DNA from: an uncultured bacterium
GTDB lineage: Bacteria; Abyssobacteria; SURF-5
Length of the DNA: 64,000 bases
Assembly: GCA_964453435.1 (NCBI GenBank)
Contig: CAYVQZ010000011.1
Span: 9,235 to 73,234, forward strand
Reading direction: 5' to 3'
Part shown: positions 1-64,000 of the stretch, piece after piece
Position numbering within the stretch: the first letter of the stretch is position 1
How the letters are laid out: the number at the start of each line of letters is the position of its first letter
Translations under genes and position numbers: made by a program
The notes under the pieces: generated by a model
What the model saw: only the letters and a program-made list of their open reading frames with translations
Told to the model about the DNA's origin: nothing
Database searches by the model: none

Positions 1-1166
1 GCGTCCGTCGGGTCGAACAATGAGTTGACGGCGCAGTTGAGTTTCGGCTCGACCAGTTCGCCTCTGCGGATTCCGGCGAAATCGCCGTCCAGGTCGGCCA
101 GCGATTCGTACCCGACGTTCATGACCCATGCCTGGTCGATGTCGGGATCAAATTCGGCGGCCGTGTAATGCGGCGGTTCGTTCATGGCGAGGTGTACGCT
201 GAACAGGGACCAGTCCTTGTGTCTGCAGTCCGTTACGTTATCAATGAAGAGCTTATCTTTTATCTCGCCATCGAGAAACTTGAGGAACGTCTGCTCGAGG
301 TCCACGTTGCTCGCGACAAGATTTCGCGCCTCAATCTCTGAACCATCCAACAATTTTATCCCGACCGCGCGGCCGTTTTTTGTGAGAATTTTCTCGACGG
401 GAGCCGCGGGATGCACGATGCCGCCGTTGGCAAGGAGCGTCCACCAGAGCGCGTGCGCGAGTTTGTGCGAGCCGCCGACGCAGCACTGCCAGTTGTCGAT
501 TTTGCCCGCGAGCAGCGGAAACGATATTGCCAGTCCGCGCACGTCATTGCTGTAGGCGCACACCGACGCATGAAACGCCAGCATGGTCTTGATTTTCTCG
601 TTTTCGAAATGCTGGTTCAAAAAGTCGTTGATGCTCAGGCTGCGCAGGCGCGCTCGCAGGAACTCGGAGCGGTCTTCCACGCCCCATATCGTCAACGCGT
701 TTGTGATCTCGTTCAATTCAATCGGCGGCGCAAACATGAGGGTTCCGACAAGCAGGTCGAGGAAACCCTTTACCTCCTCGTACAGACGCATCCACGTGTC
801 GGCGTCTTTTTGCGAGAAGCGCGCCATCGACTCGTATGTCTTGTTCATGTCTGTGTGGATTGTGAGGGCTGTGCCATCCTTGAAGACACTTCCCATCTGC
901 ACGGGCGGATGCGCGTACCGCAGCCCGTGCTCGAAGAGGTTCAGGTCTTCATACACGGGTGAAACGCCGACGAGCGTGTGATAGTTTGAATGCACGTTAT
1001 GGAGGAAGCCGGGGCGGGTGAGCTCCTCGGTGCAGAGGCCGCCGCCCTCTTCGTGGCGTTTCTCGAATATTCCGACACTCCAGCCGCACTTCGCCAGATA
1101 ACACCCAAGCGCCATGCCGTTGTGGCCCGCTCCGATAATGACGGCATCGAACGTTGCGTCAGCCAT
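1..1166 (-). CDS. FAD/NAD(P)-dependent oxidoreductase, phytoene-desaturase (CrtI)-like; C-terminus lies beyond window start
   Basis: Manual reverse-strand translation from the ATG at 1164-1166 gives MADATFDAVIIGAGHNGMALGCYLAKCGWSVGIFEKRHEEGGGLCTEEL..., a GxGxxG Rossmann dinucleotide-binding N-terminus typical of the CrtI/amine-oxidase family. The frame stays open to position 1. The + strand ORFs at 184-981 are its shadows. Confidence 0.6.
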   Translation of the reverse strand, partial: MADATFDAVIIGAGHNGMALGCYLAKCGWSVGIFEKRHEEGGGLCTEELTRPGFLHNVHSNYHTLVGVSPVYEDLNLFEHGLRYAHPPVQMGSVFKDGTALTIHTDMNKTYESMARFSQKDADTWMRLYEEVKGFLDLLVGTLMFAPPIELNEITNALTIWGVEDRSEFLRARLRSLSINDFLNQHFENEKIKTMLAFHASVCAYSNDVRGLAISFPLLAGKIDNWQCCVGGSHKLAHALWWTLLANGGIVHPAAPVEKILTKNGRAVGIKLLDGSEIEARNLVASNVDLEQTFLKFLDGEIKDKLFIDNVTDCRHKDWSLFSVHLAMNEPPHYTAAEFDPDIDQAWVMNVGYESLADLDGDFAGIRRGELVEPKLNCAVNSLFDPTD

Positions 1167-1262
1167 GAACCAAATCCTCCGTATTCAAAGCGCCTGTTGC
1201 GCCTGCGTGTGACGAGCGCCGGCCGGACTCTCGATCAGAGGGCCGGCGTCATGCATGGCGAT

Positions 1263-2006
1263 TCATTTTCCCAGCGCCACGCTCTCCATGCAATCGTAAT
1301 GCTCTTTCATCGATCTTCTGGCGGCCGGGGGGTCGTGAGATTCGACCGCCTTCAGTATCTTTCCGTGGCCATCGGAGAGGTCCTTATAGAAGGCTTTTCT
1401 CTCGTTTTCTTCCATATTTTCGAACGCCGCCACGGCCCTGCGGGATTGAGAGACGAGGGCGATGAGCATGCTGTATATCTGCGAGAGGACGGGATTCTGC
1501 GCGGCGGCCACGAGCGCTCTGTGAAACGAGATATGAATTGCGGCCGCATTTTGGATGTCCTCCGATTCCTTCAACTTTTGGGTCAACTTCCGTATATGTG
1601 CGGGCTCCGCGCGTTCGGCGGCCAGAGCCGCGGCCTCGATGCCGACGATCCTCGCCGATTCGAGCGCCTGCTCGAGGGATATGCCGCCTGCCGTAAGCGA
1701 GAGGCCGGGATACCGGTTCTCTTCTGGCGGACACACGGTTGTGCCACTGATTTTCCGGCGGATGATGCCGAGTGTCTCTAAAGACTTCAATGCCTCCCGC
1801 ACCGAGCTGCGCCCTACTTTGAGCGACTCGCAAAGCTCCCTTTCAGGGGGGAGCCTGTCCCCCGCTCGCAGTTTTCCGGTCACGATCATGGAAAGGATTT
1901 GGTCAATGATCTCACCCGGGATAGTTGTTTTTTCAATCGGCCGGAAGTTCACCGCATTGTTCTCGCCGTCCGTTTTTCTCGTCGGCCGTGCTTTTCTTGC
2001 TGTCAT
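1263..2006 (-). CDS. GntR family transcriptional regulator (FadR-like, C-terminal FCD ligand-binding domain)
   Basis: 247 aa. The N-terminal winged helix-turn-helix (IPGEIIDQILSMIVTGKLRAGDRLPPERELCESLKVGRSSVREALKSLETLGII) is the canonical GntR signature. An all-alpha C-terminal FCD-like domain follows. Confidence 0.8.
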   Translation of the reverse strand: MTARKARPTRKTDGENNAVNFRPIEKTTIPGEIIDQILSMIVTGKLRAGDRLPPERELCESLKVGRSSVREALKSLETLGIIRRKISGTTVCPPEENRYPGLSLTAGGISLEQALESARIVGIEAAALAAERAEPAHIRKLTQKLKESEDIQNAAAIHISFHRALVAAAQNPVLSQIYSMLIALVSQSRRAVAAFENMEENERKAFYKDLSDGHGKILKAVESHDPPAARRSMKEHYDCMESVALGK

Positions 2007-2084
2007 TTTTCCGTAAGCTGTCTGACCGGCTTTCTATTTTGTGATGATGTTTTCTTCGTGCGCCGATTTTATCAGGTCATCAGA

Positions 2085-2095
2085 TGGTCTGACCA
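2085..2095. promoter_or_regulatory. Putative GntR/FadR-type operator: perfect palindrome TGGTCTGACCA, with a second half-site GTCTGACC at ~2021-2028
   Basis: Seen directly in the sequence, 15-90 bp upstream of the GntR regulator start. It resembles the FadR-subfamily operator core TGGTCNGACCA. Confidence 0.35.
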
Positions 2096-2370
2096 AAATA
2101 TCCTATAGGCAACAGCCGGTCCTTGTCAAGATTTTTTCGAGTGATTTTTTTCGAGTGGTGTCGCCGCCGATGATAAAGAAAAGGACGCGGCCGTTGTCGG
2201 CAAGAGGCATCTACTGTCGATGACCAGGTTTGCTTACAGCGGAAGTGGAGAGGATCGAAATATCAGAAAGGGGGAAAAACCGACAACATGAATTATCATG
2301 CGCTCCCGCTCGACCCGAGTCTGCTCCGACAGGAGGTGAATGAAAAGCGACAGGATATTGGAACACTCGT

Positions 2371-5148
2371 TCAAAAGGTGTTCGTTGAGCCCTTGAACTC
2401 AATTCCCCGCGAAGGTCGCAGGCCGTCATCCCAGCCGCTGACGTTTTCCCTCAGCATGCCGAGCATGTCGAGGGTGTGCGGATCGTTTGGAATGACCCTG
2501 AGGATGGTGTTGCATGCGAGGAGCGCCCGGCGCATGTCGTTTTTGGCATGTGCGCGAGCGGCCTCGGCCAGATGAATCTCTCTGAACCGGTCTTCAAGTG
2601 ATTTGCGCAAGAGGAACGCTTCGAGATTTCCCGAGTCGGCCTTTTGGGCGAGACGTGTTTGATTAATTGCCTCTTCCAAAATGCCCTTGTTCCGCCAATA
2701 GTGAGCCGAAATCAAATGGTCCGAGGCGGTCATGAATCGCCGATATTTGCGTGCGTTCCGGATGGCCTCTTCTTCCGTGTCGCCGAAATGATACACGTAA
2801 GGCTCATTCATGCGGCTCTCGAAGATGAATTCGCCGAGGCCGGCGCCGTCATTGCGGAAGTATTCGATGTAGGGGTGGTTATCCGTGTTGATTGGAACAT
2901 CACGGAACAATGAAGCGGGCGCACTTTCGTTCATGAGGTGACATGCGAGAAGGTTATACGGATTGCCCAGGCCCACTCCTGCGAGCGCCTTTTGGACTTT
3001 CGGTTCGGACATTCGCTCTTCGAGATGTTTGAAGTCGATTGTAATGGGTTTTTCGGAGCCGATCAGCAGAAAATAGCCGCGGTCGCTGGTGAACCAAACC
3101 GAGAAATACGGAAACGAATGCCTGAACGTGTTGAAGAGCAACAGGTCCTCCTTGTATGAGAGCAGATGGTAGGGCACCCAAAGCGCCATGACTCCGCCGG
3201 GCCTCAATCTGTCGCTGCACATGTCGTAAAATTCCTTCGTATACAACGACACGTTTCCCGCAAACTTGGGAGATGTCGCGTCAACAGTGATTACATCAAA
3301 ATCCCTGTCGGTTCGAAGGAGATAGTTGCGCCCGTCTTCTATAATGAGGCTAAATCTCGGATCATTGAGGACATCGTGGTTTACGCTTCGGAGCAGGGGA
3401 GCGGCTTTTGGAACCTCGACGCACAGTTCGACGCAGGTTATGCTGTCGACATCGTACAAGCTGACGTTATATGAAGTTCCACCGGCGCCGAAACCGACGA
3501 TGCAGACATCCTTCGGTTCGCGGTGCAGCAACATGGGATAGTGCGCCAGCGCCCGCTGAATCTCTGGGCCCCGCATATTCATTATATTGCCCGAGCAGGC
3601 GACGGGATAGCCATCGATGCTGATTTCGCGAATTCCCGTGGACTTGTTGTCGAACACTTTAACGGTTGCCCCGATTCCTTCTTTGTAATAGACGACCTTG
3701 CCGATGTCTTCGAGGGGGCTGGTGAACTGGATGCCGGAGAGTCTGAAGACAGCTATGCCGAAGAACAACACCGCCGGCGCTGTCCCCACAAATATAAGAG
3801 CTTTTCTTCTTCCGTGTATATGGGGATGCATGAAATATGCTGTCGCTCCGACCACGACGTTTATGCACCCCAGAAGCAGGATGCTTTTCCCTATTCCCAG
3901 CAGGGGAATCAACACGAAGCCGGACGCGAACGAGCCGAGGATGCATCCGATCGTGTTTACGGAGTAAATCGTGCCGACGCTCTTTCCGATCCGCTGCAGG
4001 CTTTGCGCGCATATCCTCACGACAACGGGAAAAGTCGCTCCCATAAGAAACGCGGGAATCAGCATGGTCAAAGACGCCTTGACGAATTTGTTGGCGCTGG
4101 GAAGCCAGCTGATCACTCCGAACGACGGAAACAGCCGTTCGAGGCTATAGAAGAACTTTCCGAAAATGGGCAGGGAAAGGATCGCCGTGACACCTATCAA
4201 AACCTCGAGCGCGCAAAACAGCGAAAGCGCATCTTTGTTTCGGTCCGATATCTTGCCGAACACCAGGCTGCCGAGGCCGATACCCAGCAAAAACGTTGTC
4301 AACATTGTCGTGAACGCGTAAATGCTTATGTTCATGTGAAACAGGAGCGCGCGCATCCACAAAACCTCGTATGCGAGTGAACAGAAGCCGGAAATTCCAA
4401 ACAGCAGCATGACCATCATGACAATGCGCCGGGGATATTCCGCGCGGCTCTCACTCGGAGCGGCCGAAATCGAATCGGTTGCGGTCGCCTTCATGGGCAG
4501 CGTTCGCATTGCGGAGATGAGATACGTGAGGATGCCGACGGCAAGGTTTGCAATCACCGCAATATGGATGGTGCGAAGCACACCGAAGCGGCCGATGAGG
4601 AAAAAGCCCGCCGCCGCGCAGCCGGCGACCGCCCCCAAGGTGTTTATCGCATACAGGCTTCCGGTGCTCCAACTTATATCCTTCAGGCGGCTCGTCACGA
4701 ACTTGCTCAGCACGGGCAATGTCGCTCCCATCAAGGTTGTGGGCAGGAGCAACACGGCCACCGCCAGGACGAATCGTGACAGCGAAAGCATGTAAAACGA
4801 CGGGTTCTCTCCGCGAAACAGGAAAGCGTACAAAACGTCGAACCGGTTGAGCACGAAAGGCAATGCGAGCGCGTAAACGCCAATGCCTAATTCCAGAATA
4901 GCGTAAATTTTCAGGGGGTTCCGGCTCCGGTCAACGATGCGGCCGAACAGGTAGCTCCCGAACGCAAGCCCGCCCATAAAGGTGGTCAGCACGGCGCTCG
5001 TGGCAAAAACCGACGCCCCGAATATGAGGGTCAGCAGCCGAATCCACGTGACCTCGTAAAGGAGGCCACACATGCCGGACACGAAAAAGCATACCCACAA
5101 AAAAGCAATTACGAATTTTTGATATCTTGCTTCCGAATTTCCAACCAC
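2371..5148 (-). CDS. Fused MFS-like polytopic membrane domain / spermidine synthase-like (polyamine aminopropyltransferase family) protein with C-terminal TPR-like region
   Basis: 925 aa. About 450 aa of hydrophobic helices come first. A spermidine-synthase-like domain follows (GFGAGGTSYNV...CVELCVEV...DPRFSLIIEDGRNYL...DFDVITVDATSP...YTKEFY...LRPGGV). The C-terminus is helical repeats. Confidence 0.7.
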   Translation of the reverse strand: MVGNSEARYQKFVIAFLWVCFFVSGMCGLLYEVTWIRLLTLIFGASVFATSAVLTTFMGGLAFGSYLFGRIVDRSRNPLKIYAILELGIGVYALALPFVLNRFDVLYAFLFRGENPSFYMLSLSRFVLAVAVLLLPTTLMGATLPVLSKFVTSRLKDISWSTGSLYAINTLGAVAGCAAAGFFLIGRFGVLRTIHIAVIANLAVGILTYLISAMRTLPMKATATDSISAAPSESRAEYPRRIVMMVMLLFGISGFCSLAYEVLWMRALLFHMNISIYAFTTMLTTFLLGIGLGSLVFGKISDRNKDALSLFCALEVLIGVTAILSLPIFGKFFYSLERLFPSFGVISWLPSANKFVKASLTMLIPAFLMGATFPVVVRICAQSLQRIGKSVGTIYSVNTIGCILGSFASGFVLIPLLGIGKSILLLGCINVVVGATAYFMHPHIHGRRKALIFVGTAPAVLFFGIAVFRLSGIQFTSPLEDIGKVVYYKEGIGATVKVFDNKSTGIREISIDGYPVACSGNIMNMRGPEIQRALAHYPMLLHREPKDVCIVGFGAGGTSYNVSLYDVDSITCVELCVEVPKAAPLLRSVNHDVLNDPRFSLIIEDGRNYLLRTDRDFDVITVDATSPKFAGNVSLYTKEFYDMCSDRLRPGGVMALWVPYHLLSYKEDLLLFNTFRHSFPYFSVWFTSDRGYFLLIGSEKPITIDFKHLEERMSEPKVQKALAGVGLGNPYNLLACHLMNESAPASLFRDVPINTDNHPYIEYFRNDGAGLGEFIFESRMNEPYVYHFGDTEEEAIRNARKYRRFMTASDHLISAHYWRNKGILEEAINQTRLAQKADSGNLEAFLLRKSLEDRFREIHLAEAARAHAKNDMRRALLACNTILRVIPNDPHTLDMLGMLRENVSGWDDGLRPSRGIEFKGSTNTF

Positions 5149-5555
5149 TGTCTATAGCGCCTCTCTCGCATAACGAAAAAGCCAAATCCGGCGAACACTT
5201 TCAATTATTGGCGACGCTTACTCGCCCACCTGATACGCGCAATCTCTTTGCCAAAGCGACAGCCATTCCCATTACAGACATAAGCTGTTTATTTGAAAAG
5301 GCTTAGCAAATGCCTGCGCCGCGCGTCGAAAACGAGGTGTTGTAATATAACATTACGCTGAGAGGGTTCAGTGTCTCTTTTATAGTATTCTGTAATAGCA
5401 TCTTCCAAACAATAAGCCATAACAGTAATATAATGATACATTATTGCGGTTTTTGCCGTGCCAAAAAAAGCGCTTAAGGACATTCACAGTGGCTGTTACC
5501 ATAAATCCTTTCAAATGGCTTCAATCGCTCATCATTCGGGGAAGTTTGCGCTCTT

Positions 5556-5906
5556 ATCTGGCCCCACGATTTCCCGGCGGCCATTCAACCAACCCGCCAG
5601 CTCCGGGAGACCCGTGGGCAGAAAACCCGCTTCGCCAATCGTGAGACGGGCTGAGGAATCCGTCCCGCGATTGCCCGGCGAAGGGGACTGTGAGACTGTC
5701 CGATAATTCGATGTCCTGCGCTTCGGGGACAGTCCCTATTCTATCCCGCGAATGCGCTGGACTTCGCTCCGCTCAACGAAGGACGGGGGGATTCCGTAAA
5801 TAGTGACAGTCCCCTGCGCTCTGTTTTCGCGGACTTTCATAATTCTCGGACAGATTTCACTGTCCCCGAGGCAAACAAATTGCGTCATGAATCGTGGGAC
5901 ACACTC
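5556..5906. repeat. MITE-like mosaic intergenic repeat, copy A (long form)
   Basis: Shares both termini and internal modules with copy C at 33375-33728: GATTGCCCGGCGAAGGGGNCTGTGAGNCTGTCCGATAATTC ... GGGACAGTCCC ... CCCGAGGCAAACAANTTGCGTCATNAATCGTGGGACACACTC. It contains the palindrome GGGACAGTCCC and lies in the divergent region between the MFS/spermidine-synthase gene and gap. Confidence 0.6.
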
Positions 5907-6096
5907 TGAGAGCCCCCTTTTTTGCCGGGTATGGTATGTCTCTTCGCCGGGATTAGGAGAGGGATTGCATGAACAAGAAGGGACGAATTGGTCATTTTCA
6001 CAGGTAATGGAACAGGTGACGAATTCGATGGCGAGCCGTGAGGAAAGGGGTGGGAGCGTAGCCGTTCATAAGGCGCTCGAATGACAAATATTCTGA

Positions 6097-6125
6097 TTGA
6101 CTTATTCGGAGGCATATGACATAAT
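6097..6125 (+). promoter_or_regulatory. Sigma-70-like promoter upstream of gap-pgk (TTGACT - 17 nt - CATAAT)
   Basis: Hexamers read directly at 6097-6102 and 6120-6125. An RBS AAAGGGGG lies just before the gap ATG. Confidence 0.4.
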
Positions 6126-6184
6126 AACTGGAATTTATATGGATGGAGAACAAATCGACTGAAGAGAAAAGGGGGTAAATTCGA

Positions 6185-7183
6185 ATGGCCATAAAGATTG
6201 GAATCAATGGGTTCGGGCGCATAGGTCGCATGGTCTATCGGGCGGCTCTCGAGCATCCCGAAATCGAAGTGCTCGCCGTGAATGATATCACCGATGCTAT
6301 CACATTAGCGCATCTTCTAAAATATGATTCAACACATCGCAGGTTTCCCGGAACGGTGTCAGTGAAGGACGACACGCTGCTTGTGGGCGAGTCTCGAGTG
6401 AAAGTGCTGTCGGAGCGAAACCCCGGAAAGCTTCCGTGGAAAGAGCTTGGGGCGGAGATAGTGGTGGAATCCACCGGTATTTTCCGCAAACGCGACGATT
6501 GCATGAAACACATCGAGGCTGGAGCAAAAAAAGTGCTTCTGACGGTTCCTCCCAAAGGCGATGTTGATGCGATGATTGTTCTTGGCGCGAACGATGACGC
6601 TTTGAAATCCGACCACAAGGTGATTTCAAACGCTTCCTGCACGACCAACTGCCTTGCCCCCATGGCGAAGGTTCTCCATGAGGCTTTTACGATCGAGTCT
6701 GGGCTCATGACCACGGTGCACGCATACACCGCCGATCAGCGATTGGTGGACGCGCCTCACAGCGATTTGAGGCGTGCTCGGTCGGCGGCGGTTTCCATAG
6801 TGCCGACGACTACCGGCGCAGCGAAGGCGGTTGGGAAAGTGATTCCGGAGCTGAACGGAAAGCTGGACGGGATGGCGATGCGCGTGCCCGTTCAGGACGG
6901 CTCGGTTACGGATTTTGTGGCGACCACGAAGAAAGAGGTGTCGGTTGACGCAATCAATCGTGTCATGAGCAAGGCGGCCGAAACGACGCACAAGGGTATC
7001 ATCGAGTATTGCGAGGACCCGATCGTCTCTGTGGACATAATCGGCAATCCGCATTCCTCTATTTTTGATTCGCAGCTTACCATGACGATGGGACCCAATA
7101 TGTTCAAGGTTGTTTCATGGTATGATAATGAATGGGGTTATTCGAAGCGGTGCGTCGATTTGGTTATAAAGATGGCCGGTTGA
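6185..7183 (+). CDS. gap: Glyceraldehyde-3-phosphate dehydrogenase, type I
   Basis: 332 aa. N-terminal [12 protein letters not shown]-binding motif, catalytic [10 protein letters not shown], and C-terminal WYDNEWGYS motif. Confidence 0.95.
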
Positions 7184-7229
7184 ATCGAAGGGGAGCCGCG
7201 AACATCGCTCCAGCGGGGAGCCCGTTGAG

Positions 7230-8414
7230 ATGAACAAACTTTCGTTAAAAGACGTTCAGGTGAAGGGGAAGCGGGTTTTCGTCAGGGTCGATTTTAATGT
7301 GCCGCTCGAGAACGGAAAAGTAACGGATGACCTGCGAATAACCGAAACGCTGCCGACAATCAAATACGTGTTGGAGCACAGCGGAAAGGCGATTCTCGGC
7401 TCTCATCTGGGCCGCCCGAAAGGCAAAGTGGTCGAAGACCTGCGGATGGACGCCGTGGCCGAACGGTTGAGCGCACTGTTGGGTAAACCTGTCCGCAAGC
7501 TCGACGATTGTGTAGGAGATGAGGTTGAGCGAGCCGTTGCCGAAATGAAGGCGGGCGACGTCGTTCTCCTCGAGAATCTCAGGTTCCACAAGGGGGAAGA
7601 AGCCAATAACGAACAATTTGCAGAGGCGCTGGCCAGACTTGCCGACATCTATGTGAATGATGCGTTTGGCGCCGCTCACCGGGCACACGCTTCGACCGAG
7701 GGAATTACGCGATTCGTGGAACCGGCGGTGGCCGGCTTCCTGATGGCGAAGGAGATCGACTACTTCTCAAGGGTGTTGGAGAACCCTGAGCGGCCATTCA
7801 TTGCAATTCTCGGGGGCGCAAAGGTATCGGACAAGATAGGAGCGATAGAGAATCTGTTGGAAAGAGCCGACAAATTCCTGGTTGGCGGGGGGATGGCTTA
7901 CACGTTTCTCAAGGCGTTGGGACACGAGATAGGCAAATCGCTGTTTGAACATGATAAGACTGGCCTCGCCCGCGACACGATGAAAAAGGCAAAAGCGCTG
8001 AACCGGCCCTTTTTTCTTCCCGTCGACAATGTGATCGCCGACAACTTCAGCGAGGATGCGAATGTCAAGGTGACGGGTGGGGCCGACATTGACGAGGGTT
8101 GGATGGGACTGGACATTGGGCCGAAGACAATGGAACTGTTTCAGGAAGAGCTCGAAGGGGCGAAGACAGTTATATGGAACGGCCCACTCGGAGCGTTTGA
8201 GATGACGCCGTTCTCGAACGGGACGAAGGCCGTCGCTCGGTGCGTGGCCGAGTCGGACGCTGTTTCGGTTATCGGAGGGGGAGACACCGCCGCCGCCGTG
8301 ACTGAATTCGGTTTTTCTGATAAAATGTCTCATATATCAACCGGCGGCGGCGCATCGCTCGAAATGCTGGAAGGGAAGGAACTCCCGGGCGTCGCGGCGC
8401 TGACCGATCGATAG
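7230..8414 (+). CDS. pgk: Phosphoglycerate kinase
   Basis: 394 aa. RVDFNVP N-terminal motif. Sits immediately downstream of gap, the classical gap-pgk pair. Confidence 0.95.
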   Translation: MNKLSLKDVQVKGKRVFVRVDFNVPLENGKVTDDLRITETLPTIKYVLEHSGKAILGSHLGRPKGKVVEDLRMDAVAERLSALLGKPVRKLDDCVGDEVERAVAEMKAGDVVLLENLRFHKGEEANNEQFAEALARLADIYVNDAFGAAHRAHASTEGITRFVEPAVAGFLMAKEIDYFSRVLENPERPFIAILGGAKVSDKIGAIENLLERADKFLVGGGMAYTFLKALGHEIGKSLFEHDKTGLARDTMKKAKALNRPFFLPVDNVIADNFSEDANVKVTGGADIDEGWMGLDIGPKTMELFQEELEGAKTVIWNGPLGAFEMTPFSNGTKAVARCVAESDAVSVIGGGDTAAAVTEFGFSDKMSHISTGGGASLEMLEGKELPGVAALTDR

Positions 8415-8516
8415 CCACTGACGCAAAAGGTTCGGAACCATTCGCTAAGCTTGACGAAGACTCCGACGTCTGACTTGGGAATGGGGATCACAGCACCAAA
8501 GGAGGAAACGCCGGCA

Positions 8517-8786
8517 GTGAACATTACGAAAGAAGACAAAGAGAAGATTATACGCAAATATCAAACACACGAAGGCGACACGGGTTCACCCGAGGTTCAA
8601 ATCGCCCTTCTTACCGAACGAATCAACGGACTCACCACTCACTTCGAGGCCCACAAGAAAGACCATCATTCACGCCGTGGTCTCTTGAAGATGGTCGGGC
8701 GACGGCGCAGCCTCTTGAATTATTTGAGACGAAAAGACATCGAACGGTATCGAAAAGTTATAACCGACCTCGGTCTGCGCAAGTAG
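8517..8786 (+). CDS. rpsO: 30S ribosomal protein S15
   Basis: The 89-aa core [89 protein letters not shown] is S15-like. A likely GTG start at 8517 is preceded by AAGGAGG. The ORF track extends it to 8451, which is probably too long. Confidence 0.9.
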
Positions 8787-8907
8787 GATGCCGCTTCGCG
8801 CCATGCTGACGCCCGCCGCTGCAAGAAGTCCGCTCAGAGGGGAAAACCATGTTCCCGGGCGATAGATAATACATGTATGCGAAAACAACGAATGGAGAAA
8901 TCGGGTA

Positions 8908-11001
8908 ATGATTGAGAGAATTGAATTACAGTTAGGGCGAAACAAGCTCATAATGGAAACCGGTCACATGGCCAAACAGGCCGACGGAGCGGCGTGTGTC
9001 TTCTATGGCGATACGGGAGTGCTGGTGACCGTCGTGGCGTCGTCGGATGTCCGCGAGGGGATCGACTTCCTCCCGCTCACCGTCGATTATCGGGAGAAAA
9101 CCTACGCCGCCGGAAAAATTCCGGGAGGCTTCTTCAAGCGAGAGGGGAGACCGTCCGAAAAGGAGACGCTGACATCGAGGCTCATCGACCGGCCGTTGCG
9201 TCCCCTGTTTCCCGACGGACACATCAATGAGACACAAATAATGGCCACGGTCATATCGCACGACCAGGAAAACGACCCGGACGTTTTGTCAATCGTGGGG
9301 GCGTCGGCGGCGCTTGCGCTCTCCCGAATTCCCTTCACGAACTTTGTGGGCGCGGTGCGAGTCGGAAGGCTCAACGACGAATTCGTGGTGAATCCCACCT
9401 ACAAGGACTTGGAGGAGAGCGATATCGATCTCGTGGTTGCCGGGACAAAGAGAGCGATTACCATGGTTGAGGGCGGCGGCAGGGAAATCGACGAGGAGAC
9501 GATGATCGCTGCTCTTGAATTCGGCCACCAGATGCTGAAGGACACCATCTCGGCCCAAGAGGAGTTGGTGGCTCGCTGCGGCAAATTTAAGCTGCCCGCC
9601 CCCACAGTCAGCCTTGACGCCGACATCGTGTCGAAGGTTGAATCGTTCGCGAGCGCGAAATTGAGGGAGGTTCTTGTCATTGCGGATAAACTGAAGCGTC
9701 AGGAGACGACGCACTCCGTGTTCGAGGAAACCCTGCAGCAATTTCCCGATGCGGCCGACCCGGAACTCGCGCAAATCAAGGCCGCTTTCAGAAATCTCGA
9801 AAAGAAACTGCTCCGCAACATGATATTGAAAGAGCAGTTGCGGGTTGACGGCAGAGGACCGAAAGCCATACGGCCCATAAGCTGCGAGATTGGGCTGTTG
9901 CCCCGCGTCCATGGTTCGTCTCTGTTCACGAGGGGTGAAACGCAGGCTCTTGTCGCCACAACGCTCGGGACATCGACCGATGAGCAGATTATGGACTCGC
10001 TGTTCGGCGAATACAAAAAGACATTCATGCTTCACTACAATTTCCCGCCGTTCAGCGTGGGCGAGGTCAAGCCGATCCGAGGTCCCGGCCGCCGGGAAAT
10101 CGGGCACGGCGCTCTTGCCGAGCGTTCTCTCGACAGCATGATGCCCTCGTTCGAGGAGTTTCCTTACACGTTGCGGGTCGTTTCCGACATCCTCGAATCG
10201 AACGGGTCATCTTCCATGGCCACGGTCTGCGGCGCCACCCTGTCACTCATGGACGCAGGAGTTCCCATCAAGGAGCCCATCGCCGGTATCGCAATGGGAC
10301 TCGTTCAAGAAGGCGAACAGACAGTTATCCTGAGCGATATTTTGGGGATCGAGGACCATCTCGGCGACATGGACTTCAAAGTCGCCGGCAGCAAGAACGG
10401 CATCACCGGTTTCCAGCTCGACACAAAGACCGATGGACTGAACCTGCATGTTCTCGCTCAAGCTCTTGAGCAGGCGCGAGAGGGACGCCTCTTCATCCTG
10501 GAGAAGATGCTGGAAGCTATCGCGCGGCCGCGCGCGGAAATATCCAAACACGCTCCGAGAATCATTCACATGCGGATCGATCCCGAAAAGATACGGGATG
10601 TCATCGGTCCGGGCGGCCGCATTATTCGAGGCATTGTCAGCGACACCGGCGCCGAAATTAACGTTGAGGACGACGGCAGAGTGCTTATCGCTGCGGTCAA
10701 CCCGGAGGCCGGAGAAAAAGCATACAATATGATTCGGTCCCTGGTCGAAGAAGTCGAAGTGGGCAAAATCTATACCGGCAAGGTGAAACGAGTCCTGAAG
10801 TTCGGCGCCTTCGTGGAAATATTGCCCGGCAAGGAAGGGCTTGTTCACATATCCGAATTGAGCGACCACCGCGTGCGCCGGGTGGAAGATGTTCTCAACG
10901 AGGGTGACACGGTAACGGTGAAGTGCATCGAGATCGACCGGCAAAACCGTATCAACTTGAGCAAGCGGGCCGCAGACAAAGAGCTGGGCGTGGGAGCTTG
11001 A
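8908..11001 (+). CDS. pnp: Polynucleotide phosphorylase (polyribonucleotide nucleotidyltransferase)
   Basis: 697 aa with two RNase PH domains, a KH domain and a C-terminal S1 domain (GKVKRVLKFGAFVEILPGKEGLVHISEL). Follows rpsO, the canonical rpsO-pnp arrangement. Confidence 0.95.
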   Translation: MIERIELQLGRNKLIMETGHMAKQADGAACVFYGDTGVLVTVVASSDVREGIDFLPLTVDYREKTYAAGKIPGGFFKREGRPSEKETLTSRLIDRPLRPLFPDGHINETQIMATVISHDQENDPDVLSIVGASAALALSRIPFTNFVGAVRVGRLNDEFVVNPTYKDLEESDIDLVVAGTKRAITMVEGGGREIDEETMIAALEFGHQMLKDTISAQEELVARCGKFKLPAPTVSLDADIVSKVESFASAKLREVLVIADKLKRQETTHSVFEETLQQFPDAADPELAQIKAAFRNLEKKLLRNMILKEQLRVDGRGPKAIRPISCEIGLLPRVHGSSLFTRGETQALVATTLGTSTDEQIMDSLFGEYKKTFMLHYNFPPFSVGEVKPIRGPGRREIGHGALAERSLDSMMPSFEEFPYTLRVVSDILESNGSSSMATVCGATLSLMDAGVPIKEPIAGIAMGLVQEGEQTVILSDILGIEDHLGDMDFKVAGSKNGITGFQLDTKTDGLNLHVLAQALEQAREGRLFILEKMLEAIARPRAEISKHAPRIIHMRIDPEKIRDVIGPGGRIIRGIVSDTGAEINVEDDGRVLIAAVNPEAGEKAYNMIRSLVEEVEVGKIYTGKVKRVLKFGAFVEILPGKEGLVHISELSDHRVRRVEDVLNEGDTVTVKCIEIDRQNRINLSKRAADKELGVGA

Positions 11002-11004
11002 GGC

Positions 11005-12243
11005 TTGCTGAGGCGATATCATCTGTCGAACGGAATCCGGGTAGTAACAGAGCTCATTCCTCATTTTCGGTCTGCGACCATCGGAGTCTGGATTCGAGCG
11101 GGCTCTGTCAACGAAACCCGTGATATCAATGGCGTTTCTCATCTCCTCGAGCATCTGTTCTTTAAGGGGACGAAAACACGGACCGCCCGCCAGATTATGG
11201 AGTCCTTCGAGGGCCTCGGAGGCTCCGCCAACGCTTTTACCAGTCGTGAGTATACCTGCCTGTACAGCAGGATACTCGATACCCATGTCGACACTGCAGT
11301 CGAGATATTGGCCGATATCCTTCTCAACTCGGTGTTCCGCGACCTTGAGAAGGAAAAAGCCGTTGTTGCCGAGGAAATTCAGTCCTATATCGACACTCCG
11401 GAAGACCACGTGCTGGATTTGCTCTACGCAAACTTGTGGCGAGGGCATCCGCTCGGCTTCTCGATTACCGGCTCGAAGCGCGCGCTCGCGAGGCTCAACC
11501 GCAAGGTTGTCCGCAATTACTATCGCACGTGGTATGTCCCTTCGAACATACTTGTCGCAATCGCGGGCAACTTCGATAGTCCATACCTCCGTAAAGTTTG
11601 CGAGAAACATTTTGGAGTTCTCGATGGCTCCGATAACAGACACGCTTACAACCCCCCGAAAGTCCGCGCCGCAAAAAGGATATACAATCGAAAGATCGGT
11701 CAGGTTCACTTCAGCCTCGCATTGCCCGGTGTCTCCGCCCACGACGAAAGACGCTTTGCCTTCAATCTCCTCGCCAACATCCTCGGCGGTTCCTCTATCT
11801 CGCGCCTCTATCAGCGAGTGCGCGAAGACGAGGGACTGGCTTATCAGATTAACGCGTTCGTAAGTTCGTTGGAAAATGCCGGTTTGATAGGGGTTTACGC
11901 CGCGCTCAATCCACGGCAGACCCAGAGAGCGATGGACATTGTTCTGGAGGAGATGGCGCTGCTCAAGAAAAAAGAGGTTCCGGATGACGAACTCGGGGGC
12001 GCGAAGGAACAGCTCAAAGGCAATATCGTGTTGTCGCTGGAGAGCACATCCGGGCGGATGATGAGGTTGGCCCGGTCGGTACTCTCACTGAACCGGGTGG
12101 AAAGTCTCCAGACCATCATGAACAAGATCGACAAAGTCACGGCGGAACAGATCAGGGAACTCGCCTGTCAATTATTTCGCGACGAAGCGCTCAACGTCGT
12201 GGCGCTCGGCCCGCTCAAAGAATTGGAGATTCGAAGTATCTGA
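11005..12243 (+). CDS. M16 family zinc metallopeptidase (pitrilysin/insulinase-like)
   Basis: 412 aa. Inverted zincin motif HLLEH (GVSHLLEHLFFKGT) near the N-terminus. Peptidase_M16 plus M16_C architecture. Tightly follows pnp. Confidence 0.8.
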   Translation: MLRRYHLSNGIRVVTELIPHFRSATIGVWIRAGSVNETRDINGVSHLLEHLFFKGTKTRTARQIMESFEGLGGSANAFTSREYTCLYSRILDTHVDTAVEILADILLNSVFRDLEKEKAVVAEEIQSYIDTPEDHVLDLLYANLWRGHPLGFSITGSKRALARLNRKVVRNYYRTWYVPSNILVAIAGNFDSPYLRKVCEKHFGVLDGSDNRHAYNPPKVRAAKRIYNRKIGQVHFSLALPGVSAHDERRFAFNLLANILGGSSISRLYQRVREDEGLAYQINAFVSSLENAGLIGVYAALNPRQTQRAMDIVLEEMALLKKKEVPDDELGGAKEQLKGNIVLSLESTSGRMMRLARSVLSLNRVESLQTIMNKIDKVTAEQIRELACQLFRDEALNVVALGPLKELEIRSI

Positions 12244-12339
12244 AATTCCAGCGGGTTATGTGACGGCTTTGCACTCTGCAGCGCAACCGAACCTTTACGC
12301 ATGTTCGAATTGGCTGGTATAAATTTGAATCAGGCCTAA

Positions 12340-12662
12340 TTCGCCGAATGCGGTCAGTCCCGGGCGACGTCTCCGGTTGCTGATTTGCCATGCGGACAGG
12401 CTCACAGTGACTGTGCCCGACAATTTGCTGAGGTGTGCTTCGGGGGCAGTCCCGATTCTGCGGCGCTTCGTGCCCGTAAATCCGGGACAGTCCCTTGCGC
12501 TTGGCAATCGAGGGACGGATTCGCAGCCCGCCAATCTATCCCGCCTTTGTCAGGCGAGGCGTGTGACCCGCTCAGCGATGAAATAAGGGGGATTCCGTAA
12601 TTGGGTACAGCCCCCTCCGCTCGCGTTTTGGCAGAAAATTCGATTGTCGGGCAGGCTCACAG
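12340..12662. repeat. MITE-like mosaic intergenic repeat, copy B
   Basis: Shares modules with the other copies: GGGGGCAGTCCCGATTCT, TTCGTGCCCGTAAATCCGGGACAGTCCC, GCCAATCTATCCCGC, GGGGGATTCCGTAATTGGGTACAGCCCCC. Bounded by inverted ends (...GGCTCACAGTGACTGTGCCCGACAATTT / AATTCGATTGTCGGGCAGGCTCACAG). The small ORFs at 12377-12600 inside it are not credible. Confidence 0.6.
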
Positions 12663-12704
12663 AACCTTCCAGCGCAGCCGGGTGTCTTGTTTCAAATCAT
12701 CGAG

Positions 12705-13148
12705 ATGATTATTGTTAAGATAAAGAGGCTTCCCAACAACCCGGACTTGCCTCTTCCCAGAAAAATGAGCCAACACAGCGCGGGCTTCGATTTGACAGCC
12801 GCGGTGGAAAGTCCTGTGACAATTGAACCGGCGATGACCGCACTTGTCCCAATCGGCGTCGCGCTGAGCATACCACAGGGCTACGAGGGTCAGGTCAGAC
12901 CGAGGAGCGGACTCGCTGTCAATTATGGGTTGACAATTCTCAACGCGCCCGGCACAATCGATTCGGATTATCGGGGGGAACTGAAGGTCGCCCTTATAAA
13001 CCTGGGTTCGGGCCCCTTCACCATACGGCGGGGAGATCGGGTCGCCCAACTCGTAATTGCCCCCGTCGCTCCCGTCGCACTGGAAGAGACCGTTGACCTC
13101 GACCCGACGTCCCGTGGCGAGGGCGGATTCGGCCACACAGGTGTGTGA
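12705..13148 (+). CDS. dut: dUTP diphosphatase (dUTPase)
   Basis: Conserved dUTPase motifs SAGFDL, RPRSGLA, GTIDSDYRGE, and a C-terminal RGEGGFGHTG. The ATG at 12705 is the likeliest start; the ORF track starts at TTG 12687. Confidence 0.85.
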   Translation: MIIVKIKRLPNNPDLPLPRKMSQHSAGFDLTAAVESPVTIEPAMTALVPIGVALSIPQGYEGQVRPRSGLAVNYGLTILNAPGTIDSDYRGELKVALINLGSGPFTIRRGDRVAQLVIAPVAPVALEETVDLDPTSRGEGGFGHTGV

Positions 13149-13277
13149 ATTCTCGTTTCTTTGCGATAGGGAGATTGGGCGCTGTGAATCCCTTTCGCGA
13201 TTCGCTGGCTCGTTCACCGAAGGCACGCTCGATTCCTTCTATCACCGCAAGATATCGATGTTTCTGCCCATAATGAT

Positions 13278-13307
13278 TTGACACAACTCAGTATCTTGTG
13301 TTATGAT
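13278..13307 (+). promoter_or_regulatory. Sigma-70-like promoter upstream of ftsK (TTGACA - 18 nt - TATGAT)
   Basis: Hexamers read directly from the sequence. Confidence 0.45.
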
Positions 13308-13333
13308 TTGCACAAAATGGCATGTAGATTAGA

Positions 13334-15652
13334 ATGGTGAGATGTGCCCAAATGTCTAAATCGGCCAAGTTGAAATTGAATAAGAGAAACGAAATAATCG
13401 GGTTCTTGCTTCTGAGTTTGGCGGCCGTCATTTTTCTCAGCGCTGTCTCGTACAATTCTCACGACACGCCGTGGCACACCTCCAGTCCGAATCATCCGAA
13501 GGCCAACCTTGCCGGCTCCGTTGGAGCGTATCTGGCCGAAGTGTTGATTTTCTCCGTTGGGATGGGCGCCTACCTGCTTCCGCTCGTGCTTCTCATTTGG
13601 GCATGGCGGGTGTTCTGGGGAAACATGGGTAAAGATATCTACCTCAAGGTCGTTGGCCTCGTCCTCTTGACGCTCATGGTCGGCGCGGTTGCCGATATGT
13701 TTGACCTCGCGGTTGGAGGCAGCGGTTTCCGGGCGAGCGGCGTTGCCGGTCCCTTCATCGCCGACATGCTGGCCGCTCCCTTTGGCACAATCGGCGCGCG
13801 ACTTGTCGCGCTCACGTTCCTAATCATCTCGATATTGCTTACCACCGATTTTCTCTTTTTTTCCTTCCTAATAACGGCAGGAATGGTTCTTGGCAGGGCA
13901 GGCATGCGGGTGGGCCGTTTTGCGCACGAGAGCACGAAGGGCGCATACGAGTTGCCGGGAGGGCTGTCGATTGCGCCGAAGAAGAGGCCGTTGAAGGTAT
14001 CTCTCAAAGAGCAGACGCAGTGGGAGGAAGGAATGCCTCCGGCGGATCAAGAAAGCGCGCATGCGCGAAACGAGGAGGCAAAGTCAACCCTCCTTTCGAA
14101 GATGAGAAAGAAAAAACCGCTGATAAAAGAGCCGCCGCGGACTCGGCAAGTTCGAGAGCCTGCGAGACGAGCAAATGGTGAATTTGAATTGCCGCCCATT
14201 TCATTATTGGATATGCCTCAACGCAAGAACGAGCGGGATCAAAGGCAGGCGCTCGGCGAAATGTCCGAGTTGCTGGAGTCAACCCTTTCAACGTTTGGAA
14301 TCGAGGCGCAGGTTGTTGAAATATCGCGGGGCCCCGCCGTCACTCGTTTCGAACTGAAGTTGGCCCCCGGCATAAAGGTGAATAAGATTCTTGCTCTCTC
14401 GGACGACCTGGCCTTGGCGCTCGAGGCCTATCGGGTGCGCATCGAAGCGCCGATACCGGGCAAAGCGGCCGTGGGTATCGAAGTTCCCAATAAAGTGCGC
14501 GAGGATGTGTGCCTTCGGGAAGTAATAGATTCAGAGCAGTTTCACGGTTCCCGTTCCAAGCTCACCATCGCGCTCGGCAAAACCATTACGGGCGACCCGC
14601 TCGTAGCCGACCTGGGCGGCATGCCGCACTTGCTCATCGCCGGCGCCACCGGCGCCGGCAAGACGGTGTGCGTAAACTCCCTCATCGCGAGCATCCTTTA
14701 CAATTGCACGCCCGAGGAAGTTCGGTTCATGATGATCGACCCGAAGGTGGTCGAGTTGAGCCCGTACAACGGCATTCCGCACCTGTTGTGGCCGGTCATT
14801 ACCGATCCAAAAGAGACCGGAAAGTACCTGCATTGGCTTGTCAGCGAAATGGAAGAGCGCTACAAGGTTCTCGCTCGCGCCGGAGCGCGCAACATCGAAT
14901 CGTACAATCAGAAGGTTGCGGAGGGAATGCCCGTCAGGCCCGGAGTCCAGGAGGACCTCTTTGACGAGATTCCGCAATCCCTTCCGTATATCGTGACGAT
15001 AATCGACGAGCTGGCCGATCTTATGATGGTGGCCTCCATAGAGGTCGAGGACGCGATCATGAGGTTAGCCCAGTTGGCTCGGGCGGTTGGCATCCATCTC
15101 GTCCTCGCGACCCAAAGGCCGTCGGTTGACGTAATAACGGGTGTCATCAAAGCAAATTTTCCCGCTCGTATATCCTTTCAGGTCTCCTCGCGGGTCGATT
15201 CTCGCACCGTCCTTGACATGAACGGCGCTGAGAAACTCATCGGGAAAGGGGACTTGCTCTATCTGCCCGCGGGCTTGGCGAAGCCCATACGAGCGCAGGG
15301 GGCGTACGTGACGGATCAGGAAATAAGCCGGATTGTGGAATTCCTGACTGCCCAGCGTGGGGCCGAATATCTGGACCCCGAGCGAGAGGCCTTGAACGAG
15401 GTCCCGAGTCACTCGAAAGAAGCCGGAGACAACCATGACGACCCGCTTTACGAAGATGCGGTCCGGCTTGTCCTCAGTACGCAGCAAGCATCGATTTCCA
15501 TGATCCAGAGACGGCTCCGCGTCGGATATGCCAGGGCCGCCAGGCTCATCGACATGATGGAGCTCGATGGAATAGTAGGCCCTTCGCAAGGTAGTCAAGC
15601 CAGGGAAATACTCGTCGGCCAGGATTACCTCCGCACGATGGATACACGGTAG
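13334..15652 (+). CDS. ftsK: DNA translocase FtsK/SpoIIIE
   Basis: 772 aa. N-terminal transmembrane helices and a basic/proline linker. AAA+ motor with Walker A GATGAGKT. C-terminal gamma winged-helix domain (ISMIQRRLRVGYARAARLIDMME). Confidence 0.9.
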   Translation: MVRCAQMSKSAKLKLNKRNEIIGFLLLSLAAVIFLSAVSYNSHDTPWHTSSPNHPKANLAGSVGAYLAEVLIFSVGMGAYLLPLVLLIWAWRVFWGNMGKDIYLKVVGLVLLTLMVGAVADMFDLAVGGSGFRASGVAGPFIADMLAAPFGTIGARLVALTFLIISILLTTDFLFFSFLITAGMVLGRAGMRVGRFAHESTKGAYELPGGLSIAPKKRPLKVSLKEQTQWEEGMPPADQESAHARNEEAKSTLLSKMRKKKPLIKEPPRTRQVREPARRANGEFELPPISLLDMPQRKNERDQRQALGEMSELLESTLSTFGIEAQVVEISRGPAVTRFELKLAPGIKVNKILALSDDLALALEAYRVRIEAPIPGKAAVGIEVPNKVREDVCLREVIDSEQFHGSRSKLTIALGKTITGDPLVADLGGMPHLLIAGATGAGKTVCVNSLIASILYNCTPEEVRFMMIDPKVVELSPYNGIPHLLWPVITDPKETGKYLHWLVSEMEERYKVLARAGARNIESYNQKVAEGMPVRPGVQEDLFDEIPQSLPYIVTIIDELADLMMVASIEVEDAIMRLAQLARAVGIHLVLATQRPSVDVITGVIKANFPARISFQVSSRVDSRTVLDMNGAEKLIGKGDLLYLPAGLAKPIRAQGAYVTDQEISRIVEFLTAQRGAEYLDPEREALNEVPSHSKEAGDNHDDPLYEDAVRLVLSTQQASISMIQRRLRVGYARAARLIDMMELDGIVGPSQGSQAREILVGQDYLRTMDTR

Positions 15653-16105
15653 CGCTCCTCCGAGTGTGTCTCCTTCATTAAAACTCAAGTCATTCATTGC
15701 CTTACGTCGGTTACGGATGGCCGTTGTTCCCCCTGCCCCGGGGCAGGACTTTCGTTTCTGGCGCCCGTGTTTCCCAAAAGTATCGTGCGCCGGCTCCAAA
15801 ATTTCTATTGAATTATTTTCTGATGGCCGTTATATTTGTAACAGGGAAGGAATCCATGGGGCCTGTTGCGGGCAATAGTTTTCCAAGCCCTGAATGTGTC
15901 CGGTGATTCCATGTCGGCCATGAGTCCAGTGGCCGAAGGCGTGCGAGAGTTTTCGGCAGACGGATGGCCGCGGCCGAATTGTGCGGTGATGAGTTATCAG
16001 ACACGTTCAAAGTGCAAACAGTATACGGTAAGCGGGTTGAACATCCCGTTGCGTGTCGTTTCAATAAGACGGTTTTGCCAGCCCTCTCAAGTGAGTTGAT
16101 ACATC

Positions 16106-17440
16106 TTGTCCCAAAGAATTTGGATCGAAAGTCTGGGATGCGCAAAGAACCAGGTGGATTCGGAAGTCATGCTCGGCTTTCTGACCAGGAACGGCTTTGG
16201 CGTCGCCGACGAAGCGGAGTCCGCCGACCTGATAATTGTCAATACGTGCGGTTTTATCGAACCCGCCATAGAAGAGTCCATTGAAGCTATCCTTGACATG
16301 GGAAACCTCAAAAAGGAAGGCGCCAAGGGATTGATCGTCACCGGCTGTCTTTATCAGCGGTATGGGAAGAGACTGCGCGAAGAGCTGCCCGAGGTCGACG
16401 CGTTTGTTGGATGCGGCGAACTTGAGAAAATCGTTGAGGCCTGTCAGAGTGTTCTGCGGGGCGTCCGATTCGCCGCCGTCAATGTGCCTGAGTACCTGTA
16501 TGATCATAATACCCCGCGAGTGCTCGTCGGCAGGCCGAATTCGGTCTACGTAAAAATTGCCGAGGGATGCGACAATCGATGCAGCTATTGCACCATCCCG
16601 AAAATTCGTGGCCGCTATCGGAGCCGTTCGCCCGAATCGGTGGTGAAAGAGGTCAGGCGTCTCGTAAGACGCGGGGCCAAGGAAATCAATCTCATCGCGC
16701 AGGATTCCACATATTTCGGCGCTCCGGAAACCGGGGAAGAGCGCATCACCCATCTGTTGCGAGAGCTTGACCGGATTCGAGGAAAGAAATGGCTGCGTCT
16801 TTTATATGCGCATCCGGCGCGCATCACGACCGCGGTGGCGCGCGCCATCGATGATTCTCGTTCCATTTGTCACTATCTCGATATGCCCGTGCAGCATGTA
16901 TGCGACGATATCCTCAGAGCCATGCGACGGAAGGGGTCGTCGGACGCCATCCGAAGGGCCGTCGCCATCGTGCGCGAGGAGATTCCCGACCTTTCACTCC
17001 GGACAACTCTTATGGTAGGATTTCCGGGGGAAACCGATAAGCATTTCGAGAAACTTTTGAATTTTGTTCGGGAGGCGAAATTCGATAAACTCGGCGTCTT
17101 TAAGTACTCACGGGAATCCGGAACCGACGCAGCTCGTCTCAGCAGGCAGGTGCCCGAGAAAATAAAGCAGGAGAGATACGATGTCTTGATGCGCGAACAG
17201 GTCTTCATTTCGCACAGCATCAATCGTTCTCTGATAGGACGCACCTTGGAAGCGTTTGTCGAAGGCACAGACGATTCGGCGCCGAAACGCTTTGTGGGAC
17301 GAACCTACCGGGATGGCCCTGATACCGATGGCGTGGTTCGAATACGGTGCGACACGGGGACCGACGCCCCCGTTGGAGAATTTGTTCAAGTCGAAATAAC
17401 CAAAGCAGATGATTATGACCTGGAGGGCAGGTTATTATGA
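16106..17440 (+). CDS. rimO: Ribosomal protein S12 methylthiotransferase RimO (MiaB-family radical SAM methylthiotransferase)
   Basis: 444 aa. N-terminal methylthiotransferase domain SLGCAKNQVDSE. Radical SAM CxxxCxxC motif (CDNRCSYCTIP). C-terminal TRAM domain. The N-terminal motif favours RimO over MiaB. Confidence 0.7.
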   Translation: MSQRIWIESLGCAKNQVDSEVMLGFLTRNGFGVADEAESADLIIVNTCGFIEPAIEESIEAILDMGNLKKEGAKGLIVTGCLYQRYGKRLREELPEVDAFVGCGELEKIVEACQSVLRGVRFAAVNVPEYLYDHNTPRVLVGRPNSVYVKIAEGCDNRCSYCTIPKIRGRYRSRSPESVVKEVRRLVRRGAKEINLIAQDSTYFGAPETGEERITHLLRELDRIRGKKWLRLLYAHPARITTAVARAIDDSRSICHYLDMPVQHVCDDILRAMRRKGSSDAIRRAVAIVREEIPDLSLRTTLMVGFPGETDKHFEKLLNFVREAKFDKLGVFKYSRESGTDAARLSRQVPEKIKQERYDVLMREQVFISHSINRSLIGRTLEAFVEGTDDSAPKRFVGRTYRDGPDTDGVVRIRCDTGTDAPVGEFVQVEITKADDYDLEGRLL

Positions 17441-18051
17441 GTTCCATAAATCTTCCGAATAAGCTCACGCTGATCCGGGTCGGGCTTGTCCCGTTGTTCC
17501 TTTTATTCCTTTCGATTGACAGCATCTATTCGCATTCGCTCGCGCTGATAACCTTTGTGGTGGCTGCGATTACCGATTATTATGACGGAAAAATTGCGCG
17601 GGCCCGCTCACTGGAAACCGATTTCGGCCGCCTGATGGACCCCCTCGCCGACAAGATACTCATCTCTGCGGCATTCATATATTTCGTTGGTTCATACCCG
17701 CACATTCCGGCTTGGATCGTAACGATCATCATTGCGCGCGAGTTCGCCGTTTCCGGCATTCGGATGCTCGCGGCGACCAAAGGCAAGGTGGTTGCGGCAG
17801 ACAAAGCCGGGAAGCTGAAAACAATAAGCCAATTGACAGTGATTATTGCAATCTTAAATGTAATCGTGTACAAAAAGCTGCTCGTTTCGATTGTCCCGTT
17901 CTGGGCCACGATAGAGGTGTGGGCAAAAGTGGGTATCGACATTCTCGTCATGGTTACCCTCATCATGACGGTTTTTTCCGGCTACAACTACCTGCGCGTC
18001 AACAGAGACCTGTTTTGGGAGTCTCTGAAGGCGCCCGCAACAGCCGCCTAG
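17437..18051 (+). CDS. pgsA: CDP-diacylglycerol--glycerol-3-phosphate 3-phosphatidyltransferase
   Basis: 204 aa. CDP-alcohol phosphotransferase motif DYYDGKIARARSLETDFGRLMDPLADK. Several transmembrane helices. Confidence 0.85.
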   Translation: MSSINLPNKLTLIRVGLVPLFLLFLSIDSIYSHSLALITFVVAAITDYYDGKIARARSLETDFGRLMDPLADKILISAAFIYFVGSYPHIPAWIVTIIIAREFAVSGIRMLAATKGKVVAADKAGKLKTISQLTVIIAILNVIVYKKLLVSIVPFWATIEVWAKVGIDILVMVTLIMTVFSGYNYLRVNRDLFWESLKAPATAA

Positions 18052-18068
18052 CGACCAGTCGACATTCC

Positions 18069-18566
18069 ATGGGCGAAAAACATTCAGCGGAAGGGGCGCG
18101 CCGATGGACGGACACGGTGGTGGTGGGCTTTGTATCGGTCTGCTACTTGGGCTATGCACCGGTTGCTTCCGGAACCTTTGGCAGCATGCCGGGCGTGCTC
18201 GTCGCATGGTGGCTCAACAAACAACCGGTTGCGCTCACGCTGCTGGCGATTGTCCTGTTCGGTGTCGGCGTGGCGGCTTCGACCCGAGCCGAGTCGATAT
18301 TCGTGCAGCATGACCCTTCGCGGGTGACCATAGACGAGTTTGTGGGCATGCTCGTCGCCTTCATTGGGCTTCCCATGACGTGGACATCGGTCGTTCTCGT
18401 GTTCGTGTTTTACCGGATACTCGATGTCGTGAAACCGTTTCCGGCGCGGCAGTGCGAGAAAATCGGAGGGGGGTTGGGCATCATGGCCGACGACGTGGTT
18501 GCAGGGATATACGCAAACCTGGCATGCCGAGTTCTCATGGCCTTTATCGGAGACGCCGCTCTATGA
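18069..18566 (+). CDS. pgpA: Phosphatidylglycerophosphatase A
   Basis: 165-aa C-terminal part of track ORF 17712-18566. Starts at ATG 18069. GYAPVASGTFGS and IDEFVGM motifs. The upstream part of the track ORF is out-of-frame overlap with pgsA. Confidence 0.75.
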   Translation: MGEKHSAEGARRWTDTVVVGFVSVCYLGYAPVASGTFGSMPGVLVAWWLNKQPVALTLLAIVLFGVGVAASTRAESIFVQHDPSRVTIDEFVGMLVAFIGLPMTWTSVVLVFVFYRILDVVKPFPARQCEKIGGGLGIMADDVVAGIYANLACRVLMAFIGDAAL

Positions 18567-19033
18567 AACTCGAGCGCAAGCTCGGAAAGGCGCTGGCGAA
18601 ACGCGGTCTTACGATTGCCGTGGCCGAATCGTGTACCGGCGGACTCATAACGCATCTGATAACCAATGTTCCCGGAAGCTCCAGCTACTTCGAGCGAGGA
18701 TTCGTCGTGTACAGCAATCGCTCGAAGGAGGAAGTGTTGGGCGTGAAACCGGAAACGCTGCGACGCTACGGCGCCGTGAGCCGGCAGGCGGCGCGGGAAA
18801 TGGCTGCCGGAGCGCGAAACGTGTCGGGAGCGAATATCGCGCTCGCTGTCACGGGAATCGCGGGTCCGATAAGTGACGATTCAAAAAAGCCTGTCGGACT
18901 CGTTTACCTTTCCATATGCCGCGATGACGGTTCGGTTCGCGTGCAAAAGCATATCTATTCCGGCAGCAGGCTTCAGGTCAAGAAGCAAAGCGCGCGGGCC
19001 GCGCTTGAACTCGTTCTCAAGAGCATCACATAG
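18563..19033 (+). CDS. CinA C-terminal domain protein / nicotinamide-nucleotide amidohydrolase PncC-like
   Basis: 156 aa from ATG 18563. LTIAVAESCTGGLI and LAVTGIAGP motifs of the CinA_C family. A 4-nt overlap with the pgpA stop indicates translational coupling. Confidence 0.75.
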   Translation: MKLERKLGKALAKRGLTIAVAESCTGGLITHLITNVPGSSSYFERGFVVYSNRSKEEVLGVKPETLRRYGAVSRQAAREMAAGARNVSGANIALAVTGIAGPISDDSKKPVGLVYLSICRDDGSVRVQKHIYSGSRLQVKKQSARAALELVLKSIT

Positions 19034-19060
19034 GCGGGCGGGCAAAGAAGTGCCCGAAGG

Positions 19061-22000
19061 TTGTTTCTTTCTTTTATCGATGGAAGGGTGACGATTACAT
19101 TGCAACATTCCGAATTCGTACATCTGCATGTTCATACCGAATACAGCTTGCTCGACGGAGCGTGCAAGATACACAAATTACTGGACAGGGCGGCTGAGTA
19201 CAAAATGCCTGCAGTTGCGATCACCGACCACGGAAATATGTTCGGTGTGATCGACTTCTGCAACGCGGCAAGAAAACGCAGCATCAAGCCCATTGTCGGC
19301 TCGGAAATGTATGTCGCCAAAGGTAAGCGGTCGGACCGCAAATCCACAAACAAGTCAAGAGATTATCATCACCTTACCCTTCTCGTAAAAGACGAGCAGG
19401 GCTACAAGAACCTCATGTATCTGTCGACGCTCAGCTACCTGGAAGGGTTCTACTACAAACCCCGAATCGACAAAGAAATTCTCGGAGAGTATTCCAGCGG
19501 GCTTACCGCTTTGAGCGGTTGTCTCGAGGGAGAGCCTGCAAGCCTCCTCCTGCAAGGCAAAAAGGACATGGCCCTCGCCGCCGTGAGGAAGTATCAAGAG
19601 ATATTCGGAGCCGAGAACTATTTCATCGAAATTCAGGATAACGGGCTTGAAGAGCAGAAAAGGGTCATCCCTCATCTGCTGGACCTGGCAAAGGAAACCG
19701 GAGCGGGCCTTGTTGCCACAAACGACGTGCATTATGTGGACAAAGGCGATGCCATTGCGCAAGAGACCCTCATGTGCATTCAGACGAATACAACAATCAA
19801 AGACCCCAACAGGCTGCGCTTCGGCACGCAGGAGTTCTATTTCAAATCGCCGAAACACATGGCGGCTTTGTTCGAATGTATTCCGGAAGCGCTAGAAAAT
19901 TCCTTGGCCATTGCCGAACGATGCAACTATCAGCCGGGTGCGACCTCGCCCCAGCTTCCTCATTTCGAAGTGCCGCAGGGATATTCTCCGGACAGCTACC
20001 TGCGCGCATTGTGTGAGGAAGGCCTTCCTGAACGATACGCGCAAGTGACCGCGGAAATTCGGGACCGTCTCGAGATGGAGTTGGATGTCATTTCCAGAAT
20101 GGGATATTCCGGATACTTCCTGATCGTGTCCGATTTCGTTCGGTTCGCGCGGTCGCGAAAGATTCCCGTTGGACCGGGAAGAGGCTCCGCGGCGGGCAGC
20201 CTTGTGGCCTATCTGCTTCGCATAACAAACCTGGACCCGCTCAAGCACGGGCTCATCTTTGAACGGTTTCTGAACCCGGAGAGAATCTCGCTTCCCGATA
20301 TCGACATTGATTTCTGCTATGAGAGGCGAGGCGAGATAATCAATTATGTGATAGAGAAGTATCATAAGAATAATGTCGCCCAAATAATAACGTTCGGCAC
20401 GATGGCCGCAAAGGCCGCAATCCGCGATGTCGGACGCGCCCTCGGTCTCCCGTATGGGAGGGTTGACGAGATCGCAAAGCTTGTTCCCAACGAACTCAAC
20501 ATCACTCTGAAAGATTCAATCGAGCGAGTACCCGAGTTGCAACACAGTAGGAAGGAAGACCCCGAAGTCTCGCAGTTGCTGGAGATAGCACAGTCACTCG
20601 AGGGCGTTGCCCGGCATGCGTCCACTCACGCAGCCGGCGTTGTAATCTCCCCCAGGCCGATTTACGAGTTCGTCCCGCTCTATCAAAGCGGCTCCGGCGA
20701 CGTCACGACTCAGTACTCCATGACGAACCTCGAGGAAATCGGATTGCTGAAAATGGATTTTCTGGGCCTCAAGACGCTCACGGTGATCGACCAAACGATT
20801 TCATTGATCAGGGAAGAAACCGGAAAACCGCTCAATATCGATGAGGTTCAACTGGATGATGGGGCCACGTACGAACTCCTGAACAAAGCCCAAACACTCG
20901 GGGTGTTCCAACTGGAAAGTACGGGAATGCGCGACCTCGCCCGAAAAGTGGGCATCGATAATTTCGAGGACCTCGTCGCGCTCGTCGCGCTGTTTCGGCC
21001 CGGCCCAATGCACATGTTGCCCGACTACATCAAGCGCAAACACGGTGAGATCGAGATCACCTACGACGCTCCTGCCCTCGAGCCGATCCTGAAGGAAACG
21101 TATGGCGTCATGCTCTACCAGGAACAGGTCATGAAAATAGCGAGCGAAGTGGGCGGCTTCTCGATGAGCGAGGCCGACATCCTTCGAAAGGCAATGGGGA
21201 AGAAGATACCGGAGGTGATGGAAAAGTATCGGGAGGAGTTCGTAAAAAGGGCGTCGAAGAACGGCGTGTCTGCGGAGGTTGCCGAGCAGACTTACAAGAA
21301 GATGGCCCAGTTTGCCGGGTATGGCTTCAATAAATCGCACAGTGCGGCCTATGCGCTCATCGCATATCAAACCGCATACCTCAAAGCGAATTATCCCGTT
21401 CAGTATATGGCTGCCCTGTTAAGCAGCGAAGTGGGCAATACCGCAAAACTGGCGGCTTATATCGAAGAATGTCGCAGAATGAATATCCCCGTGTTGCCGC
21501 CCGACGTCAACGCCAGTCATCTGAAATTCACCGTGACCGACGGCAAAATTCGGTTCGGTCTCGCCGCGGTCAAGAACGTTGGCGAAAATGCTATCAAGGC
21601 AATTATTGAAGAGAGGTCAAATGCCGGCCCGTTTCGGTCGTTATTCGATTTTTGTTCCCGGGTCGGCGCGCGCCTCGTGAATAAACGGGTAATCGAAAGT
21701 CTTGTCAAATGCGGGGCGTTCGATACATTGGAAGAGAAAAGGAGCAGGCTTTTCGCTGCTATCGATGCTGCGCTCGAACAGGGGCAGACCGCGCAGCGCG
21801 ACAAGCAGATGGGACAGACGCTGCTGTTCGACATGGCGGAGGAGAAATCGTTCGCTCCGGCGGTTTATCCCGACGTGGAGGACTGGCCGGATTTCCTGAA
21901 ATTGAAATACGAGAAAGAAGTGCTCGGCCTTTTCATCTCGGGAAATCCACTGTCGCAGTATGGGGACCGGCTGCGCACGCTGACGACGTGCAGCTCGACC

Positions 22001-22549
22001 GAGCTCCCGAAGGCAAGCGAGGGCGCGACGGTTGTTGTGGGAGGAATGGTCGCAAAGATAAAGACCTATGTGCCAAAGCGAAAACAGGAGCGCATGGCGT
22101 TCGTCACGCTCGAAGACATGGATGGCTTTATGGAGGTTATCGTGTTCTCCGACCTGTTCAGTCGAAGCTCGAATCTGCTCCACGAGGATTCGCTCGTGAT
22201 GATCTCCGGACGGGTGAGCTACAAAGACACCGAGCCGAAAGTCATAGCCGAAAATATTGTTCCGATAACGAAGGCCGAAGAGGAGTTCGCTCGCGCCTCA
22301 CACATCAGATTCATGACAACCGCCATGGAGGAAAGCTCGCTCGAAGAGCTTGCCGAACTAATAGCCGCTCACAAGGGGAATTGCAAGTTATTTTTTCATT
22401 GCGTCACTCAGGATAACCACGAAGTGATCATCGAGTCCTCATTTGCCGGCGGCCTGAAACCCGGGCGCGAGACCAGAGAGCAGATAGAGGCTCTCATGGG
22501 GCAGGGCTCGATTTGGTTCAGTGCGAGCAGCGACGCAACATTTTCATGA
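19061..22549 (+). CDS. dnaE: DNA polymerase III subunit alpha
   Basis: 1162 aa. N-terminal PHP domain (HLHVHTEYSLLDGA). Polymerase core, OB fold and C-terminal tail. Confidence 0.95.
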   Translation: MFLSFIDGRVTITLQHSEFVHLHVHTEYSLLDGACKIHKLLDRAAEYKMPAVAITDHGNMFGVIDFCNAARKRSIKPIVGSEMYVAKGKRSDRKSTNKSRDYHHLTLLVKDEQGYKNLMYLSTLSYLEGFYYKPRIDKEILGEYSSGLTALSGCLEGEPASLLLQGKKDMALAAVRKYQEIFGAENYFIEIQDNGLEEQKRVIPHLLDLAKETGAGLVATNDVHYVDKGDAIAQETLMCIQTNTTIKDPNRLRFGTQEFYFKSPKHMAALFECIPEALENSLAIAERCNYQPGATSPQLPHFEVPQGYSPDSYLRALCEEGLPERYAQVTAEIRDRLEMELDVISRMGYSGYFLIVSDFVRFARSRKIPVGPGRGSAAGSLVAYLLRITNLDPLKHGLIFERFLNPERISLPDIDIDFCYERRGEIINYVIEKYHKNNVAQIITFGTMAAKAAIRDVGRALGLPYGRVDEIAKLVPNELNITLKDSIERVPELQHSRKEDPEVSQLLEIAQSLEGVARHASTHAAGVVISPRPIYEFVPLYQSGSGDVTTQYSMTNLEEIGLLKMDFLGLKTLTVIDQTISLIREETGKPLNIDEVQLDDGATYELLNKAQTLGVFQLESTGMRDLARKVGIDNFEDLVALVALFRPGPMHMLPDYIKRKHGEIEITYDAPALEPILKETYGVMLYQEQVMKIASEVGGFSMSEADILRKAMGKKIPEVMEKYREEFVKRASKNGVSAEVAEQTYKKMAQFAGYGFNKSHSAAYALIAYQTAYLKANYPVQYMAALLSSEVGNTAKLAAYIEECRRMNIPVLPPDVNASHLKFTVTDGKIRFGLAAVKNVGENAIKAIIEERSNAGPFRSLFDFCSRVGARLVNKRVIESLVKCGAFDTLEEKRSRLFAAIDAALEQGQTAQRDKQMGQTLLFDMAEEKSFAPAVYPDVEDWPDFLKLKYEKEVLGLFISGNPLSQYGDRLRTLTTCSSTELPKASEGATVVVGGMVAKIKTYVPKRKQERMAFVTLEDMDGFMEVIVFSDLFSRSSNLLHEDSLVMISGRVSYKDTEPKVIAENIVPITKAEEEFARASHIRFMTTAMEESSLEELAELIAAHKGNCKLFFHCVTQDNHEVIIESSFAGGLKPGRETREQIEALMGQGSIWFSASSDATFS

Positions 22550-22552
22550 TGT

Positions 22553-22593
22553 CCGGCTTTCTCCGCCCCGGAGGCGCATCACGGTTTTTTTTT
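22553..22593 (+). terminator. Possible intrinsic terminator after dnaE
   Basis: GC hairpin CTCCGCCCCGGAG followed, after ~11 nt, by a 9-T run. The hairpin-to-T-tract spacing is atypical. Confidence 0.3.
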
Positions 22594-22620
22594 GACAATA
22601 ACTCTTCACGGTGTTATATT
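22592..22620 (+). promoter_or_regulatory. Sigma-70-like promoter (TTGACA - 17 nt - TATATT) upstream of the outer-membrane protein gene
   Basis: Near-consensus hexamers with optimal spacing, read directly from the sequence. Confidence 0.45.
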
Positions 22621-22726
22621 CTTCCCCCAGTTGTTCCTGTCTTGCGTTAATACGGCAAACACGCGGAAGAAGGCCGACCGGTGATTGCGACCAGCGGCGG
22701 AATCATTGAGTTGAAAGGAACGAGGA

Positions 22727-24415
22727 ATGCGAGCGATAGCGGTGTCCGTATGTTTGTCGTTCATTCTGTTATCACCTTCCTTCGCCCATCCATTGGCCCA
22801 AGAGTATCACATGTTGGACACCGAGGAAGCTTTTACGATCGGTCAGGGAAATTTCCGAACCGATGTCGAGTTTGGAGTTACCAAGCAGCCCGACGCGTCG
22901 GAGCTTTATAACATTCCCCGCTTCCGTCTCATCTACGGATTAAGCGAGTGGGCCGATATCGAATTCGAGTACGATTACCTCATCCTCAGGGACGGCGATT
23001 TCGTCGACTTCAGCAGCGGAGTTCGCAAGGAAAGCTACGATGAGGAGGGAACAGGCGACCTCAGGATAAAAGTCAAAGTCGTGCCCTGCGAATTTGGTAT
23101 CCACCGTCTCGGGATTCAAGGCATAGCAAAGCTGCCGATGGCGGAACAAGACAAGGGCTTGGGGACGAATGAAACAGATTTCACATGGCAAATTCTGTTT
23201 TCCAGCGATTGGGGGCTTCTAAAAACCCATCTCAACGCCGGATTTGCCGTGATAGGCGACCCCTCTCGAAACGGGAATCAAAACGATTCACTTGTCTGGG
23301 GTGTCGGCGGCGAGTACGCGTTGACCGATTCGTTAACGCTCATGGCGGAAATAGAAGGTTCCACGGATGCCGAGCAGAGCACCGTTGGGTCCACCGAGAG
23401 CGTTGCCGAGAGTTCGGAGGGAGACGCGCGTGCGCGGGTACGGCTCGCGTTGACCGGACCTATTGGCGCTTGGAGATGGGGCGCAAGTGGTTTTAAAGGG
23501 GTAAACGGTCATACCGAAGACTGGGGCGTTCAGGTCGGCATGAGCAAAACGTGGGGACTCGGCGGGCCGACCGACCAGGCGACTCCGCCCGCAAGGGAAA
23601 AAGGCAAAGCGGCGGTTAAGTCATATTATAATCCTCTCAAGACAGAGGAAGCATACACAATCGGTGAGCGAAACTTCCGTTCCGAACTCGGGTTCGGATA
23701 CGTCAACCAGCCGGATGATTCCGATTTATACATCATGCCGGATGTGGTGTTGGGATGGGGCATCGGACCATGGGCGGATTTGGAAGTCGGCGTACAGTAT
23801 CTTTTTGTTGAGGACACCGCCACGTTTGACGCTGACGGGTCTGTTTTGAACGACGACATCGACAAGGACGGAATCGGCGATGTGCGGGTGAAAGTCAAGC
23901 TCTCTCCCTTTGGCTGCAGATACGGAAGACTGGGCCTTCACCTTGTTACAAAGGTTCCGAGCGCGGATGATGACCATGCCCTCGGTACGGACGAAACCGA
24001 TTTTATAGCAAAAGGACTGTTCTCCACCGATTGGCATCAGGTTTTTGGAAACTCGCTCCTCGGGCGGCTGAAAACGCACGTGAATGCCGGCGTCGCGGTT
24101 CAGTCCGACCGCCGGCAGGTTGGCGCCCAGCAAGATTATCTGGTGTGGGGAGTAGCCGGAGAGTACGGTGTAACGCGCGTGCTTACTCTATGGGCGGAAG
24201 TTGAAGGGGCGACCAACGGAAGGAACACCAGAAATATTTCCGAGGGCGATTTCGGAAATGCACATGCCGAAGCGCGTCTCGGACTCACGGGGCCCATGCC
24301 TCACATCGGCTTCCTGCACGATTGGAAATGGGGCGCCTCCGCGTCCGTGGGGTTGAATAACCATTCGCGCGATTGGACCGCCAACCTGGGATTCAGTCAT
24401 ACGTGGGGAGAATAA
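22727..24415 (+). CDS. Secreted, likely outer-membrane beta-barrel protein with internal tandem duplication (transporter-like, MetA/phenol-degradation-pathway-like family suspected)
   Basis: 562 aa. Signal peptide MRAIAVSVCLSFILLSPSFA. Two homologous ~280-aa halves: EEAFTIGQGNFRTDVEF...DLRIKVKV...LGTNETDF...LKTHLNAGFAV...LVWGVGGEYALT...LMAEIEGST versus EEAYTIGERNFRSELGF...DVRVKVKL...LGTDETDF...LKTHVNAGVAV...LVWGVAGEYGVT...LWAEVEGAT. Alternating hydrophobic pattern and aromatic C-terminus (SHTWGE). Confidence 0.5.
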   Translation: MRAIAVSVCLSFILLSPSFAHPLAQEYHMLDTEEAFTIGQGNFRTDVEFGVTKQPDASELYNIPRFRLIYGLSEWADIEFEYDYLILRDGDFVDFSSGVRKESYDEEGTGDLRIKVKVVPCEFGIHRLGIQGIAKLPMAEQDKGLGTNETDFTWQILFSSDWGLLKTHLNAGFAVIGDPSRNGNQNDSLVWGVGGEYALTDSLTLMAEIEGSTDAEQSTVGSTESVAESSEGDARARVRLALTGPIGAWRWGASGFKGVNGHTEDWGVQVGMSKTWGLGGPTDQATPPAREKGKAAVKSYYNPLKTEEAYTIGERNFRSELGFGYVNQPDDSDLYIMPDVVLGWGIGPWADLEVGVQYLFVEDTATFDADGSVLNDDIDKDGIGDVRVKVKLSPFGCRYGRLGLHLVTKVPSADDDHALGTDETDFIAKGLFSTDWHQVFGNSLLGRLKTHVNAGVAVQSDRRQVGAQQDYLVWGVAGEYGVTRVLTLWAEVEGATNGRNTRNISEGDFGNAHAEARLGLTGPMPHIGFLHDWKWGASASVGLNNHSRDWTANLGFSHTWGE

Positions 24416-24695
24416 ATCCTCCGGGAAGGGACTGGTTGGCAAGAGCCCTTCGCCGCCTCCTGAAACAAACCGCGTCTTCGTGCTGGTCTTTCTCCGCGTC
24501 CTTGTCTGATTCGGTCGTGTTGTGCAAAAAGACTGTTTTTTTTCATAGTATCTTCGCTTCGTTCCCGGCGCAGTCCTCTCTTCGTCCGTTCAGATTGCCG
24601 CTTGAGTTTTCATGGGCGTTCCCCTATAATAAAAACAAAATTATAGTCCTTTGAATGCAAAAGGGTTACGACATTTGCAGCGCGAAGGGAGGTAG

Positions 24696-25592
24696 ATGAA
24701 ACGCCTGATTCTGGGGGGGGTGGCGGCGGCGCTGATATTCATTTTTACGAGGTTGTCACCCGCAGCCGCCGGCCGCATCGGGATTATAATAGGCGACATA
24801 GCGAGGATGGTGGATAAGCGCCACCGTGTCGTTGCGCGCAAGAATCTCAGAATGGCCTTTGGCGGGCAGAAGTCCGAGGCCGAGATAAACCAGATAATCA
24901 AAGAAGTCTTCCGAAATATCGGTCAGACCGCGACGGAATTTTTTCAAATCCCCGCTCTAACATACGAGAAAGCGCGCGCGATCATCACTCCGGAGTTTCG
25001 CGAGCGATTAGATGACTGCCTCAGAGCCGGGAAGGGGATCGTGCTCGTTGCGTCACATTTCGGCAACTGGGAACTCATGGCGGCTGCGGGCGCAGTGGCG
25101 GGATACAAGATATCGGCGGTAGTGCGGCCGCTCGATGACCCGGTTCTGGAGGAGATCGTGCAGGAGACCAGAGAATCTTCCGGGTTACGCATTATTCCGC
25201 GTCGCATCTCGGCTCTGGCAGCCGTCCGGCGGCTGAAACAAAACGAGATCGTCGGCATCCTTGCCGACCAGAACACGCGGAAACAGAATGTATTCGTCGA
25301 TTTCTTTGGTATAAAGACCGCCACCACGCCGGGACCCGCGTTGCTTGCTCTGAGAACCGGCGCAATTCTGTTGCCTGTTTTTATGATGCGAGAGGGACCC
25401 GGCAAACACAGATTGATTGTCGAAAAACCGATCGCGGTCGTTCGCAGCGGCGACGAGGAATCCGATGTCGTTGCAACGACCCAAAAATGTGCTGATATTC
25501 TGGAAGAGTATGTGCGGAGGTTCCCGTCCCAATGGTTGTGGGTCCACCGGCGGTGGCGCACCAGGCCCCCCGGCGAGGAGCCCACGTACTGA
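24696..25592 (+). CDS. Lipid A biosynthesis late (lauroyl/myristoyl) acyltransferase, LpxL/HtrB family
   Basis: 298 aa. N-terminal transmembrane anchor. HFGNWE matches the HX4D/E catalytic motif of lysophospholipid/lipid A acyltransferases. Confidence 0.7.
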   Translation: MKRLILGGVAAALIFIFTRLSPAAAGRIGIIIGDIARMVDKRHRVVARKNLRMAFGGQKSEAEINQIIKEVFRNIGQTATEFFQIPALTYEKARAIITPEFRERLDDCLRAGKGIVLVASHFGNWELMAAAGAVAGYKISAVVRPLDDPVLEEIVQETRESSGLRIIPRRISALAAVRRLKQNEIVGILADQNTRKQNVFVDFFGIKTATTPGPALLALRTGAILLPVFMMREGPGKHRLIVEKPIAVVRSGDEESDVVATTQKCADILEEYVRRFPSQWLWVHRRWRTRPPGEEPTY

Positions 25593-25613
25593 GCGAATCG
25601 CAGAGGAAAATCA

Positions 25614-26570
25614 ATGAGAGAGGGCAAGGACTTCAAGCCGGCTGATCTCAATCGAGTTCGTACGCACAGCATACATGGCAGAAAAACGAAGGTATCCGTG
25701 CGTCAATTTGCCTCGGCGCCTCCGCCTCATGCGGGATTTGCGGAATTTATCGGGTCACTTCCCGACGTGTTGGCGGCCTCGAACCTGAAACGGGTCATCC
25801 GCGATATTGTCTCCGCAAAGAAAAAAGGCAGGCCGATAGTTGCCGCGCTCGGAGGCCATGTGGTGAAATGCGGGCTTGGCCCGGTGCTCGTCGATTTGAT
25901 GGAGAGAGGCTTCATCACGGCGGTGGCGATGCATGGCGCCACTGCGATACATGATTACGAAATCTCGCTCGTGGGACGAACCTCCGAAGATGTCGCAACC
26001 GTTTTGAAAGATGGCTCATTCGGGATGGCGCGCGAAACTCCGGCAGCGTTCAAACGCGCTGCCGAGGAAGCCGCACACAGAGAGCTCGGACTCGGGAAGT
26101 CCCTCGGAAAGTTGATCCTCTCCGAAGAAACCCCTTGCCGTGAGCACAGTGTTTTGGCCGCGGCAGCCAGGCTCGGGCTGCCCGCCGCCGTGCTGCTGGC
26201 TCTCGGGACCGATACCATCTGTATGCATCCCGACTTCTGTCCCGATACGCTGGCACGCGCCAGTCATCTCGATTTCCGCATCCTCGTGTCCGTTGTGTCC
26301 CGGTTGGAGGGCGGCGTCTGGATGAATATCGGGTCTGCCGTTGTTTTACCCGAAGTCTTCCTCAAGGCACTCAGCCTCGCACGCAATCTTGGCTCAAAAG
26401 TCGAGAAATTCACAGCAGTCAATTTAGACATGCGCCAGCACTATCGCCCGAACACGAACGTCGTTGGTCGGTCTACCAGGCAAGGGTATTCCATTACCGG
26501 CCATCACGAGATCATGCTTCCGCTTTTGCGCATGGGGATCATTTCGGCGGCCGAGAGGAAAACCAAATGA
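25614..26570 (+). CDS. Deoxyhypusine synthase-like (DHS fold) protein, divergent paralog
   Basis: 318 aa. The segment KKKGRPIVAALGGHVVKCGLGPVLVDLMERGFITAVAMHGATAIHDYE aligns to the DHS NAD-binding core, cf. CTIIVTLSGAMTIAKMGKVLCEMIDEGMAHIIVSTGALMAHG in the second paralog at 33820-34890. Only 22 bp downstream of the acyltransferase, and it overlaps hldE by 4 nt. Confidence 0.5.
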   Translation: MREGKDFKPADLNRVRTHSIHGRKTKVSVRQFASAPPPHAGFAEFIGSLPDVLAASNLKRVIRDIVSAKKKGRPIVAALGGHVVKCGLGPVLVDLMERGFITAVAMHGATAIHDYEISLVGRTSEDVATVLKDGSFGMARETPAAFKRAAEEAAHRELGLGKSLGKLILSEETPCREHSVLAAAARLGLPAAVLLALGTDTICMHPDFCPDTLARASHLDFRILVSVVSRLEGGVWMNIGSAVVLPEVFLKALSLARNLGSKVEKFTAVNLDMRQHYRPNTNVVGRSTRQGYSITGHHEIMLPLLRMGIISAAERKTK

Positions 26571-28069
26571 AAGCACAACTTCTGACGCTGCTCGAGTCGA
26601 TTCGCGCTCCGAATGTCCTGGTTGTCGGAGACATGATGCTCGATGTCTACGTATGGGGCCATGTCGACCGAATTTCGCCCGAAGCTCCGATCCAGGTGCT
26701 GAAGGTGGAATCGGAAGAACCGCGACCCGGCGGGGCAGGGAATGTAGCAAATAATCTCGTTGCATTGGGAGCACATGTCTCATGCTGTGCGGTTGTCGGC
26801 GATGACCACAATGGCCGCTCGCTGTGTCGGATGCTCGAGAAAATGGGAATCGACTCCTCCGGCGTATTGCGCGACAAGGCCAGGCCGACCACGGTGAAAA
26901 CGAGAATGATCGCCCACGGCCAACAGCTGCTCCGGGTCGACCGCGAAGATGACTGCCCGCTCGATAAAGGTCTCGGGGAAAAAATGATTCAACACATCGA
27001 GGACCGCCTTCCGTGGTGCGATGTGGCGCTGCTTTCTGATTACGCAAAAGGGACGATTCCCGACCGCTTGCTCACGGAGATTCTCGCGCGTTGCAAGAAG
27101 GGGAAAAAACCTGTCTTGATCGACCCATCACGGCATCGTAATTACCGTCTTTATAACGGGTGCACCGTATTGAAACCAAACAGAGCCGAAGCGGAGTCGG
27201 CCGCCGGCGTCAAGATAGAGAACGAGAAGTCACTGAAAGCGGCGGCTGCAAAAATCATGAACACGAGCAAGCCCTCCTATCTCGTGATAACCCGAGGCAG
27301 CGAGGGGATGACCATCTTCGACGGTTCAAACGCGCCTCAGCACATAGCCGGTTTAAGCCGCACTGTTTTCGACATAACCGGCGCCGGCGACACCGTTCTC
27401 TCCCTGCTCGGGTTTGTTCTCGCCGGCGGAGGAACAATGCGCGAAGCGGCCGAGATCGCCAATGTGGCAGCCGGGATATCCGTTGGCAAGGTCGGCGCCG
27501 TCCCGGTGTCGAAAACCGAGATTATCGGGGATTTGTTGAGCGTGCAGCACATGGCGTCGCACAAGCTGAAGTCGTTCGATGAGATCGAGTCCGTCTGCAA
27601 GGAGCATCGCCGGCAAAAAGAGAAAATTGTCTTTGCCAACGGATGTTTTGACTTGCTCCATGCCGGCCATATCAAGTTGTTCCAGTTTGCGAAAAACATG
27701 GGCGAGGTTCTCGTTGTCGGTTTGAACTCGGACGAATCGGTCAGAAAACTGAAGGGGCCCGGAAGACCTGTCCTGGGACAGAATGAACGCTCTTTTCTGC
27801 TCTCCGCCCTCGAACACGTTGACTACGTTGTGGTATTCGAAGAAAGGACACCTCTCAAACTGATTAGGAAAATAAGGCCCGATGTCCTCGTGAAGGGAGC
27901 GGACTACACGAAAGACACCGTGGTAGGGCGGGAATTCGTCGAGTCATACGGCGGACGAGTCGAACTTGCGCCTCTTGTTGACGGCGTGTCCAGTTCGGAT
28001 ATCATGTCGCGGATCGCCGGTCATGGCAAGGATACCCGAAAGCAGGGAATTGGGAAAAAATATGAATGA
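26567..28069 (+). CDS. hldE: Bifunctional D-glycero-beta-D-manno-heptose-7-phosphate kinase / D-glycero-beta-D-manno-heptose-1-phosphate adenylyltransferase
   Basis: 500 aa. N-terminal pfkB carbohydrate kinase domain. C-terminal cytidylyltransferase domain (VFANGCFDLLHAGHIKLFQFAK). Confidence 0.9.
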   Translation: MKAQLLTLLESIRAPNVLVVGDMMLDVYVWGHVDRISPEAPIQVLKVESEEPRPGGAGNVANNLVALGAHVSCCAVVGDDHNGRSLCRMLEKMGIDSSGVLRDKARPTTVKTRMIAHGQQLLRVDREDDCPLDKGLGEKMIQHIEDRLPWCDVALLSDYAKGTIPDRLLTEILARCKKGKKPVLIDPSRHRNYRLYNGCTVLKPNRAEAESAAGVKIENEKSLKAAAAKIMNTSKPSYLVITRGSEGMTIFDGSNAPQHIAGLSRTVFDITGAGDTVLSLLGFVLAGGGTMREAAEIANVAAGISVGKVGAVPVSKTEIIGDLLSVQHMASHKLKSFDEIESVCKEHRRQKEKIVFANGCFDLLHAGHIKLFQFAKNMGEVLVVGLNSDESVRKLKGPGRPVLGQNERSFLLSALEHVDYVVVFEERTPLKLIRKIRPDVLVKGADYTKDTVVGREFVESYGGRVELAPLVDGVSSSDIMSRIAGHGKDTRKQGIGKKYE

Positions 28070-28655
28070 TGTGGCGGTGTTTCTCGATCGTGACGGAACG
28101 CTTAACGAGGAACGAGGCTATCTCAATCATCCTGACAATCTGTATCTTATTGACGGCGCGGCGGAAGCCGTTGCCCTGCTGAATCGCTATGGCCTCAGAG
28201 CAATTGTGGCGACCAATCAGTCCGGGGTCGCTCGAGGATATTTCCCGGAAGCGTTACTTTCGCGGCTCCATGAAAAACTGCAGGGGCTTCTGGAGGAGAG
28301 GGGTGCGAAGTTGGACGCGGTCTACTATTGCCCCCACCATCCCGAGGTTGGCGAGCCGCCATACCGGCAGACGTGCGAGTGCAGAAAACCAGCGGTCGGA
28401 ATGATTCGCAGGGCTGAACGGGAGTTCTCGGTCGACGCCTCCCGGTCATACGTGGTCGGCGATAAACTCAGCGACATCGAATTCGGCAAGGGCGCAGGAT
28501 GCAAGTCCGTCCTTGTCCTGACCGGCTACGGGAAAGGCGAGTGGGAATTCAACCGGCGCCAGTTGAACTGCGCGCCGGACCATGTTGCCGCCGATATTCT
28601 GGACGCTTCAAAGTGGATTGTTGGCGACGTGGAAGCACAGAAACGACGGAAATGA
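28062..28655 (+). CDS. gmhB: D-glycero-D-manno-heptose 1,7-bisphosphate phosphatase (HAD family)
   Basis: 197 aa from ATG 28062. HAD motif FLDRDGTLN and Zn-binding CxH...CxC (YYCPHHPEVGE...CECRKP). Overlaps the hldE stop. Confidence 0.85.
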   Translation: MNDVAVFLDRDGTLNEERGYLNHPDNLYLIDGAAEAVALLNRYGLRAIVATNQSGVARGYFPEALLSRLHEKLQGLLEERGAKLDAVYYCPHHPEVGEPPYRQTCECRKPAVGMIRRAEREFSVDASRSYVVGDKLSDIEFGKGAGCKSVLVLTGYGKGEWEFNRRQLNCAPDHVAADILDASKWIVGDVEAQKRRK

Positions 28656-30151
28656 AAGTATTGTTCATTTATCCGAATCTCGACGCCCAGATAGGCTTCA
28701 ATTACGGTATCGCCTTTCTTTCCGCCTGTCTCAAGCGACACGGGCACGCAACGGCTCTCCTCAATATCAACGACCAGCTTGGGTTTCCGATGGACCTTGC
28801 AAGGGTCGCCGACGAGGTGACCTCGTTTGCGCCCGATGTGATCGCGTTCTCGGTGGTAACAAATCAGTACCGTTTCGCCCGCATGATCGCCCGCGACATC
28901 AAGCGCTACTGTTCCGCTCCCATCGTCTGCGGCGGCATCCATCCCACGATGGACCCCGAGGGAGTTCTTCGGGAAGAGTGTTTCGATTATGTTTGTGTGG
29001 GCGAAGGCGAGGAAGCCATTGTCGAGCTTGCAGACACGCTCGCCGCCAGGAAACCGGTTGCCGAAATCGAGAACATCTGGTGCAAGACGAACGGCGCGAT
29101 TGTCCGCAACAGGGTGCGGCCGTTTGTCTCGCTCGAGTCATTGCCTCCGAAGGACTACGAAATCTTTGATTTCCAGAAAATGGTCGATGCGAAGGACGGC
29201 TGGGTCGGCGTCATGAGTTCGCGCGGATGCCCGTTCAGTTGTACCTATTGTTTCAACCATAAGCTGCGCGAGCTGTACCAACACGACCTCGAATGCCCGG
29301 CGGCGAAGCTGAACTACATCCGCCGCCACCCGGTCGATACCGTCATCGGGGAGATCGAATGGCTGCTGGCAACTTACAAGAACATCAAAACTATTATCTT
29401 TGACGATGACCTCTTCACACTTGACAAAAAGTACCTCGCAGAGTTTTGCAGAAAATATCAGGCTCGAGTGAGCCTGCCATTCGTTTGCAACGCCCATGTC
29501 AAGGTCTTCGATGAGGAGGTTGCTCGAAGCCTGAAAGACGCGGGGTGCAATATGGTGAAATTCGGACTGGAAAGCGGAAGCGAGCGAATCCGGAAAGAGA
29601 TATTGAATCGCCGCATGTCAAACGAGGAAATAGCTCGGGCATTCTCCGTCGCGGACGATTTCGCATTTCACACCTCGGCGTTTGTTATGATAGGATTCCC
29701 GCATGAATCGATCAACGACGTCCGGGACACCATCGAGCTGCTCGCCCGGATCAAGCCCGGCCGGTTCCGCTGGTCCATTTTTTTTCCCTACGTCAACACG
29801 CGAGCATACGAAATAGCGCGAGACGGCGGTTTCATCGACTTTCGCAAACTGGAGTCGTTGACAAATTTCACCGACGAATCGGCGCTCGACTTCGGCCCCG
29901 AGCACAATTCTTTTCTGCGACGGCTGAAAGTCACGTTTCCATGGCATGTTAACGCGCGCGCCGGCTTCTCCGGCTCTCATCTCTATCAAAGCCTTATCGA
30001 ACAAACCGATAAGATCGAAATGGAGAGGTGGCCGGAGGCCGAGGAATACATCATCAAGATTGACGGCGAGATTTCGAGGGCGCTCACTCTGGCGGGCGAG
30101 CCCCATTACGCCTACCGGTACAACCTGTTTACGGCGGTGAGAAGCTATTAG
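28652..30151 (+). CDS. B12-binding domain-containing radical SAM protein
   Basis: 499 aa from ATG 28652. N-terminal cobalamin-binding Rossmann-like domain (MKVLFIYPNLD...). Radical SAM cluster motif CPFSCTYC (CX3CX2C). Overlaps the gmhB stop. Confidence 0.7.
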   Translation: MKVLFIYPNLDAQIGFNYGIAFLSACLKRHGHATALLNINDQLGFPMDLARVADEVTSFAPDVIAFSVVTNQYRFARMIARDIKRYCSAPIVCGGIHPTMDPEGVLREECFDYVCVGEGEEAIVELADTLAARKPVAEIENIWCKTNGAIVRNRVRPFVSLESLPPKDYEIFDFQKMVDAKDGWVGVMSSRGCPFSCTYCFNHKLRELYQHDLECPAAKLNYIRRHPVDTVIGEIEWLLATYKNIKTIIFDDDLFTLDKKYLAEFCRKYQARVSLPFVCNAHVKVFDEEVARSLKDAGCNMVKFGLESGSERIRKEILNRRMSNEEIARAFSVADDFAFHTSAFVMIGFPHESINDVRDTIELLARIKPGRFRWSIFFPYVNTRAYEIARDGGFIDFRKLESLTNFTDESALDFGPEHNSFLRRLKVTFPWHVNARAGFSGSHLYQSLIEQTDKIEMERWPEAEEYIIKIDGEISRALTLAGEPHYAYRYNLFTAVRSY

Positions 30152-30212
30152 CGCCAGTAGCAATTTCTCCAACATCCTTGTTCGGCTTCCCAACTGGGTT
30201 GGCGACGTCGTC

Positions 30213-31214
30213 ATGGCGACTCCCACACTGCGCTGCCTCCGGCTCAATTTCCCTCATGCGCGGATCGACCTCACACTTGTTCCATATGTACGCGAGATTG
30301 TGGAAGGTGCCCCATGGTTCGACGCCATCGTCGAATATGAGGCCGGTTCGGGCTTCGGCGGACTCGCAAAATCAGCCGGCTACCTTCGCAGGCTGAGACG
30401 GAACCGGTATGACCTTGCCATTGTTCTTCCCAACTCCTTCAGTTCGGCGCTTCTCGCGTTCCTGTCCGGCGCGAAACGGCGAGTCGGATATGACCGGCAG
30501 GGACGCGGTTTCCTGCTTACCGACGCGGCGCCCGCGCCCGTCGAGAACGGACGCTTTGTCCCCCAGCCGATGGTCGAGTACTACCTCAACCTGTGCGACG
30601 GGCTCGTGGAATCGCTGGGCTCACGAAAAACGGAACTCTTCGTTGACTCCCGCTCTGAGCAAAGGGCGGACGAGTTGTTCGACAGGTACGGGATTGGACG
30701 GTCAAAGCCGGTGGTCGCCATAAACCCGGGAGCGGCCTACGGCTCGTCCAAGCTGTGGATTCCCGACCGGTTCGCTGCGGTCGCAGACCATTTCGCCGGA
30801 GACGGACGGTGCGACGTCGTGCTGCTGGGCGCGCCGGCTGAAGCCCCTATTGCCCGCGAGATTGTCGGCGCTGCTCGCACGGATATCGCGAACCTGGCAG
30901 AGGAACATGTCGGACTCGGCCTCCTGAAATCCATTATCAAGCGGTGCGACCTCCTGATCACCGTCGATTCCGGACCCCGCCATTTCGCTGTTGCGTTCAA
31001 TAAACCCGTCGTGGTCTTGATGGGACCGACGGACCCCCGCTACACCAACTGCAACCTTGACAAGACCACCGTGGTCAGAGTTGAAAACCTCGAATGCGCT
31101 CCGTGCCACATTAAGCAATGCCCCACCCATCATGAATGCATGACGCGCATCACCGCCGATATGGTCATTCAAGCCGCCACCGAATTGCTGCAAAGACACG
31201 TCAAGGCGGATTGA
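30213..31214 (+). CDS. Lipopolysaccharide heptosyltransferase, glycosyltransferase family 9 (WaaC/WaaF-like)
   Basis: 333 aa from the first ATG. The conserved GT9 N-terminus (ILVRLPNWVGDVVMATPTLRCL, cf. ILIIRLSSIGDVVLTTP) is encoded upstream of that ATG, in frame back to a stop at 30138-30140. The true start is probably a non-canonical codon near 30147-30174. Confidence 0.8.
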   Translation: MATPTLRCLRLNFPHARIDLTLVPYVREIVEGAPWFDAIVEYEAGSGFGGLAKSAGYLRRLRRNRYDLAIVLPNSFSSALLAFLSGAKRRVGYDRQGRGFLLTDAAPAPVENGRFVPQPMVEYYLNLCDGLVESLGSRKTELFVDSRSEQRADELFDRYGIGRSKPVVAINPGAAYGSSKLWIPDRFAAVADHFAGDGRCDVVLLGAPAEAPIAREIVGAARTDIANLAEEHVGLGLLKSIIKRCDLLITVDSGPRHFAVAFNKPVVVLMGPTDPRYTNCNLDKTTVVRVENLECAPCHIKQCPTHHECMTRITADMVIQAATELLQRHVKAD

Positions 31215-31491
31215 CCCGCGCTCATGCCAACCGCCGCCTTTTCGCTCGTGATTTTGCGCGCCCTTGCCATCCGGGTTGCGTTCTGACGGCTTACTTCGCG
31301 AAATTCTGCCGCTGTCGCCGGAAGCATCAACAGGCGCATGACCACCGCAAACGAACTCGGAGACACCCTAGGCGCATTTGAAGAAAAACCGCGCAAAGGC
31401 TATGATTGTCCGTCGGGATTCCCGCACGCAAGGCGACGGATATCGATACGTTGAAGTTATCTTCTGAAACATTTTTTATCAACGGAGGTGA

Positions 31492-32910
<1,419 letters not shown>

Positions 32911-32974
32911 ACGGGCCGTGGGAGAACCTGTTCCGCCTGCGAAGCTGAATCGCGGACGGATGGGGCGAACCGCG

Positions 32975-33205
32975 CTACCCGTCTCGTGACAAAAATTTGT
33001 CTCGTAGTCGGTCCGAGGCTTGACCGAGGCGGGGAAACCGCACCTTGACCCAGGCGAGCAGCCGCTGAAAAGCCGGAACATCTTTCGACAGCAAAAGCGC
33101 GCCTATCGACAGGAACAGCCATCCTTGAAGAATGGGGAATATGAATCCGGCAACACCCAGAATCAGGAACGTGACGCCGAGGGATATACGAATCAAGCGG
33201 GCCAT
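32975..33205 (-). CDS. Small inner-membrane protein, DUF454/YbaN-like
   Basis: 76 aa with two predicted transmembrane helices (LGVTFLILGVAGFIFPIL / WLFLSIGALLL) and a basic C-terminus. Low certainty. Confidence 0.4.
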   Translation of the reverse strand: MARLIRISLGVTFLILGVAGFIFPILQGWLFLSIGALLLSKDVPAFQRLLAWVKVRFPRLGQASDRLRDKFLSRDG

Positions 33206-33374
33206 TTATCTCCTTGTCATCGTTTCGCGCGACGGAATATCAAACCGTATGGCTGTCTGCGAAAACGATGAACTTCTGTCATGGTCTTTATGCTGCGTGT
33301 TTCGTAATGCCATGGCGGCGATGTGATGCGCAGCGCAGATGAAATCGAAACCGTCTCGCCGTCTACCCCGACAG

Positions 33375-33728
33375 AATCTGTCCCATGATTGCCCGGCGAA
33401 GGGGGCTGTGAGTCTGTCCGATAATTCCACTGGGTGGTCTCCTGCGCAGGGGACAGTCCCGATTCTATCCCGCGGATTGCGCGGGACTTCGTGCCCGTAA
33501 ATCTGGAACAGTGAAACTGTCTCGCGGCTGCGCATTTTGCCGAACAACAAGCTTTGGGGGCTGTACCCAATTACGGAATCCCCTGTCTTTTGCGCTGAGC
33601 GGAGCGAAGTCCCGCGCGTTCGCGGGATAGATTGGCGGACTGCCCCCAAAGCAGGGTATCCCGAATCGTGAGACACACTCACTGTTCCCGAGGCAAACAA
33701 CTTGCGTCATAAATCGTGGGACACACTC
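33375..33728. repeat. MITE-like mosaic intergenic repeat, copy C (long form)
   Basis: Co-linear with copy A at both termini. Also contains inverted copies of modules seen in copy B (GGGGGCTGTACCCAATTACGGAATCCCC, GCGGGATAGATTGGC). Terminal inverted repeat: left ...GAGTCTGTCCGATAATT, right AATCGTGGGACACACTC. Confidence 0.6.
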
Positions 33729-33819
33729 GATACCCCGGTTGCGCATCTGTCCGAAATCCGATTTCGCTGAGATGTGTTCGCCGCGTTCGCCGAAACTGTT
33801 CGTTCGCCACCGGGCTCAT

Positions 33820-34890
33820 TCAGCCCTCTCTCTTTTGCCGCGTTTCGAGTATGGCGCGGACAAGCAGCGGCCACACGATTGTGGCGTCTGTGCGCACCTC
33901 GGCAAAACGGCCGCCCTCTTCCCTCGGCAAAAACTTCCCCCACGACACACCCTCGCTGTACGGACATCCGCTCAGCCCGCCCCAGTACGCGGGTTCCGGA
34001 CAGATTCGCACACCATACCGGATGCGGGGAATGGGCAGGTCCAGCCCCAGCCGCATATTAATTATGTCGATAAAGGGGCCCATCTGCTGACCCCAGTTTC
34101 TCGGAACTCCACCCCCGATCGTAAATATGCCCAGCCGCTCGGCTCGCACCACTCGTTTGGCGAAATCGTACAAATCGAGGAACGCATTGTACGGGGGCAC
34201 ATCGGAAAAGAACGCGTCGACATCCTTTTCCTTATCCGTTTTGTACTTGGCAGCCAGGAAATGCGTCGCTACATCGAGACCAAGCTCCGAATCGGTAAAC
34301 GCGGGGACATATATCGGGACCCCTTTCCGGTATGCGCATCCGAGAACACTCGGCATCAGGTCGTCCTGGAGCAGGCGCCGCCCGATCTCCGCATTCAACC
34401 TGTGCGAGCAGGCGGGCTCCGACCAGTCGACTTCGCTCAACACTTTTCGTATGAATTTCTCGGCGGCGGTAAGGTTCGCCTCCATCTCGAGCGTGTCGTA
34501 AACCCGGTTGTAGCCCCATTTATACAGCACGGTGTCGGGAGTTTTCGGGTCATACTTATAGTGCACGCATCCTATCGCCTCGGTCAGGCCATGCGCCATC
34601 AACGCGCCCGTGCTGACGATGATGTGCGCCATACCCTCATCTATCATTTCGCAGAGCACTTTGCCCATCTTTGCTATCGTCATGGCGCCCGACAGGGTGA
34701 CAATGATTGTGCAGGCGGGGTCCTCGACCATCTCGCGAAACACGAGATAGGCCTCGCCGAGTTCGCGTGCGCCGAAGGCGGTCTTCGACATCTGCGCAAG
34801 TATGTCCGCGACGTTGTCGGCGGACCGAACATCGATGGGTTCAAGCGGTTCGAGGCCGTCTTTGCGGCCGTCATGCATTTCTCGTTTCAA
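33820..34890 (-). CDS. Deoxyhypusine synthase-like protein
   Basis: 356 aa. Strong DHS-family similarity: CTIIVTLSGAMTIAKMGKVLCEMIDEGMAHIIVSTGALMAHG (NAD-binding core), FTIGGGVPRN, C-terminal EGVSWGKF. The 426-aa + strand ORF 33739-35019 is its shadow. Confidence 0.8.
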   Translation of the reverse strand: MKREMHDGRKDGLEPLEPIDVRSADNVADILAQMSKTAFGARELGEAYLVFREMVEDPACTIIVTLSGAMTIAKMGKVLCEMIDEGMAHIIVSTGALMAHGLTEAIGCVHYKYDPKTPDTVLYKWGYNRVYDTLEMEANLTAAEKFIRKVLSEVDWSEPACSHRLNAEIGRRLLQDDLMPSVLGCAYRKGVPIYVPAFTDSELGLDVATHFLAAKYKTDKEKDVDAFFSDVPPYNAFLDLYDFAKRVVRAERLGIFTIGGGVPRNWGQQMGPFIDIINMRLGLDLPIPRIRYGVRICPEPAYWGGLSGCPYSEGVSWGKFLPREEGGRFAEVRTDATIVWPLLVRAILETRQKREG

Positions 34891-35262
34891 TTGCCAAACC
34901 TCCGTTTACCGTTTTCCTTGCCTTGTATCGTTCGCGTGAGGCTCGCCCGTTCACGGGACGGAGTTTCTCGGCTGACACCTGCTCAGCCTCCAATCGCTGC
35001 CCTGCTATTCTACCCTTAAACCGTCGGTATTTTCCAATAAAAACCGACAGTCTTCCTTTTCACAGAGGGAGGGCGCAACGAACCGCAGCATCTCGCCGTC
35101 ATTAAGCGTCTTTTTTCCCCCGAACAAACGATTGAAAAGAGATAAGCTTTTCCTTTCGGCCGCAGATTCGGCCATCGCCTTCTTCTTTTCAATGAGGGAA
35201 ATACTGCAGTTGATATATCCAATTTGGGTAAATGTCCGTGGAGAATTGCCGAGGGCCTCATG

Positions 35263-35772
35263 CTATTCCATGTCGTGTTCCTCGGGAAAAAGACGGAGAG
35301 AGTTTGCGGTCTTTTCCATCCTGCGCAGAAGTGTCTCCGCTTCGTCAGTCCTGCCGGTTGCAATAAGGCTGTCAATAAGCGAGAACGCGCACAGAAGAAA
35401 AGCGCCCTCTCCGCCGGGCAGCCCGTCACCACCCTTGGAACGATAAAGCAACCCCTCGTGGCCGAGTTCGCGCCGGGTCGTTTCAATGGTCGAAACGACC
35501 CTGGCATCGTCAGCCGGAAGAAAACCAAGCAGAGGTAGCAACAGATTGCTGGAATCGAGCCAGACCGTATCATAATGCTGTGCGAAGGATTCTTTTTCCT
35601 GATTCCATCCTTTCACGAGAACTTCCTCTTTCATCCGGTCCTTCGTCTTGCGCCAACGGTCCAGGTCGCCGGGAAATCCATATCGCTCGGCTATCGTGAT
35701 TTCCCGGCCAAGCGCAACCCAGCACATAATTTTCGAATACACGAAACAATACGGTCGGCCCGAACCTCCCAA
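35263..35772 (-). pseudogene. Remnant of a glycoside hydrolase family 15 (glucoamylase/glucodextranase-like) gene; internal/C-terminal fragment only
   Basis: The 169-aa ORF matches the GH15 catalytic-domain C-terminal region (YCFVYSKIMCWVALGREI...; GGEGAFLLCAFSLIDSLIATGRTDEAETLL). There is an in-frame stop just upstream at 35821-35823. No N-terminal ~400 aa are present, and the usual last ~40 aa are missing. Confidence 0.5.
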
Positions 35773-35909
35773 ATTCCGGAATCCTTGTCCTGCCGGCGCT
35801 CGACGCCAGGTCTCCTGCCATTAAATGTACGGCGTGCGAACACCGAAAAGAGAGAGGAGTTTGAGGACCGATGGTTAAATTGAGGGTCGAGGACGCCGGC
35901 GGCGGAAGG

Positions 35910-36623
35910 TCACTGCCCCCAGACCGCGTGGGCCGGGTCTCGCGATTTGGGTAATCGTATCCCCACTCGGTGGAACAAGACGATATCTCTGTCCGACATA
36001 TTATCGAAATTCGCGAACATCCGCAACGATTGCAACGCCGCCGTTTCCCATCCCGAAAAATCGCGCGGGTCTATCTTCCCTGAAGGGTTCTCCCGCCGGA
36101 ATGCCCGTATCGAATCAATTTCATTCTGAGATAAGTTCTTCATGTCGATTTCCAGATACTCCCGATAACAGTAGACAACATCGCCATAGCGAATAACGAA
36201 CGCCAGGTCTCGCGTTGTCGGTCGTTTGAGGTCAACATATGGAAGCTTTTTCGAAACGAAATTGCTCAGTTCACGAGCGAACTCCGTGAGGTCGGATTCC
36301 AGGAATTGTTCGTCACGCAGCAACTCACGCTCTTCCGCGCTGAGGGAGTTCGGCTCTATCTTCGCGTATGCGCTCCGCAGATATGTGTCTATTTCCATCT
36401 CCGTAACTTTTTTGGTGTCGTCGAATGAGTAAGATTCGCCCCTCCCGACCTGCGCGTCTCGTTCACCTTCTGCCGTTGACCTGACACCGGAGGAACTCGC
36501 ACAGCCGGCAAAAATGAAAATCGCCGCCGTGACAGCGATAAGAATCCCATGAGGGAAGGGGGCGCCACTCCTCGTGGCCGGGCTTGGTCCGAACGGATTG
36601 TATTTTCTGTTGGGGAAATTCAT
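35910..36623 (-). CDS. Hypothetical lipoprotein
   Basis: From internal Met: MNFPNRKYNPFGPSPATRSGAPFPHGILIAVTAAIFIFAGCASS, a signal peptide with lipobox FAGC. The ORF track start at 36800 is probably too long. No recognisable family. Confidence 0.45.
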   Translation of the reverse strand: MNFPNRKYNPFGPSPATRSGAPFPHGILIAVTAAIFIFAGCASSSGVRSTAEGERDAQVGRGESYSFDDTKKVTEMEIDTYLRSAYAKIEPNSLSAEERELLRDEQFLESDLTEFARELSNFVSKKLPYVDLKRPTTRDLAFVIRYGDVVYCYREYLEIDMKNLSQNEIDSIRAFRRENPSGKIDPRDFSGWETAALQSLRMFANFDNMSDRDIVLFHRVGIRLPKSRDPAHAVWGQ

Positions 36624-36920
36624 GTACGTATGCCCGTGTTTTGGGAAAGGGAGCGCTCCCATCTGCAATGCGCAAACACATATGTATAATCTTTTCCAGC
36701 TTGTCCCGTCAACTGCGAAATGGCAAGTGGAACGCTCGCGGTGTCGTTCCTGAAAGGTCTTTGAAACTTCTCTGAACCGTTGGCGTTTCTCCAAAAACAT
36801 AATTCCCGGCGCCGATGTCCGATTCCGGCGAGATGGGTCTGCCTGCCGAAGTTCACGCTTGGTCTGACTGCGTGACGCCGGAATTAGTCGAAACAGCGGA
36901 CCCTGTCAGGCCAGATTTCT

Positions 36921-36950
36921 TTAGACCTCGCTGTGAAAGTAGGGTATAAT
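36921..36950 (+). promoter_or_regulatory. Sigma-70-like promoter (TTAGAC - 18 nt - TATAAT) upstream of the PBP1A gene
   Basis: An extended -10 GGGTATAAT is seen directly. It lies inside the over-extended track ORF, which favours the downstream ATG at 37086 as the true start. Confidence 0.4.
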
Positions 36951-37085
36951 GAGATTATTCGACACTTGCCCGCGAGCGAGACAATCGACTCGCGCGAGGC
37001 CGTCCCCTGTATGATATCCTGTGTCCGAATTCTTGTGGCGTTCACCGTCCCCCTCAAACAAATATTTGAGCAAAAGCCGCGAACT

Positions 37086-39485
37086 ATGGACTCGAAGCAA
37101 ATTCGCTCATCATTCGAACAAAACGCCGCGCGTGTCCGGGAATTTTTTGGGAGGCTGCGATTAAAAGGGGAGCGGCCCCGCAAGAAGAAATGGCGCCGAT
37201 GGCTGGGGTTCGCGGCGGCGTCCTGTTTCCTTGCAGCCGTGAGCCTCCTCCTCTACTGCTGGAGCCTTTCGGTTCAGATTGATAAACGGTTCTCGGGCCG
37301 ACGTTGGAGCATTCCGTCGAAGGTCTACTCCGACACGACTATCCTTTTCCCCGGCCAGGAAATAAATCCGTCCCTTTTTCATGAAAAGCTCCGACGCCTC
37401 GGCTATCGGGAAGTGTCACACCCGCCGGCGCGGAAGGGAGAGATGCAGGTCTCGGCCTCCGAAATCCGGCTGTGCCTGAACGACCTGAACGTTCCGGGGC
37501 GCGAAAGAGAGGGTTTTCCCGCCACGCTGCGTATGTGGAGGGGGCGTATCGAATCGATCATTCGCGCGGACACAAGTGAGTCGGTCCCGATTCTGGAACT
37601 CGAACCGGAAGAGATAACGCTGTTTTTCGGGTCGGAACGAGAACGGCGCCGCTTGGTCTCCATCGACCAGGTTCCGCAGCATCTCGTGTACGCCGTTATG
37701 GCGGCGGAAGACAGGCGTTTTTATGAGCACCACGGCCTCGACCCCCGTGGAATCGCCCGCGCGTTTCTGACCAATATGCGTCACGGCGAAATTCGACAGG
37801 GCGGCTCGACGATTACCCAGCAACTCGCGAAATGCTACTTCCTCACCCCGAAGAGAACCATTTCCCGCAAGTTCACGGAACTCATAATGTCACTTCTCAT
37901 CGAAACCAAGTATGAGAAAGACGAGATAATGGAAATCTATCTGAATGAGATTTACCTCGGCCAAAAGGGGTCGGTCTCAATCAATGGAGTCGCCGAGGCT
38001 TCCCAATTTTACTTTGCGAAACCGGTTGCGGAACTGTCTCTCGCCGAGGCTGCAACGATTGCCGCGCTCATTAAGGCGCCCAATGCCTATTCGCCTTACA
38101 TCAACGAAGAGAATTGCAGAAAGCGGCGCAATGCCGTTCTCCATTCGATGTACAGAAACGGATGGATATCGGAGGAGGAATTCCATTCCACGTCGCTCGT
38201 GCCTGTCACCACTTCCGGCTACGCGGTCTACGAAAAGAAAGCGCCGTACTTCATCGATTATCTTTCCGAGCAGCTCAACGCCTTGTATTCGCCCGAGGCC
38301 CTGTCCAGCCTCGGACTCTCCATTCACACTACATTGGACACGCAGGTTCAAATGGCGGCGGAGGACGCGCTGCAAAAAGTGCTCGTAAACCTGGAGGAAT
38401 CGAACCCGGCTCTCAAACGAGCCGAGCCGCAGAAAAGTCTGCAGGGCGCCGTGATTGTCATGCAGCCGAAGACAGGCTATATCCTTGCGCTGGTTGGGGG
38501 TCGTGATTACGGAGCAAGCCAGTTCAACCGCATTACCAGGGCTCGGCGGCAGCCGGGCAGCGCGTTCAAGCCTTTCGTTTACCTCAGCGCTCTCGACCGG
38601 TTCACCCCCGCTTCCCTGGTCTCGAACCAGCCGAAAACTTATGTGGTCAATAAAACGGTTTGGGAACCGCAAAACTTCACGCCCGTGCCGGAGCCTGAGG
38701 TGATCCTGAGCACCGCCCTTGCGCAATCAATTAATGTGGCCACCGTCGACTTGGCGATGAAGGTTGGGCTGGAACATGTCGTAAGGACCGCTTCCGACTT
38801 CGGATTCTCAACTCCAATGAAACCATATCCGTCACTGTCGCTCGGGGCCTTCGAAGTGATTCCCCTCGAGTTGGCCCGCGCCTATTGCGCCTTTGCCGCG
38901 GATGGCGTGCTGCCGTACCCTCTTTCCCTCAAAGAGGTGGTGGACGAGAGCGGCGATGTGCTCGAGAGAAGACACATGACGATCGACCGAGTGATTTCTC
39001 CTCAGAAAGCTTATATAATGGTTTCCATGCTGGAGGACGTGGTTAACCGCGGAACGGCGCGACCGCTTCGGCGCAGCGGCATTTCCTTTCCCGTCGCCGG
39101 GAAAACGGGGACAACCAATGATTTCAGAGACGCATGGTTCGTCGGATTCACCCCCGATATCCTTGCCCTCGTCTGGATAGGTTTCGATGATGAAGAATCG
39201 ATTTATGCCACTGGGTCCACTGCTGCTCTCCCCGTGTGGGCGGAGATCATGAAGTCGATTCCGCAGCATGTCTCAGGCTCATGGTTCAGGATGCCGTCGG
39301 GGCTCGTCAGGAAAGCCATTTGTCCTCAGACAGGGCTGCTCGCAAACCGCTATGCGTGCCCGGACCCAACCGAAGAAGTCTTCCTGAAAGGAGGCGAGCC
39401 CGAACATCCCTGTCCCGTCCACACACGTATCAATCGGCTGCGGCAAATCATCGATGAAGGCAGGAATGCTATCAATAACCTTTAG
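37086..39485 (+). CDS. mrcA: Penicillin-binding protein 1A family (bifunctional transglycosylase/transpeptidase)
   Basis: GT51 transglycosylase motifs (EDRRFYEHHGLD, GGSTITQQLAK). Transpeptidase SxxK (SAFKPF), SxN and KTG (AGKTGTTN). N-terminal transmembrane helix WLGFAAASCFLAAVSLLLY. The track ORF begins at 36933. Confidence 0.85.
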   Translation: MDSKQIRSSFEQNAARVREFFGRLRLKGERPRKKKWRRWLGFAAASCFLAAVSLLLYCWSLSVQIDKRFSGRRWSIPSKVYSDTTILFPGQEINPSLFHEKLRRLGYREVSHPPARKGEMQVSASEIRLCLNDLNVPGREREGFPATLRMWRGRIESIIRADTSESVPILELEPEEITLFFGSERERRRLVSIDQVPQHLVYAVMAAEDRRFYEHHGLDPRGIARAFLTNMRHGEIRQGGSTITQQLAKCYFLTPKRTISRKFTELIMSLLIETKYEKDEIMEIYLNEIYLGQKGSVSINGVAEASQFYFAKPVAELSLAEAATIAALIKAPNAYSPYINEENCRKRRNAVLHSMYRNGWISEEEFHSTSLVPVTTSGYAVYEKKAPYFIDYLSEQLNALYSPEALSSLGLSIHTTLDTQVQMAAEDALQKVLVNLEESNPALKRAEPQKSLQGAVIVMQPKTGYILALVGGRDYGASQFNRITRARRQPGSAFKPFVYLSALDRFTPASLVSNQPKTYVVNKTVWEPQNFTPVPEPEVILSTALAQSINVATVDLAMKVGLEHVVRTASDFGFSTPMKPYPSLSLGAFEVIPLELARAYCAFAADGVLPYPLSLKEVVDESGDVLERRHMTIDRVISPQKAYIMVSMLEDVVNRGTARPLRRSGISFPVAGKTGTTNDFRDAWFVGFTPDILALVWIGFDDEESIYATGSTAALPVWAEIMKSIPQHVSGSWFRMPSGLVRKAICPQTGLLANRYACPDPTEEVFLKGGEPEHPCPVHTRINRLRQIIDEGRNAINNL

Positions 39486-39894
39486 ACTTGTGTTCCTAAT
39501 AATAATGGGTCTCCTGGTAACCGTTCCGGCAGGTTGTTCGGTTTCGTATAGGCCGCCGCAACCGGATCGCCCCGGCAGCGTAAATGAACGCCGCCCGCCG
39601 GAGGACCCGCGAGCAACGGCTTCCCTTCAGTTGACACGGCAGGGCCGGGAACTTCTCGAAAGCGGGCGGCCCGACGACGCAATCAGCATGCTCGAACGCG
39701 CCGTTGGCATCGGCCCGACTAACGGCCAGAATTACTATTACCTGGCTGAGGCATGGATTCAAAAAGGCGACCCCGCACAGGCGGAGGAGTTCAATCGGCT
39801 GGCGGCTATCTATCTGGAGGCCGACCCCGAATGGATGGCACGGGTCGAGGAACAACGGCTCCGAATCGAAGAGGTTCGTCCGCCCGAATTTTGA
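39454..39894 (+). CDS. TPR-repeat lipoprotein (hypothetical)
   Basis: Signal peptide with lipobox VPAGC. TPR-like helices (DAISMLERAVGIGPTNGQNYYYLAEAWIQKGDPAQAEEF). The start may be the internal Met at ~39505. Confidence 0.5.
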   Translation: MKAGMLSITFRLVFLIIMGLLVTVPAGCSVSYRPPQPDRPGSVNERRPPEDPRATASLQLTRQGRELLESGRPDDAISMLERAVGIGPTNGQNYYYLAEAWIQKGDPAQAEEFNRLAAIYLEADPEWMARVEEQRLRIEEVRPPEF

Positions 39895-39910
39895 GCAGGA
39901 GACCAAACCG

Positions 39911-39940
39911 AGGCGCAGCCACCCTGCGCCGCTTTTTTCT
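39911..39940 (+). terminator. Intrinsic terminator (GGCGCAG-CCACC-CTGCGCC followed by TTTTTT)
   Basis: Perfect 7-bp GC stem plus a T-run directly downstream of the TPR lipoprotein gene. Confidence 0.5.
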
Positions 39941-40106
39941 GTGCGTAGCGAAGACTCTCGATTATTTTCCCGGCGAAGACAAAAATCCCCCATTGTGATA
40001 ACATCCTGTCGTGGTGTCTGAACGGTAAAGAACCCCGTGATAATAACGAGCCGAGCCGGTGTTAAAGCATATGGTTCAACAAGTTCTTTTCTGAAGGAGC
40101 CGCTCA

Positions 40107-41309
40107 ATGAAACGATCAGAATCCGGTCAATCCGCGGACGTCAGAATCGTCCAAATCGAACTGACACCCCTGTTTGTTCCGTTTCAGGAAAACGTTAAAC
40201 AGGCCATGCAGTCAGCCGGCGGCGCCGGACTCGGAATGGCCATTGCTGCGGAAGAGCGATGGCTCGGGGGCGATTTCGTCATCTGCAGGCTGATTGCTGA
40301 CGACGGCAGTGTCGGCCTCGGCGAGGCGTTTGTCTGGCTTCCGGAAACAGGGGCGCATCCGGACCAGATCATTTCCATCATCGGACATTCGCTTGCCGAC
40401 TACGTGCTGGGAGAGAGCCCGTTTAACGTCGAGCGTATCCGCCACCGGATGGATGCCAACGTCGCCCGGAACGAGGTCGCAAAGGGAATCCTCGATATGG
40501 CGTGTTACGACGTGATGGGCAGAATTTCTGGCCGTCCCGCATGCGATTTTATGGGTGGAAAGACCGTCGACCGGATTCCGCTGGCGGCTCTGATTCCTCT
40601 CATGGAGGTCGATTCGATGGTCGGCCTCGCCGAAACGTTCGCCAACGCCGGTTATCGTACCATTCGCGTCAAACTCGGCCTGAGCATCTCTCAGGATGTT
40701 CGGACCATTGAATGCATGCGCGAGACGATGGGCGACGAGATTCGCATCCGGGTCGATTACAATCAAGCGTACACGCCTGCAGAGGCGGTTCGCGCAATCA
40801 ACATGCTCGAGCCGTTCGGGATCGACTACGCCGAACAACCTGTCGGCGCGACTGATTACGTCGGGATGGCGCACGTTCAAAGCAGGGTGAACGTCCCGCT
40901 CATGGCGCACGAAGGCTGTTTTTCGCTGGCGGACATAGTTCATCTTGCCGAACTCAGAGCGATCGGTGTCGTCGGCATCAACTCCGAGCGCCCCGGCGGC
41001 GTGACAAACGCGCTCCGCGCGATCTCGCTTGCGGAACAGCGGGGGATGGGGGTCGCGTTGCACAACCAGCCGCTCGGCATCGCATCGGCCATGCACATTC
41101 ACCTCGCCGCTGCCAGGTATCACTCACTCGGCCACGCCACGGAACTGTTCGGCCACTTCATGCTCGAAGACGACCTCATCGTCGCCCCGATCGACTATGC
41201 GGAAGGATTCGCGGTTGTTCCCCGCGGTCCCGGCTGGGGTGTCGCCCTTGACGAAGCTGCGCTTGCCAAATACGCCAGGGGCAAAACCGTAAAGCTGAAG
41301 GCCAAATGA
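40107..41309 (+). CDS. Enolase-superfamily enzyme, mandelate racemase/muconate lactonizing enzyme family
   Basis: 400 aa. MR_MLE N-terminal capping domain plus TIM-barrel with the conserved metal-ligand pattern (KVKLG..., DYNQAY, ...EQP). Confidence 0.8.
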   Translation: MKRSESGQSADVRIVQIELTPLFVPFQENVKQAMQSAGGAGLGMAIAAEERWLGGDFVICRLIADDGSVGLGEAFVWLPETGAHPDQIISIIGHSLADYVLGESPFNVERIRHRMDANVARNEVAKGILDMACYDVMGRISGRPACDFMGGKTVDRIPLAALIPLMEVDSMVGLAETFANAGYRTIRVKLGLSISQDVRTIECMRETMGDEIRIRVDYNQAYTPAEAVRAINMLEPFGIDYAEQPVGATDYVGMAHVQSRVNVPLMAHEGCFSLADIVHLAELRAIGVVGINSERPGGVTNALRAISLAEQRGMGVALHNQPLGIASAMHIHLAAARYHSLGHATELFGHFMLEDDLIVAPIDYAEGFAVVPRGPGWGVALDEAALAKYARGKTVKLKAK

Positions 41310-41400
41310 TTTGAGGCCGCAGAATCACCAGGCGCTCAAGAATTCGGAAACACAATAGTAGTGTCCCGGGAACATGATGGAAATACAATGAACGTATCCG

Positions 41401-42897
41401 CTAGCCGGCGCATTCTGCATTCACTTCCGCCCATTCGCTCTTGCCACCGTTTTTGTCGACAGCGCGCACACGGTAGGTATTCAGCCCTTGAGCCGCGTCG
41501 GCGTCCCGATATGTGAAGGGCTGTCGGGTTGTCTGCGGCCGGTGGAGCGCTTCACCGAGCATGCGTTCGCTGCTGTAGATTTCATAGTGGGAGAGCGGGG
41601 CCCTTCCGGCATAGCTTGTTTCCCAGGCAAGATAAACGGCGGGGGTTCCGCTGATGTGTTCCCGGTACCCGCTGTCCGGCATGGCCCTCAGCCCTTGCGG
41701 CGGCGTAAGCCCGAGCGACGGCCTCTGGAAGTAGTTCGTGCCAGTGCCGACTGCTTCGGCCGTCATCCGCTCGATCTCCCGCATCTCGTCGCCTGAGAGG
41801 GGCTCGCGCACCTGTGCCGCCTCGATATTCGCGGTGAGCTGGTCCTCTGCCGGATCGTCGGATGCGGCAATGTGGCCGATACCGATTATCACACAATCCA
41901 CACCGGGAACACTCAATGAATACCGAATCAGTGGAGCCGACGGAAGGTTCTTCGACCCGACACCCATATACACATCATGCGGCTCGTTCGAAAATGAGTT
42001 CGATTCTCGGCCATAGTACTTGGCGTCGGCAAACACCTTCATTCCGATAACTCCCATTCCCTTTGCCTTCGCCACGGGAATCACGTTGTGCTGGTGGTTG
42101 AAATAATGTCTGTCATTCGAGTTGATGGCCACGAGGAGCGTGTCGAAGATGCCCACGTCGTCCCTTTGGATCGCCTCCATCAGCGCGGGCGAGTTCCAGT
42201 GTCCGGTGATTCCGATATGCCGGACCAGCTTCTCTTCAGCCGGATTCACCCCCGTCCGATTCGTGCCGTCGCGGAGGTCCAGGAGGCCCGCCAGGGTTCC
42301 AATATGCTCGGCCCGCGGGTCCGGCTCAGGAAGCCCCTCAAAAATCGCGTCGATTTCCTCAATCGTATTGATGTTGTGTACTTGCACGAGGTCGAGATAA
42401 GCGTCCTCGGGATAGTTCCCCTTTCCATCGCCGAACATCTGCGACAATGAGCGCCTCACATCGTCCACCGCCGTCCTCACCCAACCTCCGTTCGAGGCGG
42501 GGTTCGGCCCAAGGTCACCATCGGCCGTGACCGCGCGGCGCATGTGGGTCTTCGTTGCCAGGAAAATTGTCTTTCGGAGTTTTCTGTCATAATCCGGTGT
42601 GTCCGGGACCAGGTGCAGCCGCCGAAAGGCCTTTCCATAGGTCAACTGGCTCGGGCCGTAAATGTTCGAGGTGTCGAAATACGATATACCCCGTTCTAAC
42701 GCTTTCAGAATTATCTGCGTTCCATCGGTTCCCGGTCTCGGCCACTGTATGGAAGCCTGTCCGCCGAGCCCGAAGGTGGTGACGGCACGCGCCGTTTTGC
42801 CGAGAGTTCTCGTCAACAGCTTGTTGTTCTTGCTTCCGGCCGCCGCTTTGACCTTGCCTGTTCTCCGGCCTTTCTCAATGGGACCTTCTGTCTTCAT
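41401..42897 (-). CDS. Aldo/keto reductase with C-terminal fibronectin-III-like extension
   Basis: AKR N-terminus LGKTARAVTTFGLGGQ, with an RBS before the ATG at 42895-42897. A ~100-aa beta-rich C-terminal tail (TYRVRAVDKNGGKSEWAEV) resembles an FN3 domain. Confidence 0.6.
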   Translation of the reverse strand: MKTEGPIEKGRRTGKVKAAAGSKNNKLLTRTLGKTARAVTTFGLGGQASIQWPRPGTDGTQIILKALERGISYFDTSNIYGPSQLTYGKAFRRLHLVPDTPDYDRKLRKTIFLATKTHMRRAVTADGDLGPNPASNGGWVRTAVDDVRRSLSQMFGDGKGNYPEDAYLDLVQVHNINTIEEIDAIFEGLPEPDPRAEHIGTLAGLLDLRDGTNRTGVNPAEEKLVRHIGITGHWNSPALMEAIQRDDVGIFDTLLVAINSNDRHYFNHQHNVIPVAKAKGMGVIGMKVFADAKYYGRESNSFSNEPHDVYMGVGSKNLPSAPLIRYSLSVPGVDCVIIGIGHIAASDDPAEDQLTANIEAAQVREPLSGDEMREIERMTAEAVGTGTNYFQRPSLGLTPPQGLRAMPDSGYREHISGTPAVYLAWETSYAGRAPLSHYEIYSSERMLGEALHRPQTTRQPFTYRDADAAQGLNTYRVRAVDKNGGKSEWAEVNAECAG

Positions 42898-42994
42898 TTT
42901 TTTCTCCCCCGTCCGGTTATACAGGATGAACAATAATCTCGGTTCATACTTCCTTATCAAAAGTATGCAGAAAATTCTTGGTCGGCGACACACC

Positions 42995-43160
42995 CGACAT
43001 GAAATTGCCTCGGGGTTTGGTAATTTGTGCTTCCGGGACAGCGAGTGTGTCCGATAATTTCATCTGGCGGCTCTCTGCTCGAGACAGTCCCGAATCTATC
43101 CCGCGAAGCGCGGGACTCCGCGTTCGTAATTCTTGGGACAGTACCCTTTACAGTGCGTAA
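42995..43160. repeat. MITE-like mosaic intergenic repeat, copy D (short form)
   Basis: GAGTGTGTCCGATAATT terminus, GAGACAGTCCCGAATCTATCCCGCGAAGCGCGGGAC, GGGACAGTACCC. Lies between the 3' end of the FHA-GAF kinase gene and the AKR gene start. Confidence 0.55.
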
Positions 43161-43399
43161 TATTATCTTTTCATGCAGGGACGTCATTCCGGATGGTGTC
43201 TCCGAAGGATCTCTTTTGTTGCGCGGCGTCACATCGGCGCCGGCCGCATGAAAGTCACAGCAAAAACGCGTGAATTTGCAAAATGAAAGTCTTCGTGGCG
43301 GTTCGCGTTGCGGGAAAAACGCATCCAGCATTTGGGCAGGCGCAGCAGGGTTGCCGAGGAAAGAAGAGAATCCCTCAGGAAAGCCGTGGGTGTCGCGGC

Positions 43400-45076
43400 T
43401 CAGGGCCGCAATGCGCCGGGAAGAGAAAAAGTGAAAGCGCTGCCTTTGCCGGGCTCGCTCTCAAGCCAAATGCTCCCGCCAAGCGCTTCGACGGCCATTT
43501 TACAGAATGCCAGACCGAGCCCGGTGTCTGTTTGATGGCCGAGCTCCCTGAGGCCCGCCTGGAAGAACTTTTCGAAAATCTTCTCATGGTATTCGCGCGG
43601 GATTCCCTCACCGAAGTCTTTTATCGAAAACAGCACACAGTTTTCTTCGCGAGCCGGAGCGATGCTGACGAGTATCTTGCCCTCGGCAAGGGAATGTTTG
43701 ATGGCGTTGGACAGAATGTTGGCGAGGATGCGTTCCAGCAAACTTTCGTCACAAAAGATTTCTCGGATAGCCGAATCGGCTGATATGCTCACGGTTTTGG
43801 CGTCGCGCTCGATGATTGCGGCATAGCGGTTGACCGTTCGTTGAACCAGGCCCGAAGGGTCAAGCCATTTCTTCTCGATTTGGATGGCGCCGCTTTCCAG
43901 GCGTGAGATTTCGAGCAAATTCGTGATCATCTCCGAAAGCTTGAACTGGTTGCGCTTGGCCAGTTGAAGGTAATCGCTTTGTTGGTCGGCCGGCGTATCC
44001 CTCGCGGTCATCAAGAGCATGTCGAGGGCCATCATGGTGTTCGTGACCGGGTTTTTCATATCGTGAACGACCATGTTAATGAGGTCTTCCTTCAACGCTT
44101 CCAATTCCATCAATTTCCGGTTCGTCTCGCGCATCTCCTCGTTGACGGCTTCGAGTATTCTCATTTGAAGGTTTTCTTCATAGAGCCGAATGTTGTCGAG
44201 CGCCACCCCGGTTGAACTGGCAACCATGGTGAGAAGCTGTAAATGCTCATCCGTGAAATGGCCCTTTGCGCCGCGATGGTCTATGTAGATAATGCCCAGC
44301 GTTTCCTTTCGCCCCCGGATCGGAACGCACATAGCCGACTTGATGTGTCCGTGGAGGATGCTGGCCTTTCCCGAAAAACGCCTGTCCGCGGGCGCATCCG
44401 AGGTTATAATTGACTCCTCCTGTTCGAGCACTCTCGTGGCGATAGTACGGCTGAACGCAACGTCGGAGGAATCCTCTGCGCTCTCACCCTCTCTCTTTTT
44501 TGCCGCTGCGAGCTGAAGCTCGCCGCTGGTGTCGAGAAGCATGATGTAGCCGCGGTCCGCATCGAAAATCGGGAAAATGATATCAAGAATTTTTTTGAAT
44601 AGTTCCTGCGTGTCGAAGATAGACGAGATAAGGCCGCTGATTTCGTATACTCGCTTGAGGTTTTCGTGCGCCTGCCTCAACTCTTCAATGCTTTTCGGGG
44701 AGGGGGTATCCGGTCTGAAGGAGCCGATTATCTCTTTTGAATCCCTGCGCTTTGTCGGAACCTTTTTCTCCTCGCCTTCTTCGGGAATTGGGGCGTCCAC
44801 GTAACGCAGGCGGGTCTTGCCCAAAACAATTTCATCGTTATCTCGAAGGCGGCGGCGCTCTATCTTGATTCCGTTGACATACGTGCCGTTGGCGGACTCC
44901 AAGTCTTCGATGAAATAAGCGTCGTTTACACGAGTGATAAGCGCGTGGCGGGAGGATACCGTGTCGTCCTTGATTCTAATGTCGTTCTGAGGGGACCGCC
45001 CGATCGTAAAACGGTCCGACCGAATGGGGAAAATGGCGCCTTTTTTCGTGCCGGCTTCAAGTTTGAAGAAAGGCAT
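43400..45076 (-). CDS. FHA domain - GAF domain - histidine kinase (orphan sensor kinase)
   Basis: 558 aa. N-terminal FHA (RFTIGRSPQNDIRIKDDTVSSRHALI...NGTYVNG). Central GAF domain. HisKA H-box HDMKNPV. HATPase_c with G-boxes (DFGEGIP, GLGLAFCK). No transmembrane segment and no adjacent response regulator. Confidence 0.8.
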   Translation of the reverse strand: MPFFKLEAGTKKGAIFPIRSDRFTIGRSPQNDIRIKDDTVSSRHALITRVNDAYFIEDLESANGTYVNGIKIERRRLRDNDEIVLGKTRLRYVDAPIPEEGEEKKVPTKRRDSKEIIGSFRPDTPSPKSIEELRQAHENLKRVYEISGLISSIFDTQELFKKILDIIFPIFDADRGYIMLLDTSGELQLAAAKKREGESAEDSSDVAFSRTIATRVLEQEESIITSDAPADRRFSGKASILHGHIKSAMCVPIRGRKETLGIIYIDHRGAKGHFTDEHLQLLTMVASSTGVALDNIRLYEENLQMRILEAVNEEMRETNRKLMELEALKEDLINMVVHDMKNPVTNTMMALDMLLMTARDTPADQQSDYLQLAKRNQFKLSEMITNLLEISRLESGAIQIEKKWLDPSGLVQRTVNRYAAIIERDAKTVSISADSAIREIFCDESLLERILANILSNAIKHSLAEGKILVSIAPAREENCVLFSIKDFGEGIPREYHEKIFEKFFQAGLRELGHQTDTGLGLAFCKMAVEALGGSIWLESEPGKGSAFTFSLPGALRP

Positions 45077-45199
45077 TTTCGCTATGCTGCGTGTTCGGAT
45101 TCCCGAAAAACATCGGCGATGTGTTTTCTTGAACTTTGCGCTCCCACCTCTTCAGGATACGGGGAAACGGACGAGCCGCCTCTGCGCCAGGCCTTCGAG

Positions 45200-45436
45200 C
45201 GCCCCAGAAATTTGCGTGCCCCGCGTGAAACGATGGAGGCGAGAACTGTCAGGCTGTCCGATAATTCATTAGCGCGCGCTTCGGGGACAGTCCCGATTCT
45301 ACGGCTCTTCGTGCCCGTAAATCTGGGACAGTCCCCTGCGCTCTCGTTTTCGGTCAAGCACATAATTGTCGGACAGATACAGAGTCCCTTTCGCCGGCGT
45401 TTCGGCAGAAAATGTGATTATCGGACAGTTTCGCTA
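45200..45436. repeat. MITE-like mosaic intergenic repeat, copy E
   Basis: Modules seen directly: GGCTGTCCGATAATTC, CGGGGACAGTCCCGATTCTACGG, TTCGTGCCCGTAAATCTGGGACAGTCCCCTGCGCTC, and inverted ends ATAATTGTCGGACAG / GATTATCGGACAG. Lies upstream of the kinase gene start. Confidence 0.55.
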
Positions 45437-45576
45437 TCAGACTGTTTAGCCAGATTATATATTATGCCGAAAGATTTAGCAAACGCTCAGCGTCGCTGAT
45501 CGAGCAGTGTCGATACATTACGGGAGAAGACAACCGAGTTTTCCGGTGGCAAACATTGTCCTGTCGGTCCGAATCC

Positions 45577-47055
45577 TTATGACACCGGATGCGCCTTTCG
45601 CGCCATCGCGTGTTCATAGAGGCTCAAATAGTCAGCGGCCGCCCGGTCCCACGAAAAATCGGCTTGCATTCCGTTCTGCATCATTCGAAGCCAGTCGCCT
45701 TTTCGATGGGTGTAATAGTGAATCGCTCCGGCCAGCGCTTCACCGAAGGCCTGCGGAGTGGGCTCATAAAACTTGAACCCGTTCCCTTCTCCGGTGTCGG
45801 GATTGTATTCACGCACGGTGTCGTCCAGTCCGCCGGTTCCGCGCACAACGGGAACGGCTCCGTATCGAAGGCTGAACATCTGGTTCAGGCCGCATGGTTC
45901 GTAAAGCGAGGGCATAACGAACATATCGGCTGCGGCTTCCACCCGGTGCACCACGGAGGAGTCGTATGATATGTGTTCGCCGACGATTGCCGCAAATTTG
46001 CCCGCATATCTGCTTGCGAGATTGCGCGCCCTGTCTTCGGCGGCCGGGTCGCCGGCGCCCACGAGCAGGAATTGCACGTCCACATCCGCAAGCGCGTCAA
46101 TCACCGCATCGATGAGGTGCATTCCCTTTTGGACGCTCAGCCGCATAATGGTTGCAAGAAGGGGAACATCATCCCTCGGGGCGAGCCCGAGTTGGGATTG
46201 GACATGCCGTTTGCAGACCGCCTTGCCCGACAGGTCATCCACATGATACCGAGAGGGGATGAACGGGTCCGTGGCGGGGTTCCACTCGTCCGTATCGATG
46301 CCGTTGAGAATGCCGAACAGGTCGCCGGCGCGATGTCGGAACAACTCCTCCAGGCCATGGCCATGAGGCGCGAACTTGATTTCTTCGCTGTACCTGGGAC
46401 TGACCGTGGTGATGATGTCGGAGCACATAACGCCGATTCTCAGGAAATTCAATTCGTCCCCCTGCGTGAAGCCGAATGCGGGGTCGGTCAGGTTGCTCGG
46501 CAGGCCGGCATGCGCGAATTCCTGCATGTGGAATCGTCCCTGATACCCCGGGTTATGGACCGTAAGAACGGTCGTGACGGGCAGAGGGCGTATATAGGTG
46601 TTGTAAGCCAGCACGTAGGCGGGGATGAGCGCGGTGTGCCAATCGTGACAATGAAGGACATCCGGCCAAAAATTCAACTTGTTGCACAGTTCGACTACCG
46701 CCCGCGAAAAGAAAATGAACCGTTCCGCATTATCCGGATAGTCCCGTCCGTGTTCCTGGTATGGATAGGTTCTCCCGAAATACCTCGGGTTGGATAGGAG
46801 GTACACCGGAACATCGCCGGCGCACTGCCACACTTCCGCCCATTCGGCGCCGCCTCCTACCGGCACTTCAGCAGCGAAACCCGTCGGAACGACGCGCCCG
46901 TTCGCCGTGTCGATGCAGCCGTATTTCGGTAGAACAACAGAGACGTCCGCCCGCCCCGATTTCTGCAGGACCCGGGGCAGGTTGCCGACGACATCGGCCA
47001 GCCCGCCCGTTTTGACGAACGGAACCCCTTCCGACGCTGCAAATAATACCTTCAT
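45577..47055 (-). CDS. glgA: Glycogen (starch) synthase, ADP-glucose type
   Basis: N-terminus MKVLFAASEGVPFVKTGGLADVVGNLP, the KTGGL motif. GT5 plus GT1 domains. The track ORF extends 20 codons further upstream. Confidence 0.9.
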   Translation of the reverse strand: MKVLFAASEGVPFVKTGGLADVVGNLPRVLQKSGRADVSVVLPKYGCIDTANGRVVPTGFAAEVPVGGGAEWAEVWQCAGDVPVYLLSNPRYFGRTYPYQEHGRDYPDNAERFIFFSRAVVELCNKLNFWPDVLHCHDWHTALIPAYVLAYNTYIRPLPVTTVLTVHNPGYQGRFHMQEFAHAGLPSNLTDPAFGFTQGDELNFLRIGVMCSDIITTVSPRYSEEIKFAPHGHGLEELFRHRAGDLFGILNGIDTDEWNPATDPFIPSRYHVDDLSGKAVCKRHVQSQLGLAPRDDVPLLATIMRLSVQKGMHLIDAVIDALADVDVQFLLVGAGDPAAEDRARNLASRYAGKFAAIVGEHISYDSSVVHRVEAAADMFVMPSLYEPCGLNQMFSLRYGAVPVVRGTGGLDDTVREYNPDTGEGNGFKFYEPTPQAFGEALAGAIHYYTHRKGDWLRMMQNGMQADFSWDRAAADYLSLYEHAMARKAHPVS

Positions 47056-47118
47056 CTCCGTGCCCTCCGAATGGTCTGGTCTTCCGGTTATGAGGCGCTC
47101 GCCGCACCCGCGCACCGG

Positions 47119-47970
47119 CTAGTCGCCGAGACCGAGCCCGAACACCTTGTCTGCAGTCCTCCAGCAGATATTATCTCGGTGCGGTCTTTCGAGCGAGCGG
47201 ACAGCCTCGACTCTCCAAAAATATTTGTCTTCGGGAAAAATTCGGTCGCTCCCGAACATCAGGCGGCTGCTGTCTGTCCGTTCCAGAAGATAATTCAGAA
47301 CGCCCGGCTCTCGCGAACCTTCGGCTTCATGCAACTGCAATCCCTCGAGTTCAACGAAAACGTTTTCCCACAGGTCTATCAAGGCCGGAATTGTCTGCAG
47401 ATGCCCTCCGCCGGCATGCAGACACACGAGCTTCAGTTTCGGAAAGAGGGAGCAAACCTTTGCAAAATATACCGGGTTGCTGAGTTGTTCCATTGCCGGA
47501 TCGCCGCCCGTGTGAAACTGGATAGGAAGATTCTGCTCCTCGCAGTACTCGTAGAGCGGAAAGAATTCCTTCTGCGCCGGGTGGTGACCAAGGTAGGGAT
47601 ACAGAGTCTTTAAAGACTTCACAATGTGTCGCTTACCGGCGACCGTTTCTCGCACGCTTTTCAAACTTTTCTCCGGATTGCGCGAATCGAAAATGACCGC
47701 CGCAAAGAGCTTCGCCCGGCTTGTTTCCGTGTGCCGCTCAAAAACATCAAGGTTTCCCGGAGTGACCACAACCGACGCATCCACCCCCGCCCGCTCCATG
47801 TCCTTCAAGAGACTTTCGATGGGCTCTTCCATTTCCTCGGACGCCGGCTTCCTGAAAATAGCCGACAGTCCCCTGCGAAAAAACTCCGCCTGCGCGGAGA
47901 ACGGAACACAGTGCACGTGGGCGTCAATCAATTTCAATGAAACAACCTTTCTGCTCTCTCTCACTGGCAC
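47119..47970 (-). CDS. Amidohydrolase-2 family metal-dependent hydrolase (TIM barrel)
   Basis: 283 aa. N-terminal IDAHVHCVP His-His metal motif and internal HTGG. Only 3 nt separate it from the glgA region, and it abuts the upstream hypothetical gene, so it is likely co-transcribed. Confidence 0.7.
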   Translation of the reverse strand: MPVRESRKVVSLKLIDAHVHCVPFSAQAEFFRRGLSAIFRKPASEEMEEPIESLLKDMERAGVDASVVVTPGNLDVFERHTETSRAKLFAAVIFDSRNPEKSLKSVRETVAGKRHIVKSLKTLYPYLGHHPAQKEFFPLYEYCEEQNLPIQFHTGGDPAMEQLSNPVYFAKVCSLFPKLKLVCLHAGGGHLQTIPALIDLWENVFVELEGLQLHEAEGSREPGVLNYLLERTDSSRLMFGSDRIFPEDKYFWRVEAVRSLERPHRDNICWRTADKVFGLGLGD

Positions 47971-48759
47971 TCAGCCGCCTGCGGTATACGTGCCGTATCC
48001 CTGGTACACCTCTTCGCTGTCGTTCAACGGCCATCTCTCGGGAGTTCGATAACAGTGTACCACGTGCCAGCCCTGGATAATATGAGCGCCGCGGGGCGCC
48101 CAGAGCCGCCCCCGAAACTTTCGAGGAAGCGGTATCGGCTGAAGCATGCGCCATTTCTCTCCGGCAAACCGCAAAAGGTTCTGGTAGTCATAGATGCGAA
48201 ACGACCTGAATTCACTGTCATGTCCGTACCACTCGATGAAACGCGGTTCCTCGGTCGGTGTGTACATCATGGTGTCTATGTCGCCGATTCCCCAGTGCGC
48301 GCATACTGCCAAGACCGTCCCGGTCCAGTCCGTGTACTCGACCTCCCACGAAACTATTTCCTCCGCGTACACGTCGCTGTAATGGGTTTGTCCGTTGACT
48401 TGCGCTTCGAAGAAGTGGTAGAACATAAAGGTGTCGGAATTAATCCCGTACTGGCCGTTCGTATATCCCTCGGGCACCTTGATAATCTTTTCGCGGACGC
48501 CTGGCGGCAGAGGCCACACGGTCTTTGTTTCGCCTCGGCCCTCGTGGGGAGAGACGCGCCCCTTCCCCTCGATCCGCTCCGCCTGGGTAGACATGGTTCG
48601 AACCTGACGGAACCGGTCCCAGTGCGGTGGAGCGCCACGCGGGCCCCACGCGTAGTGAATTCGTACCTCGCTCACATCGGGAACCGGATCCTGCCATGTC
48701 TTTTTCAAATACCAGAACATGGTATGTTGCTCCTTTCCTCGGGAACGAGCTTTGTCCAC
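47971..48759 (-). CDS. Hypothetical protein, aromatic-rich, no family recognised
   Basis: 262-aa ORF immediately upstream of the amidohydrolase with no gap between them. Codon usage is consistent with neighbouring genes. Start uncertain. Confidence 0.4.
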   Translation of the reverse strand: MDKARSRGKEQHTMFWYLKKTWQDPVPDVSEVRIHYAWGPRGAPPHWDRFRQVRTMSTQAERIEGKGRVSPHEGRGETKTVWPLPPGVREKIIKVPEGYTNGQYGINSDTFMFYHFFEAQVNGQTHYSDVYAEEIVSWEVEYTDWTGTVLAVCAHWGIGDIDTMMYTPTEEPRFIEWYGHDSEFRSFRIYDYQNLLRFAGEKWRMLQPIPLPRKFRGRLWAPRGAHIIQGWHVVHCYRTPERWPLNDSEEVYQGYGTYTAGG

Positions 48760-49215
48760 GGATGTTTTCTTCCGAATGTCCTGTTGTCCCGCTTTTCAAT
48801 CTGACGGTGGTGGCTGCTGGGAATCGAACACTGTGGATGTGTGGGAATGCTTTCGAGGTTCTGAAAACGTTAAGCTTGGTTATCTCAAACCTGTTCCACG
48901 GGGGGGGATTGTTTCCCCACGGCGCCTGTTGCCTGTATCTTTCCGACAAGCGGACACTCAGAATTGATGACAAAAACTTTTAAAATCAACTATGCACTCA
49001 TCTCTCCCGATTCGCAAGACCCCGAGGATCGAGCGTTGCCGCCAATGCAGAGCGTGTGTTCAAAGGGCAGGATAACTCGTAAAGTTCGGACTGTCGAAGA
49101 CAAGCATATGCGGGTGGTTCGCCAAGGAGGACATGCTCGTGCCCCCGCTTCGGATGGAGCCAGATCGAGGCTGTCGCCATGTTCTTCCGGTTCCCTGGGA
49201 ACGGTGGCCCAGCGG

Positions 49216-49234
49216 TTGGCGCACGGGCGGCATG
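49216..49234 (+). promoter_or_regulatory. Candidate sigma-54 (-24/-12) promoter TTGGCGCACGGGCGGCATG upstream of the sensor kinase operon
   Basis: GG and GC dinucleotides at the consensus TGGCAC-N5-TTGC spacing, ~60 bp upstream of the kinase start. The operon encodes a sigma-54 activator. Confidence 0.25.
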
Positions 49235-49291
49235 CCGTGTTGACCCCCCCTGAAAGGTTGTGATAGAATAAGTTGTAAGTTAAGGTGATTT

Positions 49292-51379
49292 ATGAAGATA
49301 AGCGCTATCTTACAGCCGCCGCGCTCCCAGCGGGAATTATCCGCGCTCTTGGTTATTGCGTGCGTTTTTGCTTTTATGGCGGGGGCTGAAGCGCCAGCGG
49401 TGGCGGATGACGTTGCGCCCGTCCCAAACGGGAAGGGAGTAATCGTAATCGCCTGTAATGCGAACTATCCTCCATATGAATATTTCAATTCTTTGAAGGG
49501 CAGGTTTGAAGGCTTCAACGTGGAAGTGTTGAATGCATTGGCCGAAAATCTGGGAAAAAACGTTCAGTATATCAACATGAGCAAGGCAGAAGGGCTTTCC
49601 GCGCTCCGCGCGGGCAAGGTAGATGGGGTCCTCGGTGTCGCATACAGCATCGAGCGGGATGACGCTTTCGATTTCACGAGCCCGATTTGCATTATTTCCG
49701 ATGTGATCTTCGTTCGGAAAGATGCCACGGATATCAGCAGCATGGTGGACCTGGAAGGACGCACCGTGGCAGTGGTTCAGGGCGATTTTATCGGAGAGGT
49801 GCTTCGGAGAGGCAAACGAGCGCACATTGTGGAAACCGAATCTTACGAAAAGTCGCTCTGGCTGCTAGAACGAGGAGATGTCGCCGCCTTCGCAGGCAGT
49901 CAGTTGACCGGCCAGTACTTGATAAATAAGATCGGGCTGCGAAACATCGAGATTGTGGGCTCGCCTATCCATCAAGTCGGTTATTGTATTGCGATTCAAG
50001 AGGGAAACCACACACTGATGTCATCGCTTGAAAAAGCGCTGAATGCGATCACGGAAAGCGGGGAATATGGGCGGATTTATGAGGATTGGTTCGGAGAAGG
50101 CCTGCAACGTAAATCTGCGGTCAGCCGTATTATCCTTTGGACTCTGGGCATAATCATCTCCGTGTTCGGATTCGTCGGCTGGATCGTGAACCGCCGGCTC
50201 AGGCATAAAGTGGAGATGAGCGCTCGGGAATTGGCGGAGAGCCGCACACGGTTCCAGCGAAAAGCCGATGAATATATTTCGTTGTTCGAGGGGGCAAACG
50301 ACGCCATATTTATTATCGACCCGACCGACGGCTGCTTCCTCGATGTAAATCGCAAAGCGGAAGAATTAACCGGCTACCCGCGGAAGGAACTGCTTCGAAT
50401 GTGCATGCGAGACATTCACCTGCCCCGCGACGCCACCCGAGTGGATAAAAGGCTGGCTCAGATACTCTCGGAAGGGTCGGCAAGCTTCGACGATGCGCCA
50501 ATGCTCAGAAAGGATGGCTCGGTTGCCCTTGTGGATATCAGTGCGAGCCTGATCGAGTATTCCGGCAGAACAGTGTGCCAGAGCTTCATCCGTGACGTTA
50601 CGGAGAGACGACTGCTCGAACGGCAACTGGTCCAGACGGAGAAACTCGCGTCGGTCGGCACGTTTACCGCCGGGCTCGCCCACGAAATACGGAATCCTTT
50701 GAACTCCGCGAATTTGCAGTTGCTCTTGCTGGAGAGGAGAATTCGGGATGGTTCGTCGAGGACCTCGGAAGCGGAGGCTCTGCAACTCATCAACATCGTT
50801 CGCGAAGAAGTATCCCGCCTGGACAATCTTGTAACGGAGTTTCTCTTCTTTGCGAAACCGTTGAGTCTCGACTTCCATCCCGCCAATCTCCACCGGATTC
50901 TCGACGACGTTTTTGCGCTTTTCCATGCCAGGATGACACAAAACGACATTACTCTGGACCGTGAGTACACCGACGATTTGCCTTTGCTGTCCCTCGATCG
51001 GGAAAAGATGAAACAAGCCCTCATCAACATCGTGCAGAACTCAATCGAGGCGATGCCCCACGGAGGACGGCTGAAGGTTGCGACCCGCATACGACAAAAA
51101 AGGGTAATTCTGACAATCGAGGACACGGGCGCAGGCATTCCCGAAAATGACCTCGACAGAGTCTTCGAGGTTTTCTACACAAGCAAGGAGAAAGGAACGG
51201 GGCTCGGGCTGCCGATATCGTTCCATATCATCGAACTGCACGGGGGCACATTCGAGATTCAGAGCGCTCCTGATGTCGGAACAAGATGCGTTATTACCTT
51301 GGCGGTAGGTCCCGCAAAGTATCAGCCTCTGAGAAGGGAGCATGTGCCAGGTGCTCGACGCTACGATACTGGTCGTTGA
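49292..51379 (+). CDS. Sensor histidine kinase with periplasmic family-3 solute-binding (amino-acid-binding) domain, PAS, HisKA and HATPase domains
   Basis: 695 aa. Signal/transmembrane segment, then SBP_bac_3-like domain (IACNANYPPYEY...GKVDGVLGVAYS). Second transmembrane segment. PAS domain. H-box HEIRNPL. N, G1 and G2 boxes. Confidence 0.85.
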   Translation: MKISAILQPPRSQRELSALLVIACVFAFMAGAEAPAVADDVAPVPNGKGVIVIACNANYPPYEYFNSLKGRFEGFNVEVLNALAENLGKNVQYINMSKAEGLSALRAGKVDGVLGVAYSIERDDAFDFTSPICIISDVIFVRKDATDISSMVDLEGRTVAVVQGDFIGEVLRRGKRAHIVETESYEKSLWLLERGDVAAFAGSQLTGQYLINKIGLRNIEIVGSPIHQVGYCIAIQEGNHTLMSSLEKALNAITESGEYGRIYEDWFGEGLQRKSAVSRIILWTLGIIISVFGFVGWIVNRRLRHKVEMSARELAESRTRFQRKADEYISLFEGANDAIFIIDPTDGCFLDVNRKAEELTGYPRKELLRMCMRDIHLPRDATRVDKRLAQILSEGSASFDDAPMLRKDGSVALVDISASLIEYSGRTVCQSFIRDVTERRLLERQLVQTEKLASVGTFTAGLAHEIRNPLNSANLQLLLLERRIRDGSSRTSEAEALQLINIVREEVSRLDNLVTEFLFFAKPLSLDFHPANLHRILDDVFALFHARMTQNDITLDREYTDDLPLLSLDREKMKQALINIVQNSIEAMPHGGRLKVATRIRQKRVILTIEDTGAGIPENDLDRVFEVFYTSKEKGTGLGLPISFHIIELHGGTFEIQSAPDVGTRCVITLAVGPAKYQPLRREHVPGARRYDTGR

Positions 51380-52694
51380 CGACGAAAAAAACACTCGCGA
51401 AGCGCTTTCCACCATCCTGCGGGAAGACGGGTATGATGTGCTCACGGCAGCGGACGGCTACCAGGCAATGAACATCATAACCGGAGACCTGCCCGACCTG
51501 ATCCTGGCCGACCTGAAAATGCCCGGAATGGACGGACTCGAATTGCTTTCCCGCACCCGACTGAAGGGATTCGATATCCCGTTTGTCATGATGACGGCAT
51601 ACGGAACGGTTGAAAGCGCTGTCGAAGCGATGAAGAAGGGGACGGAAGACTACATCACAAAACCTATCAATATAGAAGAGCTCCAAATCCAAATCAAGAA
51701 AATACTGGCTCACAGAAAACTTGTTCGCGAGGCGAAAGATCTGCGTGAGCGGCTGCGCGACAAGTACAAGTTCGAAAACATTGTCGGAAGCAGCCCGCAA
51801 ATGCAGGCTGTCTTTAAAACAGTGGAGCAAGTGGCCTCGAGCCGCGCCACCATCTTGATTACGGGTGAAAGCGGCACCGGCAAAGAACTCATCGCTTCCG
51901 CTATCCATCAGAACGGCCCGCGCGTGGAGAAACCTTTTGTCAAAGTCAATTGCAGCGCGCTCTCCGAGAGTCTGCTCGAAAGTGAACTGTTCGGCCACGA
52001 AAGAGGAGCCTTTACCGGAGCCGTCGCGACCAGGCAGGGACGCTTCGAAATAGCCGAGGGGGGAACGATCTTCCTCGATGAAATAGGGGAGGTCAGTCCT
52101 TCGACCCAGGTTAAACTCCTCGGATTCCTGCAGGACAGAAAGTTCGAGAGAGTCGGCGGAAACCGAACCTTCGAGGTCGACGTCCGGCTCATCGCCGCAA
52201 CGAACAAAGACCTGGAAAAAGCAGTCTCAGAAGGAACGTTTCGACAAGACCTGTACTATCGCATTAATGTCATCACGGTTAAGATGCCTCCGCTGAGAGA
52301 GCGAATCTCGGATGTTCCGCTGCTGGTGGACCATTTCGTGAAAAAGTACGCAAAAGAAAACGGAAAGGAGATCGAGGGGGTGTCTCCGGATGCGCTCGCC
52401 ACGCTTATGACGTACCGTTGGCCCGGCAACGTGCGCGAACTCGAGAATATGGTCGAGCGCGCCGTCGTGATGTGCAACGACAGAATCATCGGCCGACGCT
52501 TGTTCCCCGTCTCGCCCGAAACAAATTCGCCCGGCCTACCGGAAGGACCTCCCATACCCGGTTCCTCGCTCGAGGAAATAGAGAAATACGCCATCCAGAA
52601 AACCCTGGAGGCGGTGGGTGGCAATCGCACGAGAGCCGCCGAAATCCTGAAAGTCAGTCTCCGTAAGATTCAATACAAGCTTAAAGATTTTTGA
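51342..52694 (+). CDS. Sigma-54-dependent response regulator, NtrC family
   Basis: 450 aa. Receiver domain (ILVVDDE...D...K). AAA+ domain with Walker A GESGTGKE and the GAFTGA motif. C-terminal Fis-type helix-turn-helix. Overlaps the kinase gene by 38 nt. Confidence 0.9.
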   Translation: MCQVLDATILVVDDEKNTREALSTILREDGYDVLTAADGYQAMNIITGDLPDLILADLKMPGMDGLELLSRTRLKGFDIPFVMMTAYGTVESAVEAMKKGTEDYITKPINIEELQIQIKKILAHRKLVREAKDLRERLRDKYKFENIVGSSPQMQAVFKTVEQVASSRATILITGESGTGKELIASAIHQNGPRVEKPFVKVNCSALSESLLESELFGHERGAFTGAVATRQGRFEIAEGGTIFLDEIGEVSPSTQVKLLGFLQDRKFERVGGNRTFEVDVRLIAATNKDLEKAVSEGTFRQDLYYRINVITVKMPPLRERISDVPLLVDHFVKKYAKENGKEIEGVSPDALATLMTYRWPGNVRELENMVERAVVMCNDRIIGRRLFPVSPETNSPGLPEGPPIPGSSLEEIEKYAIQKTLEAVGGNRTRAAEILKVSLRKIQYKLKDF

Positions 52695-52810
52695 AAACCT
52701 TCCAACGGTCACGCGGTATAGCTTCGCGCCGATGAGCAGACCCCGTATGAAAGCGAAAAGCGCCGGGAAAGTTGCAAATTCATCGGAGAACATGGTATAC
52801 TTAAACGGTA

Positions 52811-52840
52811 TGAGGGCGGCGTTTGCCGCCATCTTTGTTG
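52811..52840 (+). terminator. Possible intrinsic terminator downstream of the two-component operon
   Basis: GGCGGCG-TTT-GCCGCC hairpin followed by TCTTTGTT. Confidence 0.4.
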
Positions 52841-52855
52841 TGGAGGTGAGCCGAT

Positions 52856-53059
52856 TTGAAGAAGGAAATTCATCCCGCATATCATAATGTGACTATCACC
52901 TGCGCATGCGGAAACAGGATCGAAACGCAATCGACGAAAAAGGAGATAGCGGTCGATATCTGTTCTAACTGTCACCCCTTTTTTACCGGCAAACAGAAGC
53001 TTGTCGACACGGAGGGGCGTGTGCAGAGGTTTCGCCGCCGTTATAATATCAAGGATTAG
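52856..53059 (+). CDS. rpmE: 50S ribosomal protein L31
   Basis: 67 aa. [20 protein letters not shown]...[10 protein letters not shown], the Cys4 zinc-ribbon type. Likely TTG start with a GGAGGTG RBS. Confidence 0.9.
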
Positions 53060-53164
53060 CTGTTTCGCAGCCGGGCTGTTCGCAAAGCAATTTGAGCCGC
53101 CTGGCTTGTTTTCTTTCAGGACAGATGCGCCCCGGTTCGCCGGTGTGGCCAAGGAGAGCAACGG

Positions 53165-54235
53165 ATGACCGTGCTCGAAAGAATACATAAGCTTGAGGAA
53201 AAGTATGACGAACTGAACAGGCTCATGAGCGATCCCTCCGTCGCGGGGAATTCCGAAAAGTACCAGCAATACGCCGGGGAGCACGCGGACCTTTCGGTTT
53301 TTCTCGAGAAGGCTCGTTCATATCGGAAGCTGGTCGAAGACAGAGATGCGGCAGAGCAAATTTTGCAGAATGAGGCCGACGAGGAGTTGCGTCAGCTCGC
53401 GCTCGAGGAGAAGGACCATTTGGAAGAACAAATTGCCGCGCTCGAACGCGAGATCAAGCTCCTGCTGGCGCCGCGTGACGAACGCGACAAGAAAGATGTG
53501 ATCATGGAAATTCGGGCGGCAACCGGTGGAGAAGAGGCCGCCCTGTTCGCGGCAGACCTGTTCCGGATGTATGCCCGATATGCCGAGAAAGAGAAATGGC
53601 GGTGCGAGGTCCTGAACAGCAGCTCGACGGGCATCGGCGGGCTGAAAGAGGTTATCTTCTCGGTCGTGGGGAAAAATGTCTTTGGGGCATTGAAATTCGA
53701 AAGCGGTGTGCACAGGGTGCAGCGAGTGCCGGTGACCGAGGCGAGTGGAAGAATTCACACATCCACGGTTACGGTCGCCGTTTTGCCGGAGGCGGAGGAA
53801 GTCGAGATATCCATCGACCCCAGGGACCTGAAAATTGACGTTTTCCGCTCATCCGGCCCCGGCGGTCAGAGCGTCAACACCACGGACTCCGCTGTGCGGG
53901 TGACTCATCTGCCGACAGGGATGGTTGTCACCTGTCAGGATGAAAAATCTCAGCACAAGAACAAAGCGCGCGCGCTTCGCGTCTTGCGCTCCCGATTGCT
54001 TGACGAGAAAGAGCGAGAACAGAGACGGGAAATCTCGGCGGAGCGGCGCAGCCAGGTGGGCACCGGAGAGCGCAGCGAGCGCATACGAACGTACAACTTT
54101 CCTCAAAACCGGGTGACAGACCACCGGATCGGCCTTACCCTTCACAGGCTCGAGGCAATCCTTGACGGCGAGCTTGACGAAATCATCGATGAATTGCGAC
54201 AGGCCGAAGAAGAGAAAAAGATGAAGGCGATTTGA
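53165..54235 (+). CDS. prfA: Peptide chain release factor 1
   Basis: 356 aa. PxT-type tripeptide region. GGQ motif ([16 protein letters not shown]). Confidence 0.95.
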
Positions 54236-54236
54236 T

Positions 54237-55142
54237 GTGAGCGCCTGCATGACATCCTTCCCGAAAGCTCACTCCATGCGAGTTGTCGATGCGCTGCATG
54301 AGGCAGAAACCCTCCTTCGTAATACCCGCGTGACCGAGACGCCGCGCCTCGACAGCGAGGTGTTGCTTGCCGATGCGCTTGGCGTAGACCGGGCGCGCCT
54401 GATTGCATCCCATCTCGGTTTGCTGGCCGGTCCTGAGCGAACCCGGTATTTCTCTCATGTTCTGCGACGGTCACAGGGTGAACCGGTCGCGTACATAATC
54501 GGAACAAAAGAATTCATGGGATACGCTTTTTGCGTCGACCGCCGCGTGTTGATTCCGCGACCCGAGACCGAGACGCTGGTCGAGCACGTCGTGCGCATCG
54601 TAACTTCGGGCAAGCGGCGTGACTGCACGGCACTCGATATCGGAACCGGCTCGGGCTGTATTGCGATATCGCTGGCCTTGTTTCTTCCCCGGCTTGCAGT
54701 TCACGCCGTTGACCTCTCATCGGAAGCGATTGAAGTAGCCGGAATAAATGCCGAAAAGCACGGCGTCGCGGACCGAATCACGTTCCACACCGGCGACCTG
54801 TACGCCGCCTTACCCGGATCCGTGAAGGAATCATTCGGTTTCATCGTTTCAAATCCCCCGTATGTTTCAGACGCCGACTACGGAATTCTTGCCGATAATG
54901 TGCGGCTGTATGAACCCTCTGTCGCGCTGAGAAGCGGGCCGGACGGGTTGGACTTGATAAGCCGAATCGTTGCGAAAGCCGACCAATATCTGGTCAAAGA
55001 CGGTTTCCTCGCAATCGAAGTAGGGGAAACCCAGGCGGAGATTGTTTCGGCGCTTATCCGTGCAACCGGCGCATTGGAAGCGGTGGAGATTGTTGCTGAT
55101 CTGTCGGGGAAGCCGAGGATTGTGGTGAGTCGGAGAGTGTAA
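54237..55142 (+). CDS. prmC: Release factor glutamine N5-methyltransferase PrmC (HemK)
   Basis: SAM-binding motif LDIGTGSGCIA and catalytic NPPY (IVSNPPYV). Immediately follows prfA. Confidence 0.85.
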   Translation: MSACMTSFPKAHSMRVVDALHEAETLLRNTRVTETPRLDSEVLLADALGVDRARLIASHLGLLAGPERTRYFSHVLRRSQGEPVAYIIGTKEFMGYAFCVDRRVLIPRPETETLVEHVVRIVTSGKRRDCTALDIGTGSGCIAISLALFLPRLAVHAVDLSSEAIEVAGINAEKHGVADRITFHTGDLYAALPGSVKESFGFIVSNPPYVSDADYGILADNVRLYEPSVALRSGPDGLDLISRIVAKADQYLVKDGFLAIEVGETQAEIVSALIRATGALEAVEIVADLSGKPRIVVSRRV

Positions 55143-55834
55143 TGGATGAGAAAAGGCAAGCTTCGCTTATACGAGAAATGCCCTCATCGGAACGACCGCG
55201 CGAGCGGCTTGCAAGCCAGGGGCCCTCTTCGCTGAAAACGGCCGAGCTGCTGGCCATCCTGTTCCGCACCGGAACCAAGAAGTCCAATGCCGTCGAGCTT
55301 GCCGAGGAGATGCTGCGTCAATTTGGGTCGTTGACCGCACTGTCGAGGGCAAACATAGGAGAACTGAAAAGCTTCGAGGGAATCGGATTCGCCAAAGCGG
55401 TGGAGATACAGGCTGCGTTCGAACTCGGACGACGACTTGCGACCGACGAACTGAAGCGGCCGATAATCAAGTCGGCGAAAGACGTCGCTGCATTGATGAT
55501 GCCCGAAATGCAGTCGCTTGACAGGGAACACTTCAAGGTTCTTCTCTTGAATACGAAGAACCATGTGCTCCAAATTCGCACCGTCTCCATCGGGTCCCTG
55601 AACGCCAGCGTGGTCCACCCCCGCGAGTGTTTCCGCGAGGCGATCGCCGCCCAGGCCGCGTCCGTCATCCTGGTGCACAATCATCCCAGCGGCGATGTGG
55701 AACCCAGCGGTGAAGATATCAGCCTGACGCGCAGGCTCATGTCGGCAGGTGACCTCCTTGGTATCAAGGTGCTTGATCATGTTATAATAGCAGGAAATAG
55801 GTATGTGAGCCTTTCGGAAAAAGGGGTGAAGTAA
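55142..55834 (+). CDS. radC: RadC-like JAB-domain protein (UPF0758 family)
   Basis: 230 aa. N-terminal helix-hairpin-helix region (ELLAILFRTGTK). JAMM motif HNHPSGDVEPS. Confidence 0.85.
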   Translation: MDEKRQASLIREMPSSERPRERLASQGPSSLKTAELLAILFRTGTKKSNAVELAEEMLRQFGSLTALSRANIGELKSFEGIGFAKAVEIQAAFELGRRLATDELKRPIIKSAKDVAALMMPEMQSLDREHFKVLLLNTKNHVLQIRTVSIGSLNASVVHPRECFREAIAAQAASVILVHNHPSGDVEPSGEDISLTRRLMSAGDLLGIKVLDHVIIAGNRYVSLSEKGVK

Positions 55835-55877
55835 CATCCGACTTCCTGTCGCCAAAGAAGGTTTTCCCATTATAGCC

Positions 55878-56486
55878 GTGTCGGCGGGGATTACGGTCAT
55901 TGGATGGATTCTCCATCCCGCGCTTCTTACCCTCGGAATGGTTGCAACTCTGTTCAGCCTGTATTTCTTCCGCGACCCGGAACGACCCATCACGGCCGGT
56001 CCCGGACAAATCGTAGCTCCCGCTGACGGAAAGGTGCTTTCGGTCGATGAGGCCGAGGAGCCCGAATACATGGGCGGTCGTTGCAAGCGTGTCGGCATTT
56101 TCCTCTCGATTTTCGACGTTCACATAAACCGGGCGCCGCTCGCCGGCACAATCGAAATGATTCATTATCGGAAGGGAAAATTCGGGGTGGCAAGCACGGA
56201 GGGCGCCTCACTTCACAATGAGAGAAACACAATCGGGATTGGCGGCGGAGACATCAGGGTGGCAGTGAAACAGATTGCCGGGGCCGTAGCCCGAAGAATC
56301 ATCTGTTACTGCAAGCTTGAGCAAAAGGTCGAGACCGGCGACCGAATCGGTATGATCAAGTTCGGCTCGCGCACCGAACTCTATCTTCCACTCGATTGCG
56401 AGATACTGGTCTCGCCGGGGCAAAAGGTAAAGGGCGGCATCAGCCTGATAGGAGCCTGCAATGCGTCGACCGAGAAAAAGGCGTAG
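55878..56486 (+). CDS. psd: Phosphatidylserine decarboxylase proenzyme, short archaeal-type
   Basis: 202 aa. FGSRT self-cleavage (pyruvoyl-forming) motif near the C-terminus. N-terminal transmembrane helix. Confidence 0.8.
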   Translation: MSAGITVIGWILHPALLTLGMVATLFSLYFFRDPERPITAGPGQIVAPADGKVLSVDEAEEPEYMGGRCKRVGIFLSIFDVHINRAPLAGTIEMIHYRKGKFGVASTEGASLHNERNTIGIGGGDIRVAVKQIAGAVARRIICYCKLEQKVETGDRIGMIKFGSRTELYLPLDCEILVSPGQKVKGGISLIGACNASTEKKA

Positions 56487-57219
56487 CCATGTAAACATTC
56501 TTCCGACATTGCTCACGGTCGGAAACATGTATCTCGGCCTCCTGTCAATTATTTACTCGATCGGCGGCGACTTTCGGCTGGCCGCCGCGATGATACTGCT
56601 CGCCTTGCTCTTTGACGGCGCTGACGGCCACATTGCCCGTATGACCAGGAGTTCGAGCAACTTCGGCAAGGAACTCGATTCGCTCGCCGATGTGGTTACT
56701 TTCGGGGTGAGCCCGGCTATTCTCGTGTACAGAAGCATCCTGTATGATTTTGAGCATGTCGGCGCTTTCCTCGTCACCGTGTATGCAATCACCGGCGCGC
56801 TGAGACTCGCCCGGTACAATGTCCAGACCGCTCCCGCCGTGAAGTCGTTTACGGGCCTCCCCATTCCGGGAGCGGGTTGCGCCATAGCTTCGATAGTGTT
56901 GATGAAACTCAAATATGCGCATCCGCTCGTGGAAAATTATTTGCCGCCCGTTGTGGCGGTCTGTATAATCATTTTGGCATTTCTCATGGTAAGCACAATA
57001 ACCTATCCCAAACGCGATTTGTTCCGCGTTCCGCGCAACAAAGCGTTGCAGTATACGTTCATGATTATTCTTGTGTTCAGTCTGATCAAGTTAAGGCCGA
57101 CGCTGTTCGCATTTATCATTTTTCTCCTGTACGTAGTCATCGGACCCGTAAACTATCTCAGCAAGAGCCGTTTTTATCGGGAGCCGGCGCCTCGGGAAAG
57201 CGAGGAAGCCGCAACCTGA
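56461..57219 (+). CDS. pssA: CDP-diacylglycerol--serine O-phosphatidyltransferase
   Basis: 252 aa. CDP-alcohol phosphotransferase motif DGADGHIARMTRSSSNFGKELDSLAD. Overlaps psd by 26 nt. Confidence 0.85.
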   Translation: MRRPRKRRSHVNILPTLLTVGNMYLGLLSIIYSIGGDFRLAAAMILLALLFDGADGHIARMTRSSSNFGKELDSLADVVTFGVSPAILVYRSILYDFEHVGAFLVTVYAITGALRLARYNVQTAPAVKSFTGLPIPGAGCAIASIVLMKLKYAHPLVENYLPPVVAVCIIILAFLMVSTITYPKRDLFRVPRNKALQYTFMIILVFSLIKLRPTLFAFIIFLLYVVIGPVNYLSKSRFYREPAPRESEEAAT

Positions 57220-57250
57220 CGGCGCCCCATCCATCCGAATCTCTCGAATT

Positions 57251-58192
57251 ATGGATCGCAAACTTGCCAAGCTTGAAAAACGGTTTCACAAGATAGCCAG
57301 CCAGTTGAACCGGTTTGACCTGCAGAAGCTGGGTTCCTCAGAGAACAGGCAAGTCACCCTTCAGGAAGTTGTGTCAGACCTTGAGACGCACGCAGGCTCG
57401 TCGCTTTTCATGGGCTACTATTCTCATGCCGGATTGATGGAAGTGATCGAGCGATACGGAATTGTGAGCACTCTCAAGAAGCTGGGGTTTTCCAATCTTC
57501 GCCTGCAAATCGACACGAACGACCCGTTTCGGCATGTCCTCCGTCTTTATTGGGAGCACGAAAACCCCGAGAGGCTGCTGATCGAACTCATCTTGCATGA
57601 AGGGGTGGTTTCGCCCAAGCACACTCGGGTGGAGGAGCAATATGACATCGTATTTATCGAATGGTTTTGTTTGCAGAATCCTTCCGCCGAGTTCCAACCT
57701 TCCAAGCCGCGGCTTCCGGGTCAGCAGAAACCTGGGTTGGGAATTGCGCCGGAAATGGTGGAGCTTCTGGTTATCATGGCCGAACGGCTGAAAAAGGACG
57801 GGGTGGTGAATATTCCCCGATACTACCACACGGCCCACATCGCTCATGCGGGGTTCTTCTTCATTGACCCTCGCAGCGAAGGCGTCATGAGGGCGCTCGA
57901 GCGGGATTTGCGCGGCCATTCGCTCGCCGAAGCGAGTTGGGCGGTCGAACTCGGACTCGTGTCCCGCCTGGGGGAAACTCATCCTTTCGTTTGGACGGGA
58001 GAAGAACAAGTGTACCCGATATCGGAAAAAATGAAAAAACACTTCGAGTCGCTCGACTACAAGGTTCGATGCCGCGAGTTCGAGCAGTTCACTGTTTTCC
58101 GTGTGAACTGGAATGAGTACCGGCATCGATACGAGGGCCGAGCGGGCCATCCGGAACAAGAAACCAAAGAATTCAATTCGCGAGGAGAGTGA
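57251..58192 (+). CDS. Hypothetical protein, 313 aa, no family recognised
   Basis: The ORF follows pssA with a 31-bp gap and has neighbour-like codon usage. No recognisable motifs. Confidence 0.4.
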   Translation: MDRKLAKLEKRFHKIASQLNRFDLQKLGSSENRQVTLQEVVSDLETHAGSSLFMGYYSHAGLMEVIERYGIVSTLKKLGFSNLRLQIDTNDPFRHVLRLYWEHENPERLLIELILHEGVVSPKHTRVEEQYDIVFIEWFCLQNPSAEFQPSKPRLPGQQKPGLGIAPEMVELLVIMAERLKKDGVVNIPRYYHTAHIAHAGFFFIDPRSEGVMRALERDLRGHSLAEASWAVELGLVSRLGETHPFVWTGEEQVYPISEKMKKHFESLDYKVRCREFEQFTVFRVNWNEYRHRYEGRAGHPEQETKEFNSRGE

Positions 58193-58196
58193 GCAA

Positions 58197-59339
58197 ATGA
58201 GTGGGGGTTCCCGTTGTCAACTCATTCGTGCGGCGGTATTGCTTGTCAGCATGGTTGCGATCTATGGATGCGCATCCTCGAACTCGCATTCGTCCGCGAC
58301 GACATCACAGCCGCAGCCATTTTCTCAGCTTGCCGACCGTCACCCCATCGTTTTGGTTTGTCCGGTCGACTACCTGACCAACGATGAAAAGGTTGCTCAA
58401 CTCAGTCTTGCGATGGCGCCCCTGCTTCGGCGAAACCTCTTCTGTGTTCAACAAATAAGCGTCATCCCTGCGGCGGACACGAAAATATCCGGCAAACCAT
58501 ATTTTTTAACCGGAGACGGCCTCGAGCGTATTGCTCGCAGCCATGGCGCAGATATCGTTCTTCTTGGAATGATGCGTGGCGACAAGACCGAAATAAAGGT
58601 CGAGCTGGCGGCGTACGACGCGAAGTCGGACTATTTTGTGTTCAGGACCGAAGTCAGAGGCAAAACATCAGAAGTCGCCAAAATGCAGCGGCAGTTGACC
58701 TATGATTTTGTCAACGGTCTCGGCATCGTGCTTTCGGAGGAAGAAGAGAAACGCTTGACATCGAGCACTCCCAGAAAACTCGAGGCCATACTGGAGTACG
58801 GCAAAGGATTGCGGTACGAGCAGAAAGGAAAATTGACGGACGCCCTGATCGCCTATGGGAACGCCGTTGACTCGGATCGACGCCTGGCCGTTCCGTATGC
58901 CGATGAGGGACGAGTTTACAAGGAATTTAACGCGCCGCTGAGAGCAATGCAATCATATGAAAATGCAGTGGGAAAAGATGAATTTTTTGCGGAGGCCTGG
59001 TACCAGTTGAACCTCTATGCAGCCGAGTACAAAGACAATTACGAAATGGCGAAACGCTGCTGCGAGAAAGCCCTCGAAATCGCTCCTCGTTTCGGTAAGG
59101 CGCGGCTCAGCCTTGGGACTCGGCTGTATGCGCTCGGTGACCTCTCTCAAGCCATCGAAGAAACGGAGGTGGCTTTGGAACTGCTGCCCGTCGATCCCTT
59201 GCCTCGATACAATCTGGGTGTCTATTACCTCGAGGCTGGGGAAACGGACGAAGCGCGAAAGTGGTTCGAGGAAGCCCTGAAAATCAATCCCCGGTTCTCG
59301 CTGGCGCTTTCGGAATTGGAGAACCTTCAGGGGAAATAA
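58197..59339 (+). CDS. TPR-repeat lipoprotein
   Basis: From ATG 58197: MSGGSRCQLIRAAVLLVSMVAIYGCASS, a signal peptide with a lipobox. Multiple C-terminal TPR motifs (AYGNAV, AWYQLNLYAAEY, ALEIAPRF, LGVYYLEAGETDEARKWFEEAL). Confidence 0.6.
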   Translation: MSGGSRCQLIRAAVLLVSMVAIYGCASSNSHSSATTSQPQPFSQLADRHPIVLVCPVDYLTNDEKVAQLSLAMAPLLRRNLFCVQQISVIPAADTKISGKPYFLTGDGLERIARSHGADIVLLGMMRGDKTEIKVELAAYDAKSDYFVFRTEVRGKTSEVAKMQRQLTYDFVNGLGIVLSEEEEKRLTSSTPRKLEAILEYGKGLRYEQKGKLTDALIAYGNAVDSDRRLAVPYADEGRVYKEFNAPLRAMQSYENAVGKDEFFAEAWYQLNLYAAEYKDNYEMAKRCCEKALEIAPRFGKARLSLGTRLYALGDLSQAIEETEVALELLPVDPLPRYNLGVYYLEAGETDEARKWFEEALKINPRFSLALSELENLQGK

Positions 59340-59412
59340 GCGGCGGTTCGCTCTGATTTTTCCCTTCCTGACCACGATTCCGGAATTCACACCCGCCTCT
59401 GCGACGTTTCTT

Positions 59413-59431
59413 CTCCTGTGGCCACAGGGGA
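59413..59431. terminator. Palindromic hairpin CCTGTGGCCACAGG between convergent genes; possible bidirectional terminator
   Basis: Perfect 14-nt palindrome in the 160-bp convergent intergenic region. No strong T-tract on either side. Confidence 0.3.
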
Positions 59432-59498
59432 CCCGAAACGAACGCATGAGTATCACATCTGCGCCTGGCAAAACAAGTGAGGGGAACGAGGGAAACGG

Positions 59499-61193
59499 CT
59501 ACTCGAACGTGAACTGAATCCATTCGCTCCAGCAGCGGGGATGCGTGTCCGGCGAAATTCGGCAATGCCAGGGATTGCGCACCGCCAGCGCATTCCAGAT
59601 TTCGCGCGAATAGGGGCCGAAATCTCTCCGGTTGCCATACGTTATGAAGGAACCCGTCAAATAGTGAACGCCCTTGCCGATTTCATACTCGATTATGTAC
59701 GTAGTGTCCGGGCTCCCCGTCCACGAGGAGCGGACCATGCCCTTTCTCTCGCCGTAGCGAAGAACGGCGCCGTCGTACGGAAAGATGATTTCCGGGCACG
59801 ATGCCTGGAGGGCGCCTGTCACAGACGCCGAGGCGCGGGCCGATATGGAGTTTTTTCTGACCCGGTTCTCTCGCTGCCATTCCTCCAAAAGGGTGAGGAG
59901 CATCGAGGCGGTTTGCGGATTCTCGGCGGAAACGTCCTGAAACTCTCTGGGATCAAGCAGCAGGTCATACAACTGATAGGTTTTTCCCTCCGGACTTTCC
60001 GTTTCAATGAGTTTCCAGCTATCAGTGCGAATGCATCTCAAACGTGTTTTTGCCATCTCCTCCGTAGCCTGGAAACCGCCATAGACCGTCTCGGCAAACA
60101 CGGGCAGGCTCGCATGGTGTTGCTGTTGATGGTCGAGGAGCAGAGGCGCCAGGCTTCTCCCCTGGACTCCTGCCGGAACGGGTAACCCCACGATACCGAG
60201 AACGGTCGGCATGATGTCGACTTGCTGAACCTGTTCACCAGTTTCGAAACCTCCCGGCAAATAACCGGGCATACTGATGATAAGGGGAATGTAGATGATT
60301 TCGTCAAAGAGTGTCGCCGAATGCGTCGTTGACGCATGGCCGACGAACCCATGGTCCAGCAACTCTTCACCATGGTCGCTCGTTATCACGATGAGAGTGT
60401 TCGAAAGCAGGCCATACCTGCGAAGCCGTGTGTACAGACGGCCCACAAACGAGTCCAGCTCCCTCACCTCGGCATCGTATAAATCAATGATAAACGGACG
60501 GTCGGTCGGCTCGAATCTGACCGTCCCCACCGGTATCGTCGCGGCGTCCGAAAGCACCGCTCTCACTCCGGGCGACAATTGTCCTTCTTCCTTTATTTCG
60601 GAAAGAAACAACGAATGGGAGACGTCTTTCGGTTTATAGGGAAGGTGCAGGTCGCGGTAATGATAAAAGATGAAGAATTTCGAGTCGTGGTTCTCGTCAA
60701 GCCAGCGCAAAAGTTCGTCGCTGTCGTCCTCAGCGAAATATCGCTCCTCGACCGGACCGATTCCCATTGTCGAGAACTCGGGCAGGGTAAACAAAAAGCA
60801 AATATTCGGCACGACATACCCCTCTTTGCGAAAACAATCAATGACCGTCGTGATGTCGGTATCGAGTAAACGGCCCCGCTCCTCGATTTGGTGTACGGGA
60901 GGCTGCAAAGACGTCAGTATCGACATGATGCCCGGAATCGTCCACGCGGATTGCGCGAATACCCGCCGAAACAAGTGCCCTTTCTGCGCCAGCATGTCAA
61001 TGTTCGGACTTGTATTTCGCCTGTATCCGTAACAGCCAAGGTGGTCGGGCCTGAGTGAATCGACCGTCAAAAGGATTACGTTCACATCCTGCGGCCTTCG
61101 CATGAGGAAGGGGGGCGAGTTCACGAGGAGCAGCAGGGCCGCCAGAATGAGCACGACAAACAGCCTGGACTTTTTTCCGAAATAGTCATTCAT
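59499..61193 (-). CDS. Sulfatase-like hydrolase/transferase, alkaline-phosphatase superfamily, membrane-anchored
   Basis: 564 aa. N-terminal transmembrane/signal segment. VILLTVDSLRPDHLGCYGY metal-binding N-terminal motif of the sulfatase/AP superfamily. Lacks the CxPxR formylglycine motif. Extra C-terminal ~130 aa. Confidence 0.7.
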   Translation of the reverse strand: MNDYFGKKSRLFVVLILAALLLLVNSPPFLMRRPQDVNVILLTVDSLRPDHLGCYGYRRNTSPNIDMLAQKGHLFRRVFAQSAWTIPGIMSILTSLQPPVHQIEERGRLLDTDITTVIDCFRKEGYVVPNICFLFTLPEFSTMGIGPVEERYFAEDDSDELLRWLDENHDSKFFIFYHYRDLHLPYKPKDVSHSLFLSEIKEEGQLSPGVRAVLSDAATIPVGTVRFEPTDRPFIIDLYDAEVRELDSFVGRLYTRLRRYGLLSNTLIVITSDHGEELLDHGFVGHASTTHSATLFDEIIYIPLIISMPGYLPGGFETGEQVQQVDIMPTVLGIVGLPVPAGVQGRSLAPLLLDHQQQHHASLPVFAETVYGGFQATEEMAKTRLRCIRTDSWKLIETESPEGKTYQLYDLLLDPREFQDVSAENPQTASMLLTLLEEWQRENRVRKNSISARASASVTGALQASCPEIIFPYDGAVLRYGERKGMVRSSWTGSPDTTYIIEYEIGKGVHYLTGSFITYGNRRDFGPYSREIWNALAVRNPWHCRISPDTHPRCWSEWIQFTFE

Positions 61194-61785
61194 GGCGCGA
61201 AGGCTCAGTCGCTGAATTGACCCTTAGTAAGAAACCGACAATAAAAACCCCTAATGCGGAGGCCAGAATATTCGTCGCGACATCCCGTATCTCGAAAACA
61301 CGATTCGGCAGAAAATGTTGGACGGTCTCATCCACCAAACCGAATACCGATGCGCAGAGGAATCCCAATGCATATGAAGACGCTTCCGAAAAGTCGTGGC
61401 GGAACGCGCGATAGAAAAGAAAGGCAAGGAATCCATACTCCAGAAAATGAAGGCGCTCCGCCGGGAAGCGGTTCAGGTTCGTCATGGCGTAGAAATAGAT
61501 AAAGGCAAAAAGCAAAAGCAGGCAGACATCAATCGCCCCGAGTCTCCGCCGACTGTACGCAATATAGGCGACAACGCAAAGGAGGGCAGCGATGAGGGTC
61601 GCGTATCCGATGCTGTTCAGCATCGGCCCTGCCATGTCCAGCAGCCTTTTCCACAGGACCGGCGTGAGGGGAAGCGAAATAAGAATGCAGAGAACCATTG
61701 CAAAGACATAAATCCATGCGCGTACCTTCGTTGATTGTCGGCCTGTCCTGTTCTCTGCGGGGATTGCAATCGTGTGGAGCCTCAA
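61186..61785 (-). CDS. VanZ-like family membrane protein
   Basis: 199 aa. Four or five transmembrane helices. Conserved VanZ motif LVDETVQHFLPNR. Overlaps the sulfatase-like gene by 8 nt. Confidence 0.6.
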   Translation of the reverse strand: MRLHTIAIPAENRTGRQSTKVRAWIYVFAMVLCILISLPLTPVLWKRLLDMAGPMLNSIGYATLIAALLCVVAYIAYSRRRLGAIDVCLLLLFAFIYFYAMTNLNRFPAERLHFLEYGFLAFLFYRAFRHDFSEASSYALGFLCASVFGLVDETVQHFLPNRVFEIRDVATNILASALGVFIVGFLLRVNSATEPSRHE

Positions 61786-63998
61786 AACCTCAGAATCTCT
61801 CTTAGAAAAACCTTTCTTTCCTGCCCTTTCAAAATCCGGATGGTGAATACATTAAGTCCCTTGTCGAGAGGCAGCGTCACGGAAAACCCGCCCCGCGCAT
61901 CCACTGTCGCTCGAGTTCCATTAACCTCAACTAGACATCCCTCCTCGACCGCCCCAAACACTCGGACCTTCTCAGTGTCAGTGTACTGTTTTTCTTCGGG
62001 CTCCGTCAACACCAGCGCCGACGGCTTGCCCATGAGGTTCAGGGTCTCCTCTATCACCTGTTCACGGACCCGTTCAATGGTTCCCGGTTTTCGGAAAAAG
62101 TTGCTCAAAACCAGCGACTCGTTGTTGGTCCCTGTCCTCAGCGCACGGTCGGAGATGAGGCGTCGGCACATCTCTCTCACCCGCCTGGAGCCAATATCTC
62201 CAAGGCGCTCGGCGTTGAGTGCGCCCTGCAGGTTTTCAATCTGCTGTTGCATCAGGAACAGCAGTTCCATATCTTCGAATCCCTCGCGGAGCAACTTGAG
62301 CCGGATCGAGGGCATCGGTCCCTCGTCACCCGGATAAACGAGAACTCCCTCCCCGTTGCCGAAATGCGAAATGAAGGGGTCGTCAATCGGCTGCGTCCAG
62401 TTTGCCGACTCCCAATGCAAGAAGCCGGTAATCCCGCACAGGCGCTGGAGCCAGGGAATGATTCGGAATGCCGTGGGCGCATCCTCAATATGGAGGGTGG
62501 GAACAGGTCTGACGGCTCCCGCGGTATACCACCACACATCGGCTCCCGCAGCCAACCGGTTTCGGACTAAATCAAAATACTGTTTTCGATCTCTGAATCC
62601 ATGGGGGAGACCTTCCGGGAGGAACCGCATATGCACGCACCAGATGTCCACGGCGTCGAGGAGCAGGTCATCGGGAAAACATGTGACCATGAAAGCGGGA
62701 GGCGGCTGCAAGGAATCGAACGCCTGTCCGAGGTCCTTTATGACGCCGTATTGATGGTAGGTCGGTTCATCTATGAAATAAACGAACAACTTACCCAGCC
62801 AACCGCCTTGGTCAGCAAGGTTGACTGCGCTCTGTAAACGAGGGTCGCTCGGCAAAAAAGGCAGCCTGCAGCCGGAAACGCGTTCGTCTCCCAGGTACCG
62901 CGCGGCTTCCACCGAATGAACCGGGACGGGAGGCTGAAAAGGGGATAGTCTGTGTTCAACCAGGAACCAGTAAAAGGAGTCCTTTAGCCGCCGGCTGTCC
63001 TCGAAGCCATAGTGTTGGTCGACCAAATCGTAGTTAAGCCCGATAACCGCGGGGTGCGATGACTTTCTTGGAACCATGAGCGGAACTACCCGAAGCCGGA
63101 GCGGCATTTCCGCGACAACTTCGTCCCCGCCGGATATCACAATCCGTGACGAAAAAATGCCGGTCGGAGCTTGTTCGGGCACCAAAACATCCATCCACAG
63201 GCGCACGAGTTTTCCGGGTTCGGCATCGAATTGCGTGGCTTCACGCAGCGCATTCGGGTACAGGCCATGCCGTTCGGCTGCCAGTGGGCTCGAAATGCGC
63301 GTGTCCTCTTGCAGGTACGCTGCAGTTTGCGCAGACCAGTGCTCTCCGTCGTCCGAATCAAACGGAAGAACGTGAACCCGCAATCCGGCGTGCGGAGTTG
63401 TCACTGAGAGAGCCAACTGGAAGGTCTCGTGTTCGTTTCGTGCTGCCGTAAGGGTGACGGGAGCGCCGCGGCACGGCTCTCCACCGTCTTGATAAAGTCG
63501 TCGTGTGCTTTCGGCCCACAGAATACGGGCATGCGGACGCGGCGCCGAGATGTCTTCGATCGCTCCCCGCTTCACGACCTCGGCAATTTTCTTCGAGGCG
63601 TGTTCGGAAGAAAGCAGCCCGGCATCGAGTTGTTCAACGATGCGAGAAATTTCCGAAAGCGCCGGCCCCGTGTTTGCACGAAGGGGGAAGACCTCCGCAT
63701 TCTGTGCCGCTGCAACAAGCCGGGGATAAGGAATCGAGTGGTTCCGGACCGACTTCTCCACCTCTCGGGCTGCGCTCTGCACAGGATGGATGAAAAGCAT
63801 CTTTTCGGCCAGCCGGGAATATCGTTCAGAACCGTAGAAGAATTCGAGAAACCGGAGCGCTGCCCTTTCCCTGCCGGGTTGTTTCGAGACGACGAAGAGA
63901 GGGCTGTGGGAGAGATATGTGAGGGCGGGACGGGAATCGGAAGGCGCCTGAGAAACGGCAAGGGGCAGGGACGCTGTCTCAAGGAGATGCGCCAGCAT
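61782..63998 (-). CDS. DUF4091 (glycoside hydrolase 123-like) domain protein; N-terminus may extend beyond the window end
   Basis: At least 738 aa. The C-terminal half carries the DUF4091 signature WESANWTQPIDDPF...GNGEGVLVYPG. Overlaps the VanZ start by 4 nt. The ORF is open to within 2 nt of the window end. Confidence 0.5.
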   Translation of the reverse strand: MLAHLLETASLPLAVSQAPSDSRPALTYLSHSPLFVVSKQPGRERAALRFLEFFYGSERYSRLAEKMLFIHPVQSAAREVEKSVRNHSIPYPRLVAAAQNAEVFPLRANTGPALSEISRIVEQLDAGLLSSEHASKKIAEVVKRGAIEDISAPRPHARILWAESTRRLYQDGGEPCRGAPVTLTAARNEHETFQLALSVTTPHAGLRVHVLPFDSDDGEHWSAQTAAYLQEDTRISSPLAAERHGLYPNALREATQFDAEPGKLVRLWMDVLVPEQAPTGIFSSRIVISGGDEVVAEMPLRLRVVPLMVPRKSSHPAVIGLNYDLVDQHYGFEDSRRLKDSFYWFLVEHRLSPFQPPVPVHSVEAARYLGDERVSGCRLPFLPSDPRLQSAVNLADQGGWLGKLFVYFIDEPTYHQYGVIKDLGQAFDSLQPPPAFMVTCFPDDLLLDAVDIWCVHMRFLPEGLPHGFRDRKQYFDLVRNRLAAGADVWWYTAGAVRPVPTLHIEDAPTAFRIIPWLQRLCGITGFLHWESANWTQPIDDPFISHFGNGEGVLVYPGDEGPMPSIRLKLLREGFEDMELLFLMQQQIENLQGALNAERLGDIGSRRVREMCRRLISDRALRTGTNNESLVLSNFFRKPGTIERVREQVIEETLNLMGKPSALVLTEPEEKQYTDTEKVRVFGAVEEGCLVEVNGTRATVDARGGFSVTLPLDKGLNVFTIRILKGQERKVFLREILRF

Positions 63999-64000
63999 TT

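Follow-up and report, generated by a model that had tools for sequence, protein, structure and literature searches.

Probable nested copies of a small hairpin-forming selfish DNA element at five intergenic loci of an uncultured bacterium

Five regions, A to E, of the 64,000-nt stretch of DNA analyzed here (the window) are probably piles of nested or adjacent copies of a small, noncoding, hairpin-forming selfish DNA element. The family to which these copies belong is very likely a hairpin repeat of the mobile type, and its behavior resembles that of REPINs, the Rickettsia palindromic elements (RPEs), and the cyanobacterial SDRs rather than that of a classical MITE. The initial annotation had described five regions with common modules, and all the modules that it listed were recovered at the positions given. 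A repeat search of the window returned the same five regions both as direct families (D1 to D7, D10, D11, and D16) and as inverted pairs (I1 to I4 and I9 to I11), while short-word blastn among them aligned A with C over 120 nt at 82.5% identity and a further 50 nt at 94%, B with E over 65 nt at 92%, and B with C, in inverted orientation, over 28 nt at 100%. The 11-nt unit GGGACAGTCCC, with at most one mismatch, gives 14 matches at nine distinct sites, whereas 1.25 ± 1.18 would be expected by chance as judged from shuffling of dinucleotides; none of 100 such shuffles reached 14, and all nine sites fall within the five regions. This unit, earlier taken for a perfect palindrome, actually consists of two 5-nt inverted arms flanking a central A, the central base on the plus strand being A at all nine window sites and T at none.

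The family unit is not the long element of which five examples had been proposed but a core of 54 to 90 nt in the window, where there are seven. A profile model (R1) built only from foreign copies, with none from the window, finds six of them; the seventh, B2, scores below threshold and was assigned by eye. The inverted termini of the form GAGTGTGTCC... that had been assigned to each copy are the arms of outer layers specific to the window lineage: the cores are wrapped in lineage-specific outer arms, which repeat the core's arm pattern in degenerate form, and the nesting of cores within such arms results in a mosaic of modules. The regions had also been called strictly intergenic. They do lie between genes, with all window copies in untranslated regions, though mechanical ORFs cross C, D, and E. 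They are dispersed hairpin-forming noncoding repeats with the hallmarks of (past) mobility, and that they do not constitute a CRISPR array is upheld.

The core has the layout c-GGGGACAGTCCC-GATTCTAC-(variable stem-loop)-CGTAAATCT-GGGACAGTCCCC-t and is typically 54 to 60 nt long, ranging from 50 to 102 nt across the copies collected. The 11-nt unit GGGACAGTCCC occurs in it twice, as a direct repeat on one strand, and the two units, together with GATT/AATC, TAC/GTA, and GAC/GTC, form a stem of some 21 bp that is interrupted by a conserved A.A mismatch and by three bulges of one base each. Each arm is roughly 24 nt long, with 96 to 98% of cells paired. The covariation check across copies that had been recommended supports the paired stem, with compensatory changes in 8 of 21 stem pairs and 0 of 500 shuffles reaching the pairing and compensation values; a change of pair 13 from G-C to U-A marks off a subfamily that includes window copy A. 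The core is clearly polar, since matches in the forward direction reach about 85 bits, as against about 33 bits in reverse, and 73 of 79 copies have A at the center of the 3' unit, where T would be needed for pairing. Arms and internal loops show extreme conservation across phyla, the arms being nearly identical in many bacterial phyla and in some viruses, whereas the terminal loop is variable. A second palindromic family was observed nested within core loops. The left arm reads GTAG-AATC-GGGACTGTCCCC on the bottom strand, and the right arm reads GTAA-ATCT-GGGACAGTCCCC on the top strand.

Within the window, composite A (5637..5906, plus strand) is a nested hairpin with outer arms at 5656-5711 and 5841-5906, the right one bearing the AATCGTGGGACACACTC end, and it folds into one long hairpin (MFE -116.9 versus -89.7 for shuffles, z -6.0). 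Core A (5725..5814, plus strand, 90 nt; R1 37.0 bits, E 4.5e-07), whose loop contains an extra hairpin, is of a TATT/AATA subfamily also found in metagenome loci L111 to L114. Composite B (12393..12662, plus strand) carries two tandem cores between the outer arms CTGTGCCCGACAATT and ATTGTCGGGCAG: the near-canonical B1 (12442..12495, plus strand, 54 nt; R1 61.8 bits, E 2.4e-13) and B2 (12523..12615, plus strand), a degenerate homologue of core C2 with an eroded 5' stem and inverted matches to C at 12523-12544 (95%) and 12588-12615 (100%). Composite C (33374..33728, plus strand) is one large palindrome with a core in each half, in opposite orientations (MFE -170.2 versus -125.6 for shuffles, z -8.9). 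Core C1 (33449..33512, plus strand; R1 30.3 bits, E 2.3e-05 over 33453-33512) combines an eroded 3' stem with a loop in which a TCCCGCG/CGCGGGA hairpin is nested, and core C2 (33556..33647, minus strand; R1 20.0 bits, E 0.0096) is degenerate. Copy D (43035..43146, plus strand) combines a left outer arm, GAGTGTGTCCGATAATT, with core D (43081-43146; R1 28.9 bits, E 5.2e-05) and has no right outer arm. Composite E (45242..45436, plus strand; fold z -4.9) holds a core between the inverted arms CTGTCCGATAATT (at 45254) and AATTGTCGGACAG (45364-45376), with one more arm at 45412-45432. Both arms of core E (45283..45336, plus strand, 54 nt; R1 75.8 bits, E 6.8e-17) are identical to the consensus of other phyla.

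At least 93 genome stretches, with labels from many phyla, contain an exact 18-mer of the core, the hosts of relatives including Nitrospirota, Thermodesulfobacteriota, Omnitrophota, and others; these taxonomic labels come from binned metagenome genomes. About 108 cores are present in 625 kb of 18-mer-bearing loci, 15 are counted in 9 viral contigs, and the core also appears in metagenomes, one of which contains a further subfamily. Among the matches listed, the sole archaeal one (L014) is on a 5-kb contig and may be mis-binned. Identical copies recur within single genomes. Contigs assembled independently from short reads of the same DNA stop within cores, at window positions 5793, 12480, 33638, and 45336, and these assembly breaks indirectly support a high copy number of the family. 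No description matching the core was found in the literature searched.

Outside the window, the core is often located in frame within essential genes: 41 of 70 copies lie inside long ORFs and in frame (PurL, BioA, CobL, MqnC, and an RND pump); they use three reading frames, and 34 of the 41 are antisense to the gene. Residues 83 to 135 of BioA correspond to an insertion relative to PDB chain 3DOD, placed between its residues 101 and 103, other inserts fall within ACR_tran, TP_methylase, and Oxidored_nitro domains, and the insert-bearing proteins have orthologues or paralogues without the insert. Among 120 MqnC orthologues, the core occupies one loop in 21, and the same loop is empty in 60, with (GGTTCAC)n found in "empty" alleles in the very loop that takes the core. 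Two MqnC alleles with 92.9% DNA identity differ there by the element: excising exactly 60 nt from the filled allele restores the reading frame, though the near-empty allele is not a clean empty site, having GCAGAGGCA where GAG is predicted. In the closest relative of the window, the glgA-kinase spacer measures 86 nt, versus 500 nt with copy E in the window; this difference, the MqnC variation, the identical copies within genomes, and the assembly breaks are all signs of mobility. Tandem heptamers abut the 3' end of the core in 12 of 80 copies but the 5' end in 1 of 80, against a background of 0.8% of random 60-nt windows; in another lineage, they are on the 5' side in all four copies. Finally, 54 of 70 copies are on the C-rich strand (p = 6e-06), an orientation bias that cannot be assigned to replication because GC skew tracks the coding strand in these short loci (rho 0.73 to 0.81).

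Several parallels are offered by known repeats. REPINs are doublets of REP sequences that form hairpins and are mobilized by RAYT Y1 transposases (Bertels & Rainey 2011, PMC3116915). Like them, the core family consists of short GC-rich units in inverted doublets that form one long hairpin, occurs in mosaic clusters in both orientations, and lacks target duplications and an internal transposase. Each arm comprises GTAG or GTAA, a 4-nt spacer, and a small palindrome; of the two arms, one has the conserved 5' GTAG of REP units and the other has GTAA instead. The initial annotation was thus too quick to dismiss REP units. In contrast to known REPINs, which are extragenic and specific to a lineage (one genus), the core has arms conserved across many phyla, most of its relatives are intragenic (even if the window copies are extragenic), its palindromic units are at the outer ends of the doublet, and no RAYT flanked by it was found in the loci. 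RPEs are palindromic elements that are found between genes and in frame in functional genes, to which they add a peptide segment (Ogata et al. 2000 via Delihas 2011, PMC3184786); by the same account, they are about 105 to 146 nt long and confined to Rickettsia. The core likewise sits in frame in protein-coding genes without disrupting them (BioA and others), but it is 54 to 60 nt long (a 20-aa insert) and belongs to free-living anaerobe lineages of many phyla. With the ends of IS200/IS605 elements and with their gene-less derivatives (PATEs), it shares identical small hairpins at its two ends, which point the same way along one strand, as well as strand-biased behavior and the lack of target duplication; unlike in these, conservation stops at the foot of the hairpin, with no guide or cleavage sequences 10 to 20 nt outside, there is no strong 4- to 5-nt target motif (C at -1 in 66% and T at -3 in 46% of copies), and no TnpA or TnpB was found nearby.

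The attC sites of integrons, which are recognized as folded single strands, provide a further comparison: they too fold into imperfect hairpins that have two paired boxes, a mismatch at the center, extrahelical single bases, and a terminal loop that varies, and by analogy recognition of the core would be strand specific. However, the core lacks GTTRRRY, cassette arrays, and an adjacent integrase and is scattered in housekeeping genes. In 2008, Elhai and coworkers reportedly described the SDRs of heterocystous cyanobacteria as hairpins of 21 to 27 nt with compensatory changes, which adjoin or sit inside tandem heptamer arrays (STRR) and nest in themselves and in larger mini-elements. The core is similarly a very small, nested hairpin with compensation that adjoins heptamers in 13 of 80 copies; it differs in being twice as long, in having 11-nt direct repeats at its ends, and in occurring in other phyla.

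How such an element spreads admits of several explanations. It seems highly improbable that it is a classical MITE, i.e., a deletion derivative of an IS with TIRs, moved by a DDE transposase with target duplication. Inverted arms of about 24 nt, outer layers ending in inverted CTGTCCGAYAATT in the window copies, and a small, noncoding, dispersed, and nested constitution do agree with it. Yet no boundary offset gave an excess of 2- to 9-nt flank identity in 80 copies (the best case, at 2 nt, being 17 observed versus 11 expected), and the filled and near-empty MqnC pair has no target duplication either, the flanks of the filled allele being ..CAGA and GTGG... About 740 kb of flanking DNA yielded neither a transposase gene lying between such ends nor an autonomous partner, and we found no element-bounded ORF or full-length IS among 99 copies with 8-kb flanks, where each complete 5' arm has a 3' arm within 130 nt, no recurrent neighbor gene in 95 loci, and no match to TnpA or TnpB in the loci. 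The end units are, moreover, direct rather than inverted repeats, both with a central A. Of the initial MITE reading, a dispersed, hairpin-forming, noncoding family is supported.

We also consider it improbable that the core is a nucleic acid signal kept by its hosts and spread because it is useful, be it an ncRNA, an mRNA-stabilizing or terminator hairpin, or a site for a conserved protein (for instance, a nucleoid protein or a recombinase). Such hairpin roles have been proposed for REP and ERIC sequences, and this explanation is favored by the cross-phylum conservation of arms and internal loops around a varying terminal loop, by the covarying stem pairs, by the untranslated intergenic position of all window copies, and, by analogy, by the attC-like boxes, central mismatch, extrahelical bases, and variable tip. 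However, Rfam returned no match in the window at the gathering threshold and none to the element in 15 loci (a partial tRNA being the sole match), and even at E up to 10 there were only chance-level microRNA and lncRNA matches. A regulatory RNA or operator is not expected where 41 of 70 relatives lie, namely, within ORFs, in any of three frames and usually antisense to the gene, and the structured RNA or dimeric-regulator operator first suggested is hence unlikely. Presence also varies between close orthologues, no T-run follows the stem and a terminator scan is at background, and the attC R-box GTTRRRY and cassette arrays are absent. We likewise give a low likelihood to an SDR-type ultra-small element without a dedicated transposase, coupled to heptamers and propagated by an undescribed host-enzyme, RNA-mediated, or polymerase-templated mechanism. 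It would fit the one-sided heptamers, the (GGTTCAC)n of the "empty" MqnC loops, the nested self-insertions in the window, the second palindromic family in core loops, and the failure to find a transposase in the loci. Against it, little can be concluded from not finding a mobilizer in 8-kb flanks, only about one-fifth of copies have heptamers beside them and none of those in the window do, and SDRs are reportedly 21 to 27 nt long and limited to cyanobacteria.

Taking the selfish hairpin element as the preferred explanation, we postulate that, in the window lineage, newer copies inserted into the loops of older, now-degenerate copies, which would make the modules mosaic and place them in both orientations. 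The mechanism that we favor is movement or copying of the element as a single-stranded hairpin, a step that we infer, and the orientation bias, the antisense bias, and the REP-like arm pattern are suggestive of such a single-strand mechanism. One strand would then be recognized by a trans-acting HUH/Y1-type enzyme (RAYT or IS200/IS605 TnpA-like) whose gene would be located at another site in the genome, an identity of the mobilizer that we put forward only tentatively, and insertion would proceed without target duplication. Several findings tell against this explanation: no mobilizing gene was found in the loci, the only RAYT-like remnant there (L069, 6901-7191) has on its flanks a different REP, of the classical kind (GTAGGGTGCGT...ACGCACC), and, unlike known REPINs, the family spans many phyla and is often intragenic. 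Copies would persist where they do little harm, either between genes, as in the window, or, as in many relatives, in frame where a surface loop of the protein tolerates them. Any influence on window genes such as gapA and those for the histidine kinase and the aldo-keto reductase would be incidental, possibly exerted through long GC-rich hairpins in 5' or 3' untranslated regions.

A bolder proposal, which we regard as rather unlikely, is that the core represents a previously undescribed class of ultra-small (54 to 60 nt) mobile DNA that crosses phyla, enters essential genes in frame along with heptamers, and moves without target duplication or a linked transposase. If so, it would move by a host enzyme or by a polymerase- or RNA-templated route, possibly carried by viruses, and would be a general bacterial counterpart of the unexplained SDR elements of cyanobacteria.

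The core, a hairpin-forming repeat unit typically of 54 to 60 nt (54 to 90 nt in the window), defines a family of dispersed hairpin repeats that show selected base pairing, a polarity, precise presence or absence, nesting, and no target duplication. When the foreign copies, i.e., those outside the window, are lined up, the architecture is c-GGGGACAGTCCC-GATTCTAC-(variable stem-loop)-CGTAAATCT-GGGACAGTCCCC-t. Of 94 copies, 51 are 60 nt long, and 76 have a length divisible by three. The 5′ and 3′ GGGACAGTCCC units pair mutually, leaving an A.A mismatch, and the stem comprises 21 pairs via GATT/AATC, TAC/GTA, and GAC/GTC, with three single-base bulges. Pairing holds in 96 to 98% of cells in two alignments and both-side changes occur in up to 8 of the 21 pairs, values approached by no shuffle and no slid register. 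The innermost pair varies (A-U, G-C, or C-G), and pair 13 changes from G-C to U-A in a subfamily uniting window copy A with four metagenome contigs. Polarity is evident from the covariance model of the core (R1, built with foreign copies as its only input), which scores about 85 bits forward and about 33 in reverse; the center of the 3′ unit is A in 73 of 79 copies, though T would complete the pair. The loop, from 5 to over 50 nt, often encloses another small palindrome. A second small palindromic family, CCCCCC(T)TT..AAAGGGGGG, lies within the core loops of several stretches extracted from other genomes and metagenomes (L006, L010, L022, L060, L063, and L093); it translates as PPxPPFxKGGxGG, with several in-frame copies in one PurL (L063 ORF 3962-7999, minus strand). 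Solo cGGGGAC(A/T)GTCCCCt sites without an interior (L067 6238, L023 3154, L026 2523, L046 3521, and L028 5524) could be footprints of deletion between two 11-nt direct repeats or element seeds.

In the window, direct reading confirmed the five regions, copies A to E, that the initial annotation had reported together with their modules, and their position between annotated genes also held. The setting is ordinary chromosome of 55% G+C carrying gapA, pgk, pnp, and genes for an M16 peptidase, a beta-eliminating lyase, deoxyhypusine synthase, an FHA-GAF histidine kinase, and glycogen synthase. The repeat search recovered direct families D1-D7, D10, D11, and D16 and inverted pairs I1-I4 and I9-I11; short-word blastn among the five regions aligned A with C (120 nt at 82.5% and 50 nt at 94%), B with E (65 nt at 92%), and B with C in inversion (28 nt at 100%). 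Allowing up to one mismatch, GGGACAGTCCC matches 14 times, versus 1.25 expected, and the nine distinct sites involved all fall within the five regions; it had been described as a perfect palindrome, a description contradicted by its central base, which is A on the plus strand at every one of these sites.

R1 recognizes cores E (45283-45336, 75.8 bits), B1 (12442-12495, 61.8 bits), A (5725-5814, 37.0 bits), C1 (33453-33512, 30.3 bits), and D (43081-43146, 28.9 bits) on the plus strand and C2 (33556-33647, 20.0 bits) on the minus strand, with no other credible match in the window. A seventh, eroded core, B2 (12523-12615), is an inverted homologue of C2. Weak R1 matches at 32510-32542 and 26204-26244 were judged on reading to be chance. 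In an ORF-covered region at 47851-47877, 14 nt (GACAGTCCCCTGCG) are identical to the 3′ end of cores A and E, which may reflect either chance or an eroded remnant. The window cores are flanked by outer arms, namely, GGGGAC..TGTCCGATAATTC and its inverse, and GTCCCGCGATT.. with AATCGTGGGAC, which follow a degenerate form of the core arm pattern (GGGAC and AATC), and the composites fold as long hairpins (z of -8.9 for C, -6.0 for A, and -4.9 for E). The mosaic pattern noted initially, shuffled and in both orientations, is therefore best explained by newer copies lodged within the loops of older ones, together with neighbors in tandem or inverted arrangement. The window's outer arms and modules occur in none of the foreign loci, and the window-type composite (TGTCCGATAATT N8-20 GGGACAGTCCC) had no matches in the metagenome scan, which added no copies from the window's lineage. 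Poribacteria and Abyssobacteria-type loci show a like design with other outer arms (CTAGTGTAGTGTCTC...). In two stretches of metagenome Ga0299912 (L113 and L114), two cores are directly tandem, the first with a truncated 3′ stem and the next a complete 60-nt copy, which suggests insertion beside or into existing copies in another lineage too.

Mechanical ORFs of 124 to 184 aa run across copies C (33206-33700, minus strand), D (42957-43331, minus strand), and E (44945-45499, plus strand) because two of the three frames on either strand of the element are free of stop codons; annotation pipelines may report these as hypothetical proteins. A scan for terminators and promoters around copies D and E gave background levels. 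The five window sites are best annotated as insertions of a repeat into untranslated regions rather than as genes or regulatory RNAs.

Scanning the exact 18-mer GGGACAGTCCCGATTCTA, taken from the repeats, against genomes, one per species, matched at least 93 genome stretches. Among the matches listed, the labels, taken from binned genomes, include Nitrospirota/Thermodesulfovibrionales, Thermodesulfobacteriota/“Deltaproteobacteria,” Omnitrophota, Poribacteria, Desantisbacteria, Planctomycetia, Abyssobacteria, and Lithacetigenota, with one 5-kb core-bearing contig binned as a Methanobacteriota archaeon. Nine viral contigs hold fifteen cores, and identical cores recur inside single genomes. Relatives of the window are labeled Lindowbacteria, Hydrogenedentota, and Abyssubacteria; in the nearest one found (kinase 68% identical), the glgA-kinase spacer is 86 nt, versus 500 nt with copy E in the window. 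Short-read contigs of the same DNA from two public runs end at window positions 5793, 12480, 33638, and 45336, each within a core. These contig ends, the spacer difference, the recurrence of identical cores, and the viral copies are signs of an abundant and mobile element. The core's DNA words and encoded peptides had no match in the searchable literature, coverage of which is incomplete.

More than half of the foreign copies with enough flank (41 of 70) sit within long ORFs, 34 of these 41 antisense. Two reading frames dominate, giving GDSPDSTTSLRFVRKSGTVP or (K/E)GTVPDLRTxxSEVVESGLSP, with GTVPDLRTERSEVVESGLSP among the predicted insert peptides. The inserts fall within domains of housekeeping proteins, including PurL, CCA/poly(A) polymerase, a nitrogenase-family protein, an RND pump, CobL (twice), and MqnC; in BioA, the inserted segment is residues 83-135, which falls between positions 101 and 103 of 3DOD, the Bacillus subtilis structure. 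Among the 120 best homologues of MqnC, a single loop contains the core in 21, other inserts in 39, and nothing in 60. “Empty” loops often carry (GGTTCAC)n in frame, encoding GSRFTVHGSRFY, and the second palindromic family also appears in some MqnC loops (PPHPPLAKGGRRGG). A pair of MqnC alleles with 92.9% DNA identity differs at the position of the core: the frame (K-S-E-W-G-A) is restored when the 60-nt element, no more and no less, is taken out of the filled allele, where its flanks are not duplicated, while the near-empty allele is not clean at the site (GCAGAGGCA versus the predicted GAG). An AlphaFold model of MqnC with the insert, of moderate quality (mean pLDDT of 64), places it in coil (residues 236-271, pLDDT below 50), lending weak support to a tolerated surface loop. 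As a profile query, the doubled 21-aa insert peptide retrieved only 29 short spurious ORFs, which permit no count of host proteins. In L023, a 1,212-aa ORF (3187-6822, minus strand) joins an FAD oxidoreductase (FAD_binding_2 and Succ_DH_flav_C) to a PocR/AraC-type regulator, with the junction exactly across a core; it is either a genuine fusion, created by the element's lack of stop codons, or a read-through of two separate genes.

The only bases favored in the flanks are a preceding C (53 of 80) and a following T (65 of 80). Orientation is nonrandom (p = 6e-06), the C-rich strand carrying 54 of 70 copies; because skew is confounded with gene strand in loci this short, a replication-strand bias is inseparable from a gene-strand bias. 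Tandem heptamers abut the 3′ end of the core in 12 of 80 copies; the 5′ end has them in only 1 of 80, and the background rate in random windows is 0.8%. The repeats (TYCTGAC, CTTGACC, TTCCGCA, CTGAACT, CTGCCTA, and CCTTCGY) occupy the 3′ flank in L025, L091, L061, L019, L093, L010, L082, and L014 and the 5′ side in another lineage (L111-L114), with further heptamer repeats at L105 11760-11815. Such heptamers are also present in frame within genes, as in MqnC.

How might so small an element move? The initial annotation had favored a MITE and named target-site duplications as a check; none appears at any offset, which disfavors a DDE-type MITE. A host function as an RNA or operator is likewise disfavored by the copies within coding regions and by Rfam, which at gathering and permissive thresholds yielded no match to the element in the window or the canonical loci. 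We infer instead that the core would transpose as a single-stranded hairpin, one strand of which would be recognized by a trans-acting HUH/Y1-type enzyme, as with REPINs and IS200/IS605 ends, given that the end hairpins are identical on the same strand, each arm reads GTAG/GTAA plus the palindrome, target duplication is absent, and orientation is biased.

Against the HUH/Y1 route stand the cross-phylum conservation and intragenic habit, unlike known REPINs, and the failure to find a mobilizer in the searched loci: all-against-all clustering of 1,514 ORFs gave no family in more than four loci, and tblastn with approximate RayT and IS200 TnpA queries found a single RAYT remnant with its own, different REP. 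This truncated RAYT-like gene, within L069 6880-7440, keeps the LPDHLHCIW motif, lies among toxin-antitoxin genes, and shares contig JACQYJ010000109.1 with L004 150-420. The REPs on its flanks are classical but of a different type (GTAGGGTGCGT..ACGCACC and GTAGGGTGGGC..GCCCACC), so that the genome in question harbors a separate REP/RAYT system alongside the core. Cyanobacterial SDRs are tiny hairpins, with heptamers and nesting, and in these respects resemble the core; a comparable transposase-independent route for its movement is possible but seems less likely to us. REPINs share the organization as hairpin doublets, and Rickettsia palindromic elements are, like the core, in-frame inserts (Delihas 2011, PMC3184786). 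The core departs from each of these systems in at least one defining feature and is therefore filed as a new variant among small palindromic repeats.

If the family is what its features suggest, a parasite of 60 bases with near-invariant arms is spread across Nitrospirota, Thermodesulfobacteriota, Omnitrophota, Poribacteria, Planctomycetota, several candidate phyla, and some viruses. The element breaks metagenome assemblies, gives rise to spurious ORFs and fused genes, and can mislead binning. It would also lengthen enzymes such as PurL, BioA, CobL, and MqnC by about 20 residues and thereby be a source of protein-loop variation, and it is a tractable system in which to study the movement of very small repeats (REP, RPE, and SDR).

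Follow-up and report, generated by a model that had tools for sequence, protein, structure and literature searches.

Gene content of the operon

The window, the whole 64-kb stretch of DNA analyzed here, harbors an operon of six genes on the plus strand between positions 24696 and 31214. The operon is confirmed; its open reading frames, junctions, and domains match the description given by an earlier sequence-only reading apart from small corrections, one of them being the number of genes, which had been put at seven. The features are as follows.

24602..24630, plus strand: candidate sigma-70-like promoter, TTGAGT-17-TATAAT (10 of 12 consensus matches; a consensus match only)
24696..25592, plus strand: LpxL/LpxM-like lipid A late acyltransferase family protein, 298 aa (PF03279, E 1e-57, 196 bits)
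25614..26570, plus strand: GSU2086-family protein with a Rossmann fold resembling deoxyhypusine synthase (DHS), 318 aa (NF052581), hereafter X
26567..28069, plus strand: HldE, bifunctional heptose-7-phosphate kinase and heptose-1-phosphate adenylyltransferase, 500 aa (TIGR02198, TIGR02199; PfkB and CTP_transf_like domains)
28062..28655, plus strand: GmhB, heptose-1,7-bisphosphate 7-phosphatase, 197 aa from ATG 28062 (NF006506, 179.3 versus a cutoff of 178)
28652..30151, plus strand: B12-binding-domain radical SAM enzyme, 499 aa (PF02310, E 1e-22; PF04055, E 4e-19), hereafter rSAM
30147..31214, plus strand: GT9 heptosyltransferase, heptosyltransferase II-like (TIGR02195, 173.1 versus a cutoff of 134.6; PF01075, E 1e-42)

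The promoter candidate sits 66 nt 5' of the first gene, inside the 280-nt intergenic gap that follows the preceding gene. The acyltransferase gene and X are separated by 21 nt, one less than first reported. The overlaps and dense packing described for the genes downstream are borne out: X and HldE overlap by 4 nt (ATGA), HldE and GmhB by 8 nt across the hldE stop codon, and GmhB and rSAM by 4 nt (ATGA) at the gmhB stop codon. HldE, GmhB, and the heptosyltransferase, whose identities had been proposed from sequence, all exceed NCBIfam family cutoffs, with HldE scoring 360.4 against TIGR02198 (cutoff 345) and 195.6 against TIGR02199 (cutoff 181.5); its score against the full-length HldE model NF008454 is 459.9, under that model's cutoff of 521. 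The best NCBIfam matches of the LpxL-like protein are lauroyl acyltransferases, and every equivalog is below its cutoff (best 189.5 versus 248).

The coding region of the GT9 gene begins 5' of the listed ATG at 30213, and the conserved N-terminus ILVRLPNWVGDVV is encoded upstream of that codon. There is no ATG, GTG, or TTG between the in-frame stop at 30138-30140 and ATG 30213, and the TIGR02195 alignment begins at profile position 15. The start is probably the ATT at 30147, which overlaps the rSAM stop codon; this apparent AUU start is kept in four relatives.

An identical six-gene order is present in the relatives L003, L004, and L006. The order is also kept in L005, whose contig terminates within the GT9 gene, and in L001 and L002, where GmhB is not detected; the LpxL-like gene is syntenic in all six. 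The arrangement is not chance. The closest described counterpart is the proteobacterial ADP-L-glycero-beta-D-manno-heptose pathway and waa core operon, which shares HldE, GmhB, a WaaF-like GT9, and clustering with lipid A genes. The canonical pathway consists of GmhA, HldE, GmhB, and HldD, and the E. coli genes are arranged as hldD-waaF-waaC. In contrast, gmhA and hldD are absent from the operon and from the entire window, and X and a B12-domain rSAM are embedded and translationally coupled.

Family, neighborhoods, and fusions of X

X is a member of an uncharacterized NCBIfam family named after GSU2086 (NF052581, 370.2 bits versus a cutoff of 250; residues 10-306 on model positions 2-299 of 301). 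It is DHS-like only at the level of fold and is not a deoxyhypusine synthase. The predicted structure (pLDDT 83.8) matches DHS 7cmc in Foldseek with an E-value of 9e-8 and a TM score of 0.60, and human DHS with TM scores of 0.55-0.58, at 11-18% identity. Two polyamine genes lie elsewhere in the window, one of them a genuine DHS that permits direct comparison:

2371-5148, minus strand: MFS-spermidine-synthase fusion
33820-34890, minus strand: genuine DHS, SWGK-type motif present

The label 'DHS-like' from the sequence-only reading holds for the fold and fails for the family. A Pfam profile search of X gives no DS match at E <= 0.01, the DHS and homospermidine models score X at 16-19 bits versus cutoffs of 364-450, and hhalign of X against the DHS of the window returns a probability of 1.75%; a weak motif match is present around residues 72-122. 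The catalytic lysine of DHS, Lys329 of the human enzyme, lies in a C-terminal S-W-G-K motif. The WGK motif is absent from X on direct reading, and the only invariant lysines of X are K85 and K251, whereas the DHS of the window carries VSWGKF. X has approximately 70 invariant positions, many of them His, Asp, Glu, or Arg (H82, K85, H113, D114, E116, H205, D272, H276, R278, H297, H298, and E299). The genomic context also separates X from the deoxyhypusine/homospermidine synthases (PF01916), since X resides among heptose genes rather than with polyamine or eIF5A functions.

Foldseek matches of the X model also include LOR/SDH (3c2q) and AgrE/ArgZ (6lrf/6lrg and 6juy). The LOR/SDH-like proteins (TIGR00300) and the C-terminal domain of AgrE/ArgZ share with X both the fold and an 'A-I/V-H-D-x-E' stretch after the second strand. 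These proteins are ornithine cyclodeaminases that use NAD+ or a nickel-pincer adenine dinucleotide. Only ~60 residues of X align with them (E 0.4-1e-5), and the context of X is sugar nucleotides, not amino acids. Transient oxidation by means of a bound NAD-type cofactor is common to the fold relatives of X, namely DHS, LOR/SDH, and the ornithine cyclodeaminase domain of AgrE, with the nickel-pincer dinucleotide as a cofactor variant in the fold class (PMC13524815). The nickel-pincer cofactor genes larB, larC, and larE were not found among the window ORFs scanned.

The neighborhoods of X were surveyed in 80 reference-genome loci, with genes mapped by tblastn and a heptose partner counted if it lies within 700 nt on the same strand. 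A heptose-pathway gene (gmhA, hldE, or a heptose-type kinase or phosphatase) adjoins X in 49 loci from at least nine phyla; the partners are gmhA (19), hldE or kinase (27), and HAD phosphatase (6), and the number of loci rises to 53 when lpxK and lpxL are added to the list. In ~25 loci X has no heptose or lipid A neighbor and is found beside QueA, UvrA, or PurH. Start/stop overlaps of 4 nt are common, and the gene order varies among the phyla: GmhA-X in Vicinamibacteria, LpxK-X-HldE in Planctomycetota, HldE-X in Nitrospinota, and HAD-X-kinase in Chloroflexota, Bacillota, and Latescibacterota. Polyamine genes are not among the recurring neighbors across the surveyed loci. X and rSAM, which the sequence-only reading had treated as a pair, occur together in only seven of the 80 loci, all from this lineage.

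Genetic information on the family comes from Geobacter sulfurreducens, in which X also lies beside hldE. The order in GSU2084-GSU2087 is gmhB-hldE-GSU2086-gmhA (PMC5585712); this unit differs from the window in order, includes gmhA, and is devoid of rSAM, LpxL, and GT9. According to the Tn-seq table of that study, disruption of hldE, GSU2086, or gmhA gives matching fitness defects (-3.1, -3.2, and -3.7), and GSU2086 is labeled 'hypothetical' (PMC5585712). No gene is annotated as hldD among the rows listed.

X is represented by 3241 metagenomic 50%-identity clusters, 894 of which match at E <= 1e-30. Among the cluster representatives, X is fused to each of the four ADP-heptose enzymes:

X-adenylyltransferase: P0245, P0247, P0270
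Adenylyltransferase-X: P0284, P0356
GmhA-X: P0276
X-SIS: P0352
X-kinase: P0350
X-kinase-adenylyltransferase: P0278
GmhB-X: P0310
DUF89 phosphatase-adenylyltransferase-X: P0324

These fusion partners share 28-58% identity with the enzymes of the window or with GmhA. Some of these fusions could be gene-calling artefacts from indels at ATGA overlaps.

On the best reading, X is a fifth enzyme of nucleotide-heptose synthesis, perhaps an analog of HldD. It would work beside GmhA, GmhB, and both activities of HldE, kinase and adenylyltransferase, and would most likely catalyze a redox-neutral isomerization of heptose with a tightly bound nicotinamide-type cofactor. The simplest candidate is C6'' epimerization of ADP-D-glycero-D-manno-heptose, in which case X would replace the SDR enzyme HldD without being its ortholog. 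This candidate is suggested by the HldD-free X loci and the adenylyltransferase fusions: no HldD ortholog was found within 8 kb of X across 1.09 Mb of loci, nor in the window, with a query that scores 677 bits against NF008360. X has no Epimerase/SDR match and none to TIGR02197 in the Pfam and NCBIfam profiles, and is therefore at most an analog of HldD, not a family member. Because the fusion partners and neighbors of X include the early enzymes GmhA and the kinase in addition to the adenylyltransferase, the step at which X would act is not pinned down.

Other assignments were considered and set aside. The SDR genes located close to X in the loci L051 and L052 are not a hidden HldD; NCBIfam groups them with dTDP-glucose dehydratase / UDP-xylose synthase, and they lie beside UDP-glucose dehydrogenase. 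X does not substitute for GmhA, which is directly 5' of X in ~20 loci and is fused to it, nor for GmhB or the kinase, both of which adjoin X and occur fused to it.

A less probable view, though one with a real chance of being correct, is that X is non-redox and that the ligand of its dinucleotide pocket is the ADP portion of ADP-heptose itself or of ATP/ADP. X would then be a channeling subunit, sensor, regulator, or non-redox catalyst of the heptose pathway that acts, for example, in quality control or in handing over to the transferase. Three points favor this view: ADP-heptose looks like the ADP-ribose portion of NAD; a scaffold or subunit would explain fusion to every pathway enzyme no less well than a fifth catalyst; and only the first 60 Rossmann-core residues resemble NAD-using relatives in sequence. 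The invariant His, Asp, Glu, and Arg positions, however, point to an active site more than to passive binding, and the characterized relatives of the fold are all enzymes that carry a bound cofactor.

The radical SAM enzyme and its heptosyltransferase partner

Both domains that had been read into rSAM are recovered by profile searches, PF02310 with 80.6 bits (cutoff 32.1) and PF04055 with 69.8 bits (cutoff 29.5). The CX3CX2C motif at C193, C197, and C200 is invariant among 42 homologs. The predicted structure (pLDDT 91.9) matches TsrM, AprD4, MgmA, OxsB, CysS, and TokK in Foldseek (E 1e-21 to 1e-15, TM 0.60-0.68, identity 14-20%). rSAM shares with AprD4 and the class B radical SAM enzymes (TsrM, TokK, CysS, MgmA, and OxsB) an N-terminal B12-binding Rossmann domain and a CX3CX2C barrel; it differs from the class in its low identity, in scores far under all NCBIfam equivalog cutoffs, and in its pairing with GT9.

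Orthologs of rSAM with 47-60% identity are present in Desulfobacterota-type MAGs. A GT9 gene lies directly 3' of rSAM in 31 of 36 informative loci, with the aligned ends 6-39 nt apart, and directly 5' in 10; a heptose kinase is found within 2.5 kb in 21. The rSAM-GT9 pair is usually followed by heptose kinase and adenylyltransferase. rSAM is a module separate from X, with an orthologous group of its own that is defined by pairing with the heptosyltransferase. Neighborhood comparison across genomes, as the sequence-only reading had envisaged, links each of the two genes functionally to heptose partners far outside this genome.

The best reading of this pairing is that rSAM modifies the heptose or inner core in step with heptosyl transfer. 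Translationally coupled to GT9, rSAM would use radical chemistry to modify either the heptose donor or the Hep/Kdo acceptor, and the adjacent transferase would then incorporate the product into the inner core. C-methylation is the commonest chemistry of the class and is a candidate reaction. We know of no C-methylated core heptose. The domain architecture leaves the chemistry unsettled because AprD4, a dehydratase, has a similar N-terminal domain.

Instead of methylating, rSAM may catalyze another radical reaction on the sugar, which we regard as a minority possibility. The candidates are an AprD4-like 1,2-diol dehydration of the heptose C6-C7 side chain to a deoxy-heptose, radical epimerization, an HpnJ-like ring rearrangement, and a BchE-like oxygen-independent hydroxylation or oxidation. 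The closest relatives of rSAM include the non-methylating AprD4 diol dehydratase, BchE, HpnJ, and OxsB; AprD4 is the best PDB sequence match (6fd2, E 2e-19) and has the top TM score (0.68), the NCBIfam matches to HpnJ, BchE, and AprD4 equal those to methyltransferases, and the family is found only in anaerobe-type MAGs. On the other hand, AprD4 requires a partner reductase and none is conserved next to rSAM, the Pfam B12-binding match is strong, and the top Foldseek match by E-value is TsrM, a cobalamin-dependent methyltransferase.

Implications for heptose and inner-core synthesis

ADP-heptose serves as heptose donor in building the LPS inner core and, as a bacterial signal, is recognized by the host kinase ALPK1. 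The five-enzyme pathway that produces it is regarded as complete and has become a drug target. The textbook scheme of heptose and inner-core biosynthesis probably misses steps in many non-model bacteria, since X and rSAM are each regular partners of heptose genes across many bacteria. The statement that the two enzymes belong to no described core pathway agrees with literature searches, in which the sole mention found was the 'hypothetical' entry for GSU2086 in the Geobacter table; searches on DHS-like proteins with heptose, radical SAM enzymes with hldE or heptosyltransferase, and Geobacter with hldD or 6-epimerase found nothing relevant.

In the proposed model, one transcription unit would serve the late acylation of lipid A, the synthesis of ADP-heptose, and the transfer of heptose, and would carry two independent accessory enzymes. 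We put at about even the chances that both parts of this model are correct, X as an extra nucleotide-heptose enzyme and rSAM as a modifier of the heptose or inner core coupled to heptosyl transfer. Fold class, fusions, gene identities, overlaps, and conserved neighborhoods are observations in this model; the cofactor, the substrates, and the types of reaction of both enzymes are inferred. A broader version is rather doubtful, namely that many non-proteobacterial Gram-negatives and some monoderms make nucleotide-heptose with a DHS-like fifth enzyme, to which anaerobes add a cobalamin/radical-SAM core step. X, whose fold would not have been linked to sugar metabolism before, would in that case use NAD or the nickel-pincer dinucleotide and either replace HldD or make another heptose isomer, and the rSAM step would install a change at the carbon level, such as a C-methyl or deoxy function, on an inner-core heptose.

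If true, this would amount to undescribed LPS core chemistry and possibly a variant of ADP-heptose. A widespread extra enzyme would mean that the pathway is wired differently outside Proteobacteria, and an uncharacterized family would gain a testable function with Geobacter GSU2086 as a ready genetic system. The coupling of rSAM to a heptosyltransferase predicts a new core modification in anaerobes. To our knowledge, no radical enzyme has been assigned to LPS core assembly before, and rSAM would be the first.

It is very unlikely that X performs DHS chemistry, an NAD-dependent aminobutyl transfer from spermidine, and decorates heptose or Kdo-lipid A jointly with a methylating rSAM, as the sequence-only reading had proposed. 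The DHS-like fold and the polyamine genes elsewhere in the window fit such a role, but the DS and hhalign results and the missing SWGK lysine motif speak against the chemistry. The decoration role finds no echo in the partners and fusions of X, which across phyla are enzymes of ADP-heptose synthesis rather than recurring polyamine or LPS-decorating genes, and X and rSAM are independent modules. Least probable of all is that X and rSAM are unrelated passengers, placed in the operon by accident in this lineage; the X loci devoid of heptose neighbors would fit this view, but it is effectively refuted by the neighborhoods of both genes and the domain fusions of X, as adjacency recurs in differing gene orders in at least nine phyla against a chance expectation of ~0.3% per locus (a rough estimate for one of ~5 pathway genes in a 3000-gene genome), the tabulated Geobacter fitness phenotype matches those of hldE and gmhA, and the rSAM-GT9 pairing holds in 31 of 36 loci.

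Organization of the operon

The operon layout proposed by the sequence-only reading is confirmed by open reading frames (ORFs) and junctions at 24696-31214, with six genes rather than seven, all in one direction, and a gap of 21 nt upstream of the second gene, X.

Genes of the operon
24696-25592, +, lipid A late acyltransferase family protein (PF03279, E 1e-57)
25614-26570, +, X, 318 aa (NF052581)
26567-28069, +, HldE (both domain equivalogs above cutoff)
28062 (ATG) to 28655, +, GmhB
28652 (ATG) to 30151, +, protein with B12-binding and radical SAM domains (rSAM)
end at 31214, +, GT9 heptosyltransferase (TIGR02195, 173 against a cutoff of 134.6)

The X/hldE and gmhB/rSAM junctions are both ATGA overlaps, and hldE and gmhB overlap by 8 nt. 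A candidate sigma-70-like site, TTGAGT-17-TATAAT, which is a consensus match only, lies 66 nt 5' of the first gene. In the GT9 frame, no ATG, GTG, or TTG is present from an in-frame stop (30138-30140) to the conserved N-terminus RILVRLPNWVGDVV, both in the window and in four relatives. At 30147, an ATT shares bases with the rSAM stop codon (ATTAG), and this overlap is kept as ATTAA in the related loci L001, L003, L004, and L006. The lack of a usual start codon and the conserved ATT/stop overlap suggest that GT9 is translated by re-initiation after rSAM; judged from these sequences, its start is probably AUU with termination-reinitiation coupling. Gene callers place the start at ATG 30213, losing about 22 residues.

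The remaining genes of the window are housekeeping genes, including FtsK, a MiaB-like protein, PgpA, CinA, and DnaE upstream of the operon, and tyrosine phenol-lyase, PBP1, and, on the opposite strand, a genuine deoxyhypusine synthase (DHS) 3' of it. The tyrosine phenol-lyase gene (31495-32910, +; TIGR02618, 755 bits against a cutoff of 720.7) is directly 3' of the operon and is likewise downstream in the relative L002. Neither gmhA nor hldD was found in the 64-kb window. A 562-aa protein encoded between dnaE and the operon (22727-24415, +) has no match in Pfam or NCBIfam; on visual inspection, its start resembles a signal peptide and its two halves (YHMLDTEEAFTIGQGNFR... and YYNPLKTEEAYTIGERNFR...) resemble each other. 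Its position is kept in L001, L003, and L004, and it may be an outer-membrane protein. A 169-aa ORF (35263-35772, -) matches the GH15 glucoamylase profile only in the middle (positions 180-339 of 427) and may be a gene fragment or pseudogene.

Family and fold of X

X scores 370 bits against NCBIfam NF052581, 'GSU2086 family protein' (cutoff 250), and its only Pfam match is sub-threshold, to the ArgZ-like C-terminal Rossmann domain. The earlier description of X as DHS-like holds for the fold but not for the family. The NCBIfam DHS and homospermidine models reach 16-19 bits, and profile comparison with the real DHS of the window yields a non-significant probability of 1.75%; on these sequence comparisons, X falls outside the deoxyhypusine synthase family. 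The AlphaFold model (41 homologues as input, pLDDT 83.8) is placed in the DHS-like fold by Foldseek (E about 1e-7, TM 0.5-0.6, identity 11-18%), with matches to archaeal DHS, human DHS, the LOR/SDH-like structure 3c2q, and the ornithine cyclodeaminase domains of AgrE/ArgZ. The characterised relatives that share this fold have in common a tightly bound NAD-type cofactor and transient oxidation. The DHS-type aminobutyl or polyamine chemistry that had been suggested for X finds no support. For the TIGR00300 branch, recent work reports use of a nickel-pincer adenine dinucleotide (Desguin 2025, cited in PMC13524815); no lar genes were present among the window ORFs scanned.

Clustered at 50% identity, the X family has 3241 representatives with E <= 1e-3, of which 894 reach E <= 1e-30; the sources call its members 'hypothetical' or, wrongly, 'deoxyhypusine synthase'. 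Two members, P0244 (679 aa) and P0377 (582 aa), carry the X domain twice in tandem. The genuine deoxyhypusine/homospermidine-synthase family gene (33820-34890, -; PF01916, E 8e-69) is 2.6 kb downstream of the operon and 7 kb from X, and is covered by a longer, spurious antisense ORF of 426 aa (33739-35019, +). The second polyamine-related gene of the window, distant from the operon, encodes a 925-aa protein (2371-5148, -) that combines a spermidine/spermine synthase domain with an N-terminal region resembling MFS transporters (match below the Pfam cutoff).

Association of X with nucleotide-heptose synthesis

Pathway genes were placed by tblastn in 80 X loci from reference genomes, and neighbour-gene labels were confirmed by profile searches. 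A heptose-pathway gene lies within 700 nt of X on the same strand in 49 of the 80 loci, rising to 53 when lipid A genes are included. In the nearest relatives, which carry the labels Abyssobacteria, Poribacteria, or 'uncultured', the order is LpxL-X-HldE-GmhB-rSAM-GT9; all six genes are present in L003, L004, and L006, the L005 contig stops within GT9, and no GmhB was detected by tblastn in L001 and L002. The order is LpxK/LpxL-X-HldE in Planctomycetota, LpxK-X in Brocadiales, and (GmhA)-HldE-X in Nitrospirota/Nitrospinota MAGs, while GmhA-X, often with a 4-nt overlap, occurs in about 20 loci of Vicinamibacteria, other Acidobacteriota, and Desulfobacterota. Such variation by lineage argues against simple inherited synteny. 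The Geobacter sulfurreducens locus reads GSU2084 gmhB, GSU2085 hldE, GSU2086, and GSU2087 gmhA, and published Tn-seq data (PMC5585712) give fitness defects of almost equal size for hldE (-3.1), GSU2086 (-3.2), and gmhA (-3.7).

A more distant X subgroup (34-42% identity), found in Latescibacterota, Chloroflexota, Bacillota, and Thermodesulfovibrionales, has the order HAD phosphatase-X-PfkB kinase, to which a cytidylyltransferase-like gene and a SIS isomerase may be added; this subgroup may have a different substrate. In a Thermodesulfovibrionales MAG (L080, 4355-14325), X lies within a larger sugar-nucleotide cluster with a CBS-nucleotidyltransferase, an SDR, a GFO/IDH/MocA oxidoreductase, a CMP-sugar-synthetase-like gene, an adenylyltransferase, a reversed adenylyltransferase-kinase fusion, a SIS isomerase, a radical SAM/SPASM enzyme, and a split transketolase, which suggests a modified heptose or higher sugar as the product. 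In a Bacillota MAG (L073, 2893-10560), X occurs with a GH38 alpha-mannosidase, two PfkB kinases, a HAD hydrolase, and a SIS protein, a set that fits sugar catabolism or salvage better than the synthesis of LPS. At another locus (L081, 14009-17223; kdsB-kdsA-?-kdsC), a protein with precomputed Pfam TAL_FSA (transaldolase-like) and CBS matches occupies the usual slot of the arabinose-5-phosphate isomerase KdsD (SIS+CBS).

Multi-domain proteins were collected by exhaustive profile search, and the partners of X were typed by BLAST with the enzymes of the window. All four canonical ADP-heptose activities occur fused to X: isomerase (GmhA-X, X-SIS), kinase (X-kinase, X-kinase-adenylyltransferase), phosphatase (GmhB-X), and adenylyltransferase, on either side of X and also in DUF89 phosphatase-adenylyltransferase-X, which is the commonest partner (7 of 12 fusions). 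In the metagenomic protein P0324 (826 aa), an ARMT1-like (DUF89) damage-control phosphatase is joined to a cytidylyltransferase-like domain and X; GmhB may be replaced here by the DUF89 domain, an arrangement that would put phosphatase, adenylyltransferase, and X in pathway order.

X is very probably a dedicated component of nucleotide-heptose synthesis, and since the four canonical activities stand beside it as separate genes or domains, its function would be a fifth one. The textbook fifth enzyme, HldD, is an SDR whose epimerisation of ADP-D,D-heptose at C6'' passes through a 6''-keto intermediate formed transiently with bound NADP. With the E. coli sequence as query, validated at 677 bits against NF008360, no HldD ortholog was found in the window, the X loci (1.09 Mb), or the rSAM loci (0.49 Mb); the few SDR matches (21-27% identity) are of dTDP-glucose dehydratase or UDP-xylose synthase types. 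Given the cofactor-mediated transient oxidation of the fold relatives, the frequent adenylyltransferase fusion, and an epimerase slot that is empty in every cluster, an HldD analogue is the most economical, if tentative, hypothesis for X. Alternatively, X may carry out another isomerisation, act at the heptose-phosphate level, or have a non-redox, ADP-sugar-binding role.

Context and class of the radical SAM enzyme

Many Deltaproteobacteria/Thermodesulfobacteriota-type MAGs and anoxic-sediment metagenomes encode full-length rSAM orthologues (47-60% identity), and the surroundings of these genes are strikingly uniform. Among 36 loci with sufficient sequence, a GT9 heptosyltransferase is directly 3' of rSAM in 31 and a second GT9 directly 5' in 10. 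A heptose-7-phosphate-kinase-like gene follows within 2.5 kb in 21 loci, then usually a heptose-1-phosphate-adenylyltransferase-like gene; WaaP/Kdo-kinase-like, GT2, GT4, and LpxL genes also occur in these clusters. Of the refuting outcomes named beforehand, the one on neighbourhood conservation was decided in favour of the sequence-only reading, and the one on the fold family gave a mixed answer, the fold being the same and the family different. The proposal that X and rSAM act together is not supported: of the 80 X loci, only 7 have rSAM nearby, and X is absent from the rSAM-orthologue loci, so the two are independent modules found together in this lineage alone. For rSAM, the proposed undescribed modification of heptose or core is still a fair description, but the evidence on X points to synthesis of the nucleotide sugar itself.

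Both families fall within known superfamilies, and the operon is of a known kind. For X, a family name already exists, along with a single phenotype entry in a table. No function has been assigned to either protein, and the literature search found no paper tying either to heptose; they are two concrete, testable leads for enzyme discovery.

The B12-binding domain of rSAM is solid, and the CX3CX2C motif of its radical SAM domain is invariant. For every NCBIfam equivalog, the score stays far from the cutoff; the closest, each a weak match, are ApyD, HpnJ, BchE, PhpK, the ladderane rSAM, and AprD4. The top sequence match in the PDB is the sugar diol dehydratase AprD4. The predicted structure (pLDDT 91.9) resembles TsrM, AprD4, MgmA, OxsB, CysS, and TokK in Foldseek, a fold match that identifies the class rather than the chemistry. 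The enzyme would modify the heptose donor, or the Hep/Kdo acceptor, used by the adjacent GT9. C-methylation, the commonest chemistry of the class, is a candidate but less likely than not, and a dehydration like that of AprD4 or a different radical rearrangement has about equal odds.

Follow-up and report, generated by a model that had tools for sequence, protein, structure and literature searches.

ADP-heptose synthesis is described in textbooks as a closed pathway consisting of GmhA, HldE, GmhB and HldD. The pathway is a target for antibiotic adjuvants, and ADP-heptose itself serves as an innate-immune signal. The chemistry of HldD is like that of deoxyhypusine synthase (DHS) and ornithine cyclodeaminase, all of which employ cofactor-recycling oxidation and reduction. 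To our knowledge, every characterized enzyme of the DHS/cyclodeaminase fold uses a dinucleotide as a recycled hydride acceptor, and the fold has so far been known only for amine chemistry, i.e., the formation of deoxyhypusine and homospermidine and the cyclization of ornithine.

In Geobacter, the gene order gmhB-hldE-GSU2086-gmhA is accompanied in a Tn-seq table by log2 fitness values of -3.1 for hldE, -3.2 for GSU2086 and -3.7 for gmhA, transposon mutants of GSU2086 resembling those of hldE and gmhA (PMC5585712). This table was the only mention of GSU2086 in the literature searched, and no report linking a DHS-like protein to heptose was found there. The NCBIfam family NF052581, “GSU2086 family protein,” is named after the Geobacter sulfurreducens gene, and the libraries searched described no function for any of its members.

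The window, by which we mean the whole stretch of 64,000 nucleotides analyzed here, carries a gene for a 318-aa member of this family (Table 1). The open reading frame was confirmed as real, a chance origin being ruled far out by its NF052581 match (E 8.9e-111) and at least 7998 homologues. Its ribosome-binding site lies 9 nt downstream of the lpxL-like stop codon, and a GAGAGGA sequence at 26553-26559 stands ahead of the hldE start. A preliminary description of the locus had proposed that the gene is translationally coupled to heptose biosynthesis, which the ATGA stop/start overlap with hldE makes likely. The same description placed the gene in a lipopolysaccharide (LPS) context, and the surrounding genes agree, encoding an LpxL-type acyltransferase, HldE, GmhB, a B12-binding radical SAM protein and heptosyltransferase II. 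Both scores of HldE exceed the family cut-offs. The likely start of gmhB produces an 8-nt overlap with the end of hldE, while that of the radical SAM gene forms an ATGA overlap with the gmhB stop. The true start of the GT9 heptosyltransferase gene is probably upstream of the position listed, since a conserved N-terminal motif precedes the first canonical start codon. The arrangement LpxL-X-HldE-GmhB-rSAM-GT9, in which X is the GSU2086-family gene, is kept in Abyssubacteria-type MAGs.

Table 1. Coordinates of the GSU2086-family gene, its signals and related genes of the window.
Feature	Position	Strand	Basis
Lipid A late acyltransferase (LpxL/HtrB type), upstream gene	24696..25592	+	PF03279, 196 bits
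Ribosome-binding site AGAGGA	25602..25607	+	Read from sequence; 6 nt before ATG
CDS, GSU2086-family protein, predicted DHS/ornithine-cyclodeaminase-like fold	25614..26570	+	ORF, NF052581 match, model and Foldseek
First beta-alpha-beta unit, residues 80-116	25851..25961	+	Sequence comparisons, family conservation
ATGA overlap, TGA stop of the GSU2086-family gene / hldE ATG start	26567..26570	+	Read from sequence
hldE, bifunctional heptose-7-phosphate kinase / heptose-1-phosphate adenylyltransferase	26567..28069	+	TIGR02198, 360 bits; TIGR02199, 196 bits
gmhB, heptose-1,7-bisphosphate 7-phosphatase	28062..28655	+	NF006506, 179 bits (cut-off 178)
B12-binding radical SAM protein	28652..30151	+	PF02310 and PF04055
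GT9 heptosyltransferase (type II)	30213..31214	+	TIGR02195, 173 bits
Genuine deoxyhypusine synthase (DHS)	33820..34890	-	DHS family HMM, 232 bits

The window protein scored 370.2 bits on NF052581, for which the cut-off is 250, and the match was full length, with residues 10-306 aligning to profile positions 2-299 of 301. The GSU2086 family comprises 2463 clusters at 50% identity (E<=1e-3) and is a separate, old and widespread one. The protein is thus not the “divergent copy” of the nearby DHS that it was first taken to be. GSU2086, which sits between hldE and gmhA, shares its length, conserved motifs and operon partners. A diverse alignment of 63 family sequences defined nine invariant residues, E116, T123, E125, G134, G240, S241, K251, D272 and E299, all of which are present in the window protein.

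An AlphaFold model of the protein (pLDDT 81.5, pTM 0.81) consists of a single domain in which all six strands of the fold are present. The top Foldseek matches, all with probability 1.0 and TM of about 0.5-0.6, were DHS (7cmc_C, E 1.6e-7), LOR/SDH (3c2q, E 1.9e-7), human DHS (6p4v_B, E 7e-7) and ArgZ/AgrE, with TM of 0.54-0.59 for the two DHS structures. The model and these matches support a DHS-like, six-stranded dinucleotide-binding fold, as initially suggested. The protein had also been called truncated, a description at odds with its six predicted strands and with a length comparable to that of the matched archaeal DHS chains (299-312 residues). A decayed or truncated DHS paralog was accordingly rejected as a candidate on the basis of the six strands, the full-length family match, and clade-specific residues that are kept in close relatives.

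Similarity to DHS and homospermidine synthase-like proteins (PF01916, TIGR00321) extends to size, to the six-stranded fold, and to the register of the first beta-alpha-beta unit and of a T-D motif after strand 3. In contrast, identity is only 11-16%, and PF01916 gave no match to the window protein at E<=0.01. The weak matches to NF001980, NF002630 and TIGR00300 amounted to 16-24 bits, where the cut-offs are 350-450, and covered only residues from about 58 to 122; the DHS model NF002630 contributed 16.3 bits against a cut-off of 364. Sequence searches of the PDB matched only the first beta-alpha-beta unit, and likeness to NAD-binding relatives was limited to residues from about 60 to 123. Within this region, residues 80-116 form the only stretch similar in sequence to both DHS and the AgrE/LOR-SDH cyclodeaminase domains. 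They carry the motifs G-x-H-x-x-K-x-G and (N/H)-G-A-x-x-I-H-D-x-E and correspond to the peptide GGHVVKCGL...HDYE, which the preliminary description had aligned with a “second paralog.” The latter peptide was located at 34588-34692 on the minus strand, within the genuine DHS gene. The same register was obtained when profiles were compared (30-sequence DHS profile, residues 39-202, E 7e-4), albeit weakly, with a probability of 26%, whereas pairwise BLASTP of the two window proteins was not significant (E 0.2) and hhalign against a single DHS sequence yielded a spurious alignment. The residues aligned with NAD-contact segments of DHS, i.e., G80-V84, 107-109, H113 and D200, are conserved, which makes it plausible that the protein keeps an NAD-binding core.

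The catalytic portion of DHS provides a clearer distinction. Its S-W-G-K motif, which contains the catalytic lysine (K329 in the human enzyme), does not vary among 30 DHS relatives of the window paralog and is absent from the window protein and its family. When this lysine and the DHS histidine after strand 4 were looked for together, the pair was not found in the window protein. The GSU2086 family has a single invariant lysine, K251, which lies in the helix that follows strand 4; the DHS profile alignment stops near residue 202.

In sequence, the family is nearer to the ornithine cyclodeaminase domain of AgrE and LOR/SDH than to DHS, as judged from weak matches to PF21570 and TIGR00300 and a common G..HD.E..G.TS motif. 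In the more extended form shared with AgrE/ArgZ and LOR/SDH, this motif reads G-x-x-x-I/V-x-x-G-G ... G-N-A-x-A-x-H-D-x-E ... G-T-S. The folds agree (3c2q and 6lrg, Foldseek E 2e-7 to 6e-6), and the chemistry of these cyclodeaminases is a cofactor-recycling hydride transfer; according to the current description of TIGR00300, its members require a nickel-pincer adenine dinucleotide. The window protein nevertheless remained below the cut-offs of both models (PF21570, 22.8 bits versus 27; TIGR00300, 24 versus 410.8), while some family members just passed that of PF21570, e.g., P0140 with 29.4 bits and a Chloroflexota homologue with 30.3. Its sequence matches span only residues 129-186 of 3c2q and 480-538 of AgrE, outside of which the proteins are unalignable, and its single domain lacks the N-terminal LOR/SDH or guanidino-modifying domain. 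A protein search for full-length ornithine cyclodeaminase relatives returned only fragments of 59-102 aa, and a plasmid search returned one weak match. The cyclodeaminases belong to arginine and ornithine metabolism, whereas the window gene is found among heptose genes.

These comparisons bear on the possibility that the LPS operon merely happens to house a genuine ornithine cyclodeaminase, or a genuine synthase of deoxyhypusine or homospermidine. Such an assignment would account for the common fold, the weak model matches and the label “deoxyhypusine synthase” that some database records attach to relatives, but it deserves almost no credence given how short and low-scoring the matches are, the missing PF01916 match, SWGK motif and N-terminal domain, and a genomic context without eIF5A or polyamine genes, in which neighbors and fusion partners are heptose enzymes rather than enzymes of polyamine or arginine metabolism. 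The preliminary description was therefore correct in setting the protein apart from hypusine and homospermidine enzymes.

The association with heptose synthesis proved far stronger than a single operon could indicate. In a survey of 160 loci of other origin (80 from genomes and 80 from metagenomes), at least one heptose gene was near the family member in 94. The commonest partner was gmhA, which encodes the first pathway step and was directly upstream in 68 of the 160 loci (38 genome and 30 metagenome), while hldE was directly downstream in 20 (12 and 8, respectively). In Desulfobacterales, gmhA and the family gene form a two-gene unit amid housekeeping genes (TPR, hemC, selA). In Planctomycetota, as in the window, the family gene is coupled to hldE, with gmhA not nearby. 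A Chloroflexota megaplasmid carries a divergent homologue together with genes for a SIS isomerase, a PfkB kinase and a HAD phosphatase, the adenylyltransferase being absent. The recurrent Desulfobacterales neighbors, a TPR protein, HemC, SelA and CysS, reflect lineage synteny and not function.

Natural fusions point in the same direction. Among 14 long representatives, one was a tandem duplication (P0126) and 13 were heterologous fusions, seven of them with the adenylyltransferase domain, which makes ADP-heptose. The domain was joined to HldC only in P0125, P0128, P0140, P0188 and, by eye, P0263; to whole HldE in P0158; to HldA in P0232; to ARMT1 and HldC in P0212; to a GmhB-like HAD phosphatase in P0149; and to GmhA in P0152 and, by eye, P0235. 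A non-orthologous GmhA or GmhB was rejected as a candidate, as both adjoin or are fused with the gene in many lineages. Gene order, fusions and the Geobacter Tn-seq phenotype together tie the family to nucleotide-heptose synthesis, and we consider it highly probable that the window protein is a cytoplasmic enzyme acting alongside GmhA, HldE and GmhB in this part of LPS inner-core synthesis. The gene-order and fusion ties further indicate that it is probably an unrecognized enzyme of the ADP-heptose pathway. As had been suggested, we infer a substrate new to DHS-fold proteins.

The one canonical pathway enzyme that was never a neighbor in the 160 loci or a fusion partner of the family is HldD. 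No bona fide HldD was encoded within about 10 kb in the 160 loci or anywhere in the 64-kb window. SDR genes near the family, checked in five places, reached only 60-109 bits on TIGR02197, whose cut-off is 274.6, and were rejected as HldD, one of them being RmlB. Helicobacter pylori, with the order gmhA-hldE-hldD-gmhB (PMC10269868), has hldD where Geobacter-type operons carry the GSU2086-family gene. The absence of HldD among the partners, this operon slot, the seven of 13 fusions with an adenylyltransferase and the redox chemistry of the fold led us to propose, tentatively and with somewhat less than even confidence, that the window protein is an analogue of HldD, epimerizing a heptose intermediate by oxidation and reduction with a recycled cofactor. 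According to this proposal, an NAD(P)-type dinucleotide would be held tightly by the single-domain enzyme, presumably along the C-terminal edge of its sheet, and would serve as a recycled hydride acceptor. One carbinol of the heptose intermediate would be oxidized and then re-reduced to give the L-glycero epimer, a task that in Proteobacteria falls to HldD, an SDR enzyme unrelated to this protein. The resemblance would be one of function only, comprising the pathway, the place in the operon and the use of a bound nicotinamide cofactor for transient oxidation, as the window protein has no SDR or Epimerase family match and the two proteins are unrelated in fold and sequence. Replacement of HldD is also not logically required, since bacteria that lack HldD are able to work with D,D-heptose as it is, which has been reported for Coxiella (PMC13252051).

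Such an epimerase could act on a heptose phosphate instead of ADP-heptose, an option favored by the prevalence of gmhA as a partner and by the Chloroflexota cluster without an adenylyltransferase. The same two observations, along with the stand-alone gmhA pairs of Desulfobacterales and the two GmhA fusions, also speak for action on a sugar phosphate beside GmhA in a reaction other than C6 epimerization, e.g., another stereochemical change to sedoheptulose 7-phosphate or heptose 7-phosphate, or pulling the GmhA equilibrium forward. We regard this as unlikely, in that fusions with adenylyltransferase domains are more frequent, coupling to hldE occurs without a nearby gmhA in the window and in Planctomycetota, and known pathway chemistry demands no specific reaction at this level.

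If the epimerase proposal holds, it may extend well beyond this locus. It is conceivable, although we hold this still more tentatively, that many non-proteobacterial diderm phyla make L-glycero-D-manno-heptose or another epimer with an enzyme of the DHS/ornithine-cyclodeaminase fold and not with HldD; these may include Desulfobacterota, Planctomycetota (anammox bacteria among them), Nitrospirota, Acidobacteriota, Abyssubacteria and Poribacteria-type MAGs. This alternative enzyme may act on heptose 7-phosphate, and its cofactor may not be NAD, in view of the nickel-pincer dinucleotide on which its closest relatives depend. It would be a fifth, hitherto unrecognized enzyme of ADP-heptose synthesis, conserved in thousands of clusters and many phyla, so that the pathway as drawn would be incomplete for much of bacterial diversity, and a sugar or sugar nucleotide would be a substrate new to the fold.

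The radical SAM gene of the operon raises a further question, namely whether the window protein tailors ADP-heptose in another way, by oxidizing or epimerizing another position for the B12-radical SAM enzyme, so that the LPS core or some other glycan would receive a modified heptose. Homologous radical SAM genes accompany the family gene and hldE in three distant settings: the window and Abyssubacteria MAGs, a heptose gene cluster of Planctomycetota (L051, 399 bits), and the Solidesulfovibrio plasmid pDCAR1 (263 bits), where these genes lie within a pseudaminic-acid glycan cluster. Yet such a neighbor was present in only 3 of the 80 genome and 2 of the 80 metagenome loci, part of these scoring weakly, and the family is far more widespread than this partner, making a tailoring role quite improbable.

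Conserved residues inform the choice between catalytic and noncatalytic roles. The family alignment and the model place groups of invariant or nearly invariant polar residues at the C-terminal ends of all six strands (G80/H82/K85, H113/D114/E116, T199/D200/H205, N238/G240/S241/E247, D272/Y277/R278 and G296/H298/E299), a pattern typical of a nucleotide-dependent active site, and a flexible loop is conserved as well (T123-S124-E125-D126 and G134-F136-G137). Sirtuins, which belong to the DHS-like NAD/FAD-binding superfamily, use NAD as a substrate and not as a cofactor. With such same-fold relatives in mind, the cleft might bind the NAD-like ADP-heptose itself, and the protein might be a carrier, a flux regulator, a hydrolase or a scaffold for pathway enzymes, with no redox step. 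NAD binding by the window protein is in fact deduced, and its numerous conserved histidines, aspartates and glutamates could coordinate a metal. The catalytic appearance of the strand-end residues and loop, and the cofactor dependence of the cyclodeaminases that are its closest sequence relatives, render a non-redox role more improbable still.

Five positions that are conserved at 80-90% across the family, 107, 194, 203, 214 and 287, differ in the clade of the window, and these clade-specific residues are kept among close relatives of the window protein. The loss of conserved histidines 194 and 203 in this clade counts against an epimerase. Position 194, a histidine in 90% of the family, is leucine in the window protein; position 203, a histidine in 82%, is cysteine there and cysteine or serine across the clade. 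Position 107 is histidine in place of asparagine in the Abyssubacteria-type clade of the window.

Over its full length the target protein scores 370 bits (cut-off 250) on the NCBIfam model NF052581 ("GSU2086 family protein"), a family that is already catalogued without a described function. Its sole Pfam match, at 22.8 bits over residues 60–122, stays below threshold and is to PF21570, which describes the Rossmann-type C-terminal domain of ArgZ-like proteins, and the NCBIfam models for TIGR00300, homospermidine synthase and deoxyhypusine synthase (DHS) leave traces of 16–24 bits over residues 58–122 only. A word-indexed search found at least 7998 homologues; clustering at 50% identity gave 2463 clusters at E ≤ 1e-3 and 483 at E ≤ 1e-30. 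Named sources include Abyssubacteria, Hydrogenedentota, MAGs labelled Poribacteria and Lindowbacteria, and anammox Planctomycetota, a range that genome loci extend to Desulfobacterota, Nitrospirota, Acidobacteriota, Omnitrophota, Zixibacteria and Binatia. A limited literature search on the family turned up a Tn-seq listing alone.

The preliminary description had taken the target for a truncated, divergent copy of DHS. The fold was called correctly, because a Foldseek search of the PDB with an AlphaFold model (44 homologues; pLDDT 81.5, pTM 0.81) returned DHS from archaea and human, the LOR/SDH protein 3c2q, and ArgZ and AgrE, the last two by their C-terminal domains (E 1.6e-7 to 7e-6, probability 1.0, TM ~0.5–0.6, identity 11–19%). 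The model contains six parallel strands (75–79, 103–107, 191–194, 235–239, 267–271 and 290–294), and the protein is not truncated, since every strand of the fold is present and its length equals that of the matched archaeal DHS chains. The proposed sequence alignment to a second paralog, the DHS of the window, kept its register in a profile–profile comparison of 63 diverse family members with 30 DHS relatives (E 7e-4, residues 39–202), but it is thin, with a profile probability of 26% and a BLASTP E-value of 0.2 between the two proteins. A PDB sequence search with the target covered the first β-α-β unit only, the best matches being 3c2q and AgrE, with which it has G-x-x-x-x-x-x-G-G, G-N-A-x-A-x-H-D-x-E and G-T-S in common. 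The target family is a separate family in the DHS-like superfamily, with the cyclodeaminase branch nearer than DHS. The paralog, 7 kb away, is a genuine DHS-family protein (PF01916, 232 bits) in which the invariant S-W-G-K catalytic-lysine motif is intact, whereas the target lacks this motif and K251 is the sole invariant lysine of its family. Membership of the target in DHS, the cyclodeaminases or HldD was tested, and it belonged to none of the three. A 72%-identical copy of the window's DHS shares an Abyssubacteria contig with a relative of the target (P0015), and the long ORF opposite this DHS is probably spurious.

The target gene starts 21 nt past the end of a gene for an LpxL-type acyltransferase; AGAGGA stands 6 nt ahead of the target ATG. 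Its TGA stop overlaps the hldE ATG as ATGA, hldE and gmhB share 8 nt, a further ATGA joins gmhB to the gene of a B12-binding radical SAM protein, and next comes that of a GT9 heptosyltransferase. All these genes agree in base composition and GC3. Because of the overlaps, the gene order and the uniform composition, the LPS/heptose setting is real, as had been proposed, and translational coupling with hldE is likely. The conserved N-terminal motif of the heptosyltransferase, ILVRLPNWVGDVV, is encoded in frame before the first ATG/GTG/TTG; either its true start is non-canonical or the sequence contains an error. Between dnaE and the lpxL-like gene, a position also filled in a MAG locus (L087), lies the gene for a 562-aa secreted protein with a signal-peptide-like N-terminus and two homologous halves (44% identity, E 7e-69). 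Neither Pfam nor NCBIfam matches this protein, which may belong to the outer membrane.

Coordinates of features in the window and in other family loci
Feature	Locus	Position (strand)	Remark
562-aa secreted protein	window	22727-24415 (+)	
Target ORF	window	25614-26570 (+)	318 residues
Target peptide quoted in the preliminary description	window	25851-25961	
Target stop/hldE start overlap	window	26567-26570	
B12-binding radical SAM gene	window	28652-30151 (+)	within heptose operon
GT9 N-terminal motif	window	30141-30213 (+)	first ATG/GTG/TTG at 30213
DHS	window	33820-34890 (-)	
DHS peptide quoted in the preliminary description	window	34588-34692 (-)	
426-aa ORF	window	33739-35019	opposite strand to DHS
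Ferredoxin gene	L002, CP091279.1	9803-9973	56 aa, 2x[4Fe-4S]
Radical SAM homologue	L051, Planctomycetota MAG	2644-4308	399 bits
Radical SAM homologue	L088, Solidesulfovibrio carbinolicus plasmid pDCAR1	19409-20941	263 bits
Putative sugar-utilisation cluster	L089, Chloroflexota ZRK35 megaplasmid, CP069395.1	8095-11525	
SDR gene	L105	18899-19906	
SDR gene	L119	5362-6417	
SDR gene	L149	10176-11183	

Among 80 species-representative genome loci, gmhA lies directly upstream of the family gene in 38, hldE directly downstream in 12 and lpxK directly upstream in 7, and 51 contain a heptose-pathway gene; the corresponding counts for metagenome loci are 30, 8, 5 and 43 of 80. The window operon is repeated gene for gene in Abyssubacteria-type MAGs, while in Desulfobacterales gmhA and the family gene form a pair amid housekeeping genes. 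The order in Brocadia is LpxK, small ferredoxin, family gene and Nth, with KdsD, KdsC and LptC close by; the ferredoxin gene occupies this place in three Brocadia records (L001–L003). At family loci without heptose genes, LptE or O-antigen ligase still adjoins.

Fusions were sought among the best 150 cluster representatives, of which 14 are clearly longer than a single domain. Pfam resolved an HldC adenylyltransferase domain (P0125, P0128, P0140, P0188), a whole HldE (P0158), an HldA kinase (P0232), a GmhA-type SIS domain (P0152), a GmhB-like HAD phosphatase (P0149) and an ARMT1-type phosphatase together with HldC (P0212); inspection by eye added P0235 (a second GmhA fusion), P0263 (fused to HldC), P0146 (with a kinase-like N-terminus) and P0126 (a tandem duplication). 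Geobacter sulfurreducens has gmhB (GSU2084), hldE (GSU2085), GSU2086 and gmhA (GSU2087) in this order, and transposon insertions in hldE, GSU2086 and gmhA cause the same defect in growth on electrodes (-3.1, -3.2 and -3.7 log2; PMC5585712). Neighbourhood, fusions and phenotype, three independent kinds of evidence, show the association of the family with the heptose pathway.

Within the best 150 representatives, the fusion partners cover all canonical pathway enzymes except HldD. An Escherichia coli HldD query matched nothing in the 64-kb window and, across 160 family loci, only SDR proteins at 25–39 bits. SDR genes near the family score 60–109 bits against TIGR02197 (cut-off 274.6), and one of them is RmlB. 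Helicobacter pylori carries gmhA-hldE-hldD-gmhB as one cluster (PMC10269868), whereas in Geobacter-type operons the slot of hldD is held by the GSU2086-family gene. Three similar SDR sugar-nucleotide epimerase/dehydratase genes (L105, L119, L149) lie in LPS clusters 2–8 kb from a family member and reach no NCBIfam cut-off (GalE ~145 bits, RmlB ~150, HldD ~100); together they make up an SDR group without assignment.

The characterised enzymes of the DHS fold, namely DHS itself, homospermidine synthase and the AgrE and TIGR00300 ornithine cyclodeaminases, all, to our knowledge, pass a hydride to a bound dinucleotide, whose reduction is reversed within the same turnover. HldD epimerises C6 of ADP-heptose through transient oxidation. 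The cofactor of the TIGR00300 cyclodeaminase is a nickel-pincer adenine dinucleotide, according to Desguin 2025, cited via PMC13524815. The target may be a DHS-fold heptose 6-epimerase that would recycle a bound dinucleotide as hydride acceptor. This is the simplest fitting reaction because of the fold, the missing HldD partner and the bias of the fusions to the adenylyltransferase domain; we propose it tentatively, at somewhat below even chances. One reason for caution is that D,D-heptose alone can suffice for bacteria, as is reported for Coxiella (PMC13252051). The close pairing of the family gene with gmhA points instead to a sugar phosphate as substrate, as does the Chloroflexota megaplasmid cluster, which has no adenylyltransferase among its genes. 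There a 34%-identical homologue is flanked by a HAD hydrolase on one side and by a PfkB kinase and a SIS_2 isomerase on the other, and the cluster also holds a sugar ABC transporter, two Gfo/Idh/MocA oxidoreductases and DeoC. It looks like a catabolic cluster for utilisation of a sugar, possibly a heptose; Chloroflexota usually lack LPS. Speculatively, epimerisation of heptose 7-phosphate at C6 would be compatible with both biosynthetic and catabolic directions. In the target, an established fold, with a putative cofactor logic known from its relatives, is placed in a pathway new to that fold, and a new substrate class is probable. The family is widespread, belongs to a medically relevant pathway and is within reach of standard tools.

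Conservation over 63 diverse family members identified E116, T123, E125, G134, G240, S241, K251, D272 and E299 as invariant; near-invariant residues include G80, H82, K85, G87, H113, D114, S124, F136, G137, D220, N238, E247, Y277, R278, R286 and H298. In the model these residues lie where the six strands end on their C-terminal side, and in a loop (121–140) that is modelled with low confidence; such a pattern is expected of an active site that depends on a nucleotide and has a mobile lid. Three positions set the Abyssubacteria-type clade of the window apart: 90% of the family carries H at 194, where the clade has L or M; 82% carries H at 203, against C or S in the clade; and the N present at 107 in 84% is replaced by H. 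These changes represent a stable variant rather than decay, because all close relatives of the target carry them, and the active site may be rearranged in this clade. In a second subfamily (P0126, P0235 and the pDCAR1 homologue), G-L-H-Q-Q-T-I-P replaces G-H-H-E-I-M-L-P.

The radical SAM protein of the window matches no characterised NCBIfam model at cut-off. Its role may be to modify a heptose, C-methylation being one example, and some lineages may produce a modified heptose, because clear homologues of the protein adjoin hldE and family members elsewhere. One such homologue lies beside both genes in a Planctomycetota MAG; on pDCAR1 the order is HldE-like, family homologue, SIS and three radical SAM genes, within a pseudaminic-acid cluster.

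Follow-up and report, generated by a model that had tools for sequence, protein, structure and literature searches.

The 64-kb window analysed here (by which we mean the whole stretch of DNA under study) is a housekeeping region, in which one repeat family occupies five intergenic sites with about seven units between them. At site A the neighbouring genes diverge (an MFS-spermidine synthase fusion and gap), at B both are on the plus strand (an M16 peptidase and ftsK) and at C they converge (a beta-eliminating lyase and deoxyhypusine synthase); D and E flank a minus-strand FHA-GAF histidine kinase, one on each side. The proteins of the window are nearest to those of Abyssubacteria, Hydrogenedentota and Lindowbacteria MAGs (64-85% identity), the lineage being Hydrogenedentota/Abyssubacteria-like, no transposase, integrase or reverse transcriptase was seen among its more than 40 ORFs, and the window carries no tRNA or tmRNA. 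Similarity between copies within the window reaches E = 1e-14 to 1e-21, and the string GACAGTCCC occurs eight times against 0.39 expected, always on the plus strand. Coordinates for the sites and their modules are collected in Table 1, where matches are to R1, a covariance model built on 57 diverse copies. A further fragment at 47851-47877 sits inside an amidohydrolase ORF and was treated as a chance resemblance.

Table 1. Repeat sites of the window and the modules of which they are made
Site	Feature	Positions	Strand	Length, basis or detail
A	composite A	5656-5906	+	251 nt; exact string search for modules, similarity to C
A	head	5656-5683		
A	outer arm M1(+)	5684-5709		
A	inner unit	5725-5814		
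A	left arm of inner unit	5725-5743		followed by 50-nt centre
A	right arm of inner unit	5794-5814		
A	M1(-)	5838-5867		
A	tail	5868-5906		
A, upstream	degenerate head-like fragment, CCCCACGATTTCCCGGCGG	5562-5580	+	within 5562-5647
A, upstream	half-site, AATCGTGAGAC	5637-5647	+	
B	composite B	12404-12662	+	R1 match, 61.9 bits, E = 4.5e-15
B	M1(+)-like	12404-12426		
B	canonical unit	12440-12497		
B	inverted head module	12495-12522		86% complementary to 5656-5691
B	long unit	12523-12615		
B	M1(-)	12636-12662		
C	composite C	33374-33728	+	355 nt; R1 match 33453-33512, 25.5 bits, E = 8e-5
C	head	33374-33401		
C	M1(+)	33402-33427		
C	short unit	33449-33517		followed by spacer
C	left arm of short unit	33449-33467		
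C	hairpin of short unit	33468-33486		
C	right arm of short unit	33495-33517		degenerate
C	inverted long unit	33541-33650		
C	right arm of long unit	33556-33576		reverse complement
C	hairpin of long unit	33610-33627		
C	left arm of long unit	33628-33646		reverse complement
C	M1(-)-like	33660-33689		
C	tail	33690-33728		
D	site D	43035-43148	+	R1 match, 34.7 bits, E = 2e-7
D	M1(+)	43035-43060		
D	canonical unit	43078-43148		
D	extra hairpin, TCCCGCGAAGCGCGGGA	43099-43115		within the canonical unit
E	site E	45242-45434	+	R1 match, 75.3 bits, E = 7.5e-19
E	M1(+)	45242-45267		
E	canonical unit	45281-45338		near consensus
E	M1(-)	45361-45388		
E	second M1(-)	45414-45434		

Concentric architecture of the window sites

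The building block of the family is a half-site of about 20 nt, with the consensus GGGGAC(A/T)GTCCC(A)GA(T/A)T(C/T)TACG. Two inverted half-sites, with a short variable hairpin between them, make up the canonical unit; an imperfect palindrome of 55-80 nt that reads, in order, GGGGACAGTCCCGATTCTACG, variable hairpin, CGTAAATCTGGGACAGTCCCC. Each site in the window is then assembled from concentric inverted pairs, such that the innermost arms (GGGGACAGTCCCGATTCTA ... CCGTAAATCTGGGACAGTCCCC) are enclosed by the M1 pair (...CTGTCCGATAATT / AATTATCGGACAG...) and, in A and C, by a further head/tail pair lying outside it (head motif GAATCYGTCCC..GATTG; paired tail motif AATCGTGGGACACACTC, also written GGGACACACTC). 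Local alignment identifies the M1, head and tail modules as diverged forms of the inner half-site CTGTCCCAGA(A/T)TTAC, most of them with p = 0.0005-0.03 against their own shuffles; R1 scores drop from the inner units outward and divergence from the consensus rises in the same direction. An outer diverged pair also surrounds the L033 and L062 copies.

Folded end to end, A and C each form one long imperfect hairpin (MFE -110.6 kcal/mol, z = -5.7, and -170.2 kcal/mol, z = -8.5, respectively), and the fold of B pairs its outer modules, 12404-12425 with 12637-12660. Since A and C fold in this way, the ‘fixed termini’ that a first-pass annotation had assigned to them are inverted repeats of each other (GA(A/G)T..GTCCC). 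We regard the concentric composites as a clear case of repeats nested in their own apex, and infer from this arrangement the process of nesting.

The same annotation had described A and C as co-linear copies, from end to end, of an element of some 350 bp with conserved ends and a variable interior. Pairwise alignment bears out both the ends and the interior: a common head (5656/5670-5709 with 33374/33388-33427; 54 nt, 91%) and a common tail (5857-5906 with 33679-33728; 50 nt, 94%) are present, and identity in the global alignment runs at 73-100% over the ~120 columns at the start and the ~65 at the end, against 3-47% for an interior that is mostly gaps. Within the window, blastn recovers the two ends in direct orientation (5656-5766 with 33374-33491 at 81%, E = 2e-21; tails 5857-5906 with 33679-33728, E = 1e-14). 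The modules of B said to lie inverted within C are there as well, at 12581-12636 with 33535-33590 (79% complementary) and at 12523-12544 with 33622-33643 (95% complementary).

Co-linearity therefore holds for the ends, but the common length and the coordinates given for A were in error. The motif quoted as the start, GATTGCCCGG, lies at 5670 and not at the proposed 5556, with similarity to C beginning at 5656; direct reading of both stretches places the start motif GATTGCCCGGCGAAGGGG at 33388 in C and at 5670 in A. The fragments listed upstream of composite A, between 5562 and 5647, are probably the reason why its start was set too early. Nor is the length fixed, as A measures 251 nt and C 355 nt; the extra ~100 nt of C is accounted for by an additional inverted A-like unit, seen as a match of A 5683-5829 to the reverse complement of C 33541-33689 (blastn, 73%, E = 7e-21). 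The two outer module layers are common to A and C and follow one order in both; no other composite within the window shares these head and tail ends. A search for direct repeats on either side returned TGAG at both flanks of A, with GACA and GATA at C; these are suggestive, but too weak to be called target-site duplications.

The core hairpin and its distribution

The core unit keeps its base pairing by means of compensatory changes. Across the alignment of 57 sequences, 98.2% of hairpin cells are paired, compared with 93.2% in shuffles and at most 52% for slid partners. Columns 17 and 50, where the search pattern permitted all four combinations, hold UA in 44 copies and AU in 13, and are never unpaired; columns 24 and 43 are AU in 39, GC in 10 and CG in five, and columns 25 and 42 are CG in 45, GC in five, AU in four and UA in two. 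Read towards its variable apex, the helix starts with 12 pairs, interrupted at their centre by one A-A (or U-U) mismatch; a single bulged base and four pairs follow, then a bulge on the opposite strand and at least four further pairs. Folding energies of canonical units range from about -28 to -32 kcal/mol (z = -4.3 to -5.6), with about -31 kcal/mol (z about -5.5) for the hairpin of site E. The 78 distinct centres, of 10-41 nt, are unrelated in sequence and yet nearly all fold as hairpins; the inner unit of A, with its 50-nt centre, lies beyond the reach of the R1 model. The arms are near-identical across phyla, which is in part imposed by the exact search pattern, although the positions that the pattern left unforced (GGGGACA in the left arm, TCCCC in the right) are also at least 90% conserved across phyla.

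Outside the window, the inner-unit pattern was found in at least 120 metagenome contigs, whose flanks are entirely unrelated from one contig to another, and in 14 IMG/VR viral contigs. What recurs elsewhere is the hairpin of about 60 nt, not the 350-bp composite. The longer M1-plus-core pattern is lineage-specific, with a single match among GTDB genomes, in the closest genome (MAG CAZSKP01), and none in the metagenomes. Clusters of exact proteins assign host contigs to Nitrospirota (enolase, DnaJ and CbiQ), to Thermodesulfobacteriota/Desulfobacterales (NuoM, a DUF4388 protein, LarE and ArsS) and to Candidatus Desantisbacteria (CysS). In 105 of the 120 metagenome loci listed there is a single cluster per locus, and R1 finds about ten more copies in the 780 kb of these loci, or roughly one extra per 70 kb.

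No annotation exists for the family, which is spread unusually widely for one of its class. Rfam gave no match for the window at gathering thresholds, and for ten loci with canonical copies, where matches as weak as E = 1 were admitted, only eukaryotic families that matched by chance and away from the element; PLSDB plasmids gave no match to the core element. Full-text literature searches with the core sequence and its variants, along with the supplements to the Geobacter metallireducens genome paper, returned only unrelated primers. No gene family could be linked to the element: the 907 ORFs of the loci listed, once clustered, yielded only generic families (response regulators, CHASE2 cyclases, ABC ATPases, RtcB/archease), and no transposase, integrase or reverse transcriptase recurs near those loci. 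In the viral contigs, gene context is too noisy under crude ORF calls to be informative.

Filled and empty sites, persistence and position relative to genes

One pair of filled and empty sites was found, at dnaJ. A Nitrospirota contig (L041) has the unit 21 nt before the start codon, downstream of the promoter region and ahead of the Shine-Dalgarno sequence; it is missing from eight contigs in which DnaJ falls into one 90%-identity cluster with that of L041. The flanks are near-identical, reading GGAC-AAAA-TCGGAGG when empty and GGAT-(unit + AGCCTTT)-AAATCGGAGG when filled. There is no clean target-site duplication at this insertion, which has 7 extra nt on one side, and the flank profile of 110 copies holds no conserved repeat or tetranucleotide. 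No further empty site was present among the loci fetched, nor at larE and cbiQ, where the unit is always present; this constancy indicates that long vertical persistence of copies is common.

A second absence concerns site E of the window, whose orthologous spacer in CAZSKP01 (L149), between GT5 and the histidine kinase gene, is 86 nt long and free of the element, against 500 nt in the window; synteny is preserved there, with 68% identity for the histidine kinase and 67% for glycogen synthase. At the other places where orthologues were compared, the Hydrogenedentota genome CP070779 has GAPDH 85% identical, a syntenic gap-pgk-rpsO-pnp order and a conserved gap promoter (TTGACT-17-CATAAT). It holds no R1 match in the 21 kb around gap, but a run of 100 N lies 216-316 nt upstream of that gene. 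Synteny is absent downstream of DHS (deoxyhypusine synthase) at the Abyssubacteria locus, and a strain 97.8% identical to the window retains the tail of C.

Orientation relative to genes is far from even. Taking as ‘sense’ the reverse complement of the window plus-strand orientation, units flanked by co-directional genes were sense in 31 cases and antisense in four under crude ORF calls, and 24 to eight once collapsed to 81 independent flank clusters; among 110 copies, an ORF of at least 100 aa began within 30 nt downstream in 37 sense and nine antisense cases. The distance from the unit to the preceding stop codon is broad, and the genes downstream are functionally unrelated (enolase, DnaJ, FabD, CysS, NuoM, Cas3, LigD and phage tail genes). 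Copies that were checked are intergenic, with some gene calls running into or through the element. Two tests of strand asymmetry point the same way, in that 67 of 78 centres have their better fold on the gene-sense strand and G-U wobbles number 36 on the sense against 21 on the other strand (p = 0.06); the data points in both are not independent, making them suggestive only.

Within the window, D and E conform to this orientation rule and B runs counter to it, with A and C neutral; the rule fails here because all five window units lie on the plus strand regardless of gene strand, with B antisense to both neighbours. Their shared strand may reflect an effect of replication strand. Taken over the wider set, the bias in orientation and position suggests that the core unit acts, or is selected, at the level of the transcript too. 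The first-pass annotation had concluded that A and C are mobilisable and not regulatory; the first half of this stands, in so far as the repeats form a dispersed, mobile-like family, unlike a regulatory region tied to one locus, but the gene-relative bias makes the dichotomy too sharp.

Candidate explanations

Among described systems, the closest likeness is to the REP, BIME and REPIN sequences. These are short extragenic imperfect palindromes, in which two inverted half-units form a hairpin (of ~60-110 nt in REPINs), and the present unit is likewise an inverted-unit hairpin with some 20 conserved base pairs and a variable apex. As with BIMEs, there are mosaic clusters with several motif types in both orientations, and, as with REPs and REPINs, no clear target-site duplication is seen, copies would be transcribed within operons and assemblies break inside them. 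REPs are mobilised by RAYT Y1 transposases, whose gene is usually flanked by REPs, and they reach tens to hundreds of copies per genome; their sequences are lineage-specific. The differences are several: no GTAG stands at the foot of the hairpin, the only one lying within the CCGTAGAATC arm (sense), 13 nt from its end, with GTAA in its place in the other arm; no RAYT (Y1 transposase, PF01797) occurs among the more than 40 window ORFs or the recurrent families at the loci listed; copy number looks lower outside the window genome; the arms hardly differ from one phylum to another; and the copies strongly favour the 5' side of genes and show a concentric, ‘onion-like’ arrangement in place of a tandem one.

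The Correia/NEMIS repeats of Neisseria and the ERIC/IRU repeats of enterobacteria are also non-autonomous hairpin repeats near gene starts that are co-transcribed with them, and, as for ERIC, sequence is conserved here but locations differ between species. The hairpins of Correia/NEMIS and ERIC/IRU are cut by RNase III or RNase E, with an orientation-dependent change in mRNA stability. Those elements, however, are 100-150 nt long, duplicate TA on insertion and enclose a non-palindromic interior between defined terminal repeats, whereas our unit is half the size, self-complementary throughout and leaves no demonstrable duplication. Like DDE-type MITEs, the unit carries inverted repeats as its arms, and composites A and C carry them at their ends.

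Integron attC sites share with the unit an imperfect palindrome with a conserved lower stem, bulges on both strands, a terminal structure of variable length, a position just upstream of the next ORF and activity as a folded single strand (supposed, in the present case). We nevertheless rejected this assignment, as the unit ends in GGGGAC ... GTCCCC without RYYYAAC/GTTRRRY cores (no AAC/GTT), mostly occurs as one copy per several kilobases and not in cassette arrays, and has no integrase nearby. CRISPR was set aside too, the copies being solitary and not regularly spaced in arrays, as was a portable promoter (TAGAAT in the sense arm), for which the -35-like box would lie at anything from 10 to 40 nt, according to the centre; dnaJ has its own upstream promoter in both alleles. 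Insertion sequences of the IS1397/ISKpn1 type target the loops of palindromic units, and targeting of the apex, if it occurs here, would yield concentric layers such as those in A, B, C and E; those, however, are full insertion sequences with a transposase gene, and here it is the same small repeat that would have been inserted.

With a dispersed hairpin family, its cross-phylum core, compensatory pairing, one insertion/deletion polymorphism, one orthologous spacer that lacks the element and a gene-relative bias all demonstrated, we hold with somewhat better than even confidence that A and C are composites of a nested hairpin repeat family of the non-autonomous REP/REPIN or MITE kind. We suggest that the unit is moved in trans by an enzyme encoded outside this window, that its active form would be the single-stranded hairpin, and that it would persist mainly where transcribed in one orientation, just upstream of the ribosome-binding site, where the ~22-bp helix might serve as an mRNA processing or stabilising hairpin. 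In this genome, older units may also have received younger ones at their centres, by insertion or by duplication; such nesting would generate the concentric shells (head/tail, M1 pair, core arms), the older outer ones having presumably diverged further. Judging from the two copies at hand, in which both outer shells and the first inner modules follow one order, A and C most likely descend from one composite that was block-copied via its outer arms, after which an inverted unit would have been gained in C or lost in A. Several observations weigh against the mobile reading: no transposase, integrase or reverse transcriptase in the window or recurring near the loci listed, a single filled and empty pair with no clean duplication, constant presence at larE and cbiQ, a modest copy number outside the window, and window units that all lie on one strand.

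The main rival to this nested, mobile family, and one compatible with it, is that the unit is primarily a functional element of the transcript; a ~22-bp bulged RNA helix of 5'UTRs and operon spacers (an RNase III-type processing site, say, or an mRNA-stabilising hairpin or protein-binding site), with its sequence kept by selection, mobility secondary and the window composites as local elaborations. Much of the evidence already given is congenial to it: the orientation bias, together with clustering at 5-40 nt upstream of start codons, the dnaJ copy placed between promoter and Shine-Dalgarno, copies that precede phage tail sheath and tail tube genes, the compensatory pairs, the conservation of unforced arm positions, persistence at larE and cbiQ and the better folding and excess wobbles on the gene-sense strand. 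Against this stand the unrelatedness of the downstream genes, the close relatives that do without the unit at dnaJ, the lack of an Rfam family match and the weakness of strand-asymmetry tests with non-independent data points, as well as the window copies themselves, which are 90-500 nt away from gene starts, sit where two genes converge (C) or run antisense to the gene on either side (B). On balance we consider a primarily RNA-level role rather unlikely.

We think it improbable that A and C are a discrete miniature element of ~350 bp, moved by a DDE transposase acting on fixed terminal inverted repeats and leaving target-site duplications. Such an element would fit the common head and tail, the inverted ends and the flanking tetranucleotides; but the two lengths differ and there are only these two copies, the putative duplication spans 4 bp at one of them but is inexact at the other, three other window sites lack the ends, and those ends are themselves diverged half-sites of the small unit. 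Its interior is, moreover, palindromic up to the apex, for which a DDE-type element has no need, and no parent insertion sequence was found, nor any transposase in the loci fetched. Recognition as double-stranded DNA fares worse still: the dyad GGGAC(A/T)GTCCC in each arm, and the placing of sites in intergenic DNA near promoters, would suit arrays of an 11-bp palindromic operator (GGGAC-N-GTCCC) for a dimeric regulator or nucleoid protein, with the composites as clusters of sites, yet dyad spacing varies from ~36 to 70 bp, the variable centre is always self-complementary with compensatory changes that duplex binding does not require, and the sites are present or absent at dnaJ and spread over at least four phyla with no shared regulon, all of which makes this very unlikely. 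That the copies are intrinsic transcription terminators, similar by chance, strikes us as scarcely credible, even though C lies between convergent genes and the stems are stable and GC-rich; the flank profile has no T-run 3' of the element on either strand, a terminator scan does no better than chance at the units, and most copies sit in operons or 5'UTRs, only 4-6 of the classified sites being between convergent genes.

More speculatively than for the nested composites, and with rather less than even expectation, we propose that the ~60-nt GACAGTCCC hairpin could be an undescribed, horizontally spreading element of at least four phyla and their phages, recognised as a folded single strand by an equally widespread enzyme or RNA-binding protein, and preferentially inserted, or else retained, on the transcribed sense strand immediately upstream of ribosome-binding sites and in its own older apexes. 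To our knowledge, every known small hairpin repeat family is confined to a narrow lineage; here, almost identical arms occur in Nitrospirota, Thermodesulfobacteriota, Desantisbacteria, a Hydrogenedentota-like genome and phage contigs. Were this proposal correct, it would amount to a new module for mobilisation or gene expression, and not to another lineage-specific REP, and if both the cross-phylum identity and the orientation hold, they would point to a broadly transferred mobilising enzyme, or to a conserved host factor that reads the hairpin.

Hairpin repeats such as REP, BIME, Correia and ERIC shape mRNA stability, genome rearrangement and assembly quality. If the present pattern holds, the element would provide a marker of insertion polymorphism in uncultured anaerobes, and would account for breaks in MAG and Logan contigs at its sites; three independent short-read assemblies break within A or C.

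Mosaic and nested arrangements

Further hairpin modules, for example AGAGATGCGAAGCATCTCATGTCAGCGGCGACTCGCCGCC and GGTGCGATTATCGGACGGACC, recur beside the element (the 55-80-nt hairpin repeat) at several loci outside the window, and BIME-like mosaic clusters therefore also occur beyond the window's lineage. At two other loci, L033 and L062, an outer and diverged inverted pair, AATCCAGGGACAC ... GCGTCCCGATTTT, flanks and encloses a canonical unit, providing a second example of concentric ‘nesting’. In the copy at L088 (694-761) the right arm is partly duplicated inside the centre of the element (CGTAAATCTGGGGAC), which we take as evidence for slippage, or for partial re-insertion, within it.

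Tandem heptamers (GCAGTAG/GCAGTAA/GCACTAA) sit on the sense-5' side of the element in Thermodesulfobacteriota loci; their number varies among samples, such that the mnmA-larE spacer measures either 114 or 128 nt. A weak match to our covariance model (17.5 bits, E = 0.014) falls within the beta-eliminating lyase gene of the window, at 32508-32544, but as this comprises the outer dyad only, it is probably due to chance.

Features associated with the element and with the long composite repeats, copies A and C
Feature	Position	Loci, strand or context
Extra hairpin modules	100-250 nt downstream of element	L013, L027, L043, L124
925-aa fusion, MFS-like transporter domain + spermidine-synthase domain	window 2371-5148 (minus strand)	-
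Bacterial deoxyhypusine-synthase homologue	window 33820-34890 (minus strand)	-
Heptamer-bearing loci	L151-L160 (about 1380-1500); also L008, L009, L017, L028, L042	Thermodesulfobacteriota
Assembly ends	window 5793, 33637, 33656	inside copies A and C

The long composites: assembly and gene calls

Independent short-read assemblies (L001, L133 and L134) break off within copies A and C, and the Hydrogenedentota chromosome CP070779 carries a 100-N gap (L167 9685-9784) lying 216-316 nt upstream of the gene gap; we therefore conclude that these repeats limit assembly. Each composite also adjoins one member of a polyamine-related gene pair, the spermidine-synthase fusion and the deoxyhypusine-synthase homologue, with the transporter domain of the former scoring under Pfam's cut-off.

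Gene callers read through the element, both in the window, where copy C has a spurious ORF of 164 aa called across it (33206-33700, minus strand), and at L161-L166 (700-900), where an ORF called upstream of cbiQ, in the position of cbiN and with no Pfam match on record, spans the element, and a start for CbiQ is called within it.

tRNA and phage contexts

At L104 (6250-6450) the element, in its minority (antisense) orientation, sits between a tRNA gene and a near-consensus promoter, TTGACA-17-TATACT, and would be part of the tRNA leader transcript. Phage genes for the tail sheath (L109) and tail tube (L116) are preceded by the element at a distance of 26-41 nt, where it comes after a good Shine-Dalgarno sequence. 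We also note its presence in 14 IMG/VR viral contigs (L135-L148), with a maximum of three copies in 13 kb (L140 and L146).
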